Shown here one piece after another: positions 1 through 64,000 of a DNA stretch of 64,000 nucleotides; positions within the stretch are counted from its first letter, which is position 1; each line of letters begins with the position of its first letter. Source of the stretch: Podarcis muralis (taxonomy: Eukaryota). Made by a program: the position numbers and the translations under genes. The notes below the pieces were generated by a model. The model made no database searches and had not been told where the DNA came from. It saw nothing but the letters and a program-made list of their open reading frames with translations. The stretch covers positions 68,820,001 through 68,884,000 of the forward strand of contig NC_135656.1 in NCBI RefSeq assembly GCF_964188315.1, written 5' to 3'.

Positions 1-208
1 ACAGGCTGGGGGTCCCTAGAGGTGGCTGCAGGCTGTAGCCAGGCCTCGGACCATATTCCTATGAGAGGGGAGGAGTCTCTGTGAGGCAGAACATGGTACC
101 ACAACATATACTGAACAGGAGGGACCTGACCTCACTGCAAGGAACATGAGGTTGACTAGGCCTCCTGGAAGGGACTAGTATGGCTGGTGGATGGAGTCAT
201 GGAGGAGG

Positions 209-3200
209 TCACATGGCTGAAGGTTTCCCAGCAGGACCAGCTGATGATGGAGTTCCCGTAGGCGGCTTTGAAAGGGAAGCCTGAGATACTAACTGCTTCT
301 TCTGGGCCTGACACTGAGAGACGGTGGCTGCCTCAGCACTGGGGGCCTCAGATGTGGACTTTTTCTGAGGGGCTGGGCTGGATGAGGAACTGGTCTTGCT
401 GGAGACACCATCTTGTTCAGGCAGCTGAAGGAAGTCAGGTAGTTCTAGATCCTCTTTGGACAGGAGGCCACGCTGGTCATTGACTCTGCAGCTCTGTGCC
501 CGGTTCAGCAGATCCACGAGCCCTGGGGAGGGGGGGGGGGGAGAAGGAATTTGCTAAAGTTCTGGCAGCCTAACAATCATTTATTATACTAGCTGTCACC
601 TTGCTATTCAACAGCCTTCTTCATGTTTAAACCTTTCTTTTAAAAATGGCCAATAATCCAGGCAGAGGGCCTTCTCAGCAGTGGCGCCTGCCCTGTGGAA
701 TGCCCTCCTTCTGTGCTGCATCAATAGGAGTATAGCATCTAGATCAAGGGAAGTAATAGTGCCACTGTATTCTACTCTGGTCAGACCTCACCTGGAGTAC
801 TGTGTCCAGTTCTGGGCACCACAGTTCAAGAAGGACACTGACAAACTGGAACGTGTCCAGAGGAGGGCAACCAAAATGGTCAAAGGCCTGGAAACAATGC
901 CTTATGAGGAACGGCTAAGGGAGCTGGGCATGTTTAGCCTGGAGAAGAGGAGGTTAAGGGGTGATATGATAGCCATGTTCAAATATATAAAAGGATGTCA
1001 CATAGAGGAGGGAGAAAGGTTGTTTTCTGCTGCTCCACAGAAGCGGACACGGAGCAATGGATCCAAACTGCAAGAAAGAAGATTCCACCTAAACATTAGG
1101 AAGAACTTCCTGACAGTAAGAGCTGTTCGACAGTGGAATTTGCTGCCAAGGAGTGTGGTGGAGTCTCTGTCTTTGGAGGTCTTTAAGCAGAGGCTTGACA
1201 ACCATATGTCAGGAGTGCTCTGATGGTGTTTCCTGCTTGGCAGGGGGTTGGACTCGATGGCCCTTGTGGTCTATTCCAACTCTATGATTCTATGATTCTA
1301 TGATTCCTGCCAGATGTCAAGGAAATAAACAACTATTTGACTTTTGGAAGACACCTGAAGGCAACCCTGTTTAGGGAAGTTTTTAATGTTTGATTTTTTG
1401 TTGTGTTTTTAATATCCTGTTGGAAGCTGCCCAGAGTGGTTGGGGAGGCTCGGCCTAATNNNNNNNNNNNNNNNNNNNNNNNNNNNNNNNNNNNNNNNNN
1501 NNNNNNNNNNNNNNNNNNNNNNNNNNNNNNNNNNNNNNNNNNNNNNNNNNNNNNNNNNNNNNNNNNNNNNNNNNNNNNNNNNNNNNNNNNNNNNNTGCAT
1601 GCATTTACAGAAATAAACATGTCAACATGTATGCAGATTGACATAGCACCCTTTAATTCCCTGGGACAGCATTGCTTGCTTCCTAGTCAGTAATAAGCAT
1701 CTTATTTACCTCCCCTATCTGACAAGTAACATCAGAGAAGATTTACCTTCCAGGTCATACGTGCGTCTATTCTGTTTGCTCCTAGGAGGCTTAGTGGAGG
1801 AACAGGACCCCTCACCGAATGAATCAGATTCAGATTCTGTCTCTACAGAGCTGTCATCCTGGAACCACAGGGAGAGAAGGCATGATTATAACCAGAGCCA
1901 AAAACTGCCAACCCCGTACCTACTTAAGCACCATGATATAAGCCTAGCAAACCCAAAACAAGGTGATATGCATGGCTGGTGGGGTGGGGGACAGAAAGAC
2001 ATCTCTAGACATACAAAACTAGTATATCAGAAATACTGCTAGGCCAAAACTTTTCTCACTGAGATCTACATGCAGGAAGGCTTTGTTTCTAAAAATAAAA
2101 ATGGAGCAGCATTCTGTCATGTAATTGCCCCGTCTAAGGTAATACAACCCATGGCCAAGACTCACCTCACTCAGCTCACGAGAAGGGCTTATTGCAGAAT
2201 TTCTCACACCAAGAGGTTTCCCTTCTGCAATAAAGCACATGGATATTAAATATCCTGGAGGGACAGCAGAACAAAGAGTCAGACCTTAAGCTCTGGCAAC
2301 AATGGGAGGATGGCTGGAACGAAGGCTGAGAATAAGACATGATGGAGAATGGATCAGGATTTCCTGGAGGAGACAACATGGAAGAGGCTGGAAGCCTATA
2401 AACTGGGAGCTGAGAGAACATGAATGGACTGTCCTTGAAATGATTCGAGTGTCGATCCATGTTCTAGCAAGAATACTGGCAAAAAGAAGGAAATGCTGTG
2501 TTTACAAATGTGTTATGGACTAGGGAAGTTGTGGGTTTGGAGTATAAGATGAGAGGAAGTAGCAATGTGGCCTTCTCTTTTTCTGACACGACTCCTGTTT
2601 TCAGCAGCTGTATGACGAGAGCCCATTCAACAGGGGACTCTCCCCTTCCCTGCTGCTTCCTGCTGGAGAAAATCTTCACAGCTATGAAAGGAGCCCTGCC
2701 AGAAAAAAGTGTCAACTTTAGTGGGCCACCTATAAAGTTACGAGACAGAGGTGGTTGATCAGAGCGAATGTGGAGCAGGATGCAACACTGCATGAAATCT
2801 GGTATGATCCCCCACCCCTGACAAATATCACCATGCTACAGCACATAAATGCCCTGGGACATGTGGTTGTGCCTGTGGCCTCACTGCTTATGACAAACGG
2901 CTCTTCATCTAGCCTGTTCACCGTGAGTGAGAGCTGATTTCCTCACCACCATTCTGCAACCAACATTGAACAGGCTTATTGAGTGGAAGATGCAAAAATT
3001 AGTGGTCTGCTCATCAACATTGGCAGGAAACAAGCATTGGCCTCCCTCCCTCCCAGGGATCCACATGGTATTCATTCTCCCCTCCCTAGGAAGGTGTCCC
3101 TGTCTAATGCTGCACAGTGCCAAGCCATCTACCAACTATCCGTAGGAAAATGAACCACATGTGCCTTTGAGCTTCACCTACCTGTATCTGACTCCAGCAC

Positions 3201-6098
3201 AAGCTTCTGAGAAGCCACAGTGGTAACTTTCTCTTCCATATTTAGAGCTTGGGGCTCACCAGGCTGCAGCAGGAGAGCAGAGTTATAAGTGGAACGTGAG
3301 TGCAACAACACAACAATGAGGAATTCCTAGTAATGGTATTCAGAGGCAATTGGTATTCAACAACTAGTAGGCAAGGCAAGGAGTTCATGTCAGGGTGGAT
3401 GAACCAGAACAACACTATATACATGCTGCTAGAGTAGGAAGCTTTCCAAAAAGATGCTGAACAGAAATAGCCACGTGCCGTAGCCCACCAACCCACAAAA
3501 AGAATTAATGTTGTCTGAGACATGGGGGATCTCCCTCTAGCCTGGAGAGCTGCTGTACCTATGAATGGCCTGCATCTAGCTGGAACAGAACATTACCATG
3601 GACTCTGGTCTGGGTACCAGTCTCTCCTGGCCTGTCACTTTACTTGCTCCTGCTTAACTAGAAGGGGAAAGCATTGCCCCTAATAAGAATGTAAAGGAGC
3701 CCTGCTGGATCAGACCATAAGCCCATCTAGCCCAGCTTCCTATTCTCCCAGTTGCCAATCAGGTTGCACCCATAAGTGGAACGTGAGTGCAACAACACAA
3801 CAACGAGGAATTCCTAGTAATGGTATTCAGAGGCAATTGGTATTCAACGACTAGTAGGCACAGGAAGCTCTTATCTTATCTGCTCTTTTAGAGACATCCA
3901 AGTTGGTGGCCATCACTACAACTTATGGTAGCAATTTCCATCGTTTCACTGTGTGCTGGGCAAGGGGTGCTAAAAGAAACTGGGGGGAAGCTTAAGATCC
4001 AAATGTAACTAGAAATTTCATCCCTACAGACCCCAGCAGAACCCCACAGAGAGGGAAATTGCAGGGAGGAAACTCCAAGTTCCATACTCCTTAACCCTTT
4101 ACCATACTGGCTGGGGTTTATGGGTCTTTGAATCCAACAACATCTGGAAGGCCATAGGTCCCCCACCACTGGACTGGAGTCACCCAGACTTCATTTCTGT
4201 GTCCTGTTTCACTTCCTCAAAGACCCTTCTCACCCGTCGAAGCAGGACTCGTGTGAGATCCAGGCCGTACTTCTCCACGATGGGCTGCAACGCCTCCCGC
4301 AGCTGCTTAGTAGATTTCGCCAGAATGCACACTGTCTTATTCAGGGGCATGATTTCTAGCCTATAAGGAGAAGAAACATCAGAAATATACCCAATGGGCA
4401 CAGTATACTGCATCTGGCACTGCCACCTTGCATAACTTGTGCACCCCAGTAATCTACCCCAGGTGGAGGATAACCTTCACTCCCTGATGCCTAATGGTAG
4501 CAAACCAAGGAGTACAGTTCTGATTCCCCCATTCGAAGCCCATGGGCAAAGTCACAGAAACTGAGCACATAGGAAAGCAGTGCAGGCAGGAAGGTAGTTT
4601 CCTAATACTGTGCCCATATATGAATCACAGCAAAGTGGGCAGGGAGAAGAATATTCCAGCAGGTTGTCTTGAATGAAATCCTAATGTTGCGAACCCCTTG
4701 TGATTTAGGGTCTGAGAGGCAGAGTCTGTTCTGGAGCTGTGAGCCCTGACCTATGTTCATGGTGATATAGCAAGGTTCACACAGATGGTGGGAGGGTGCT
4801 ATCCCCCAAAAGATTTGCAGAATGGGGCTTGCAACACGTATGGCCTACTCACTTGGCCACCAGTACCTGTATGGGAGACTCAAGGGAGTGTGAAGAAGAT
4901 AATCGAGGGGGGGGTACTTCCACCTAACCCACCCCCTCTGCCTTTGAAAGCCTTAATGCTGCCTGAATTGGGGATACCAAAGGGGCAGCACACCCATCGG
5001 GGAAGCTGAGGCCTTGACATTTGGTTGGCTGTTATGTACTGAGTGAATAGGATCCAAAATGCAGCAGTCTGATTGGTCCTAGAACAATAGGATTCAGAAT
5101 GCAGCAGTCTGATTGGTCCTAGAACAATGCAGCAGTATGATTGGTCTGCAGGAGCCACCCAATCCAGCTCCAGATGGAAGTGAATCCACAACCTGATTGG
5201 CCTACAGGAGAATTCCGGAATTAGCCAATCACGTGCAGTCCATTGTGTAAATAATGTATATAAGCAGATACTTTGAGGGGACATTCATTCCTCCTCACCA
5301 CTATGAGCTGAATAAAGAGCATGAAATCCACTCTCGACTCAGAGTATATTTCATTGGCATAACCTGATTCCTAGCTATTTTGTAGTGGACTTAGCCGCAG
5401 TAGCCAGAGCATCCAGGACTAAGATAAAACTGTGCAAACTCCTTTGTTGTTCTTGCCCCTGCCAGGAGGTGTCATGTTCCTACATTCATTGTACAGAAAA
5501 GTTGCATTTTGCATGCTGTTTTATTATTGCTACTACGCAGAGACATCACCTTGCCAACAAAGGTCCGTATAGTTAAAGCCATGGTTTTCCCAGTAGTGAT
5601 GTATGGAAGTGAGAGCTGGACCATAAAGAAGGCTGATCGCCGAAGAATTGATGCTTTTGAATTATGGTGCTGGAGGAGACTCTTGAGAGTCCCATGGACT
5701 GCAAGAAGATCAAACGCATCCATTCTTAAGGAAATCAGCCCTGAGTGCTCACTGGAAGGAGAGATCCTGAAGCTGAGGCTCCAATACTTTGGCCACCTCA
5801 TGAGAAGAGAAGACTCCCTGGAAAAGACCCTGATGTTGGGAAAGATGGAGGGCACAAGGAGAAGGGGACGACAGAGGACGAGATGGCTGGACAGTGTTCT
5901 CGAAGCTACCAGCATGAGTTTGACCAAACTGAGGGAGGCAGTGGAAGACAGGAGTGCCTGGCGTGCTCTGGTCCATGGGGTCATGAAGAGTCAGACACGA
6001 CTAAACGACTAAACAACAACAACAACAACTATAACATTGTTCTTGCAGTTGTTGATTTTGTGATGTATTGCTGTTCTCCTTGTTGTAAGCTGCTCTGA

Positions 6099-6139
<41 letters not shown>

Positions 6140-9100
6140 TAAAAGCAGCATAGAGATAAAAGTGGCATGAACAGCAGTAGACAGAGAGGTGTTGGGTGAC
6201 AGAGAGGTGCTGGGTTTGCTTATGTTTCACAAATAAAGACGGGCCCCCATCCCTGGGGCAGACAGCCCTGGCCCCATGTCAAGAGGGATTTAGCAAAGTT
6301 TCTGCCTGTTGGCTACAGAATACATGGCCAATGCAGAGCAGGAGGGGTCTACAGAGATTACACTCACTCAAAGCTGACCCTGGTCTCCAGCTTCACCTCC
6401 TGATCCACCAGGACTAAGCTCTCCTGGTTCAGTGCCAGCGGCTTCTGTGAAAAACCAAGCAAAGGCAGACATATTAATACAGCAAAAATTAAAACACGGA
6501 TGTATTGTTGTATATATATGGGTATATGCAGTGCTTTTTTTCTAAAAAAATGTTTAGGGGTACTCTCATTTTCCTACTCATATTGAAATACTGCCCCTCA
6601 ATGAGGCCAAATTTAGATTCACAAAGTGTTTAGGAGCATGCATCCCCCCCAGAAGAAAAGCATTACGTATTTGAAGTAAAACTAGAAAATAAGGCCACAG
6701 GTGTGCATGAGTTTAAAAGCTAATGAGACCAAGGATGCAAGTCTGGGAAAATAGCTTTAATAATCCTGCATGATACGTATTATGAGACAAAACAATCCTA
6801 GTGATTAAGGGCTTTTTCCTAGTTTACATTTGTTTGCTTGTTAACATTTCTTATCATCAGGTATGAATTGCCTCCTAGCATGAGTCCATGAACACCACCG
6901 TTATTTTCCATATGTTGCAAGACATGTGTTGTTGCAACATCAGCGCTTTCCAACATTCCTCATGACGCCTCAACAATGCCTACTAATCTTTCAAGATGCC
7001 TTTCTCTTGACCAAGTTTATTTTTCAATTGTTTGGAGTATTTTGGAATCATATTTTTTATTTGATTATTTGTGCACTTGGGTGGTAGTGACAACTCTCTG
7101 CAAACAGAGAGGTTACTAGTGTAGTGTTCTGGCTTGAGGACAGAAGGGGTCCTTTGTTCAAATCTTGCCCCTACCAGTACTGACAATCTGTCAGCCTCGG
7201 TCCTTTGTCTGTGCACCTTATAAGGTTATTGCAAAGGTTACCAAGATAGCCCACGTGCACCACTTCGAATGCTCAAGAAATGCTATTTAAATGCTGACTA
7301 CTGTATTAAATATAAAGTGGTACCTTGGGTTACATACGCTTCAGGTTACACACTCCGCTAACCCAGAAATAGTGCTTCAGGTTAAGAACTTTGCTTCAGG
7401 ATAAGAACAGAAATCGCGCGGCAGTGGGAGGCCCCATTAGCTAAAGCGGTGCTTCAGGTTAAGAACAATTGCAGGTTAAGAACAGACCTCCAGAACGAAT
7501 TAAGTACTTAAGCCGAGGTACCACTGTAGTCTAAGCATGTTTACTCAGAAGTCGGTTCTCCTGAATTCAGAGAGATGTATCACCTAATAAGTGTGTTTAG
7601 GATTGCAGCCTTCTGAAATCCTACACAGTACACAGTTACCTGGGAGAAAGTCCCTTGAACCTCAGTGGAACTTACATCTGAGTAGACATGCATAGGATGC
7701 TTTTTCTTTTTTCTTTTGTACCAGGAAGCTTTCTGAGATTATTTCATTAGGAATGACCTATAAGTATATGTACACACGCTGTAATCAGCTATAAGCTGGA
7801 TATTATTTGCCTAATGCAAATATGCCTTCTGAAATACTCGATATACAATCAGGGTGGATCTCTGGGGCTTACCTGTGGATAGGTGGGTAAATATTTGTCT
7901 CTGGCAGCACTTTGTAAAGAACAACATCGAAGCTATTTGAATTTCAGAGGAATTGAAACTATGCAGAGGCCCAACCCCTGGGCAAAAGAAAGATTCACCC
8001 TGCAGTGAACCTAAAGTAATTTCATTTTGAGTTCTTTCCTTGTCAGCTATGTGGGGTAAAATTAGCTGGCTCAAGGAGATACTTGAAGAATAGTGGGTGT
8101 CCCTTGAAAAGTGATGATGGTAGTGTGTAACTCATATTGGTGCCTCTAGCAATCCATCTTCAGTGTCTTATCCATCATTAGTATTCTGAGCCTTCAACTA
8201 GCCAATCTTATGGGACAACACTGTACATTCATTATCTCAGTAATTCTTACAACAACCCTATAAAATGGGCAATTGTTGCGCATGGCTTTTGAGACTGAGA
8301 GAATGTTGGTTTGCCTCAGGTGGGTTTGTACCTGCAGTGAAATTTCAGGCAAGGACTTCTGAACTCACAGCTCACAAGGGAAGCTACTGCATTGTCCACC
8401 AACTGGACAGTTTTTGCCCTTTGAAAGAGGTTACAGCTGCTGTCTCCGTCTATATTTGACCTGGAAATACAGCACACACAGCATCCCTTCCTCTTAAAAT
8501 CTCTGCAGTGGCATTCCTCCAGAAGTTATTTTCCTTTTCCTCCCATAGGCTGGGCCTACCTTTTCATTCCCCACAAGATAGATCTTGACATCAGGCAGGT
8601 GGAGGCCCCGGCGCTGGCAAATCCCAGCCAGCATGTCCTGGATGGAGAGTCCAGAGCGCACAGGGGCCAGAGAGGCCGTCCCATCGGGAAGGTAAATACA
8701 ACAGTACTTGACAGGCTGGTTCTGACTGTCAGGTTCTGAGCCAGTCAGGCTCTGCCTGTTGTTCTGGAGGAAGGAGAAATCAACACATTCAGCATCACTC
8801 TTTGGCTGGCTCAACTACTAGGATAAAAGCTCAGAGTGGACACCAGATGCAGTGGCGTAGCGTGGGTTGTCAGCACCCAGGGCAAGGCAAGTAATTTGCG
8901 CCCCCTAACCCGTGGATTTGCGCCCCCTAACCCTAACCCCCAGATGTTGCGCCCGGTGCAGCCGGCCCCCCCTGCACCCCCCACGCTACGCCACTGACCA
9001 GATGATTTTCTAAGGTCTGATATATAATATTGTTTTGTTGGTGTTTTGAGGCTTCTGGACAAATATACCAATGATAATAGCCATACACAGAATTTTCACA

Positions 9101-12100
9101 CATAACTGTACATCATTTATCCCTCACCTGTGTGCAAAACATATTTGCTGTTCCATGCATTATAGAGAATGAGGAGATAGAATACTAGAATGTACACAAG
9201 TGGCAGGTGGTGGGGTATAATGCCCTCCTTGTGCTTTTCTGATGGGTGCCATTTATCTTTTATTTTTAAACTTTCCTCTATTTAGTAAACCATATTTTGC
9301 ATCATGCGAAAATGTTTAGCAGAAGAAGAACTCTGCTAGATAAGACCCAAAGTCTGTCTGGTATCCTGTTTCCCACCACAGTCAATCCAATTGCTCAGAC
9401 AAGCTCATAACATACAAACACAAGAAGAGCCCTGCTGGATCAGGCCAGGGGAGCGTCTAGTCCAGCATCCTGTTCTCACAGTGACCAACCAGATGCCTAT
9501 GGGAAACATGCAAGCAGCAATGCATTGTTGCTTCCCAGCAAAAAGTATTGTCAGATCTACTACTCCTGAACATGGAGGTTCTATATAGCAGGTTTCTTCA
9601 ACCTTTTCAGACTCAGGAACCACGTTTAACCCAAACATGCATTTGAGGACCCATTTCTTAGTCTCCCTATTGATATGCTAGTTTTGCTGCATGCAGGGGC
9701 TACAACAGGGGAGCAATTTAAATATATGATCCTTCCCTACTACCTACAGTTTGAAGTTATACATTTTAGAATTCTACTCTTGCAATCTACATTTCTCATT
9801 CTGGGTACTGTATAGAAAAGTGTAAAAAAATTCTGGTTCTAAGATGTGTCGGTTTGGCAGCCTAAAGTCTGCAACTCTTGCTTTCATGTCCAACAGCTCC
9901 CCCTTTCTGCAGATCTGGCACTGGTGCTATGAATACAGTGCACAGACCTTTGCATACATGTCGCTCTTGCAGACTAAGCCTGTAGGTCTAACCACATTTG
10001 CCTGTGAATAAGCACCACTGAACCTGGTGAACTGTGCTGAATCATGCCTGGTCTGTTGGCATTTATGTGTAATATCTATCAAAGCCAAAGAAAAATCTGA
10101 TCTGATCCACTGTACAAGAAACAGTATATGCATGTGCATATACTAAACAATAAGTAAATAAGAATCATTATTTTGCTCCCCAGAAGCTGGTTCCATCGGA
10201 ACAGGTCTGTACTCTGTAGTTTACATTCATGTTATGCAGATCAGGCAATATTCAGCCCCCTGCTGTCCCTGCAGGGTTTTCTAGCAATGCTTCTCCCTAA
10301 GGATAATGTCACTCCCTGTTCTCCTTTCACTGGTCGTTGTATTCAGGAGGGGAGGATTGCCTCCCCACCAGCTGGGATTCCCTATGGCTTTAAGCAACAT
10401 CTTTTCAACAGTTCCAGGGTTCTGCAGCTGCAGAAAATACTGGGAGCTGCCTCAGCGGCTCTTTCCAGGAGCATTCGCAGAGCTGAACTGCACATTGTTG
10501 AGAACTCCTCCACACTGCACAGTCACATAGCCCATTACAGATTGCGTGGGGGCTGGGCGGGACAGAGCGTGCGGCAGCCCTGGCAGAACATCAAGCAACA
10601 GCAAAACGCCTACTAGCGCAAGGAAGGGAGCGTGACCCGAGCAGGATGGGGTAGGCAACAGCAGCACAGGTCGGTTTTCACTGCCCTGGCCCCCCAAACC
10701 CCCAGGATGAATAAGTCCCAGAAGCACTTGCCTCAGTCTGGGAACTGTTGGTGGCGTAAGATGAGAGGAAGCCCAGGTCCAGGCTAGCCGAGGAATTCAA
10801 AGAGCCTTGAGACTCACGCCAGTGGGACGGCCCTTCGCTGCCATTTCTTTCCTCTAGGACAGAAAATCAGCAGGTTTTTGGAGGATATGTGGTCCATGGC
10901 AACCGGGCACTTTATTAACCACCCTGATGCCACCCAGAGTCACCTGAACAATTGTGGTGTCCCAGCTATCGGCTTTGGACTCACCTCCCCAGTGACGCTC
11001 CCTCCGGTCCCCTCTCCGGAAGGATCTTCGAGGGCTCCTGCTGCCTAAGTTGCCACCTTCCTCCATTCCTAGCGGCAGCGATTTCCCTGCTTTTAGTTTC
11101 GTTTTCTAGGGGGAAGCCAGAGAGCGCATCAGCTCATGGCATGCTGGACCAGGTTAGGGGGACAAAGTGGGGAAAGGCCACCGCCTAACTTCCCCATGCA
11201 CTCCTGCTCAAGAGGACGCCCCGTACCTTGCCATGGTCGCTTGGGGGGCTGCCGCTTCGAGAGTGAGGCCTCAGCTCTGGCAAGGGCTGCCCTTGGCTTT
11301 CGGCCTTCGCACATGCCTGATACACTGGAGACTTGACGAAGCGTGCGTAGCTGTCAAACTTCATCAGGTTGAAGATCTGGAGCAAGAAGCCTTGGGTTAG
11401 TCATGTGCCCATCACTGTCCCTGAAGCAGGACATCCTCCAGGACTTGGATCGCCTCAGAGGGACATAGGAAGCTGCCTTATACTGAGTCAGACCACTGGT
11501 TCACCTAGCTCAGTATTGTCAACACTGACTGGCAGCAACTCTTCAGGGTTTCAGATGTACCTGGAGATGCCAAGGATTGGGCCTGGGACCTTCCACATGC
11601 AAAGCAGCTTTTCTGCTACTGAGCTGCATCCCTTCTGCTACCTTAGAAGACTTCAGCAACGATGCTTCGCATTACTGATTGGAGAAGCAGCAGGTGGTGT
11701 TCCTAGATTCCCACACTAGCCCACATCTCATAGACTAGCTAAGGCGGACTGTTCTCACCTGGAGTTGTTGGACGTGAAACATGTCAGGGGTGGGGGTGGC
11801 CAGCATCTCCTCACCAATCCAGGCCTGCCTGTCAATATTGACCGGGCTGACCGAATGTCTTGACAGGAACTCATCATAGATCCTCCTAGCCTCCTGGGCC
11901 AGCTATGGAGAAAGCAATGTGGGATGAGACGAGTTATGACGTTACTATAGGTAAGAAGCCAAGGTACCAAGTGCAGCTGCTCTCTGTGCCACTCTTCTTG
12001 TCTCCTTTAGTGTAGGCTATAGGAGAAGAGCATCTGGGTTCCTCTAGTCACAGGGTTGCATGCAACCAATGCTTATATGCAAATATTAGAGAAGTATGAA

Positions 12101-15100
12101 ATTGCTATTCACTTGGTTGCAAAATTCAACATTATGAGAATCCTTCCTTCCTTCCTTCCTTCCTTCCCATGCCTGGTAAAATCTCCAAAGCCAAAGGGAG
12201 ACTCAGAATGCTTCCAAGCCATCAAAAGGAAGTATTTTAATGTGCTGCATAGCTCCTTGCCCTTCCCTATGACTAGTGACGAAAGCAGGGAAGTATACAA
12301 AAAGCCAATTTCGACAATGTGTCTAGGTAGCAGAATCCAGCATTTTTCAGCCAAGAATTTGGCTTCATCGGGTACAGAATTTCTTTAGTGTTTTATTTTT
12401 AAGCACAGTTCATGTAGTGTAACTGAGAGGCAAGGAGTCACCCTGACATTTCTTAGCATATCCCCTCTTCCAAATCAGGCAATGTGTTTTCTGAGCAATG
12501 ATAAACGTGCTGCCTGCATCTTGTGCCGAACTGAGCTTCCTCAAAACAAAAGTCTTCATTTTATAAATGGCAGTTTCTAAACCTTGTGGTTAAAAAATAA
12601 ATATGAATATTCCATTCAGGGCAAATTAGGAACAAATTGAGCTACACTTGCTTATATCCACTCAGCCCCCCAGGCAGAGAAAGAGTCTGCTTTGTGCTGG
12701 TTTTGGGTTTCACCTGCGTTGTCTGGCCTTGGTGGTGCTCTTACCTGTTGGGTGCTGCCAGCTGGGATCTGCTGAAACCGTTCACAGGCTTGCCAGAAAT
12801 ATACATTCTCAGCACTAAACTCCTTCTTCAGGAACTCCTAAAAAGAGGTGGGGGTAGAGATGAAGACGACCCTCCCTCTGTCCCAGGACTCTCACAATTT
12901 AGTGTCCTGTGTAGATCAAAGAGTTCATCTAGGCACCATTCAGCCAGGTACAACAAATGCAATACAACACAAAGCAAAGCATTATGTAAACTCTACGACA
13001 GGCACATACTATTGCAGGCTCACACATACACACGGGGGGTGGGGGGGGCCATAGCTGTCACCTTACAGATTTGAAAATAAGGGGCCAGCAGCCTTGAAAA
13101 TTAGGGACCAGCAGCCAAAATAAGGGACCTGCAGCCTCACCTGTTCCAGGCACTCCAGTCTTCCTGTCCTCCTGCAGTCTGGTCAAACTCATGCTGGTAG
13201 CTTCGAGAACACTGTCCAACCAACTTCGTAACCAGAGGTTCAACTGAATAGAATCTGAATCACATGCACCACAAGGCCTATGCAGCCTCAACTTAAGATG
13301 GCTCCCCGGCCTGGCTTTGCACTGCAAAGTTTGCAGCAGCACGTGCAACAAAATGGTGTCCAGCATTCAAAACCCCCCTCAGCTTACATTAACTAGCCAC
13401 ACACAAGGCATGCAAGCTCCACCCCCCAGTCGTTTTTAGACTTCTTATTGGGTGAGCAACACAGCCAAGCAACACAGTTGGAGACTCCCTCCTCCCTGGC
13501 TGGCCGGCAGGGAGGGAGGGAGAGGAGCTGCTTCCTTTGAAATTTAAGGGACATCATTTAAGGGACATTTAAGGGACATCTATCAATAAGGGACAGCAGC
13601 GGGACATGGCGCTGGAATAAGGGACTGTCCCTTCAAATAAGGGACACTTGACAGCTATGGGGGGGCGTACCTCTGCTTCTCACAGAAGGGTGAGCCATTT
13701 CCTTCTCCATTGTGGTGCTGGACTGGGTGGAGCCTCCCCACCCTGCCCCTGCTCTGCAATGAGTATAAAAATACCCCCCACTCTCTCCACTCTTCAGGTA
13801 GTCAATCTAATTGGTAGGGAAGGAGCCATTTTGTCAGCCTTTGTGGCACTGGGCTGGGTGGAGAGGCTTCCACCTCTCTACATAGCACCACACCATGGTG
13901 GGGAGGGGAAATGCACCACTCTTGCTTGATCCTGCATGTTTTTTCCCCAGTGGCAGCCACCAGAAAATTGGGTCAGAGGCTGGCAGGCCACTAAAGAAGG
14001 CTTAGCAGGCCAGACAGCGACGTAGGAAGGAGGGTGCAGGGGTGCGTTCCACCCCTGAGGGGGTGACAAAATGGCACACCGCGAGGGGCAGCACATACCA
14101 TGGGGCCTGGCCTGCAGCGCACCTGAGCCACGCGTCTCTCCTGGGTGTGACGTGGTGGCTCGGGGCCCTATGCTGCCCCAAACGGCAGCATGGGGCTTGC
14201 GTCCGCCAGGTGGACTCTGTGGGCAGCTCGCCGTGGCACCCCCAGCTAGCTACGCCCCTGAGACCAGATAAGCCCCACGGACTGACCATGTCCTACCCTG
14301 GGTTGGAGGGAGATCATGATAAACAGAAGTGCTGTGTCTTACTCACAGTAAAGTAGGCCACACCAAGTCGGTCCTGCAGTAGTGTCTCAAAGGACTCTGC
14401 CCACCGTGCTACAGATTGCCCCGAAGAAGGAGAGGCATTCTGGGTGCTTGGCAGACTGTCCACACTGTTATTACTGCCCCGAGCCCCCGAGCTGTTTAAT
14501 TCTGTGAACAGAGAGAGAGATTTCAGGTCCTTCCCAAGCCCTAGCGTGACACTGAGTGGGGGGTCTGCCCAACTTGGCTACCTAAGAGAGAGGTCTAGAT
14601 GACAACCTCATTTCACATACTGCAGGTGTGCGGAACCTTTGGCTTTCCAGATGTGGCTGAACTACAACTTCCATCATCCCAGGCAACTGGACATGATTGC
14701 TGGGGCTGATGGGACTTGTAGTTTGGCAGCATCTGGAGGGCCAAAGGTTTGCCACTCCAGACATACAGAAACCAACTGGAGTGGCAACTGAATCTTACTT
14801 CAACAAGATGGCATACTCCACTGCACCTGAGGGCAGCAGGCTAGTGTAGGAGGTGCAGGCCATGCTGTGTGGCATAGGCAGTCCTGTCATCCAATACTTT
14901 CTCATCTCTCCCTCTACCCCCAGCATCCTCCTGAGGTAGACACCTAACTCCACATAATGAAGGGGTTGGCCCAGCAACAATCTCTGGCCTCTGTATACCA
15001 GCTGATAAATCTTATGAGAGCTGGAAGTAGCCAGTCTGTGTCCTGTGTCCTGGCAAAATATCCTGAGAGGTATTTTGGGCAACGTTTGTTTCACCATCTG

Positions 15101-18100
15101 GTTGCCTGGAGCTGTTTTATGTAATTCGGAATGCCAATGTGAGTGAGTGTGAGCAGGTCTTCCTGTTGCTTGTAGAGTTTACCAACCTTTGCACTGCTCC
15201 ACCCCTACTAGCCAGTGAGCCCTGCTGTCATGTTCAGGTCTTTAACCTTCCCACATGCCCAGCACCCTTCCCAAAGACAGACGGCCTACTTACCCCCATC
15301 TGACACAGCCAGGCCCTGCAAGAGAAGGATGAAAGTGGTCAAAAGAGTTCTTAGGGATATGGCAGAATGCAGCGGGGCCAGTACCTCCGGAGACGGAGGA
15401 AGCCTCTGCTCCAGCATGAGACAGCCTCACAGGACATTCTGCTGCACGCAGCAGATGCAAGATAGCCGTCTGCTACCAGAAAGCTTCCAACCTCAGGACA
15501 AGTGCCAAACTGTGCCGCATCCAATCTCCCGTGCTGTTGTGGAAGTCTGCTGTGGTCAGAACTCACTGTAAGCAATGTAAGGAGGTGCTGACCTACATGA
15601 GAGCAGGAGCCTACCACTACCACCCCTGGACCCAGCTGCCTTTGGGATAAAGTAACCTTATTCCCAGATGCACCCCAGGAGGAATGACCCAGGGCCAATA
15701 CTATTCCATACCGTCCAACATTTTCTCAGATGAAAATTGGGACATTCTATTCTACATCAGGAAGCTTCTCCCGTGTTTGATCTCCAGCACACATAGATGT
15801 CTTATACCCATATACATCTGTCACCTTGAGCCAATTACAACCTCTCAGCCTAACGTACCTCACAGGATTGTTGTAAAGAAAAAAAATATGTGAGGGAGGG
15901 GATTGTATACACCTTCAACTGATAAATGGAACTGAAATAAAATTTCAGCAGTACACTGCTTTGAGTCCCTATCAGGGAAAAGGTGGGAAAGAAGAAGAAG
16001 AGGAGGAGGAGGAGGAGGAGGAAAAACTGTGAGAATGATCAGGAACATACCAGAGAGTAAATCCTATTGAACTCAGTGGGATTTAATTCTGATTAAAAAT
16101 GCTTAGGATTGTCCAGTCTTTACCCAGTTACCTGGGAGTAAGCTCCTTTGAATACAGTGGGACTTACTTCTGAGTAGACATGTAAAGGCTTGCAGTGTAA
16201 GGCTCCATTTACAATAAAGGAATAAACGCCTCATGTGTTTCCTAAAAAATGGCTGGCTGCTGAAGCATTTTAATTAAACGATTTAAAGCGGACTGGTGAC
16301 CTTTTCCTTCAGAATTATAGGAAGGGGCTTTGTATGCCAGCTTCACCATTTCCTTAATTTGATGCAGGTAATTTATTTTCGGTATAAGCAGCACTCCGTT
16401 TTTGCACACATACACATATACACACACCACTTTTAATTATTCTCTGAGACATGGAGGGGAAGAAAATGGAAAAGTAGGACATTCCAGGTTCAATCAGAAA
16501 TAGTGTTCAAAGTGTAACATTATTTGTATAATGGCACCAAAGGGCCACACACAAGACCTAGAGCAGGGGTGGAGTGCTTCAGGCCCAGGGGTCAAGTGTG
16601 GCCCTTCAGGCCTTTCTATTTGGCCTCTAAGACTCTCTGCTGCCACAATACCCTCTTGAGCCTCACCCCTCACCTGCCCTGCTTTGCACCCTTCCTTTTT
16701 TTTGGCCTGACCAGAATGTGTCCTTTGAAGAACTCTAATAACACCTCTTTAGCTTGTCTGAGTATATGTAAACACTAGCCAATCATTGCTCTGCCTGCCT
16801 TTGCCTCTGGCACCACCTGCCACTGAAGGAAATGTGGCTCTCAGGCTGACAAAGGTTCCCCACTCCTCAACTCGAGACTCCCATCCCAAGGACCATCCGG
16901 ATGTGGTACAGAGACCAGCCTTGCCACAGTGCCACAGTCTAGTCGAGCCAACCGCATACAGATGTTGGTGGTGTCCTTTGCCTACGCCATTGCTGTGTGG
17001 CACATACAAGGTTCCTCATACTGGAACCTCAGTCTATGTCTTTCAGATCACACAAATCTGAAAAGGACTAATGGAAGCAGGATGCTGATGGGATATGCCT
17101 GACAGATTGGTCCTTCTCATGTCAGGCGAGACAAAACAACACCCCATATGAGAACGTGAGCAGCCAATCCTTCTTGAAAACCCACAACAGTTTCTACAGA
17201 AACAGGGTTGAATTCAACCTAATGTTACATGGCAGTGGGAAACTTCCAGGACACATAGATTATGCACACATTAGCACACACACACACACATACTGCATAC
17301 TGCTGTACACAGCCGAGAAGGGGCAGGGATGTCTTCACTTGATACACATTGCCTGTTTGGTTTCCCCATGCCTGTAAACCACCACTACCCTGAACTCATG
17401 AAGCTACCATCTGCACATGTGTAACAGCTGTACACACCTCAGCTTAACCGTGAAATGAATGTAGCTTATGTTTTCCAATTGGATGGCACTGGTTTGAAGG
17501 GAAATGCACGAAGGAGCAGTATTTCTCAAGAAAAAGCGACAGGATATAGATGTGGATTGTGACAAATGCCTTGTGTACGCAGCTTCAAGCACCAGTGGTG
17601 GGCCACAGTAAACAGTAATGTGGGTACCGTCTCTGGGGTCAGTATCTGATATTTCTATTTGAATCCACATTATAGAAAGGATGGGGAACCTCTGCTGGAC
17701 TACAGCTCCCATCATCCCTGACCATTTGTTATACTGGCTGAGGCTGATGGGTGTTGAAGTCTCACAGTGTTTGACAGGCCACAGATTCCCCAACTCTGCA
17801 CAATAGGATAAGACTCTATGTTGTCACCATAGTCAAAGGGAATCTTTCCATGAACCACACCATGGACTTCTCTCCAAAGGCTCCTACAAACTGATCCCAC
17901 ACAGAAATTCCACATAGGATCCCCCATCCAGGGCAAACAAAGGCTAAAGCCACTTTCCAGGCAACCAACTGGGTTTCTGTGGCTGGCTCGCAATTATCTC
18001 CCATCTAACATTCCTACCGAACCCTGCTATTCCCTAAACAAATGGGTCAGGTTTCAGCACCACCAGCTTATCTAACCTGCAACTCCTTACTTTTTTTTAA

Positions 18101-18932
18101 ACTTTTTGTTGTTGTTGCCTTGCTCACAACATGAGTCTCCGGCATCCAGTTTTGTCAGCCCATCTAATCTGATTACAGCCCTTCCTTGCCTTTTGTGGCT
18201 GCCAGTCATGCTGAGTTGTGCAACATGATCTCAGAGACTCTCACGCCAGCCCTCGGTCTTCTGGGCTCACCGCGGCAGATCATCTCTCAGTGCAGGCTGC
18301 AGCCTCTGAAAAGTACTGTGATTTCACAGGCCACAGAAACCCTCGAGCTCAGTGTGAGACCAAAAAAACCCCAATCTGGCCGGGTGTGGAGGGCGAGGGG
18401 TTAGCAAGGCAAGAGTCACAGACCCTTGACACAGACCAGCCACGCAGAGAGTGCTTTCCATGTACTCTCCCACAAGTTACAAAGAACAAGGTGGGGCAAA
18501 CAGGCTCCTTGTCACCAGGCTCAAAGGAAATGAAGTGTAGATTAGCCTTTCTCTAATAGTCAAATCCCAGCCTCCCCTCAATATCAGTGTCACAGCCTCC
18601 CACTTATCTTCCTGGATGTCAGAGATCCATGAAAAGTATAGGCACCCCAGCTGGCCTAGAGAGGCCATGCAAGGAGAAAAACAATGAATGCTGATCTTCC
18701 TGGACAAATAACCACCCCAAAATGCATAAACACACAACCCAGATCCTTAAAAGGCTGCTTCCCTGAAGCATCCTTTGCTGGGGACAGAAAAAACAAAACA
18801 GAAACCACATTTCCTTGCAGGTTTGTGAGCTGCAAGCCTCTGGCCTTGCCATCATCCCCCAGGAGCAACTGAAGTGTACTCACTCACCATTCGGCCATTT
18901 TGGACGCCCAGGTATTTGGGTTTTCCCAGCAT
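209..18932 (-). CDS. RGS14: Regulator of G-protein signalling 14 (RGS domain, two Ras-binding domains, GoLoco motif); 15 coding exons, about 618 aa
   Basis: Phase-consistent exons (minus strand): 18888-18932 [15 protein letters not shown]; 15294-15315 GLAVSDGE; 14347-14501 ...[19 protein letters not shown]; 12745-12837 [25 protein letters not shown]; 11759-11902 [14 protein letters not shown]...VNIDRQAW; 11227-11376 [17 protein letters not shown]; 10985-11105; 10732-10853 [17 protein letters not shown] (GC donor); 8560-8763 [14 protein letters not shown]...CQRRGL; 6368-6444; 4234-4360; 3182-3263; 2166-2254 (or 2224); 1747-1858; 209-522 [21 protein letters not shown] (GoLoco with DQR triad), then TGA. 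The sum is 1857 nt with no internal stop, and the peptides closely match vertebrate RGS14. Confidence 0.97.
656..1459 (+). mobile_element. L2-like LINE 3' end, split by a CR1 insertion (656-708 and 1307-1459)
   Basis: The two halves join into a sequence colinear with the uninterrupted copy at 45321-45540 (gcagagggcc...ctgtggaa(c/t)gccct...cagatgtcaa...aaggca(a/g)ccctgtt(t/c)agggaagtttttaatg). Confidence 0.75.
709..1306 (+). mobile_element. CR1 LINE, 5'-truncated young copy (ORF2 C-terminus plus 3' UTR)
   Basis: Stop-free peptide [32 protein letters not shown]...[13 protein letters not shown]...[20 protein letters not shown], ending in the CR1 tail (TTCTATGA)n at 1281-1306. Confidence 0.95.
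1460..1595. other. Assembly gap (136 N)
   Basis: Run of N where the L2 simple-repeat tail would be expected. Confidence 0.99.
3285..3860. repeat. 89-bp direct repeat (3285-3373 and 3772-3860) in an RGS14 intron
   Basis: ataagtggaacgtgagtgcaacaacacaacaa(t/c)gaggaattcc...ttcaac(a/g)actagtaggca; two mismatches between the copies. Confidence 0.95.
4889..5353 (+). mobile_element. Probable solo LTR (endogenous retrovirus / LTR retrotransposon)
   Basis: TG...CA ends, 40-bp tandem repeats carrying CCAAT boxes (5048-5146), TATATAAG at 5257 and AATAAA at 5311, in U3-R-U5 order. No clean TSD found. Confidence 0.6.
5538..6029 (+). mobile_element. Bov-B (RTE) LINE 3' fragment, young
   Basis: Open peptide [59 protein letters not shown]...[17 protein letters not shown] with a (CAA)n tail. 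Confidence 0.95.
6102..6140. repeat. (TG)n microsatellite
   Basis: Direct reading. Confidence 0.95.
6529..6665. mobile_element. hAT-like MITE (CAGTGCTTTTTT-type termini), degenerate
   Basis: Starts cagtgctttttttct and ends agaagaaaagcatta; termini related to the element at 25248-25391. Confidence 0.55.
7313..7528. mobile_element. Tc1/mariner (Tigger/pogo-like) MITE
   Basis: TIR (c)agtggtacc...ggtaccactg with TA flanks; near-identical to 56888-57117; internal cttcaggttaagaac repeats. Confidence 0.85.
8850..8996. mobile_element. hAT MITE with perfect 8-bp TSD
   Basis: TIR cagtggcgtagcgtggg...cccacgctacgccactg; TSD accagatg at 8842-8849 and 8997-9004. Confidence 0.9.
13050..13659. mobile_element. 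Non-autonomous DNA transposon (hAT-like) with TAAGGGAC subterminal repeats, containing a Bov-B fragment (13146-13222, minus strand)
   Basis: TIR catagctgtca...tgacagctatg; G-rich near-TSD; about eight AGGGAC motifs clustered at the ends. The internal ggtcaaactcatgctggtagcttcgagaacactgtcca matches the other Bov-B copies. Confidence 0.75.
14015..14260. mobile_element. hAT MITE (CAGGGGCGTAG-type termini)
   Basis: cagcgacgtag...ctacgcccctg; flanks aggccaga / agaccaga (7/8 TSD). Confidence 0.7.
14621..14760. mobile_element. Degenerate palindromic MITE (actacaactcccatcatccc family)
   Basis: Foldback core ccagatg...actacaacttccatc...gatgggacttgtagt...catctgg. Related decayed copies occur near 4070-4165, 17683-17795, 24920-25025, 31477-31630, 39460-39565 and 58800-58900. 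Confidence 0.65.
15790..15890 (+). mobile_element. MIR/CORE-like ancient SINE fragment
   Basis: gtcaccttgagccaattacaacctctcagcctaacgtacctcacaggattgttgt; similar fragments near 7100-7270, 14860-14990, 19660-19830 and 29780-29945. Confidence 0.55.
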
Positions 18933-19102
18933 GCCTCGTGCTGCTGTCACAGGTAGTCCGTCTAAGCCAGGACCATCAGCCTAGGAGAAGCCCCTCCCTG
19001 AGGCTGCAGCACGGCCTTCTGAGCATCCCCGGCAGGGAGAGAAAGAAGGAGTGCAGCTGCCTGCCACGCTCACAGTGCTGCACTCACTACCTCTTTTCTC
19101 TA

Positions 19103-19127
19103 CCACAGGAAGTGTCACTATGGAAAC
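19103..19127. promoter_or_regulatory. ETS site plus RFX X-box upstream of the RGS14 start codon
   Basis: caggaagt abuts gtcactatggaaac (19114-19127), which fits the X-box consensus GTHNYY-AT-RRNAAC; about 180 bp 5' of the ATG at 18932. Confidence 0.45.
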
Positions 19128-19829
19128 CAAAACCACAGCTCAAAATGGGGTTTGGAAGAGAGACTCCCTCCTTCGAAGAGCACAGCCCCACAGACACCCA
19201 CAACAGCCCAGGGCTCTCTGTGAACTGTCCAAGGCTAGAGCATAATTTTCCCCAAAGGATTCTGCATCCTGATAAGGAACCGGAGCGTTAGGAGCTAAAG
19301 GCAAAGAAATTTACTGTCATCCACCACAAGAAACCCCTCAGGGGAAGGAACTGAACAGATGGAAGCAAGGTAACAAGGCGTTGCTTCAGCAGAAATGCAG
19401 TAGAAGGAGCGAGAGAATGAAGACAACAATCTGAGGCGAACGCAGCACAGAAAACTGTCCTTGGAGATCATGAGACTCCATCAGGAAAGTGAGGACTTTG
19501 TTTCATAATCTCTGCTGTAGCAATATGGCAAAAGAGGTTCCAGCTAATAAACAAACTTGCTGGCATGAAGTCAGGGGCCTTGTGACTACGTATATGGTGC
19601 CTCTAGGCCTCTAATCCAGGCAGCAACGGATATGACGCCCAGTCCGACATTGTTAAGCGTGATATTGGGATTTATTCACTTATTTCTTACATTTTTATCC
19701 CAGCCCTCCTCCAATGAGCTCTGGGTGGCATACATTCCTTCCTCCCCTATTTTATCATCACAGCTACCCTGTGGGGAAGGTCATGGAGCAATTGGCCAAA
19801 GATTACCCAGCAAACTTCATGGTTCTAGT

Positions 19830-20318
19830 TAGGGTGGCCACTTTCAGCACAGATTGCCAGAAACAGAGAACACATAATTGCATCTGCTAATTTTTATATA
19901 GAGATACCAATTTCAAATACTAAAATTTAAATAGAAATACATTACTTCTCACCACAGGGAGGACTGCAGCCAGGTGACCTGTGCCTGCTCAGTCTACTCT
20001 CGAGATCCACACTGTTGATTGGCAATTCCAAAAGCCCTCCTGCTTTCCCTTTCTCTTTAAATTGAACCTGGATTCAGGGTGACAACTTGAATGAAATACG
20101 GGAGGCAGGTAAGCCTCACCCCACATAGTCAATCGCAAGATGCAGTGCACACACACCATTTGAATGGCAATGTCCATCAGCTTGGGGGGGCAGCCCCCTG
20201 AAATATTTTATGGGGGGGCAAAGGGCCTCAGTTATTAGGAGTTAGCTTCTATGCCTGGACTGAACTGCCCTTCAAATAGAGGACTGCCCTCTGTAAAGTA
20301 GGATATATGGCCACCCTT
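19830..20318. mobile_element. Non-autonomous DNA transposon (AGGGTGGCCA termini) with a nested repeat fragment
   Basis: tagggtggcca...tggccaccctt; partial TSD gttctagt/gtcctaga. The segment 20100-20250 resembles the repeats at 49070-49230 and 60146-60318. Confidence 0.55.
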
Positions 20319-22260
20319 GTCCTAGATTCTAGGACATGGACCAACACATACACTATACTGGCTCTCACTGGGAAAGCTGGCAGCCTTTGAGATAGATTTG
20401 ACCATTCCAATGAAAACTTTAACTAGCTTCTGATAATTCTTTCAAATTCAAAGCAAGGTGTGATTTAAAAAAAAATGTTGTCCAGTTTCACTTGTAACGT
20501 GTAATTGTGTACAGTAATGTTATTGCGTTGTTATGCATATTCTGAGAAAGTAAAGGATCACTGTCAACCTGAGGATATATTTCAGAACACCCATTCATTC
20601 TTTAAACATGACATTTGCTCCAGAGCAGTGAAGCTTTTCCTTCTAAGTAATGCCACTTGCATTATAGTACCTAAACATATTGTCCCAGGCATTGGCCTAG
20701 TATGAGGAGAATACACTGACCTCCTAAAGTGTAACAGTTGGACATCTCTGATCCAATGCAAGGCTGGGAACATTAATGAGCTTACCTGAATGTGCTGCAA
20801 ATTCTAGCATGTCATACAAACACAGCACAATCAATGGTACTCCCCATGGGTATAGCATGGGAGGCACTGCAAATAATATTGTAGTAGAGAATTCACAAGG
20901 GAGGTTGCTGTATTGTAAACATTCTCAAGATTGCCTGTGAAGATGTGTAATTAGTGCTTGCAGTGAGCACTGGGTTAAAAACAAATGTTCAAAGTCTAAA
21001 GTAAAATTGACCACATGCACCCATCATTTATGTACAGACTATTACCTGTGACGTCTATCAATCTGTCAGGTAAAAGTTCCCAGGTTCTATATGGACTGCA
21101 TCAGTCATGAAGAAAACACTTTATTTATGGAAAATATGCTTCTGGTGGTAATTTATAACAGGTAGTTCTCAACAGACAACAAAAATGTTGCCATCCGAGA
21201 TAGGCTGGTGGATGGTGGGGTCAGGGGGTTGGCTCCCTCCTGTAGCACAGATGGGCGAGTACAAAAAATGCACCTCTCTTGGTTCCTCGGCAGAAGAATC
21301 TGGATGGTGGTGGGAGTGGGAAAATGAAAAATTGGGAAAGCCAAAGCTGACGCGTTTTTCCATCCCTGGAGAGGAGTGTGTGAGGGTATATGGAAGCCAG
21401 CCAAGTGTACAAAGGAAAAAATTGTATTAATTGCTCCACCTGCCCCCCACTTATTTGCATTGTGCCCTGGAAGGTTGTCCCAAAGAGGAAAAGGGTTGCT
21501 CACCCTCCACACTTACAGCCAGAAAGGTACCAGTGCCTCTGTTCCTTGAGAAAGACTCTGGCCCGCCTGGAAAGTGTATTAATGCATACAAGTGCTTTCG
21601 ATTCCAGCTTTGTTGGACTCTGTAACATGAAGGCTAAAGCTCTGAGCCCACGTCCCCCTCCTTCCTGTCATATGTGCTGCAATCATCTTGTCACTTTTCT
21701 AGATCATGTCATGCAACTGGAGCAAGAGGCAGGAAGAATGGATCTGCTACTTGTCTGAATTTTTCAAGCTTTGGACAATGATTGTGGGTGGTTCTCTCCT
21801 ACTTGGCTATGTTTTGTATCTATATATAGTACTTCAGCTAGTACCTAATATTCATGCCTGACATTCCAGCAAATGTTTAGGTTGCAAATTGCATTCCTTT
21901 TTAGTACTGCAGCAGACAAATTTTTCATATTTTATTTTCATAATCTTCCATTCTCTTACTGTTCATTTGACCTGTATCTTCCATGGCGCTTCAAATTATA
22001 TCCACATTATATCCACATTCCCAGTGAACTTCATGCTGGTTGTTGCCTCCAGAGGTACAATACACCAGATGGGGTCTTTCCTCATAATGGGAGATTTGTG
22101 CAGTTACTGTTATGCACAATGTTATCAGTTGTGCTGTGATACAAGGCCTATGCAATTTCCAGAGAGGGCTTAGTCTATTGCAACAAAAAGGGACTGTGTT
22201 GTAAGGACTATGAAGCTGATTGTCCACATTTACAGGGAGAAAAGACCCAGGGAACCTGTT

Positions 22261-22262
<2 letters not shown>

Positions 22263-22319
<57 letters not shown>
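22263..22319. repeat. (AG)n microsatellite
   Basis: About 28 perfect units, read directly. Confidence 0.98.
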
Positions 22320-22320
<1 letters not shown>

Positions 22321-22324
<4 letters not shown>

Positions 22325-22505
22325 CTGTTATTGGGAATCATTGCTGCCTCCAACTGCGGACGTAGAGCATAGCCAATCACGGCTAGTGGCCACCCATAGC
22401 CTTCTTCTCCTCCCATGAATTTGTCTAATCCTCTTTCAAAGCCATCCAAGTTGGTGGCCATCACTGCCTCCTAGGAAGAGCGAGCTCCATACTCTGTGCT
22501 GCATT
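22321..22505 (-). mobile_element. CR1-like LINE ORF2 end and 3' UTR fragment (older subfamily)
   Basis: Peptide MATNLDGFERGLDKFM. Related 3' UTR pieces (cctgctggatcag...catctagtccagcatcctgttctcacag) occur near 3690-3770, 9390-9590, 17060-17180 and 36120-36260. Confidence 0.75.
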
Positions 22506-22779
22506 AAGTCCATTTATAGCATTCATAAATGAAGTAAATAAGAGGTTTTTGTCGATTAAGCAGTATATTACTCTCGTTAAAGAAAGAAAATTAAAATGCA
22601 AGTCATGGGCATAGCCATGATTTATGTTAAGGTCGGGTGCAGGACTTTTGTTAGGGGGGCAGAACCGAGCTATATGCGACGCAATTGCTCAGTTAGTTAA
22701 GTATTTTTATTTATTTACTTGATTGGGGAGGGGGGCAGCTGCCCTCCCTGCACCACACCGGGTGTTAGGGAAAGGTGAC

Positions 22780-23300
22780 CCGGCCGAGCCCTTGAAGAGG
22801 CCAGCCTTTCAGGACGGTACCCACGTCGCGCGCGGTTCTCCGAGGCTGCGCGCGAAGGCCGACCCTGGCGCCTGGGAGACTCGGCGGCTCTGCTTTGGAC
22901 TCTCACGACGCCCAAAAGCCGCAGCAAGGCGGGAGCCCCGGCACTGGCTCCTTCCCGCCCTCTCTGCATTTCCATGGAGACAGGAGCAGGAAGTATAAAC
23001 GAGAAATCCGACTTCATCTCTCTCTCCACAGGCGCCACAGCCGGAGCCTTCGAAGAAACGTCCCCGGGCGCCTTGGTGCGCGCGCTGCGTCTTCGGGCAA
23101 GTCTCGGGAAGGAGGCGGAGGGCGCCGCGTTGCCGCTTGGTTCTTTTCTTCCCCAGAGACTGCGAAGGAAGCAGCCTGAGGAAAGGGTGGGAAGCTGTGG
23201 AGGGAACCGTCGCCTCTCCCTCATCAGATGGGCGCAGGAAGGGAGCGGAGAGAGAGCGCGCGCAGAGGAAGAGTTGGATGCGTGAGCAGGACTCAGCAGA
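22780..23300. promoter_or_regulatory. CpG island / probable promoter of the WD40 gene, divergent from RGS14
   Basis: Dense CpG (gcgcgcg, ccgg runs) immediately 5' of the WD40 exons; X-box-like atttccatggagac at 22968-22981. Confidence 0.75.
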
Positions 23301-23684
23301 CCCTCTTTGCTCTTATAGGATGACACGAAGCCCCTAGGAGGGCAAGAGTCCCTTAATCAGCAGGTTAGAGGAGAAAAGTTGAGATGGTACAACTTTTCTC
23401 ACCCAGTCAATAAAAGCTTTCTGCAGGTGAAAGTTCATAGGGCAAGTCTTGGGTTTGCTTGTTTTTTAATGGGTCCAGAGAAGATTCCCTAGGGAAACTA
23501 TTAGCAAGCCGGCTCATTATACTGAGGCTGCTTCCAGCCTGCTACTTAGCGGCAATTTCAGGTTACGCAATTTCTGTCGATTGGGAGGTCCTCGCCAAAC
23601 AAGCCGACTTCCCCCAAAGACCTTGGAAATCTGCCAGAAGGGTGACCCTGTGTTTCCCCACGTTCTCTGGCCCTAATCTCAGTC

Positions 23685-26600
23685 ATGGCTATGCAAGAGC
23701 ATCTGAAGGTGAAAGAACGTCATCGCCGCCCCATAACAGCTCTTGGCTACCATTCAGCCCGACGGGAGTGCCTCACAGGCTTTGAAGGTGAGTCCTAGCT
23801 AGGGAGGTACATTTTTCCAGTTCTTTGTGAGCATTACAGCATTAAATTCTACCCAACTTCCATGCCTGCTTTGTACAACATGCCCAAATCTTGGACAGTT
23901 ACATCACATAATAGACCACCATTTCCATCCCCACAACAAGAGTACAGCCCAAAACACAGTATATACCTGAACCAAGAGTCTGCTTTCTGTCTCATCTACA
24001 TGCTTTCAGCTCATGTCCCCATATGACCTCTGAATTTATGCTTGAGTTCTCATCAGGGAATGCCATGCTAGCACAGTGCCCTCATTCAAAACCCGGCAGG
24101 TTTTTCCTTAAGGCATCTCTCTCCAAATGAGCTGGAGACGTTCCTTCCGAAACAAGCTCCTAGCTAAACAAGCTGTATTGTCACCCTTCTTGCCCTGATA
24201 GATGGAGTGATCAAATGGTGGGACGTGGAGAATGGGCGCATGTCCCTCTGCGCCAAGGAGCATGCTGGCCGAGTCACCCACTTCCAGTCCTGGGTGCAGG
24301 CACGACTCCTCTTCTCTTCTTCCAATGATGGCTCCGTGCTTGTGTGGGCTGTAGGCGGCACTGTTCTTGACCGCATCCTGGTAAGAACCACACCGTATTA
24401 CATCCTGGGGTCAGGGCAGGCCAAGAATAATGACACAGTTGCTTTTCTGAAGTTTGTAAGTCATTGCATGGAATTGACCAGATATCATAGAACAGGGTTT
24501 ACCAAACTTGAGTCTCCAGCTGTTTTGGACTACAATTCCCATCACCCTTGACCACTGGTCCTGCTAGCTAGGGATGATGGGAACTGTAGTCCAAAAACAG
24601 CTGGAGCTCCAAGTATGGGAAACCCTGTCAGAGAGTGATTGTGCTAAACTCTTGCTGCTCAAGGAATTCTGGGGGTTCCTGGGATGCTGCAGCTGCAATT
24701 TAGGCAGAGATCTCACTTTCTGCACCTACTAACTGAGGCTTCTGAGGATAAAGGGGAACTTCCCCCAACCAGTATTCCCACAAAGGACTGCAACTCAGAA
24801 GCAGAGCACATGCATTGCATACAGGAAGCCCCAGGCTCAATTCCTGGCTTCTCCAGGTAGTGCTGGAAAGGACATCTGTCTGACACCTTGGAAAGCTGCT
24901 GCCAGTCAGTGCAGACCTGGAGTGCCTAAGCGGTGGCCTTCCAGAACTCCCATCAGCCCCAGCCAAGCCTCAGGAATGATGGGAGTTGCAGTCCAACAAC
25001 AAATGGAGAGCTGCAGGTTCCCTGTCCCTGGGGTAAAAGGCAGATTCCTAAGTATTGTTTGGCTAACTAAACAATCTATGACCTTTTCAGCTGGGGGAGG
25101 GGTATTGTTTTTGTTAGTATGCTGTACATTTTTGTGTTTTTATTTTGTAAACCACCCTCAATCTTTGGATGAAGGGCCATATAGAAATGCAACGAATAAA
25201 TAAAATATTTGAGCCCTTGAAGTGTAATGTTCATTCTGCAAGACAGGCAGTGCTTTCTTCTTGGGGGTACTCAAGGGTTTTCGGTGCCAACACCTCCCCC
25301 CCCCCCAACACCAAATGTTAAAAGTGTGGCACTTAATGCAGCAACTTCATGGTGAGTACCGGCACCTTTTATTTCTTTTAAAAAAGCACTGAAAACAGGA
25401 TTAGATTTTGCTGTCTTCTGGGCCTCGAGTGCCCTGCTGGTCTAACTCCAATAAAATCTATGTAAGACCAGGCCTTTCCAGAGAGTCTTGCAGGGTGAGA
25501 ACTAGGCAGTATTGCCTCCCTGAGTCCCTAGAGCCTATTATTTTGTGCACAGTCTTCCTGAGCTCAAGCCAGTCCCCGCTTTCACCCCCCTCCAGCTAGG
25601 CTACCCTATCTTCACCTTGTCCATCAGCCTGGCTCGGCATCTTCTGCTCTGTGGCAGCAAGGGACGCCTGATGGCTTTCCCCTTGGATGAAAGGAGAGAA
25701 TCGGGCCACGTGGTCCACATGGCCCAGGGCTTTTCCGAGCACACACACACAGACATCGTGTCCTGCATCGCCTGCCTGGACAACCAAATATACACAGCAG
25801 GGTAAGTTGGGAGTTGCGGGAGTGAAGAATGGGCTCCGTCTGCAGATGGGTTCAAAGTACAGGCCCTCTGTGATACTTACAGCTTTGTGAAATGCTTCTA
25901 TCATATGACTCATGTCATGCAGAACCTTATCAAACAGGCCCTGCTGGAAGGGAGTGAGATGGTCTCCTGCAAGGTGACAGTAATAATGTGGTTTCTGGAT
26001 GACTGTGAAGGACAAAGCAGTGAGTCATACACATTTTCCCAAGGAGGGAATCTGCAGCTCTGCTTTGAAACCAAAGCTCCCTCTCTCCCACCACGGGGAA
26101 GTTTAAGCCACACCAGCCTCAGAGTCCAGCTTCAGTAGATCCAACAGTCCCTTCCCTTCCCAGGTACGACAAGAAGCTGCTGATCTTTGACACCTATCAG
26201 ACTCCAGGCAGGAAGGGCCTGACAACCAAGCACTGCATCCCACGCGCCCATCGTGCAGCCATCACTCACCTGCTGCTGGTGCGGCAGCAAGAAACCACGA
26301 GGTACAAGCTCAGTGCAAAGGGCAGGCCACCTAGGCCGTGGGATCTGGATAATGGGTTGTGTGGGTGAAGGCCTTTGTCAAGAGGTGCTCTCCTGCTACG
26401 TGACCCATGACTGGTCAGCATCTAATTGACTCTCCTTCCCCCCAAACAGGAAGGTACTAGGCAAGAGTAGCCAATTAGGTACTAGCAGCAGCGAACTGAG
26501 GGGAGACTTTTGTGCTGAAGGATAGTCTTATGTTGTACTTGCATGGCAGCTTCCTGGTGCCACAATTCTTATGTAGAACAGGGGTGGGAAACCTCAGAAC

Positions 26601-29600
26601 CGGGGCCAGGGGTAGACCTTCAGGCCTCTTTGAATGACTCCTGGGACTTGTCCCAGGCCACCCACCTCCATCCACAAGCTGATCCTGCTCCACATCCCCC
26701 TCATGGCAAGAATATGCTGCTGAGTTGCGACAATGCCTCTTGTTCGCCTGGATGTGGGCATGCTGTGGGCATGCGTAGAAACCTCTGGCTGTTACTGTAG
26801 GAAAAGTAGGAGTCATACCAATGACTCTGCCCATTTTTGCCTTTGACTCTGCCCACTGCTGGCATGAGGCCCCAGGAAGAGAATGTGGCCTCTCACTCGG
26901 GCTGAAAAAGGTTCCTCATTCTGGCATAAGGACAGGGAAACGAGACAAAGCAGGATTCCCTCTTTAGTCACTTCAAAAGGGCAAATCCTGCTGGCCAAAG
27001 AGATCTGCTGTGGTGTGGATGGAAGCATACAATTGAAGGAACAAGGATGAGCTAAATTCGCTCTCACATACAGAAAGCGAGGATCACTGTGCGCTGAATG
27101 CACACCTACCACCTTTTATAATGTACTCTGCATAAATTCTCTTCCCTTACAGTCCTTAATTCCTGCCTCCGCCCCCTCTGATTCACGTTTCCTAGGTTAT
27201 ATTTCTTCTCCATTTTTGAAATAAAAAAAATACTATTTGGGTTTTGCTCCCTCCTCCTTTCCCTTCCCCTCCCTTTGCAGCTTCCTTCCTTTCCTGAGAA
27301 GTTAGCATGGGGATGGGGAAAGGAGAAGCGGGAGGAGATGCCTCCTTCTCTGAATGGATTTCTGTTGCAGAGGCTGGGGCTCTAAGTGGCAGATCTAGAG
27401 CCAGAGGGCTCTGGAAGGATGACGTTTACCACAAAGAGGAACTGGAAGCCGCAGGATGTTACTCGAACCTCTGGCCAGGAGGGAGAGGCTTTGAGTGTGT
27501 TCCGCTTGGGGAAGTGTAAAATAAGAACACTTTGCTTAAAGAAAAAAGAAATGTTATATTTTCTCCTGCTTTCAATGATTCACTAGAAAGGGAGCCTTGG
27601 GTTTATATAGAGGGTGTGAAGTCTTTGCTTGAGAAATGTAAACGCAGCCCTGCTCCTCCACTGCACTGCCAAAGTCCTGCTTCCCTGACCCGCCCTCTGG
27701 TCTGTGATCTCCTCTGCAGGGTGCTCTCAGGTTCTTTTGACCAGACAGTTGGCATCTGGTCCCAGGATGGGAAGCTCATCCAGCGCCTTGGCCCCTTCAC
27801 CGGGAACATTACTGGACTCTGCTACGTGGCATCTGTTGGCATCGTCTGGATCACCAGTGGCACAACCCAGCCCACCCTCTATGAGCCTCAGTCTGGGGAA
27901 ATAGTGAGCGACTTAAGTGTGGCATTTCCATGTACACCTCCGCCTAAAGATCAATGAACTTGTTATTATAAGGAGCCCTCTACTGGTGATGGATTAGCAT
28001 TGCGTCCGCCTCAACTAGCATAGTGTTTTCTTTCCCTTTCTGTCTTTGTGAATTGTGGCCAAGAGGATAAGCCAGCTGACTCTCTCCACATGCGCTGCCA
28101 GGCTGCGCCAATCAACTCCCACACTTGCCCGCAGTCTTAGTATATTAGGCATGTGCATTAAAACTATATAAGCTAGCATTGTCCAGTTTTTTGTTTTCTT
28201 CCAGCAAGGGCACAGTCCTAGTGGAAAACAATTGCTGCCAAGGGTTTGGCCATGCTGTGCAAATGGGGACCGATAAGCCCAGGATCCTGTTGCTCACCCA
28301 TGTTACACATGAAGCAGGATTTTGTAGGGTGCCTTTTCATGGGCTGTTACTTCAGACTGCAGGAGTGAAAGTTGCATGGGGCATATTCAAGTGTGCCATC
28401 CTCAACCCACAGCAGCCTGAAGCAGGGCAGCTCACAAAAGCTTTATCACTTGGTTCTGCAGAATGTGCTAAGGTGCCATTTTGCCTGGGACAGATTTCCA
28501 GACTTGGAAGTCAATTTAAAGCCTGCCATGCCGCCTAGTCCTCCATGCATGACATTATTTGGCTTATTGGTGGTTACCAGCAAAAGATGCCTGGGGACCA
28601 GTGCCTTGTGAGGGGAGGGTACAATAGTAAGCTTTGTGTGTCAAAAAAAAGGCCCCTGGTTCAGTCCCTGGCATCTCCACTTAAAATGACCTAGGTAATG
28701 GGAGCAATCAATTCCTGAGACCCAAAGGAGCTGCTGCCACTCAGAGTATTAAATACTGGACTGGATAGATAAATAGACTGACCTGGAACAACATACGCAA
28801 TGTCCCCTGTTCCTATGGGAGCTGTTCTATTGGATGATTTTTCCTTGTAGAATTGCCTGTCCTTAGTTGGCCTCAGCTCCTCATATTGATTAGTTTTTAT
28901 CATATGAAAAATTACCCATGTCAAAAAGAACACTCTTTGATGGAGCACGTTTCTTTTAACAAGCTGCCTTACCTTGACAGATCAGACCCATTTTGCCTGA
29001 TTAATGACACGATACAGATGACATAAAAACTATACACAGCCGTTTTATATTGAAAAATTACTCTGATCCTCTTCCAAATGTCAGATGGCAGATATACTGA
29101 AGATTAAATCCTGTCTCTTCTCATTTCCTTAGCTGTTGTATCCTCCCATTCTCAGGGCCTCTTCCTGAACATGTTTCTCAATTGCTATTTCCATTGGGTA
29201 GGTGCTTCAAAAGCCATTAGCGCCTCTAACACTGTATTCCTGGATCTGCAAACTCCCCCAAAAACATACTCAAAGATTACATTTCTTTGTAGCTTTCAAT
29301 ACCAGATCCAACTGCATTTCACAGTTCCATCCCAAGTTCTGTCATGTGCTCCACAAAGCTCAAAAGTCCATTGAACAAGTGCCTCCAGCACAGCTCTTTT
29401 TGATAGGTCTTTGACCCCTAAGTAAATATGGCTCTTGTGTACCATTCCACATTTATAGGAAGAATAAGGAGAAACAGGTATTAAATGGCCAACCTGTTCT
29501 GAATTCTTTGTGCTGATCTGCTTTCAGGTTTCACAGTTCATATCCACGTTCCAAGGCCGACAGAAAGATGGGCCTGCTCTTCAGCAGCTTCTCAGCCTGC

Positions 29601-32600
29601 CAGACTCGAGGCATGTGATAGGTGAGTTCTCCAGTAGAGTACAGATGCCCCCCCCACCCGCAATACAAGGCCTCACCTGGTCTCTCAGCCGCCAATTCAG
29701 CATCTCTTCTTATCTGTAAGCCATGTCCTTTCATGCAGTTAGGAGAAAATAGCTTTAGTGGAAGATACTAGAACAGTATGGCACCCAGTGGTGAGAGCAT
29801 TGAATTAGCATTGGAGATATCCAGGTTCATTCCACCACTCAGCCACAAAGCTTGCTGGGCCTCCTTGGCCAATCACCCTCTCCCAGTTTAGCTTATGCCA
29901 CTGGATTGTTGTGGGGAAAACATGGGGTGAGTAAACTATGTCTTTTGCCCTGAACTCCTTGAAGGAAGGGGGATGCAGGTGGCGCTGCGGGTTAAACCAC
30001 AGAGCCTAGGACTTGCTGATCAGAAGGTTGGCGGTTCGAATCCCCGCGACAGGGTGAGCTCCCATTGTTCAGTCCCTACTCCTGCCAACCTAGCAGTTCA
30101 AAAGCACGTCAAAGGGCAAGTAGATAAATAAGTACCACTCCAGTGGGAAGGTAAACGGCGTTTTCGTGTACAGCTCTGGTTCGCCAGAAGCGGCTTAGTC
30201 ATGCTGGCCACATGACCCGGAAGCTGGACACCGGCTCCCTTGGCCAATAAAGCGAGATGAGCGCCGCAACCCCAGAGTCGGCCACGACTGGACCTAATGG
30301 TCAGGGGTCCCTTTACCTTTACCTTTTACCTTGAAGGAAAGGCATAATATAAAAGTAGTAAAATTTATTAATTAGTACAAAAAAAGGGCTTTCATCACAG
30401 AACCAGGCGGTGACCTTGGTAGGCTCGTGTGCTTATTGCATTCAGACCCAGTGTGGGTTTAGCACTTGGGAGAGACTAAATGTTCCCATGGGCACCTGGT
30501 TAATTGTTGTGGGAACAGGTTTTTTGCCTGATCCAGCAGGCTCTTCTTATGTTCCTGTTGGTTCCCACCACAGGTCCCAGATTTATATCCAGAGATTCCG
30601 GTTTCATGCGAACAGGTGTTGTGAGATCTATGCATGCTTTTCTAATTTAACACAAGGCGATTTCCCACTCAGCTTCTTCAAAGATATTATAAGGCTCAGT
30701 GGATGGCAAGAGCTTTTTAGAATAACCCAAGTAATTTTAAGAAACACAGAACTTTCCCTTCTTCCAGGCACAGCAAAGCCGCAGCAAATACTCGTCTGGC
30801 GCTACAGCGAGTTGGGATGCCTGACAGTGCTGCCTTGCAAACACCCCCTAGAGTGCCTAGCTTATGGTAAGCAGCCATATATATCTCTAACTCTGCAACA
30901 GCTCCAGCCCCAGATGCACAAGCTCCGTCAGGTGAGGTACAAAGCTAGAAGAACATTATCTGGCTGGGACAAGAGCCAGGGTTGAGTTTTGTGTGTCCAG
31001 CAATAAAACTTTTGTCTGGTTTTCTGAAGCCCCTGCTTGAACTTCTGAATGTATCTCCACCAGCCAAAAAGGAGCCCGTTTTGCTCTTCAGTGGGGACAG
31101 CAGTGGGATGCTACAGAAGTGGGAGAAGAGCTACATCTCGCCCTTCATCTACAGGTAAGGTTTCATCCCCACAGACCAAGAAGAGATGCCAGTCCCTGGT
31201 GTGTGACATGGGTTGGGGAAGCCCCTATTGCAAGGTGCAGCAGTGAGCAGAGGCTGGCCTAAGAGCAGCAGATTTCTGTTGGTAAGGCGAAGAAGCACAG
31301 CCCCTGCCAGAGGAGACTCTGTAGTGTAGCAGGTCTGTGCTATTTGGTGTCCAGATAGAAGCTATCTACTGGTTTCCAGAATAATAGAGGAGCTTAACTA
31401 CTAAAGTGTTACCCTTGGTCATTAGCTGCCATTGGCCTAGAACACAAGCCCCTGGAAGAGATGTGGTTGGAGGAATGCTGTGATCTGGGAGGAGTCTCCC
31501 TTGCCATCTCTCACTAAGTCAGGGGGGTGTTGGACTACAACTCCCACCATCCCTGTCAATCAGCCACCCTGGCTGGGACTGATGGAACTTAAGAGTCCAT
31601 CAACATCAGGAGGGTCACAAATTTCCCATCTCTGTAGTGGAGTTTCAAAAAGTTGTTCTTCTCCAGCATCTGGCTCTAACCGTGTCATGGTTAGTAGTGC
31701 TGTACAAAGATGAGATGCTTGCGGACAAGCAGACACCTACCCATCCTAGTCCCTCGTGCTCCCTGCCCTCTGCAGCTGCCCATTCTCCGCCTGCTCCAGT
31801 CCTGCAGCCATGCAGCCATCTGCCCCTCATGCCGTTGTGAGCTAACAGCCTTCTCACCCATCCTCAACCACAACCCTGTCCACAGCCACAGGTCTACACT
31901 CCCCCCCCCATCCTGTGTGTCTCTGTTTCTTTCAGCAGGGAGTCCTTCCACCTAAGTAAAGCCCAACTGGAAAGAAGAGGCCCCTTGGCACAGCAGAGGG
32001 AGGAGGATGGCAAGGAGAAGCCACAACCTCGTCCAGATTCCCCTCGAAAGCCAGGAAAGACCTCCATTGGGCAGCAGAGTGGCTACACCAGGTTCCGAAG
32101 TGCAGTGAAAGACATGCGAAAAGGAAGCATAGGTTTCACTAGGTAACTGTCATTGTGCTCTGCCCAAGCGTATGTGCTACTGTAGCAGAGAGGCAACAGC
32201 ATAATTTGTCTTGAAGAGACCGAGGGACTGCCCTTTCTTCCTTGGGGATCAGGCAGACCTTCACCATTTGCTTTGCAGCAGGGCTGGACAACCTGTAATG
32301 CTCCAGATATTGTTGGAGCCATGCTCCCATCATCCCTTGCTAGTATGACTAATGGTCAGGGATGATGGTCACCAAGCTGGCCAGAACAAGGCATGATTTA
32401 ATTTTTTGGGGGGGAGAGTTGGCTTCTGTAATGTTGGCTGTGAAATGACAGGTGAAAGGTAGTTGCTGCCTTGCTAATGAAGCCCTGGGCCTTTGCCAGG
32501 GCTCTCTTTGCTGAAGAGTTGAATATCCTGGTGGTGTCAGCAGCTGATGGGAACATTTATCTCTGGGAGTTTGAGAGCTTCATCCCGGAACCTTCTGCCG

Positions 32601-35600
32601 AGGTGAGTGCAAACCGCTGTCCTAGCCTCTGCTTCTTGGATGGAAGACAGAAGACATGTGCTTGCAGGTAAGCCACAAGAAGTGAATGGCCTCTGTCTTC
32701 CAAGATAAGAAAGATAAACCAGCCAGCCACATTTATTTAACCGAGCCAACTAGGAGCCACATGGCAGCACAGGTTTTGGCTCAGAAAATTCCCTTGGATT
32801 ACAAACAAAAAAGAAGTGGGTGACATTTCTCCTAGAGGAAGGTTCCCTTATGGTTTGCTATTTTCATCCCATGCTGTAGCAATGCCCACCTGTGTTGGAT
32901 CAAAATTCTGAAACATTGGCATCAAGCTGTATTCAAGATGAGAAGACCCAGGGCACTTCAAGCAGTTGTGTAGCAGGTGAAGAGTAAACTCAGAGGGGAA
33001 AGAAAAAGAGATGATGCTTCAAAGGTGCACAAAAGTAAACACTGAATGGCCCAATGCACTTTGAATGTATCCTTCCACAAGTACACTTCACAGCCCAATC
33101 CTAACCATGCCTAGTAAGTTCTATTAAATTCAGTGGGGCATATTCCCAAGTAACTGGGGTGAGGATTGCAAGCTTAGATGGAGGCAGGGCTGGATCAAGG
33201 GTAGTCTGAGACAAGCCAGTAGTTAGGACTGAAGACTAAGCCAGAACCAAATGAAAACTTGTGAGTCAGAGTCTAGAAGGAAGATCAGGAGTGGCAAGCG
33301 AGTCAGGGCCAAAGACCAGCCAAGGCTGCAGGAACCCACCAGAGCTCAGGAAGACTTTGTTGCTCAAGCAAGCCTCAACTGGACCAGGAAGCCCCCTTAC
33401 ACTCTTTGCTGTCTAGGAGGCTCCAATAGTCAGCCTGAGTGGGTGGAGTCATTCACTGAGAAGCTACCACCTGGAGTCAGTACACAAGGCAGTTGTCCTG
33501 GCAGGCCTATACCGTGGTCCGTGACCAAATGAACCAGAGCACTGTATAGGACACTGGGGTCATCCTCACTTCCACTTGCTCTGCCACTCCCCCCTCCCCC
33601 CCAGAAAACCCATGGTTTAGCGCTGAATCAGAACAAACGGCAATCAGGTTTTTTGTGGATTGTCATTTGTCCAATTTCCCAGGGGTTTTCCAGGGGAAAG
33701 CAACAGGGGACAGGCAAAATCATTTGGACTCATGCCTAGAATTCACTGAACAAGTGGGAAACCACTAAGACCTGTGCAAACAGGACAAACGAAAAAGTGG
33801 CTGAGTCCACTTGTTGTACACCTCAGTGTCCCTGATGAAATCTCCCTTCAAACCAGGCTGGGGCACTGAATGTTTCTCTAGTTTATTTCATCTAGTTTCT
33901 CTGGTTTTCATTTGGTACTGGTGCCTCCCCTCCTTTCTTCCTCTTGGAGTAGGGTCAAGCTGGGGATAAAAAGCACCGCAGGCTCGTTTTTTGGGAAGCC
34001 ACCTCCTGAGTGTGTAAGAGATTCTGGTCCCTGTTTTTTCCTCTTCTCCATCCTGCTACTGCCTCTCTCATGCCAGTACTGCCTTAAATAGGTTTCACCT
34101 GCAGAACGGTGCTGTGCGGGCACACGGGCATGGTGACGGCACTTGCTGTGGCAGCCGGCGATGCTGGACTGTACTTCCCCTACCTGGTGAGTGAACTGTA
34201 GAATGGACTTGGATGGCATTGTATGAGACAGCCCAGTCTCTGTTGATGGGCAGCAGGGAGAGAGTGGAAGAGAGTGAGATGCTGTAGGAAGACCCTGCAT
34301 GGCACATATAGGGAGGAGAGGGGATGTAGGTGAGTGCCAGTGCCAGAGAGGAGAGAACACACACTGCAAGGAGGGGCAGCATTGCCAAGCAAGACTTCAC
34401 CTTGGTGTATTTCATTGTAGCTCAGTGGAGGATGGGATGGAAAGCTGTGTCTTTGGGACCTGCACAACCACTCTTTGCAAAATGCCTTTTCCAGTCTACC
34501 TGAGGACAACGGGCCCATCCTGGATATGGCCTACTCCCCAAAGAGGTGGGTGATTCTGTCTGCCTGCTTATTTGAAAGGTGGGGAAGCCACGGAATGTTC
34601 TCAAACACCACTTTGAGGCCTCCCAAGCAGGAGAGATGTATTGCTGAAAAGTGGGGGTGGGGGACAACAGTAATAGAAAGGATGAAGCCACTCCTGCAGG
34701 AACCTAATCTTTGGGCCCAGGGCCGCTAATTCGATTTTGCCATGTCTTTTGCCATCCCTGCATCCACAGCCCACACCCTCCTGGACTGGGCAGGAGGGAA
34801 TTTGCTTTCTCTTCTAGCACTGGCAGAGTTTTTATCTGTGCTTTCAATCCTCACTGTGCTGATCTGGTGCTCCTGGCTGAGCTCTGTGGGCACAAAGCTG
34901 CTGTCGTAGCCTTGGTCTGGCACCCACTAGAGGACAAGTGGGTTAGCGGTGCTGAAGATGGCTCCATTCGGCTCTGGGTAAGCCCTTAATCAGGTGGTGA
35001 CTTTCATACGTTATGTATATTCACTAGCAAGGACGTAGGAAAACTTTAGGCTAGTTGCTGAAGAACTTGGTTGAATTTCTGGACCAATAAGTTTTTTTGG
35101 GAGTTATACAGATCAGGCAGAAACATTTTCTGGGGAATGACCACCAAGTCTTCCTCCAGCAGCAGAAATGATGGAATTTTTCTTTTTAATGGTTCACACA
35201 GAGCGAAGATGGTGGATGCTGTGTGCAGCACCTGAGAGCCTCCAGAGGGATCACTTGCCTCTGCATTGACCAGGTCAATGGCTGTATTCTTGCAGGGGTC
35301 CATGATACCATCAGGTAGGCTGGTACCATAAGGAGGCTGGTGGTGGAAAAGAAAGGGATGAGAGGCAGCACGTCTTTGAACAGGCTGATGGCTCTGCCTT
35401 TTTCTCCCTGCAGGGTTTATGATCCAAATTCTGGAGTGCAGGTGCAAAGTTACACAGGGCACCAAGATTCCGTCAAGGGACTCATCCATGTCCCAGAAAT
35501 GGAGCAGGTAGGAGAGACAGGGACCACCCACTAGGGGAAAAGGTCAAGAAAGCTGGGGCCTGGGAGTTTCCCCACTCTTAGGTCTAAGTCATGAATGGAC

Positions 35601-36926
35601 CAGCACAAAGCAATGCATATACTGTGATGGTGCATATTGGAGCCATGTGCTTAATCTGTATCAGCATCCTGTTCAGAGATCCAGCTGCATGTTGATGACA
35701 TTTGGTGAGGTCATGCCCACTTTTGAGCTGGGCAGCACTACCAAAAGATTGTCCCCATGCTGTATTCTTGTTGTTTAAATAGGGTATTCTATTGCACTTC
35801 CAGTCCTCCTACAAACAAACTAGTACTTAATGGAGAGGGGGAATTGTATCCTTTTTTATTTTAGAATTCAAAGCAGTTTACAAGACGTTTACCTATCATA
35901 GCACAGCCGAGGGGGTGGACTGAAGAAATAATTATCAGTTTTCTGTTTCTGTCTGGCTTCTCTAACAGTGGCTGACAATAAGCTGAATCCTACTGAGGGA
36001 GCAAACATGGCTGCTCCCCTCTAGCTTGTATCTAGGCCAGCAATAGCCATCCTTTGTGGAGCAGGCAAGGACGGCCTCTACAAGCTAAGAATATGCCTCA
36101 GAAGTTGCTACAGGATTCTGTCGTGTATTCTCTGTTCACATGGGAAGCACTCAGATCCTGCTCGTGGATTTCTCACAGGCACCTGCCTGACAGCTGTGAG
36201 AACAGAATGCTGGATGAGATGGGCCTTTAGTCTGGTCCAGCAGGCCCTGTTCTTAAGCTGAACATGGGAAGTCAGATGTGCACACAGTGAGTTGGCTCAC
36301 TGCTTAAGCCATGAGTGTGCCTCTCAGAGTCCTGAGGATATTGCTGAGGATTCTGGGGCGCAGACTTGATTTGTGCACAGCCAGCCATGCCAGAAGCAGA
36401 ATACATATGTGGCTTATAGTGTTGTTCCTTAAATCATGCTGGGTGTCTGACCAAATGTCACTTGGGTCTTTGGCCAACTAACTTTTTTTTAGCATACTCG
36501 TTTAAAAAAAGCAGCTTCCTTACTGATTGCTTTAATGCAAATCTGTCAGTTGTGGAGAAGTACACCCACACACCCACATGCGTATCAGGAAGGTGCAATG
36601 TGGCAGGAGGAAATCCTGTTCTGATATCCTAGTTTGGCTTGCACTGATAGCGGATCCCAGGCTGGTGCCGCCCACTCTAGTCTGCTATGCAGTTGGGTGG
36701 GAGACCAATGCAGTCTGAAGACCCACATGAGTGAGGACTATCGGTGACCGATGCACTGCATGGAGACACTGAATCCAGCCCCATAGAGGGTGCTGACACT
36801 GTTGCACCCTGACGTGTTCTTCTCTCTGCTTCCCTGCAGTATGTGTCGGTCTCTCTAGATGGCACAGTGTGCATGTGGAAGGCCTATCACCCAGGGGAGC
36901 AGCTCAAGGCCCAGGTCAGGTGGTGA
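23685..36926 (+). CDS. Uncharacterised multi-exon WD40-repeat protein, about 731 aa, about 14 WD-like repeats (probable double beta-propeller); 5' end uncertain
   Basis: GT-AG, phase-consistent exons: 23685-23787, 24202-24380, 25596-25801, 26164-26301, 27720-27903, 29528-29621, 30768-30866, 31064-31154, 31939-32142, 32500-32602, 32880-32976, 34092-34186, 34421-34545, 34794-34977, 35202-35314, 35414-35507, 36840-36926 (TGA). The total is 2196 nt, open throughout. WD signatures include GFEDGVIKWWD, SSSNDGSVLVW, TAGYDKKLLIFD, SGSFDQTVGIWS, GHTGMVTAL...SGGWDGKLCLWD, GHKAAVVALVW...SGAEDGSIRLW and GHQDSVKGL...SVSLDGTVCMWK. Exon 32880-32976 is the least certain and was chosen by phase fit. Confidence 0.88.
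24492..24628. mobile_element. Palindromic hAT-like MITE
   Basis: cagggtttaccaaactt...aagtatgggaaaccctg; central gaccactggtcctgctagctaggga is shared with the copies at 38183 and 57429. Confidence 0.75.
25248..25391. mobile_element. hAT MITE
   Basis: cagtgcttt...aaaagcactg termini; flanks aagacagg / aaaacagg (7/8 TSD). Confidence 0.75.
29968..30328 (+). mobile_element. Sauria SINE (tRNA-derived head, Bov-B-like tail), full length
   Basis: Head gggatgcaggtggcgctgcgggttaa...ggttcgaatccc (A/B boxes), (ACCTTT)n tail, and 11-bp TSD ccttgaaggaa at 29957-29967 and 30329-30339. Confidence 0.9.
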
Positions 36927-37639
36927 CTTCACTCTCCTGCTGGGTGCTACCCAGGACCTAGACTCTGAGACTCTCAGCTTCCATTTTAACAAAGAGCACA
37001 TTTCCATCCTTTGCGGTTGTGCAGGAAAGCTTCAAAAGACATCAGACGTGTGTTCAGCATGCTCAGAAGCCAGTGAAACAGCTAGGTGGGGCTTCCAGTG
37101 GTCAAGGGTGAGGCTTCTGTGCTCTGCTGCTTCCTGTCCCCTCCCCATAGTCCTTGCTTCTGTGTCTCTCTTTCCTCCCCTTTTACTGCCGTCACAGTCC
37201 CTGCAAGCATATTCTGTGAAATGACATTTGCAATGAGAATAACTTGTGCCAACCAAGAACATACAAGCTAATGTGGATAATTAACTGTGATCTTTTCTTT
37301 GGTGCTGTCTTCTGCCCGTGCCCATGTCCTGCTGTACTTAAATTAGATTTGAGCTTACACATTCAAGGCAGAATGCAAGAACTTCAAAAGGCCAGGCACA
37401 GCCGGTGATTAGGTGCCCCCAGCCAGCCTGAAATGTGGCAGGAAGCTTTCATGTCAATGAGTCATCTCTGTATAAGCAATTTGCACTCATATTCTAAGAA
37501 ATAATGCAGCCTAGCCAGGAAAGGTTAAAAAATTAAAAACAGCAGTAAACGCTGATGCATATTGATTGAAATTCTTTTCCGGACACATGATCAAAGTTGT
37601 TAGTGCAGTAAACATGCAGCTGTTAGCCACTGGCTAGGC

Positions 37640-37874
37640 CAGGGGTAGGCAACCTAAGGCCCGGGGGCCGGATGCAGCCCAATCGCCTGCGGACGGTCCG
37701 GAAATCAGCATGTTTTTACATGAGTAGAATGTGTCCTTTTATTTAAAATGCATCTCTGGGTTATTTGTGGGGCATAGGAATTCGTTCATTTTTTCTTCAA
37801 AATATAGTCCGGCCCACCACATGGTCTGAGGGACGGTGGACCGGCCCATGGCTGAAGAAGGTTGCTGACCCCTA
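37640..37874. mobile_element. hAT (Charlie-like) MITE with perfect 8-bp TSD
   Basis: caggggtaggcaacct...aggttgctgaccccta; TSD ggctaggc at 37632-37639 and 37875-37882. Confidence 0.88.
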
Positions 37875-38182
37875 GGCTAGGCAGAGCCCAGACATCTTCG
37901 CTCCAGGATGTGCTTCAGTTGCAGCAACACCACATTCCCCGTTCTGTACATGCCGTGCTCTGAATCTGAGAAAATTAATTTTGTCTCCCAGATAGCACAT
38001 GCACCATTATTGCGATTATTGCTGTAATGTGATTATATAAGTGTTAGGGGCACCTACTTACTGGCAATGAGAATGGTGATGAGCAATTATAACTCCCACA
38101 CTGCTTCTGTCTGTACAATTGTGTGGCTTTCCTCTTAATTTTGTTACATATCTATTTGCAAACATTCGCCTAGCATGTAGAA

Positions 38183-38318
38183 CAGGCTTCCTCAACCTCG
38201 GCCCTCCAGATGTTTTTGGCCTACAACTCCCATGATCCCTAGCTAGCAGGACCAGTGGTCAGGGATGATGGGAATTATAGTCTCAAAACATCTGGAGGGC
38301 CGAGATTGAGGAAGCCTG
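38183..38318. mobile_element. 136-bp palindromic hAT MITE with perfect 8-bp TSD
   Basis: caggcttcctcaa...ttgaggaagcctg; TSD atgtagaa at 38175-38182 and 38319-38326. Confidence 0.92.
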
Positions 38319-40034
38319 ATGTAGAACACAGAAATCTGCTTCATGCTGTGTCAGACCATTTGCCCATCTAGCACTGCACACAGACAACAGCTTTCCAGGG
38401 TCTTATATTGGGGTCTTTCCCAGCCATATGTGGAGATGCAAGGGATTCAACCTGGGACCTTCTGCATGCAGAGAAGATGCCTTACCATGGAGCTACAGCC
38501 ACATCCCACTGTGAGTGACACAGGTGCTGCTATTGATGCTTGTTATGAGGAACTGAACACACCAGTTAGGCTGCATATAAAGTTTGATAACCAGAGCTAA
38601 AAGCTCTAGGACAATGGAGTCAAATTCTCTCTGTGAAGCCTATTTTTGTTCCCTCTTGGTTGCTAGGCAGTGGTGTAAGAAGAAAAACAATCTATTGTGC
38701 CAGAATGCCATCCTGTGTGCGCCCGGATATGCCAAGCTGGCATTCAGAGGCACACAGGCCAAAGCAGCAAGTGTTTTTCCCCTGACATCAGCTCTGCTGT
38801 CCAGTTGTATTAATATCAGCATATACTTGTTTTGGGAACCACATGCCACTTTTGAGAGCTACGTTGTGGCTTTCGGTGCTATTTCCTTATCAGGGATTTT
38901 TCCATTTTTACTATTTTGAGAACAGAGCTGATTGCAGAGTAACCAAGAAACATCATGTGCCCATGGTAACCAACTGGTCAAGCAATGCTGACCACCAGTC
39001 TCAGGATGATGCTTGCAATGAGAGTATCCATCTACACTGCTAATGGATGCAATCTCTGTTAACTGCGTTAGTGCTGAATTCCCTTGTATTGCCCCTCAAA
39101 GATTCATAAAAAGGGGGCTCTGTATTTCTCTGCCCAGTTGTTCTGCATGTGACTCTACCTGGACAGTGCTACAGCTGTACAATAAACTTACTCTTCTCTT
39201 TTCGCTACTCATGAATTGTACACTCTCTTGTTGCTGCGACGGATCCAAACTTCTGGGGTTTGGAAGCAGGTAACTGAGACCATCAAGTGACTTGCAAACT
39301 TTAGGGACTCCTGTTGCTGTGCAGAAGGGGTACTCCACTCCAAAAGCTTGTGCTGTTGCCTATGTAGCCTGATCCCTTTGCCCTGCCAATTTAATACTAT
39401 TTCTTGCCCCCCAGCCTCTTTTAACTTTTCTAGTAGTAAATATTCTTTGAGTAAGTAGAGCAGGGATGGGGAACATGTTACCCTCCAAATGCTATTGGAC
39501 TACAACTCCCATCATCTCTGGCTGGGGCTGGTGAGGGTTGGGTCCAAACACAGGTCCTCAGCCCTGTTGCAGAGCGTGCCTTTTCTTCACTAAGCATCTG
39601 CCACCCATTCTCACATATGCTGAGCAAAGGTTTCTCACCAGAGTCAGCCCCACAGTACTCTAACCTTCTGACAGTACCAGTTTAGACAAGATATTTGTCA
39701 CAGGGTTTGACCTTGTGTGGCTCTTGGGGTGTCATTGCTGGCACATAGTGGGTGGAGCAGCTAGGGAGCATGGAGAGGGGCTTTAACCCTCAGCCCTCAC
39801 CATCCATCACTCTGGTCAGCATCCTGTAAATCCATCCCTGCTTCTTTACACTGGAAGGAAATCTCTTATGGGCACTGGTGAGAGCTTTCCTCTCAATGTG
39901 CGTGGCTGGTGCTGGGAAAGGGGGAATTCGGATCAGGATATTAGTATGAGCAAAGGGTGTTAGCTCACCTTCCTGAGACAACATCCCCCTTTGCACCTAT
40001 TTCCTTCTTTTAAAAAATCAGCCACACAAGTCCA

Positions 40035-40540
40035 AATGTACTATCTAGGTTAGCCCTAGCCTGGAGGCTATGGAAGCATGCATCGCTGAGGCCACTCTGT
40101 ATCTGCCAAGGCTGCTTAACCAGCCTAAGCTGGTAAAAAAAAGTGCTCTGTGCCACAGAGGAAACTTGTGCCACTGGTGACAAAATACGGTTCAAGAAGC
40201 ACCCTGAAACCATAAACTTGTTCCTCCAGAGGGAATGCAACCCCATCAAAAGTGGGATGAATACCACTCCCCTTGGCAGACAAGCCACTCACCAAGAGTG
40301 ACTCGGGTCTCATCTGCATTGAGCCTCAGTTTCTTGCCCCACATCCAGTCCATGACTGTGCTGAAGAAGCACTTGTTCAGCACTTCCTCAAAGCAGATGG
40401 AATTAGATGAATTGGGCTTCCTGCCTCACCTGTCAAAGAGAACTGGAGCTGAGGGTTATCTGCTTATTGATGACTCCTGGTGGCAAATCTCTGGATGACG
40501 TCACTCAGTCGTTTCATGTAGATGTTGAAAAGCACAAGGA
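40035..40540 (-). mobile_element. Decayed L2/CR1-clade reverse transcriptase fragment
   Basis: Broken frames read LFNIYMKRLSDVIQRF...HQ*ADNPQL (degenerate YADD), then TVMDWM... and AQVSSVAQSTFFYQLRLVKQ. Confidence 0.75.
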
Positions 40541-41284
40541 ACAAGACTGAAACCCATAGCACAAATGCTCAAGCACTACATTCTGACATAAGCTATCCGG
40601 GTAGCAGTGGAATCATTGTAAAATTGTGCCTCTAATTCTCAGTCCAGACAGTCTGTCCAGACTGAGAGGTCAAGAAGAATAAACAAGGCAGCACTCCTCC
40701 TTTCTCCTGGCATAAGTCATCCATCAGGGTGACTGAAGTAGATCCAGAAAATCAGTTGGCACCAGGTCTGTCTTGAAACTTTTTCTTAAAGAACAATGCC
40801 AAGTAGCCATTGCATCCCATTAAGCAATGGGATTTCAGACTCCCTGTCGGTTAGAATACTCCTACAATGGGCCTACAAGTTCAGAGAGCCCAGTAAATCT
40901 ATTCAAATGAAAGCTGGATCAAATTGCCTTTCGTGCAATTACATGAATTCAGAGATGCATGGAGGGTGGTTGGCTGTGGAAGGCAGCCAGTACGTGTGAC
41001 AAAAAAATTATTTTGAGGAAAAAGTGGAATGCCTTACATTTTCTTCTGGTGGGTCTAGTGGGAATCTTGCTCCTTGGTTTTTTACTATGTTCAGCAGTCT
41101 CACAATAATTAGTATTACAATATATCTATGAGGAGTGCGCCTTCCAAGAAAAGCAGCCCCACAAAACCTTAAAATGGCTCTGGTTAACATTAAAAAATGA
41201 AAACAAGTGTTTTTTCTCTCCCCCCCCCCCCAATATGTGTGTGTGTGTGTGTGTGTGTAAATTTTCTGTTTTACAATTTAAAAT

Positions 41285-41665
41285 ACTCATTTAAGCATCC
41301 TTAAAATATCAATGACTTCCCTTCTCTTTCCATGGTTCATTTTGCATATCATAAATCTCTGCATTTACAAAAACTAAACCATTCAGTGTTCCATTATTAC
41401 ATCCATCAAAACTTATTTATACTGTTGAATTTATCTTAATGCTGCCAACATTTTCAAGTGTATACAATTTACCCCCACGTACAGTTCAATAAACATTTTC
41501 CAATCTTCTCTAAACGTATGTTCTTGTTTTCTCATTCTATTTGTTAAGTCTGCAAGCTGTGCATATTCTGTCAGCTTAAGTTGCCATTCTTCTTTAGTTG
41601 GGACCTTGCTCGTTTTCCATTTTTGAGCTAACAAAACACAGGCCGCAGCAAGAGTGGTTTTTTTC
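41285..41665 (-). mobile_element. L1-like ORF2 C-terminal fragment plus 3' UTR
   Basis: Peptide AAACVLLAQKWKTSKVPTKEEWQLKLTEYAQLADLT...FREDWKMF resembles the C-terminus of vertebrate L1 ORF2. Confidence 0.65.
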
Positions 41666-41726
41666 AAGCAAGACGAGGAAAGGGCTGCAGGAAATCCTAT
41701 ATAGTAATTGAACCAAGGGTGCATAT

Positions 41727-41860
41727 TGTTGTTGTTGTTGTTGTTTAGTCGTGTCCGACTCTTCGTGACCCCATGGACCAGAGCACGCCAGGCACTTCTG
41801 CCTTCCACTGCCTCCCGCAGTTTGGTCAAACTCATGCTGGTAGCTTCGAGAACACTATCC
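41727..41860 (-). mobile_element. Short Bov-B 3' insertion with 16-bp TSD
   Basis: (TTG)n tail then tagtcgtgtccgactc...gaacactatcc; TSD aaccaagggtgcatat at 41711-41726 and 41861-41876. Confidence 0.93.
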
Positions 41861-42494
41861 AACCAAGGGTGCATATACACCATACATTTAAAGCACACAG
41901 CTTCCTCCAAAGAATCATGGGAACTGTAGTTTATTCCTCACAGAGCTTCAATTCCCAACACCCTTATCAAACTACAGTTCCCAAGATTCTTTAGGGGATT
42001 CCATGTACTTTAAATATGCATTAAATCATGTGTGGTGAAGTCTGCAGCCTTAGTTTCCACACCAAGTTTTCTTCCACTGCTGGGCCTACCATTCCTTTGG
42101 GTTGGAGCGGGGAGGACCTGAGCAACCTCGTCAGACCATCAAGTCACCCAGATAGAGAAAATTTCCACCCCCGAACTGCGTAAACTAAGATGCTAACCAA
42201 AAATACTCAAGCACCTTGTTACATGTTCAAATCTGGTTGGGCAGACAGGCATCTTTTGCCTGGAGCTTCAGGAGTGGACTGGGTCAAGCCAGGGCGACAG
42301 CTGGCAGTAGGGGGATTTACCTAGGGTATTACTAAACACCCTGGGTAAATTGAGAAACACAAGCTAATTCTGGAGTCCTAATCCTCTTCCTTCCCCCAGC
42401 TGGAGTGAGGCATGTCAGTCACGCAGTGGGGACCCAGCTACCAGCCTAGAGCGCTTCCACGGCTGGCTCTGCAGAGGATGTAGAGAGCCTGACC

Positions 42495-45400
42495 ATGGGT
42501 GAAGTGCAAAAGGTGAGTGAATTCTGATCCTGTAACAAATACGGGGGGGGGGGGGTTAGCATTCACAGAATGACTCTTTCGGCATCTACTCTCTGGCAGG
42601 ACTTGCTATCAGTCTGCTCCCCAGAACTGGTTCTACAGACCCACCATGATTACTATCTACACTTAATATCTGCAACATGGGGGCTGCAACAATGTGTTGT
42701 GGCTGTTCACTGTTTCAGTCAGCCATGCCTCCCACAGCAATATTCCCTTCTGTTCCTCCGTTGCCTGTCCCCCCCCCCCCCAATCCCTACTGAAAGTCAG
42801 CCAGAATTCTGTGCCTGCTGCACCATCTGTCCTCACTGGGCTGTTCTGGGGATCTCCATCACCAATTCCAAAATATTTCCGGTACTTCTGTAAACCTTGA
42901 GGTTCCTGCCGATAATCTCCCTCTTGTTCATGGATGGCACCATTTTGGCTACATGAGCAACAGCACTCAACCTCTCAACACAACACAAATGGAATGGTAA
43001 CCAGAAGCTGCAGAATGCAACCGTAGTGCCCATGGTGGAGGCTGGTGGGACCCTTCATGTGTGAGAGGAGCAGGGAAAATGAAGGTGGTCAAAACATGGC
43101 TATTAAATAATCTAAGGCCTGTGAAAGTGTGGGGGAGCTGACTGTTATTATGATGACTATTTTATTATTGGGCTGTCAGTATGCTTTTTGTTATGTTTTT
43201 ATCACTGATGTTCTATAAAGTATTTTGAATGTTCTACATAGCCTTGATAAAGGATAGTATATAAATTGTTGTTGTTGTGAATGGTATATAAATTGTTTTT
43301 GTTTTTGTTGTTATTTTATTTGTTCCCCATCCATCTGACTGGGTTGCCCACACATTCTCAAGCAACTTACATAAAAACATAATAAAACATTACATAATGG
43401 CTCATCATCACAAATTGAGAAAGCTGAACTTTGAGATGTTTCTCTGAAGCTGGTAAAATGGCCCCATTGTCAGCTCTGAAGCCTGGTGGGTAAAATCAAG
43501 TGACTGTCTAAGGGTGAAGGCTCAAAAACATGGTGGGCCCTCTCTAGGAGGCAACAGCTAGAATAAAGATCCCAGCCAGTAAATGCTGCTTTTGCGCCTA
43601 GGGCCTTCTCTCTGTCATCCAGAAGCTTAAAGGCTCTGAAGAGCAGGAGTTGCGAATTGTCCTCCTCGGGCTGGACAATGCCGGAAAGACTACGTTGCTC
43701 AAGAGCCTGGCATCGGAAGAAGTCAGCACCATTACCCCCACACAGGTAAGCACAGCGGCAAAGGAGATCAGCGCCGAGGGATTGGGATGGGGTGGGCGGC
43801 AAGGAGGAATTGGATAACCAGTTACATAAAGTCAGTGGAGCAGATTGGCAGTCAGGATCCTAACCAAACCCCTGCTGTTACGCTCCTCTCATCCCCACAG
43901 TGTGGAGCTCAGACACACCAGCAATAGCACCTTGGCTCTCTCAGAGCAACCCATCCCCTGTGCTTTTCAGGCAAGCCTTGTGGCTAAGACATTGTGTTGG
44001 GACGAGGGAAAATGAGTTGCTTTTATGTTCTTGTCACCAACTGGGCCCCATGCAAATTCTGTGTAGTTTGCAGCAGAGCAACAGGGTGGGGATTCTTCGG
44101 CATAGGAAGCAAGCGGCCCCTACTATGCCTCTCCCCTACCCACCTCTTCTGATTCCTTTTGTGAAGGGATTCAACATCAAAAGTGTCCACTCTCATGGCT
44201 TCAAGCTCAATGTCTGGGACATAGGAGGGCAGCGGGCGATCCGGGCCTATTGGAAGAAGTACCTGGGCAGCACAGACCTTCTGGTGAGTTGGGGCTCAGC
44301 CCCTAAAACTGCCTTTGTAGAAATTTGTCTGCCGGAACCACACAAGTTACCAAATTAAGGCAAGGCTAGCCCTAATATCCAGGGTCCTTCAGACAGCCTT
44401 TTCACTGTACATTTATGACGGCTTGTGTTCATCATGGTATGGGAACAGGGGATGGCTGCACACGATCCCATGTTCAATACTGTTACATCTGCAAAAGTTT
44501 TGGGGTGGATATACTGCTTTGTTTCCAATCGATACATGTCCCATAGCTGAAAGCCTTTAACTTTTCATGCTACAAATGTTCCAGATTTGGTGTGGTTTTT
44601 TGGTCCCACTTTTGTTCTGTTGTAATGCAAACATTCGGCTCCAGGTGGCGATAGTGTGGTAGCACTGAGCAAGCATCACAGAACAACGAATAAAGTGGAA
44701 TGATGTGTGAATGCTCAAGCATAAATCCACCTCTCATGTGTTATTATTGTATCAATGACATGTTGCACATGCAATGGAACCACTAATCTGGAAGGCCTTA
44801 GGCAGTGCCAGCTGACCGGCCTCAGATTCCAGAATTTAGAAGGTATTATCAGAGGACAACTGTCTGTTATTTTATTTACTTTATTATTATACTTCTACAG
44901 CCGCAATGTGTGGAGGGGGTGGGTAGGGCACCATTTGGATTTCATACCTTAAAAAGCAAGATGTCTTGGGGCTGCCTTAAAAGAACCAAAAAGCTTTAGG
45001 AGCTGGTAAGAGGAGCTGGGACCAAAGGAAGAATGCTGGGCTGTAAATGATTCCCTTCTTTTCCTCGTTGCAGATCTATGTTATTGACAGTGCTGACCAG
45101 AAACGCTTTGAGGAGACTGGGCAGGTAGGACAGACAGTTTACCTCCTTCAATCCCATAATTCTACCTATGACAGGAATTTGGTAATCTGGACTGTGGAGA
45201 ACTGCACACCTGGGAATGAGTGCTGTGAGGGGTGAAAATATTGTCAGATAATAGCAGAGTCTAGAAGTAGCGCCGAGGGCCTTCTGGCTGTTCCCTCATT
45301 GCGAGAAGCAAAGCTACAGGGAACCAGGCAGAGGGCCTTTTCGGTAGTGGCACCCGCCCTGTGGAACGCCCTTCCAGCAGATGTCAAAACGATAAACAAC

Positions 45401-45540
45401 TACCTGACATTCAGAAGACATCTTAAGGCAGCCCTGTTCAGGGAAGTTTTTAATGTATGATATTTTAGTGTTTTTTGGTTTCTATGGAAGCCGCCCAGAG
45501 TGGCTGGGGAAACCCAGCCAGATGGGCGGGGTACAAATAA

Positions 45541-45595
<55 letters not shown>

Positions 45596-46365
45596 GAACC
45601 CATTGTTCAGGTTGCTTGCTTGGTGTCTTAACCTCACATCTCCTTCTCCTTACCCCCTTTAGCTTAACGGGTTCAGAAGGTAGGGATCATGGGAGAATCA
45701 ACTGGATTATGACCACCACCATCATCAGGCGGCCACCCTGTGCTCATAGCAGTTAACAAGGAACAGCTATGACACATCCCTTGAAGGACAAGGCCCTACC
45801 CCTCTGGGTTTACCATTCAAAAAAGGAGTTTGTGAAACAGAGTACATTACAAGTACTAGTTCTAGGCAGAGGTGATGACAATTTGTGCCTGAATGCCACA
45901 GCTAGCAATATAACCTCCTCTGGGTGGGTCTTTATGTAACTTCAAGCAATGAGCCTGCTCAGAATCCACTGCGTTCTCTTTATCTTTGGCAGGAGTTGTC
46001 CGAACTAGTGGAAGATGAGAATCTCACGGGTGTCCCATTGTTGGTGTTTGCTAACAAGCAGGATCTAGCAACAGCATCCCCCGCAGCAGAGATTGCTGAA
46101 GGGCTCAACCTGCACACATACCGAGACCGGCCATGGCAAATCCAAGCCTGCTCAGCCCTATCTGGTGAAGGCATTCAGGTATGAAGGGGTGTGTTGTGTC
46201 TGTGAGATAACGCGGCCCATCGTGAAGTTCTGTAGGGAATGGGAAAGGGAGATGCTCATGGCTGGAATCAGAGCCCAGAAAGTGCTGCCAATCACTGTCT
46301 CTCTTTTATCTACCTAGGATGGGATGAACTGGATTTGCAGCGAGATCACAAGTCGGAAAAAATGA
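42495..46365 (+). CDS. ARL3-like Arf-family small GTPase (paralog of ARL3), 6 exons, 187 aa
   Basis: Exons 42495-42512 MGEVQK; 43602-43745 [10 protein letters not shown]...[12 protein letters not shown]...TPTQ; 44167-44283 GFNIKSV...WDIGGQR; 45074-45124 [17 protein letters not shown]; 45993-46178 ...VFANKQDL...[15 protein letters not shown]; 46318-46365 [15 protein letters not shown]. All G1-G5 motifs are intact and the peptide is closest to ARL3. Genomic context is unlike the human ARL3 locus, so it is probably a paralog. Confidence 0.95.
45267..45595 (+). mobile_element. L2-like LINE 3' end with (TTA)n tail (45541-45595)
   Basis: Colinear with the split copy at 656-1459; simple-repeat tail. 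Confidence 0.75.
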
Positions 46366-47799
46366 AAATGCTGAGCACAGGAATGGATTTTCATATCTAC
46401 AGAATCCCCAGAGGCCACAGCCTCAGTCTTAGTGGTGCACAAAAGTTCATAGCAGAAGGTACCATCAGGACCTGGCCCAAGATTCAAAGATGAGAAAGGA
46501 TGTTGAACTGAAAGGATTTCCTGAGTTTTCTGAAATATCTGACCTAATAAGTAAATCTCCTCCTGCAAGCATACCGTAATAAGGGATGCAATACTAGATT
46601 TTTGAAAATCGTCCTGGAACTATAATTGTGATCATGTCACAAAATGGCGAAAATGAACTTAAAGCAAAAGATCCATATTCTCACTGGACAGATACTGACT
46701 ATAGACTCTGCAAACAACTTGGTATGATAAGCTCACCTTACTAATGTACTAGATACACCCATTACTTTCAAATAAGCTGTACAAAACGTTTGCACTTGGC
46801 CATCACTGGACTCCATGAATGAATTCTACAGCTTCCAGCCTTGCACTTCTATTTACATTCCCTTTTGCATTTACTGATGACAGCAAAAGTTCTCTAAGGC
46901 TAAGTAGCTTTACAATTTCCTTCATTCCTAACTGGGCCACAAAATCCACAGGAAACAAGCCAGGCACACAGATCTCAAGGGGAAACATTTTTTCCCATGT
47001 TAATACCCTCTCCTGTAGAACTGACCTGGAAGAGCTGCGGCAGAAAATAATCCCTGAAAATTGTGGGCTGGAACTAGGTGTGATTCCTGAGCATCCAACA
47101 AAAGACAGAGAAAAATTAGACTGTCCACTTCTCTGGACTGGAAAACAAAAGCACCACCCTGCCAAACTTTTATCTACCCATGAAGATATTTGTAGGGGAA
47201 AGCAGGGGCAAAGATTGCACACCCTAAACGTGAATATGCTCCTTCTCATTTAGGAACTCCCATCAGACCCTGTCCAGAGGTGGAGCCATAACAGGGGCAA
47301 TTTTGTTTCAATGAAGTGGCCTGTAGCCTCTAGGCTGGTAATTTCTGAATTGGTGGTTCAAAAGATGGGTTAACTGGGACATCTTTCTCACTGCTATATT
47401 GGAGTTGTTTGTCTTCAATACCAGGATACACAGATCAAATGCAGGGGACTCTGGTTGTTTCCACACTAGCCATTTTCTTTGATTGTACATCAAGCAAACT
47501 CTGTTTTTATGGTGTTATCACTAGTGCCAACCCATTGCACATCAGGGTTTTCTGTGTTCCATCTTTTTCCATTCCTGGTTTGTAGTGATATTTTTTTCTC
47601 TCAAAATGCAGTTCCTGCACTAATGGAACTACAATATCCCTGAGGGTTCTAAGGGCTACCATCCATTTAGTCAATAGATTACTCCTTGCTCATTTGAAAA
47701 TGGCTAGTTGCTCTTGCTCACTCCTGGCCAAGGAATTCCTGGAAGTAAACCACACTAAATTCAATAGGACATATTTCTTTGTAGACGTGATTATGATTG

Positions 47800-48856
47800 T
47801 GTTGTTAGCCCTTAATTAGTCAGTTCTTGTTTCCTGGAAAGGAGCTTTAATTGCTGTCCAAGCAATAGCTCGTTACATTTTACTTTTTTATTCTGCTATT
47901 GTAATTGTACCAATAATTAGAAGAAGAAATTGCTGTGGCTTCAAAAAAAGGAAATCAATTAAAGTCATTTAAAGGAAGGGGAACTAATTAAGGGTCAGTT
48001 CTCTGGGCTCCTGCTACTAGAGAACAAGAAGCAACTAATTGGCTATTTTAAAAGAAAGGGGCAGGGAGAAACCTATTCATTAAAGGTACAGTTGCAGGGG
48101 AACGTCCCTCTAAGTGAAGATACAATAGGATCTTGCCAGATTTTTATGGACAATATAGCACTATGTCAAGTGCTGTGTGGAACCATAATTTTTATTTCTG
48201 CTTCCAGGTGACTGTAGTTAAGTAATGCCTTGTGTAGTTAAGTAAAGTACTAGTGTCAAATCAACTTCTAGCTGAAAAGACAATGAAATGAGGACAGTTC
48301 AAAACTAACCAAGGGAAAGGCACATAGATACATACTGTTATGAGTTTGATTGGGGAGGAAGTAGACTGTATGTGAGTTCCTTCTATCCCTTGGATCCAGC
48401 AAGCGTTAAAATATAAGCCAAGCTGGCTTCCTGGGCTGAGGTGATAGCCTGGGTGATGGGCCATTAAGGGAAACAAAGGAAAGGGGCTCTGTGTGAGACG
48501 GCACATGAGTACCCCCCAGCTTGTGGTTAGTTAAAAGGATGAAGCCAAAGTTTAGAGTTGAGTTGCAGTGATGTGAGTTAGAGAGTAAAGCAGCAAGCTG
48601 GGAGAAGATAGAGAGACAGAGCAATGTTGGATGTCTGTAAACTCCAAGACTGTGGCTATGAGAGAAACAAGAGCCTTTTGGGATGTTAATGCTGTGAACC
48701 CCTCCTTTGTAGGCTCAGGCTGTATATATGTGTAAATAAACTGTATACCCTAAAGGCACCACAGTCTTTAGTCTGCCTCATTCCCAAAACAAAACACGAA
48801 CCCTGGGTAAGTGCCTGGAATCTCGCAACTCTCGGAGATTTGGGTGGCGTGCAACA
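47800..48856 (+). mobile_element. Probable solo LTR (ERV-like)
   Basis: tgttg...gcaaca inverted ends; AATAAA at 48735 followed by a U5-like segment (accacagtc...aaacacgaaccctgggtaag...gtggcgtgcaaca). The 5' boundary is uncertain and there is no clean TSD. Confidence 0.5.
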
Positions 48857-49779
48857 ATACATTAGCATCCTATTGGAACAACAAAAGAGGCACAGTCACA
48901 TGTAGCTCAGTGCCGGATGCAAAGTAATGTTGTTTGGATGGTCAGCCAATCTAAGTTGTGAAAAAAGAGCAAACCAAATTAGGAGGACTCAGCCTGTCCT
49001 CCAGTTTGCGGATGAAGTCACTTGTATTCCTTTGGACCTGGATGCCACATTCAGTTACTGAGAAGATCAGGGGTGCCAACTTGAATAAAAGATTGTGGGG
49101 GCCCAGGTAAGCCCCGCCCTGCATAATCGATCACATGGCACAGTTCAAACACACCATTTGAAAGGGAATGCCCATCAACTTTTGGGGGGCCTGCAAGTAT
49201 TTTATTGTGGGGGCCAAAGCCCCCACGGCCTCTAAGAGTTGGCTCCTTTGGAGAGGATTGTGGCTAGATCTAGGATTCTGACAAGATGTGAGCCCCACCA
49301 CTTGTGGTTTTGACACAAATCTTTGAGAGGGGAGTTGTCTTGTTTGACAGGAGATGTTAAATGCTTCCTTAAGGGAGGGAGAGACACCCCCTCCTGCCTT
49401 AGAAGAGCCTCTCCTTAAAAAAAACTAAAAAAAAGCAAGAACCCAAAAGACATAGAATCCAGTTTAAAGTTGAGCAAGGTGTTAGAGAAGACACGAGTTG
49501 TTGAGTGGTAGGCATTCCCAAGACCCTTTTACGGCTTCTCACTGGGCTGGGGGCCTGGAAGTTGCTTTGGTTGCCCTCGTGAACAGCTGTGCTGGGAAAT
49601 GAAGCTGCGGGTGGGGCATCCCTGAGGATTGCCCTGGAGCTCTAAGCAGGCTTTAGAACCACCCACTCCTCAATTCACTGTTATTCCCTTACTCAACCAG
49701 GAGGGAAGCAGTCGGCCGAGAAACAGCTCACAACCACCTTGCTAGGTAGTCCATTGCTAACAACCCCCATCAGGTACTG

Positions 49780-50480
49780 CTGAGGCTGAGAACGAGCAGT
49801 GCAGCGTCTGATGTTTCCGGGGTGGGGGCAGCAGAGGAGGAGCGACTTCTAACTGCCCCGCTCCAACCACTCGCAAGCCGACACGTTGCGCTCTCAGAAC
49901 CCCGGAAGGCGGTAGCAGGAGGATACGTTTCACTCTTCACTTTTCCTATCTCTACAGCCGCTGGGGGGCGGAGTTCCGGCCTACAGAGACCGGAGAGTTT
50001 CCGACGTCGATGGTTTCGGTTGCCTTGGTTCCCTTTCCTTTTTACCTCCGGGCGAAGGGTCGACCGGAAGCAGGAAGAAGAAGGGCAGGAGGGAGTAGGA
50101 TGGTCGTGGGTCGGGGAGGCGGTGGATCCGCGAGGTGCCTGCGGGGGTCGGCGGCCGCCATGGCGCTGCCGCCCCTGCTCTTCCTCCAGCTCCTCCTGGC
50201 CGTGTCGGTGCCTCGAGGGGCTGCGGAGCTCACAGACGGCAACAGCGAGCACCTGAAAAGAGAGCACTCGCTCATCAAGCCTTACCAGGGTGCGTGGGGT
50301 GGGCAGGGGCTGCTGCCCCCCGACTCTTCCGCCCCTTCCTTCTCGCCCGCCTTTCTCGAGCCTTTCTGCATCCTGGCTGCCCCTGGTTAACGTTCAGGTC
50401 GCGTTGGGCCAAGGGGAAGACTTGGTTTTGACACTTCAGGAAGTAGAGAGGAAAACCAAAGGGCCGCGGAGACAGTACTA
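49780..50480 (+). promoter_or_regulatory. CpG island promoter and exon 1 of LMAN2
   Basis: High CpG density; several ETS-type CCGGAAG motifs (near 49901 and 50064) upstream of the ATG. Confidence 0.8.
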
Positions 50481-51355
50481 TTCGTTTTGCACACATTCTT
50501 GAAGGACCCTCATAAATAACCAGGCGGGACCTTTCTGTGCCCAGGACAGCCCCTTCAGTTTGAAGGCCAGGAGGGGCAGGGCGGGGGTCGATTGGAGGCT
50601 GTGGTTTGTGTTATACGCAGATCCAGAGGAAAGCCCCAGTTGCCTGGTAAATAATATATTATAAATTAGTACAGTCATGTCCATCAAGTTGCCATGAATA
50701 ATCAGTTTTTGCTGATTATTCATGGCCAAAGAACGGGGAGAACAAGTGAACACAGTTCCCATCATTTTTGTGAGGTGGTGGTTTTGTGCCTAGTCTGTAA
50801 GTTCTGGTTTCCATGGTATCTTCTTTGTTTTAGGGGTTGGCTCCAGTTCAATGCCCCTCTGGGATTTCCAGGGGAGTACAATGCTGACCAGCCAGTATGT
50901 TCGATTGACCCCTGATGAGCGCAGTAAGGAGGGTTCAATCTGGAACCGAGTGGTGAGTGTGCTTCTGCATGGAAAAAGTGGTAGTGGGATGAGACTAGCA
51001 GTGATCGTGCCTACTTAACAATACCCAAAGTGTGAATCATTCTCAAAAGTGCTTAGGGCTACTATATTCTGTCTTCTAGCCCTGCTTCCTAAAGGATTGG
51101 GAGCTCCATGTCCATTTCAAGATCCATGGAATAGGCAAGAAAAATCTGCACGGAGATGGTTTTGCTCTGTGGTATACTCGGGAGCGCCTTACTGCAGGTA
51201 CTGAAGTGGGTTGAATAGTCAGGGTGGTATCCCACTGTGATGAATTCTGGGCCCCCAAATGCAGTTATAAGTGGATAGTTTCTGAGCTAAGTTGCTTAAA
51301 TTAGCATAGCATTATAAGGTGCAGCAAGTCCTTCTGAGTTCAGTGATATTTATTC

Positions 51356-51389
<34 letters not shown>

Positions 51390-54300
51390 AATTCAGCCTT
51401 ATGCCTATTCCCATATATATTTGTGTAGAGGGATGTTTTTAAATGGAGAAACATTCAGTCATGTGAGCTCCTACCTGCGGACTGTAGTGGCACAGCCCAG
51501 ACAGGTTTGCCATCTCAGTGAAAACTAGGCCTTCATAGTAAGCTCTTAAGAATGTTGGGTGAGCACTGCTGCATGGTCTTCTGGGAATTCTTAATTACAT
51601 ATCAGCTCATCGTTGCTTGAGAATGTGTGTGCAAATGCTTTATTGTTGTTTCACAACTAGATCTAAATTCTTACATACTTGACATGTTTCTATAGGAGAT
51701 GATGCATGTGCCATAGTAGAAAAGCTGCTGTTCGAGAAGTTGGGGGACATTCATCATAGTTATATTATTTGTGCAGAATGTTTGAAAATAATACAACCTT
51801 TCTTACAATGTTTGCTGGCAACATTCAAGTGCTTCAAACTGTATGGAAGTAATGATGCTCTCTACAGATTAATCTGTAGAGTTCTGCTAGGCTGGATTAT
51901 GTTGTTCAGTGGTGCAAGGATGCAGTTCTAGTCACCATACTCTGCTTTGTCCTGCTCAGGCCCTGTCTATGGCAGCAAAGATAACTTCCATGGACTGGCC
52001 ATCTTCCTGGACACTTACCCAAATGATGAAGCTACAGAGGTAAGTAATGACACACACTGGCTTTGAGGGTTGCTTGTACTTGCAAGCCAAGTACAGTCGT
52101 ACCTCAGAAGTTGAATGGAATCCGTTCCAGAAGTCCATTTGACTTCCAAAACGTTCGGAAACCAAGGCGTGGTTTCCGATTGGCTGCAGGAAGCTCCTGC
52201 AGCCAATCAGAAGCTGTGTAGGACGTTTGAGTTCCAAAGAACCTTTCCAAATGGGAATATTCACTTCTGGGTTTGCTGCATTCGGAAGCCAAAATGTTCG
52301 ACTCGCAAGGCATTTGGGGTCCAAGGTACAACTTTATGGGGTTTAATATTAACTAACTGGAATTGTCTCACAGACAAGTGGAGCTTCCATATGCATATAT
52401 GTTTGCTTCACAAGTATTTAGGGTAAGAGCTACATGCAGAAGATTTAAAACCATGCTACTTTTATTGTGCAGCGTGTGTTTCCATACATCTCTGCCATGG
52501 TGAACAATGGATCCCTGACATACGACCATAGCAAAGATGGTCGCTGGACAGAGCTGGCAGGCTGCACAGCTGACATTCGTAATCGGAACCATGACACCTT
52601 TTTGGCTATCCGTTACTCCCGGGGACGTCTGACAGTAAGTTGGCTGGGGTACTACGTTGAGTGCATTCTTCATGGGTTGCCTTAGGTGGGGAACCTTTTT
52701 CTGTCCCAGTGGGCCAGATTCATATCTTTCTCCCGCAACTCTGTGGGCCAATTTTGACAACTCGCCTTTCAATCATTTGGAAGTACCAAGAATTGAGTTT
52801 GCAAAATGCATTGTACAGTGGTTTTCAAGTGCCTGACAACCACCTAGTTGGGTGTTTGGGAAAAGCTATGCAATGGGAATCAACAATGCCTGCAAAGCAG
52901 CTTCCAGTAGGTGTTGTTGGGGTAGTCAATGGTCAAGGATGATGAAAGCTGTAATCCACGACATTTAGAAAGGTCCAGTTTGGGGAAGGTAGCAAGATAC
53001 AAAATATAGAACAGATTGTCTAGACAATATAGTATGGTATGGTTAATTTCTCTTCCTCAGAATTGAAGCTCTAGTGTGCTTGTAAGGTTTTTTATGTGGT
53101 TGGGAGAGTGAAATTTGGATTGTTCTTCGCATCCAAGATGTCACTTATTTTGCAGGTGATGACTGATGTGGAAGACAAAAATGAATGGAAAAATTGCTTT
53201 GATGTTGCTGGAGTCCGCCTGCCCACTGGTTACTTCTTTGGGGCTTCTGCTGGTACAGGCGATCTATCTGGTAAGGGCTGCTTGCCAAAAAGGTGGAATT
53301 GGCTTTGTTGCCTAGATCTGTTATAGGTAAAGTAGAGCCATTTTTAGGTAAAGTAAAGACAATACATTTGTACTATTGAACTGGGTACTATGAGATCTTA
53401 AGTCAACTTCCTGAATTAATAGCTTCTTTATTTAAAAAAAGTCTTCTTTCTCTAAGAGATGGCATTTTAAATAAGCTGTACCACCACACTGCAACTTGAT
53501 GTCTTTGTTTCCTAGACAATCATGACATCATCTCAATGAAGTTATTTCAGCTGATGGTAGAACATCCACCAGAGGAAGAAAACATTGACTGGACAAAAAT
53601 TGAGCCTAGTGTCAGCCTTCTCAAGTCACCAAAAGGTGAGTTCTTAGTACTTTTGCTTTGAATGCTCATGAAGCAAACGGGAGATCGCTCCCTCGTGTGA
53701 GGAAGCATCCCCATATCTCTTCAGGGCATGCTAAATGGTCATCATTCACTTTCATGGAGCTGTGCTTGACCCTTGATTAGCTTGAAGCGGTAGACTGAAA
53801 TGAAAATCTTGATCCCTTTTACTAGGGAGAACTTAGGAATCCCAGTGCAATGACAGCTATAATCCTAAACATACGTTCTAGTATTTATGTCCTTCCGAAT
53901 TCAGTTAAATTCTCTGTGTAAATATTTGTTCATGTGTTATGAACATTTGTAATCTGAAGGTCCCAAGCTGGGATTGTTGTAAAATGTGCTTACTTGAATA
54001 GCCATACAATCTGTATCATGTCGCTGGCTTGAATTTAATTCTGGGTATAATTCTCCAGAAGCTCTCTTCTGCAGCTCAGAATTTTGACAATCTGTAATCC
54101 TGTTCCTGCATTCAAACAATGTGTATTTTGTAAAGAAATATGCTATGGTGCATGCTGGAAGCACAAGAGGTCCAGAGGGTGACAACATGAGAACAGGCCT
54201 TTTCTTTAGTGGCTCCCCTCCTGTGGGATGCTCTCCTCAGGGAGGCTTGCCTGGTGCCTTCTTGAATATATTTAGGACCAGGCAAAAACATTCCTCTTCT

Positions 54301-55749
54301 CCCAGGCCTTTGGTTAATTAGCCAATCTATGTCCTTTTAAACTGTAGGTGGGGGTTATTGCTTTGTTTGCTAGTTTCTTATGTATTTTTGTGTTTAATAT
54401 TGTAAACTGTCCTGTGATCCTTGGATGAAGGGAGTTATAGAAATTTAATTAAGTAATAATAAAAGTTGGAATTGATTAAAAAAAAATACTTTGAAATGTG
54501 TATAGGTATGCATATGCCATCCATACCCCAGTGATTCCCATCTCTCCACCATCCATGAGTGTAAAGATATGAAAGAAGTTTTAAATTTATTTTTATTATT
54601 TTATTATATTTCTATCCCACCCTCTCTCCCCAGGGTGGTAAACATATCCACAATTGGGGGTGGGGATTCTAAAAGCAGTTACAGTTAAAAACATTATTTC
54701 ATCCTATGGTATCAAGAGCTGCCAAGAGCAGTATTCTTCAGTCACTAAATGCCTGGACACACAGGAATGTTTTCAAATTCCTAGTGAATGGCTCACCTCA
54801 CTAGAGAGGACATTCCACAAATTAGTAGCCACCAATGAAAAGGCCCTGTCATGGGTTAATGCCAACCAGTCTGCCTCTGTGGCTGCACCACTGAGAACGT
54901 CATTTTATCACTGTTGTCTGAGCATACTTAGAAGCATTCTTGTGATCAGGAACCTTGATAACGCAGGATAGCTGATCACAGGGAGATTTCCAAGTACATT
55001 CAGCCAAATATGCTTAGAAGCCCCTTTTCAGGCCTTCCTGCTCAATGCAAGACAGCTGAGGGTGGAACAGAGCAATATTTGAAGACAGGTGGCATGCCTT
55101 CTCCTCTTTTCCCTACACACTCTGTGCATTCTTGGCAGTGCTAGAATCTCAGATATATAAACTATAGGCACCAAATGGCTTCTAATACTAGGGTTACATT
55201 CACCAAAATAGAATGCCTTGTTGGCATTTTGGGGCCAGGTGGCTTGAGATTCGTATTTTTCAATACGACTTTTCGATTCTTAAAATTCATTCTGATTGTG
55301 CAGATAAAATATAGCAACGTAGCTTGTGTTGTTAGTGTGTGAAAACAGTCGAGATCCAAGGATCCTCAGGCATGCACCACCAGATGATGAGAGATGTCAG
55401 GTACCATTCTGGCACCCGGGCATCTTCACTTGGTGGTCAATAGCCAGGTGTAAAATGCGCCTGGCTCCTGGCAAATTTCGACCGCTGATTCTTAGGGATT
55501 GTATTAACCCATTTCCTGTCTAGCCTGAGAGTGTGATGTGTGTTGTAAAATCTCTCTCTCCTTCTCTTTCCCACCTCCTCTCCTTTAGATAACGTGGATG
55601 ACCCGACAGGAAACTTCCGCAGCGGGCCCTTGACGGGCTGGAAGGTGTTCCTCTTGCTCCTGTGTTCTCTGCTTGGCATCATTGTTTGTGCCGTGGTGGG
55701 AGCCGTGGTCTTCCAGAAACGCCAGGAGCGGAACAAGCGATTTTACTAG
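50100..55749 (+). CDS. LMAN2: VIP36 / lectin mannose-binding 2 (L-type lectin cargo receptor), 8 exons, about 354 aa
   Basis: Exons 50100-50289 (...ELTDGNSEHLKREHSLIKPYQG), 50834-50952, 51080-51197, 51960-52039, 52473-52634, 53156-53270, 53516-53635, 55589-55749 (transmembrane helix, ends QERNKRFY*). All introns are GT-AG, phases are consistent, and the total is 1065 nt. An alternative in-frame ATG lies at 50160. Confidence 0.97.
51358..51387. repeat. (AT)n microsatellite
   Basis: Direct reading. Confidence 0.95.
52092..52336. mobile_element. Tigger-like MITE in LMAN2 intron 4
   Basis: tacagtcgtacc...ggtacaacttta termini with TA flanks; internal palindrome gattggctgcaggaagctcctgcagccaatc. 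Confidence 0.7.
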
Positions 55750-56533
55750 AGGGGGAAGCAAGCCCACATTCTGGGCATTTGGGAATATTTTTTACAGGGG
55801 GGAGGGAGAATTGTATAGACTCTGGCTTCGAAAAGGCTCTTTCAGAGAAACACACGGATTATTTTCATATCTTTTCCCCCCCACCTGGCAGCACAAGCCC
55901 GACAACATATGTCAGAACAATCAGGAAGGTAGGGGGAGCACCTTTTCTCTCTTTCTGAATACTATTCAGAGCCGTCAGCCCCTCTTTAACACCTTTTTTT
56001 AAAAGGGGGGGAAAGAACTGTGGTTAGAGGTGGGTTTCCTCCTCTGTGGGGCATGACTCTGCAACCCAGCTAGTATGTGCTGGTGTTTCTCTAACAGGGC
56101 AATATGTCCAGAGTCCTGCTGACTGCTGGCAGCAATTTTCTTGCCCGTAAGCCGCCTTCAAGGTGGATGTTTTGAACTGAATGTATTTTGTAATCTCACT
56201 GGCCCTGGTACTTCCTTTTAGTACCATCTCTTTCTCTACTGGTGAAAGTGAGACTAATTTACACCAAAACAACTGGTGACTATCAAATGTGATCTCTCCC
56301 GCCCCCGCCCCCTTGGTGATGGAACCTGTGATTGCATTGGTCTGAGAGAGTGGGAACTTGATTTTTTCCAGTTACTGTGGAGTATATGCCAAAATTTGGT
56401 CACAGACATTCAGGTCCTGCTCTGAATCATCGCATTAAACTTCTGAACTAGGTGGTTCTGGTGGTGGGACCTTGCCATAGCCACATAGCTGCGTGTGGAT
56501 TGCAAGATGATGGGTGAAAGAGAGGGTGTGTGA

Positions 56534-56539
56534 AATAAA
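56534..56539 (+). terminator. Candidate LMAN2 polyadenylation signal
   Basis: AATAAA about 785 nt after the stop codon, followed by a U/GU-rich tract. Confidence 0.5.
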
Positions 56540-56887
56540 AGTGGAAAACTGACCTCAGCTGCTGTTTGTCTTAATTTTATGGAGTTTGAGTAAGAATGGT
56601 GGGTTAATGGGGCCTTTAATGTGATGTAGCCTTGTGGCTTGGGCTCATGTTGGACTTGGTATGTATCACTTCACACTGCAGGTGGTGAATTATTTAAAAT
56701 GTAGGTGTGTGAGGAGTTCAGTAAGAAAAAGAGCCTTATTTCTTAACTGCATTTTTAGGTGCAGAAAGATTTGCAATCTTTTTGCTCACTTCTCAACTCA
56801 GTAAGTAAGCTAAGCATTGTTCATGTTTAATAATTGGAAAAGTTGGAGGTTACTTGACATAGATCACTTTCCCTTAAAGAACAAGAC

Positions 56888-57117
56888 TACAGTGGTACCT
56901 CAGGTTACATATGCTTCAGGTTACAGACTCCGCTAACCCAGAAATAGTGCTTCAGGTTAAGAACTTTGCTTCAGGATGAGAACAGAAATCATGCTCCAGC
57001 GGCGCGGTGGCAGCAGGAGGCCCCATTAGCTAAAGTGGTGCTTTAGGTTAAGAACAGTTTCAGGTTAAGTATCAACCTCCGGAACGAATTAAGTACTTAA
57101 CCTGAGGTACCACTGTA
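56888..57117. mobile_element. Tc1/mariner (Tigger/pogo-like) MITE
   Basis: ta-cagtggtacctcagg...cctgaggtaccactg-ta; sister of the copy at 7313-7528. Confidence 0.9.
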
Positions 57118-57428
57118 AAATGATTTAAGTAAATAAATGATAAAGTGAGTGCATGTGTATACACAAATGCTGCCAGCTGCTTATTTCTGTGCTATGGAAG
57201 GCTCTTCTGCTGTTGGCCCTACACTCTTGTCAGTGTCTTTTACTACAGCCAGGCAGGTGTTGCTAAAAGAGGAGCTTCTGAAGAGCAGTTTTAAGGTATT
57301 CCAGGCTTTTAGTCTTATAATCTAAAAGACATGACACGCAAGGAAAAAATATGAAAAGGGAGGAGGAAAACACACTCATACATCAGTTCTTAAAGTTATA
57401 GTTCAGCTAAGATGGAAACAGTTTAGGT

Positions 57429-57564
57429 CAGGCTTCCTTAACCTCGGCCCTCCAGATGTTTTGAGACTACAATTCCCATTATCCCTGAACACTGGTCCTG
57501 CTAGCTAGGGATCATGGGAGTTGTAGGCCAAAAACATATGGAGGGCCGAGGTTGAGGAAGCCTG
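57429..57564. mobile_element. 136-bp palindromic hAT MITE with perfect 8-bp TSD
   Basis: TSD gtttaggt at 57421-57428 and 57565-57572; 6 differences from the reverse complement of 38183-38318. Confidence 0.92.
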
Positions 57565-58059
57565 GTTTAGGTAGTTGACAGTATTGTTGCCATTGGGTAA
57601 TAGTTGAGGGAAGACCAGATGCAGGTGGCTTCTTAGCAGGGCAGATGGAAGGAATATGTTCTTCTCTGAAGCCTGAAAGTATGATAAGTATAATGATAAC
57701 AACTTTCCACTGGGCAATGATATCTGATTTATGAAAATACTTATATACCTCTGTATCATAAAAATATATCAAAGTGGTTTATAAAAATATAAAACCAGTT
57801 AAATCATAAAAAGTTTAAAGCCAAAAAATTAAAAACAAACAACAGTAGACCATGTTGTGAACTACTGTGATATGTTGTGAATCACCCTGAGATCTATCAG
57901 TATAGAGTGGTATGCAAATGTAATTAATAATAATTGTGTGGAGTGTACTCTTAACTGTTTGCATTGGCCTGGCTCAATATAAAAGCTTTCAGCAGATATT
58001 TAAAAGCTGGCATAGAAGGAGCCTGCTGACACACTTCTGCCCACCTCTGTCCTTGCTCT

Positions 58060-58582
58060 TAGAATCATAGAATTGTAGAGTTGGAAGAGACCCCAAGGGG
58101 CATCTTAGTCCAACCCCTTGCAATACAGGAATCTCAACTAAAGTATCCATGATGGATGCTCATCCAACCTCTACTTAAAAAACCAGTGAAGGAGAGTCCA
58201 TCACCTGGGGTCATCTATTCCACTGTAAAACAACTCTTACCACATAAAGCTCTTCCTAATGCTACATAGTTGGAATTGCCTTTCTTGTAACTTGAATCCA
58301 TTGGTTCAAGCCCTACATTCCCGAGCAGGAAAAAACAAGCTTGCTCCATCTTCCATGTGACAGCCCTTGAGATATTTGAAGGTAGCTAATCATATCTCCT
58401 CTCGGTTTCCTCTTTACTAGACTAAACATACCCAACTCCCTCCACCATTCCTTGTAAGGCTTGCTTTCCAGACCCTTGACCATCTTGGCCGCCCTCCTCT
58501 GCACATGTTCCAGCTAGTCAACATCTTTTGTAAATTGGGGTGCCCAGAAGTGGACATAGTACTCCAGGTGTGGTCTGACCAA
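58060..58582 (-). mobile_element. CR1 LINE 3' fragment, frameshifted
   Basis: Peptide [38 protein letters not shown]; agaatcatagaat tail remnant. Confidence 0.88.
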
Positions 58583-59129
58583 GACAGAAAATCCAAGCCA
58601 TTCCTGTTATCACATCTTTAGTGCATTTTGAACTGGGTTTCTGCACTCCCAATACTTGAGAAACTAGCTCAGGCTTGTGCTCTGGCTGCAGCAGTTTCTG
58701 TTCCAGAAGTCAGGGAGAGAGTGTGAGGTGTATTCTAGGACAGCAGTGTCTAAAGGGGTTTGGAGGTGCTAAGGGAGACGGGATGCCGTTAGCCAGGTGA
58801 TGCTTTCCAAATGTTGCACTGGAACCTACATCAGCCCTCTGCCAGCATAACCCACGTGGCCAGGGACGATGGGCATTATAGTCCAAAACATCTGGCAAGA
58901 CTGGCAGGATTATTGTAATAACCTGCAGTTTTATAAGAGTACAGTGTATATTTAAAGTAGATGAATAAATGAGCAAATTAAGCTAATTTGGATATGCAGA
59001 AGATATAAAAAATAAATTTAGGGAACCGTAGAAAGAGGCGGGAGGAAGTCAAGTTTTGACATATTAAAATGTTTGTAAAATTAGTGAAATGTATAAACCT
59101 GAAAAGCATAATTATATATATATTTTTTA

Positions 59130-59640
59130 AAAAAACACCTGGCAAGGCGCAGATCCCCGCCCCCGCGACATACGCCTTCGCTTCTGACCAATGGCACACC
59201 AGCACCTCTCCTGCAGGAGAGGGGAGGTTCTCCAGCGAACGGCCCGCTTCCTTCCCGAGGGCTGCTGGGAGTTGTAGTCCTGCCTCCTGAAGGCCGCGCG
59301 GCTGCTCAGCCCTCCCGGCTGGAGCGATTACGTGGCTCCAGGAGCAGAGGAGAGGCGGGACGCAGGCGCGGCGTGATGGCGGCTCCCGTGCGCAGCCCGT
59401 CGGTGCTCTTGCGGCTCTTGCTGCTGCTGGCCGGCCTCGCCTCGCCCGGCTGGGGCCTCTACTTCCACCTGGGCGAGACGGAGCGCAAGTGCTTCATCGA
59501 GGAGATCCCCGACGAGACCATGGTCATCGGTGCGTCTGGCGCGGCGGAGGGGAGAGCGGGGAAAGTGGCGCTAGCTGGGGGGGGGTCAGGTTCATGGCCC
59601 GGGAAGGGTAAAGAGGGGGTGGATCTGGGGCGCAGTGAAC
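59130..59640 (+). promoter_or_regulatory. CpG island promoter and exon 1 of TMED9, with CCAAT box, GC boxes and ACGTGGC
   Basis: ccccgccccc at about 59155, ccaat at 59188, acgtggc at 59330-59336. Confidence 0.75.
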
Positions 59641-62600
59641 TGGGGGCGCTGTGGGTATTAAAGGCTTTCGAGGGGCTGCCGATCGGGAAGAGAGTTGGGC
59701 AATGAAACTGTGGGTGAGATGGGAACACGGGAGGAGATTTACCTGTGTATAGCAGATGGTGATGGAGATTCAGCTGGGAAATTAAGTTATTTAACTGTTT
59801 GGGCGGCCAACTTTCCCCTCATCCTATTCCGTTTCTATATCACAGGGAATTACCGGACGCAGCTGTTTGATAAGCAACGGGAAGAGTACCTTCCGGCTAC
59901 TCCTGGCCTGGGCATGTTTGTGGAAGTGAAGGACCCTGATGAAAAGGTATACGGACACAGAAGAAGCCCACGTGCTCTGTTGCTCTGAGGGCAGATGTGT
60001 GTCTCAGGTGTATGGTGTAACCACAGACTATTTCTGCTCAGAAGTATAGAGAAAGGGGTCTTTCCTTTTCTGATCTTGGTCTCCTAAGGGCCATTATTTT
60101 GATTGTATCCTGGTCTGTTGTCTGGTGTGCTGATATGCAAGTGTTTCACCCATAGGAGCCAACTTCTAGGGGCCAAGGTCCCTTTGGCCTCTCCAATACA
60201 ATAATTGAGGGAGTCAGGGCATTGCCATTTAAATGGTGTGCATGTGCTGCCTCTTGTGATTGATTATGCAGGGTAGGGCTTACCTGGGCCTCCCCAATAT
60301 TTTATTCAAGTTGGCACACCAGACTTGATATGAAGAAGCAGGGTTGTATTTTTGGACCCTTGTGCCCGTTTGTGTGGCAATAGGACTAGTACGTTGAGCT
60401 CACTACATCAGTGTTTTGTGAACAGCTTTGGATAATTTGCAGACCACCTCTTTCATTCCCAAAGAAGAATCTGGGTGCATGACTGTTGAGAGAGAACAAT
60501 GCGAATCTCAAACTTCATGCTGTTGATTTGTTGTCATGGCCTTTTGCTGTGGAGACTCAGCAGACACCTGTTGGAGCTACAGATGTTGGCTTTATGGCCT
60601 GCAGAACTGGCAAAGTATCATGTTGATATATTATTGTATGTAGAACAGGCAATATATCATGGTGGAATAGATGCAGCTTGAAGACTTTATCCAGAAGACT
60701 TCAGGTACACAATAGAAATTATACAGAGCAGAGTATTCCAGAAGCATCTGTATAAGCAACCTAAAATACTGGTACTACAAATTCTCAGTGTTTCCTAATT
60801 TAACTGATTATGGCTGTGTGAACCCTGGTATCAAAATGGTTTTGGTATGTTTGGTTGACTCATACGTTACATTCCCTTCTGTTCTGTTCTGTAGGTGGTG
60901 TTGTCTCGACAGTATGGGTCAGAGGGCAGATTCACCTTTACTTCACACACACCTGGGGAACATCAGATCTGCCTACATTCTAATTCCACAAAGTTTTCCC
61001 TTTTTGCGGGAGGCATGCTGGTAAGAGGATTCATGCAAAGGGAAGATTTGTGTTTGGGTTCATTTGATTTGACAAGCCAGCTCCTGAAGCATCATGCTTT
61101 GGTGGGTATCTTCAGGCCCAGGTTTTCACTGTTGACGTTTCGAATTTCATTGCAGAGGGTCCACCTCGATATCCAGGTTGGGGAACATGCCAACGACTAT
61201 GCTGAGATTGCAGCCAAAGACAAGTTGAGTGAGCTGCAGCTACGTGTACGCCAGCTCCTAGAGCAGATTGAACAGATCCAGAAAGAGCAGAACTACCAGC
61301 GGGTAAAAAAAGGGGGACTGTGGGTGAAATTTAATGTCATGTTAAGGTGATAGTTCCAGCTTCGCAATTTTTTCCGCTTGCCAAATGGAACAATCTACTC
61401 TCTCCTCCCTCCATGCACTATTCTGGGGATTCTTACAACCCAATTTGAGAGGACAGGGATGGTGGGGGAAGTCCCAGTGTGCTAGTGGGACTCACTGTGC
61501 TGGCTTCTACTAGTGCAACATCTTGGTTGAATCCAGCTCTGTACTTCAGTGGCAGAGCACCTGCTTCATATGCCGAAGGTCCATGTTCACTTTCTGATGC
61601 CTCCAGTTAAAAGACTCTGGCAGCAGATGATGGAGAAGGCATTTCCTCCTGAGACCCTAGACAGCCCCAGCCAATCAGAGTAGACTGTACCAGCCTAGAT
61701 GGACAACTAGTCTGTCTTGGCATGGGTAGCTTCCAAAGAGGTTCTCAGCTGGTCTCCAGTAATGCTCTCTGTATAATAAGGCTGGGAAAGGAAGTGGTCT
61801 GCTTACATGCTTACATCGTACAGTTCTCATGTGGGGAAGAGGGCTTCTTTCTAAAGGGTAATACAATAGGGAATATGCACCCTTATTAGTTAAGGTTGTG
61901 CTATTTGCGGAAGGTAGACTTCAGCCACATTCATACAATACGATTAAAGCACTGTGATACCACTTTAAACAGTCATGGCTTCTCCCAAAAAGTCCCCGAA
62001 CAATAGGCTGTTAAGGGTGCTGAAAGTTATAGGAGACCCATTCCCCTCACAGAGCTGCAATTCCCGGAGTGGTTTAACAAGCAATCCCACTTCATAGGGA
62101 TTTGTGGGAATTGTAGCGGTGTGAGGGGAATAGAGGCCTTCTACAACTCTCAGCACCCTTAAAGTTGTTGTTTAGTTGTTTAGTCGTTTAGTCGTGTCCG
62201 ACTCTTCGTGACCCCCTGGACCAGAGCACGCCAGACACTCCTGTCTTCCACTGCCTCCCGCAGTTGGGTCAAACTCATGCTGGTAGCTTCGAGAACACTA
62301 TCCAACCATCTTGTCCTCTGTCATCCCCTTCTCCTTGTGCCCTCCATCTTTCCCAACATCAGGGTGTTTTCCAGGGAGTCTTCTCTTCTCTTGAGGTGGC
62401 CCAAGTATTGGAGCTTCACAATCTGTCCTTCCAGTGAGCACTCAGGGCTGATTTCCTTAAGAATGGTTAGGTTTGATCTTCTTGCAGTCCATGGGACTCT
62501 CAAGAGTCTCCTCCAGCACCATAATTCAAATTAAGCACCCTTAATAAACTCCCAGAATTCTTTGGATGAAGCCATGGCTGTTTAATATGGTATCATAGTA

Positions 62601-62901
62601 CTTTAAATGTGTAGTGTGACTGTGGCCAAACTTTGGTTTCCAGAGTCAGCTGTTCCCCCAACTCATGCTAAAAAAGTATCCTTTTAGCTTTTGATGAATC
62701 CTCTCCCCTTTCCTACTCATAGACTGTTTTCTCCTCTTCTTTTTTCCTCAGTGGCGAGAGGAGCGCTTCCGGCAAACTAGTGAGAGCACAAACCAGCGGG
62801 TTCTCTGGTGGTCCATTGTCCAGACCCTCATTCTTGTAGCCATTGGAGTCTGGCAGATGAGGCATCTTAAAAGTTTCTTTGAGGCCAAGAAGCTGGTATA
62901 A
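59376..62901 (+). CDS. TMED9: p24 family GOLD-domain cargo receptor TMED9 (p24alpha2), 5 exons, 225 aa
   Basis: Exons 59376-59529 (signal peptide, [26 protein letters not shown]), 59846-59946, 60895-61020, 61156-61302, 62752-62901 (ends FFEAKKLV*, a KKXX motif). The residues [20 protein letters not shown] and [21 protein letters not shown] are TMED9-like rather than TMED4-like. Synteny with RGS14/LMAN2 agrees. Confidence 0.95.
61922..62628. mobile_element. Palindromic MITE-like element in TMED9 intron 4, interrupted by Bov-B
   Basis: Imperfect inverted ends of about 70 bp (gataccactttaaacagtcatggcttc / gaagccatggctgtttaatatggtatc); related to 41863-42040. Confidence 0.7.
62163..62533 (-). 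mobile_element. Bov-B 3' fragment with 11-bp TSD
   Basis: Peptide [26 protein letters not shown]...; TSD agcacccttaa at 62152-62162 and 62534-62544. Confidence 0.93.
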
Positions 62902-64000
62902 AAAAAAGTGTGGCTTGATATCAGCAAAAGGCCTGCAGTTCCCACAGGAGCCATTCCCAGTTCTTCAGTGCCTGCACGGGTGCTTCTCCTCTCCTCAGTC
63001 TTCTTCCACCAGACTGGTTGTTGTCCAGGCTCAGTGTCATCTACCTCTCTCTGCCTCTGTCCTTCCATCTCTCTTCCTCCCTGCCAACATCTCAGCCTGC
63101 TGTGGTTCCAGGGCAGCAGCTTCGCCTCTTAAGGCACTGTGTTCTCTCCAGACAATCCAGACCTGCCCTCCCTCCCTGTCACTCATGTTCTGTGTGAGGA
63201 GCCTGTGGGGGGGAGGGGATTTTCTCTTGCCTAAGAGTGTCCTTCATCAAAAATCAACTCTTCCCAAGGGCACCCAGGACCCTTTTTCCCAGCCAGCGTC
63301 ACAAATGACAAAGCCAAGAAACTGATGCCAGTTTTGAGCCCTGCTGTATTTTTACTAGCTCTGACTTCTTGATGCCGCCAGTATGTTGCTTTGAAGAAAA
63401 GCACTGAATAAGAAGACCTGGAAGCTCTGCCTGCAGTTCTCCTGTCCTGTATATTCTTAATGTGAATGGGATATGGAATGATTTTGGGATTAACTGCTGT
63501 GGGATTGGTGGAATAATATTGAGACACTCTGTATGTATGTGTTGGGATATGTGATAATAATTGGGCTATTAACTGAGGATAGCCAAGTATTGAACTTTAC
63601 TTGATTTATATCTTCCTCTGTAGCTTGCTAGAATTAAATTGGCTTTTCCTGTATATACACAACCACTATTCTTCTGGCAGATCAGATGCCTCATTTTCTT
63701 ATGAATGTGAGCATATTGGTTGTAAGCTTGGTTCTGCACTGCTGTTCTTGCAGCAGGAACATGTGCTGACTTGCTTTTTCCAGCTGTTCCACCAGCCCAA
63801 TCATAACTCCCATTTACTTGGAAGCAAACCCTGTTGGTTTCAATAGAATTCCTTTCCCAAGGAACTTTACAGTCCAGGTCTCCTAGGGGTTTGTTTTGCT
63901 AAATACATTTATGGACATCCAACAAATTCATATGGTTTGATTATAATTCCAAAATTATTGAAGCATCTTCTCATGACCCCTCTCCTATCAACGTTTGAGA

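Follow-up and report, generated by a model that had tools for sequence, protein, structure and literature searches.

Does the interval between RGS14 and LMAN2 in the lizard Podarcis muralis hold a functional cilium module, or two genes that simply lie next to each other? A preliminary description of this locus, based on a stretch of 64,000 nucleotides (hereafter the window), had proposed that a gene for a double-propeller WD40 protein (here WD40) and a paralog of ARL3 (here ARL3L) were deleted together in mammals and may act together in a cilium or flagellum. We consider it likely that the interval contains two unrelated, intact coding genes, both old residents of the RGS14-LMAN2 interval in jawed vertebrates, which are neighbours and not a functional unit. 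This reading builds on gene structures, orthology, synteny, separate losses and promoter footprints; the tissues and biochemical functions suggested below for WD40 and ARL3L are predictions.

Two intact genes lie between head-to-head RGS14 and LMAN2

The genes of the locus are arranged as follows:

18932-18888, minus strand: first coding exon of RGS14, at the head of the left flank (blastn, 81% to turtle RGS14 exon 1)
23685-36926, plus strand: WD40 double-propeller gene, 17 coding exons, 732 aa (ATG at 23685, stop at 36924-36926)
37532-37537, plus strand: candidate poly(A) signal, the first AATAAA/ATTAAA past the WD40 stop (pattern scan only)
42495-46365, plus strand: ARL3L, the ARL3 paralog, six coding exons, 187 aa (stop at 46363-46365)
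50160-55749, plus strand: LMAN2, the right flank, from its ATG (Lectin_leg-like Pfam matches in three exons)

The RGS, RBD and GoLoco exons of RGS14, recognised with Pfam, were located on the minus strand downstream of its first coding exon, and the LMAN2 reading frame ends with KRFY and a stop. Since RGS14 is on the minus strand and LMAN2 on the plus strand, the layout is head-to-head, with RGS14 on one side and WD40, ARL3L and LMAN2 on the other. The two intact spliced genes previously described in tandem between these flanks were both recovered in place, on the plus strand. No Rfam families were found in the window, which has a run of N at 1460-1595.

The WD40 gene model was built by tblastn of orthologues and then refined at the splice sites. 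The exons of both genes are:

23685-23787, 24202-24380, 25596-25801, 26164-26301, 27720-27903, 29528-29621, plus strand: WD40 exons 1-6
30768-30866, 31064-31154, 31936-32142, 32500-32602, 32880-32976, 34092-34186, plus strand: WD40 exons 7-12
34421-34545, 34794-34977, 35202-35314, 35414-35507, 36840-36926, plus strand: WD40 exons 13-17
42495-42512, 43602-43745, 44167-44283, 45074-45124, 45993-46178, 46318-46365, plus strand: ARL3L exons 1-6

Exons were searched singly, with the database orthologues P0273, P0024 and P0140 standing for whole proteins, and the joined spliced models were used for identity counts and for the tree. All WD40 introns are GT-AG, and the exons form one open frame whose only stop is terminal; the product shares 96% identity with Lacerta agilis P0273. 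Pfam WD40 and Beta-prop matches were obtained on its exons. The AF2 model of this Lacerta orthologue is all-beta, with ~58 strands (pLDDT 81, pTM 0.75), and its best Foldseek matches were tandem seven-bladed double propellers (E 1e-22 to 1e-29). Thus modelled, the WD40 protein is predicted to consist of two tandem propellers with ~14 WD-type four-stranded blades in all and no other domain.

With regard to ARL3L, all exons have AG/GT borders, and the first (42495-42512) encodes the six residues MGEVQK. Pfam Arf (PF00025) matched four exon pieces (E 7e-17 to 0.024), of which three passed the cut-off, and G1, G3, G4 and G5 are all present in the model, as in an ARF/ARL GTPase. Its earlier designation as an ARL3 paralog was confirmed: exon 5 scored 96 bits to ARL3 versus 48 to ARL2, and the turtle orthologue 306 bits against mouse ARL3 versus 199 against ARL2, with its residues 7-187 colinear with 2-182 and gapless.

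An old WD40 family and a widespread ARL3L clade

Among vertebrates, WD40 orthologues (E<1e-150) were found only in squamates, amphibians, lungfish, cartilaginous fishes and sturgeon, paddlefish, gar and bichir, and outside vertebrates only in amphioxus, a hemichordate (acorn worm), tunicates and molluscs; Xenopus, axolotl and Ciona are among the species that have the gene. All orthologues are annotated as 'uncharacterized', and the next-best matches were generic bacterial WD40 proteins. The family is single-copy and forms an orthologue group of its own, with no vertebrate paralog at E<1e-10. Its tree agrees with the species tree, and the mollusc and lizard proteins share ~40% identity. A library search with one WD40 exon returned mostly generic multi-repeat WD40 proteins, and it was the sole orthologue, P0140, that led to the family. 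No WD40 protein was detected in birds, turtles or teleosts by single-sequence or profile protein searches, nor in insects or nematodes by protein searches, and the profile search with alignment A1 added no taxa to those of the single-sequence search. Literature searches on the family and on RGS14-LMAN2 synteny returned nothing relevant. Judging from this distribution, the family appears to be of bilaterian age, with neither name nor literature, and was overlooked because no match to it was found in mammals, birds, teleosts, insects or nematodes.

ARL3L has orthologues in squamates, birds, turtles and frogs; those of teleosts are named arl3l1/arl3l2. Identity to the lizard protein is 80-91% in sauropsids and teleosts and 77.5% in frog, and the MGE(V/A)QK start is common to nearly all full-length vertebrate matches.

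No mammalian relative of WD40 or ARL3L was found among annotated proteins in protein database searches. In a published table (PMC12989897), 6.1 kb separates human LMAN2 from RGS14 and the gap contains no listed gene, in agreement with the adjacency stated in the preliminary description. Its further statement that both genes are apparently absent from mammals holds within protein databases and this one human gene table, which would be consistent with a true absence from mammalian genomes.

The presumed WD40 promoter carries a conserved X-box-like element

Upstream of WD40 and RGS14 the following elements were located:

22700-23300: CpG island, presumed WD40 promoter (GC 0.63-0.66, CpG o/e 0.82-1.0)
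22968-22994: conserved promoter footprint in this island, X-box-like ATTTCCATGGAGAC (minus strand GTCTCCATGGAAAT), then ETS site CAGGAAGT at 22987-22994
19106-19127, plus strand: ETS site CAGGAAGT, then perfect X-box GTCACTATGGAAAC, ~185 bp upstream of the RGS14 ATG

Just past the ETS site of the WD40 footprint lies a GTAAAC-like core. The motif at 22968-22981 is the sole X-box-like candidate in the island, where the strict consensus had no match; window-wide, strict matches occurred only in chance numbers. It agrees with the strict palindrome GTNRCCNNRGYAAC at 11 of 14 positions and with the looser GTHNYYATRRNAAC at 13 of 14, T replacing the final C. Looser matches amounted to 22 in the window versus 9.3 expected, and a single match taken alone is at chance level. 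In python (GTCGCCATGGAAAT) and gecko (GTCACCATGGAAAT), where the equivalent element lies in smaller CpG-rich patches, change is confined to the degenerate N position. A similar GTCTCCATGGCTAC is found in CpG-rich DNA of the elephant shark, 671 bp ahead of its WD40 ATG, and no counterpart was found near the gar or amphioxus ATG. On sequence grounds, the block at 22968-22994 is a real footprint with a putative RFX site. The motif initially described in the island is therefore there and conserved in python and gecko, but it is an imperfect X-box, with three mismatches to the strict palindrome.

These observations bear on the possibility that WD40 encodes an unrecognised RFX-controlled protein of the cilium, centrosome or sperm flagellum, independent of ARL3L. 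We regard this as a tentative and rather unlikely proposal, although it is compatible with our preferred explanation. Conservation of the island-core element in lacertid, python and gecko speaks for it, as do the shark motif and the silence of the gene in four RNA runs (see below), which, given the CpG island, fits restricted expression. The double-propeller fold is that of FAP52, though it is shared with many other proteins. On the other hand, the motif is imperfect and without a counterpart in gar or amphioxus, fold and sequence matches are generic (12-16% identity), and mammals, birds and teleosts build normal cilia without the gene. RFX factors also regulate non-ciliary genes. The element GTCACTATGGAAAC at 19106-19127, with zero mismatches to GTHNYYATRRNAAC, belongs to RGS14, not to WD40 or ARL3L, and the block around it is shared with python, turtle and cormorant; an X-box at this locus is therefore no marker of a cilium-specific gene. 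The only element that would tie WD40 to a cilium is its conserved, imperfect X-box.

In our preferred reading of two independent neighbours, transcription of WD40 probably starts in the CpG island with its conserved X-box-like/ETS core, and the protein would be a tissue-restricted scaffold, possibly controlled by RFX.

The ARL3L promoter is predicted to be of photoreceptor type

Upstream of ARL3L, a promoter of another kind was found:

42292-42494, plus strand: proximal promoter/5'UTR block (blastn, 70% to turtle and 77.5% to cormorant; alignment A2)
42363-42385, plus strand: bipartite homeodomain element GCTAATTCTGGAGTCCTAATCCT, in which a Q50/PCE-1-like site is paired with a K50 CRX/OTX site

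This block is not a CpG island (CpG o/e 0.2-0.34). Within it, GCTAATT-TGG and TAATCCT are invariant across five lineages, namely lizard, turtle, cormorant, gar and sardine arl3l1; the meanings of the CRX/OTX (K50) and PCE-1 (Q50) motifs follow published work (PMC6802965). No X-box within one mismatch was found in the ARL3L promoter, and the only X-box-type match near the gene is at 43144-43157, in the first intron. Because the CRX/OTX and PCE-1-like pair is conserved, photoreceptor expression is predicted for ARL3L. Zebrafish arl3l2 is among the cilium-related genes lowered in a tulp1-knockout model of retinal degeneration (PMC9672332). ARL3L is probably a duplicate of ARL3, the cilium GTPase, that is confined to the eye, and homology together with the photoreceptor-type promoter makes a cilium link plausible. 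It would serve as an ARL3-like GTP switch, making carrier proteins give up their lipidated cargo, mainly in the sensory cilia of photoreceptors or the pineal.

Separate losses argue against a module

In gar, RGS14, WD40, an Ig gene and ARL3L follow one another in that order; RGS14 adjoins WD40 in elephant shark, and WD40 adjoins ARL3L in gecko. The gar Ig gene was sought in the lizard WD40-ARL3L spacer and not found there. In cormorant, big-headed turtle and sardine, RGS14 adjoins ARL3L with no WD40 gene, and in turtle a broken remnant of WD40 exon 5 survives, which lacks 6 aa and contains a stop. In amphioxus, no ARL gene lies beside WD40. The idea that the two genes act together is contradicted by this retention of ARL3L without WD40 in three lineages, an independent loss of the sort that the preliminary description had itself named as speaking against it. 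Nor did co-inheritance as a module find support. The promoters are of unlike architecture, a CpG island with X-box-like/ETS sites for WD40 and a non-island block with a homeodomain pair for ARL3L, and share no motifs. From the separate losses in other animals we conclude that WD40 and ARL3L are neighbours, not a working pair.

RNA reads from four runs with the same species label (tissue unspecified) were mapped to 36750-42749, a segment touching both genes. Depth was zero over the WD40 last exon/3'UTR and ARL3L exon 1, and since all reads recovered were repeat-derived, they have no bearing on co-expression.

A functional cilium or flagellum module of WD40 and ARL3L, lost as a unit in mammals, is improbable. 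It would accord with the same-strand tandem kept in lacertid, gecko and gar as well as in sturgeon, where the predictions are fused, with the lack of a mammalian protein match for either gene, with the conserved X-box-like element of WD40 and with the ARL3 homology of ARL3L. A WD40-ARL3L read-through isoform predicted by NCBI in the gecko Paroedura leaves some room for coupling, but this predicted fusion skips the ARL3L exon bearing switch I/II. Birds, turtles and teleosts retain ARL3L without WD40, the two promoters have no motif in common, and amphioxus WD40 is without an ARL neighbour. With a perfect conserved X-box at RGS14 as well, such a motif at this locus does not single out a cilium-specific gene.

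A bolder variant, to which we give even less credence, would make WD40 an ancient protein, controlled by RFX and so far unrecognised, that regulates ARL3-type GTPases or scaffolds their effectors. If this were true, its long-kept position immediately upstream of ARL3L and the read-through isoform would reflect a real functional tie, and other proteins would have taken over the role in lineages that lost WD40. The scaffold would have gone unnoticed since the annotated proteins of mammals, birds and teleosts, and hence of mouse, human, chicken and zebrafish, do not include it, and none was found in insects or nematodes.

It is very unlikely that read-through transcription yields a fused WD40-ARL3L protein as the functional product. 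Such fusions are predicted once in Paroedura picta (P0272, 811 aa) and in two entries of Acipenser sinensis (P0329 and P0343), but the sturgeon entries are flagged as hypothetical or unverified and the gecko fusion omits WD40 exon 17 and ARL3L exons 1 and 3. In addition, a conserved stop in exon 17 closes the WD40 frame, the 5.6 kb spacer is repeat-rich, a separate promoter and start exon, both conserved, serve ARL3L, and no spacer-spanning reads occurred in the four RNA runs. Finally, that ARL3L is just the lizard ARL3 orthologue in a new place is hardly credible: most sauropsid entries bear the NCBI name 'ADP-ribosylation factor-like protein 3', but the MGEVQK micro-exon and RGS14-side position are common to teleost arl3l1/arl3l2, arl3a/arl3b are separate genes in zebrafish papers, and identity is only ~75% to mouse ARL3 (by eye) versus 80-91% to sauropsid and teleost ARL3L.

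ARL3 is a gene of retinal disease and Joubert syndrome. Its paralog ARL3L may compensate when ARL3 disease is modelled in fish, frog, chick or lizard, which would affect how these non-mammalian models are read. ARL3L may also bear on the evolution of lipidated-cargo delivery to outer segments. WD40 is deeply conserved yet wholly unstudied. The locus as a whole warns that long-conserved adjacency alone does not amount to joint function.

Comparison with known systems

The WD40 protein belongs to the same fold class as the tandem double propellers of Nostoc 2ymu, TBL3/UTP13, WDR3, PWP2, Aip1/WDR1, Gemin5 and ciliary FAP52. However, identity to them is only 10-16% and TM ~0.35, with no specific family tie, and it differs in two long disordered inserts between blades (residues ~389-427 and ~461-501). 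DAW1 was among the better PDB sequence matches (128 bits), and one frog orthologue is automatically named DAW1-like. DAW1 is a single propeller of ~415-450 aa, and the match spans generic WD repeats only, so WD40 was ruled out as its orthologue. Orthology or specific similarity to other known ciliary WD40 proteins (CFAP52/FAP52, CFAP43/44 and others) was likewise rejected, only generic similarity being found and no vertebrate paralog appearing at E<1e-10.

For ARL3L, the best solved relative is ARL3 (structures 1fzq, 4goj and 3bh7), with ~75% identity to the mouse protein counted by eye. Both share the amphipathic N-terminal helix, GLDNAGKT (G1), TPTQGF (switch I), WDIGGQ (G3), NKQD (G4) and CSA (G5). 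In contrast to ARL3, ARL3L has the extra MGEVQK first exon, six substitutions in switch II (QRKIRPYWRSYFENT in ARL3), the region where it diverges most, another locus (beside RGS14), a photoreceptor-type homeodomain promoter and no mammalian counterpart found. ARL3L was assigned to the clade of zebrafish arl3l1/arl3l2, named in ZFIN and NCBI, on the basis of the MGE(V/A)QK micro-exon and RGS14 proximity. No dedicated functional study of either zebrafish gene was found in the literature. They share the N-terminal extension, teleost arl3l1 proteins are 80-85% identical to lizard ARL3L, and in sardine the gene is also head-to-head with RGS14 and has the same promoter element. Lizard ARL3L is single-copy, compared with two genes in zebrafish, and in the lizard WD40 sits between it and RGS14.

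Arrangement of the genes between RGS14 and LMAN2

The window contains vertebrate DNA in which RGS14 and LMAN2 were found to be divergent, as the preliminary description had stated, with RGS14 on the minus strand and LMAN2 on the plus strand, pointing away from each other, and with their start codons approximately 31 kb apart.

Genes in the window
18932-18888, minus strand: first coding exon of RGS14, whose exons match RGS, Raf-like RBD and GoLoco domains
23685-36926, plus strand: WD40 gene, 17 coding exons
42495-42512, 43602-43745, 44167-44283, 45074-45124, 45993-46178 and 46318-46365, plus strand: coding exons of the ARL3 paralog (ARL3L), 187 aa
50160-55749, plus strand: LMAN2, from ATG to KRFY stop, with Lectin_leg-like exons
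59376-62901, 3' of LMAN2: p24/GOLD gene (TMED9-like)

The gene that follows LMAN2 differs between species, being this p24/GOLD gene in the lizard and a glycosyltransferase-7 gene (B4GALT7-like, 18799-21250 of locus L002) in the cormorant. A run of 136 N bases (1460-1595) lies inside an RGS14 intron. In the human GRCh38 gene table, LMAN2 ends at 177,351,840 and RGS14 starts at 177,357,924, with no gene listed between them (PMC12989897), so that the empty human interval claimed earlier holds at the level of the gene table.

The WD40 gene and its family

The WD40 gene was modeled by tblastn with its Lacerta agilis orthologue (P0273) followed by splice-site refinement. All introns of the resulting model are GT-AG, and its open frame of 732 aa is 96% identical to P0273, which places the window in a lacertid lizard. 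The AlphaFold model of P0273, with 33 orthologues in the alignment, was all-beta (pLDDT 81, pTM 0.75), with disordered stretches at residues 275-283, 389-427 and 461-501. Foldseek searches with this model returned only tandem seven-bladed propellers, at 10-16% identity, and a PDB-sequence profile search gave equally generic matches. On the basis of the predicted fold and the Foldseek results, the modeled protein is correctly described as a double propeller into which two loops are inserted, which bears out the intact, spliced double-propeller gene proposed at the outset.

The family was entered through a one-exon search of the whole library, which gave one specific match, the gecko orthologue P0140 (650 aa); this protein, used as the query, retrieved the remaining members. 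At E < 1e-150, these comprised squamates, frogs, salamanders, chimaera, sharks, rays, sturgeon, paddlefish, gar, bichir and lungfish among the vertebrates, and amphioxus, one acorn worm, three tunicates and two molluscs among the invertebrates. One of the frog members is from Xenopus tropicalis, which, given that ARL3L occurs in other frogs, appears to carry both genes. Below the family members, in both single-sequence and profile protein searches, scores dropped to those of generic WD40 proteins from bacteria. These protein searches, which readily picked up invertebrate orthologues of around 40% identity, yielded no family member from mammals, birds, turtles, crocodilians or teleosts. Database names of the members are all "uncharacterized" or automatic look-alike labels, and our literature search found no paper on the family. 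Its tree agrees with that of the species, each genome having a single copy, and the squamate stem branch is long (0.78, compared to 0.23 in frogs and 0.36 in salamanders), a hint that constraint was relaxed or shifted in amniotes before other amniote lines lost the gene.

Identity of ARL3L

That the neighboring gene is an intact ARL3 paralog was confirmed. Every GTPase motif is present in the ARL3L protein, and its exon 5 alone scored 96 bits to ARL3 versus 48 to ARL2. P0024, the orthologue from turtle, shares 91% identity with the ARL3L protein of the window and aligns without gaps over residues 7-187 to mouse ARL3 (306 bits, versus 199 bits for ARL2), with an identity of about 75% as counted by eye from the printed alignment. 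ARL3L has a six-residue first exon and a changed switch II, and the MGE(V/A)QK start is present in nearly all full-length vertebrate members and missing from invertebrate ARL3 matches. Among its best relatives, those of squamates, birds, turtles and frogs carry the name "ADP-ribosylation factor-like protein 3", and the teleost ones are labeled "ARL3, like 1" or "like 2"; in zebrafish papers, arl3a/arl3b and arl3l1/arl3l2 are handled as separate genes. A long trinucleotide microsatellite (ATT-type, 45540-45600) is located in intron 4.

No mammal was present among the best 120 database relatives of ARL3L. At the level of protein databases and of the gene table for human (PMC12989897), the asserted absence of both genes from mammals is supported.

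Gene order and separate losses

Gene order in other species
Gar: RGS14(-), WD40(+), Ig-domain gene, ARL3L(+)
Elephant shark: RGS14(-), WD40(+)
Gecko: WD40, ARL3L
Python: RGS14(-), WD40
Cormorant: RGS14(-), 2.3 kb, ARL3L, LMAN2; WD40 gene missing
Big-headed turtle: RGS14(-), 1.7 kb, ARL3L, LMAN2; WD40 gene missing
Sardine: RGS14(-), 4.6 kb, arl3l1; WD40 gene missing
Amphioxus: WD40 gene between a gephyrin-like gene and TBC1D23; no ARL gene nearby

Gene predictions in sturgeon (P0329 and P0343, Acipenser sinensis) join the WD40 gene with ARL3L, and the two genes are therefore adjacent there. In a further fused prediction, P0272 (isoform X2 of the gecko Paroedura picta), an additional exon of 39 residues links WD40 exon 16 to ARL3L exon 2, and ARL3L exon 3, the one encoding the switch regions, is left out. 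Taken together, the orders in gar, shark, gecko, python and sturgeon show that the RGS14-WD40-ARL3L block is ancestral at least for bony vertebrates, with the RGS14/WD40 pair being older still. The Ig-domain gene of gar (251 aa, L005 28896-33004) has no trace in the lizard, and a pogo/Tc5-type transposase ORF lies downstream of the python WD40 gene (L007 26657-27553).

ARL3L has been kept without the WD40 gene in cormorant, turtle and sardine, and amphioxus has the WD40 gene without an ARL neighbor; thus, the loss histories of the two genes differ. In the turtle, the 1.7-kb spacer between RGS14 and ARL3L harbors a decayed relic of WD40 exon 5 (L003 9186-9330; 76% DNA identity to window positions 27755-27860), with a six-residue deletion followed by a stop. 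No WD40 relic was found in cormorant or sardine.

Promoters of the two genes and of RGS14

The interval 22700-23300, upstream of the WD40 gene, was classed as a true CpG island; a (GA)n microsatellite (22255-22320) lies just upstream of it. The X-box-like motif reported in this island must correspond to 22968-22981 (minus-strand reading GTCTCCATGGAAAT). The strict X-box palindrome had no match in the island and occurred across the window at chance level, and the motif itself has one mismatch to GTHNYYATRRNAAC, with 22 such matches in the window versus 9.3 expected; on its own, it is weak evidence. However, the position reads GTCGCCATGGAAAT in python and GTCACCATGGAAAT in gecko within an otherwise conserved block, in which an ETS core (CAGGAAGT) and then a GTAAAC core follow, and elephant shark has the similar GTCTCCATGGCTAC in CpG-rich DNA 671 bp upstream of the WD40 start. 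Because of this conservation, we regard it as a conserved element of the promoter and a putative RFX site.

A perfect X-box (GTCACTATGGAAAC) directly follows an ETS core CAGGAAGT at 19106-19127, with the RGS14 start codon around 185 bp downstream, and the block that contains it is conserved in python, turtle and cormorant. The WD40 gene is thus not alone in this region in having an X-box, and RFX/ETS factors may act on RGS14.

No CpG island is present at ARL3L. A 200-bp block of its promoter is conserved in turtle and cormorant, and within it lizard, turtle, cormorant, gar and sardine all share an unchanged GCTAATTnTGG-N5/6-TAATCCT.

Bipartite homeodomain element (PCE-1-like CTAATT plus CRX/OTX TAATCC)
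42363-42385: lizard window
~9858-9880: turtle (L003)
~9865-9888: cormorant (L002)
~35800-35822: gar (L005)
~9730-9752: sardine (L006)

TAATCC is preferred by K50 homeodomains (CRX, OTX2) and TAATT-type sites by Q50 homeodomains (PMC6802965). Neither type was found within 1.2 kb in the lizard WD40 promoter. From the invariant element, we infer expression of ARL3L in photoreceptor or pineal.

RNA reads

Four RNA runs with the same species label and undisclosed tissues, three of them bulk RNA-seq and the fourth single-cell, were examined over 36750-42749. Read depth was zero in all four on the last WD40 exon and 3'UTR and on ARL3L exon 1, which says only that, in these runs, neither gene is broadly expressed. 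All reads fell on three dispersed repeats in the spacer (37550-37949, 38150-38349 and 41750-41949), with hundreds of reads on both strands. Since they were mostly 95-99% alike and fitted only partially, they derive from other repeat copies. A minus-strand ORF (41431-41910) is part of a repeat also found at 13061-13366 and 5475-5990.

Discussion

The observation of two intact genes was confirmed, and its interpretation was supported in part. The WD40 gene and ARL3L are ancestral neighbors, each with its own history of loss and its own kind of promoter, and not a demonstrated module. The cilium-related two-gene module of the preliminary description was accordingly not borne out, separate loss being the outcome named beforehand as refuting it. 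Both genes were already predicted in public annotation, ARL3L being named in zebrafish and the WD40 family nameless. New here are the distribution of the WD40 family across taxa, the exon 5 relic of the turtle and, as candidate regulatory sites, the conserved photoreceptor-type element of ARL3L and the conserved X-box/ETS elements of the WD40 gene and RGS14.

With regard to known systems, arl3l2 is among the cilium-related genes whose expression falls in the tulp1 knockout, a zebrafish model of retinal degeneration (PMC9672332), which fits the predicted photoreceptor or pineal expression; ARL3L is plausibly a sensory-cilium GTPase. For the WD40 protein, the likeness lies in the fold class, which it has in common with Nostoc 2ymu, TBL3, WDR3, PWP2, FAP52, Apaf-1, Gemin5 and Aip1.
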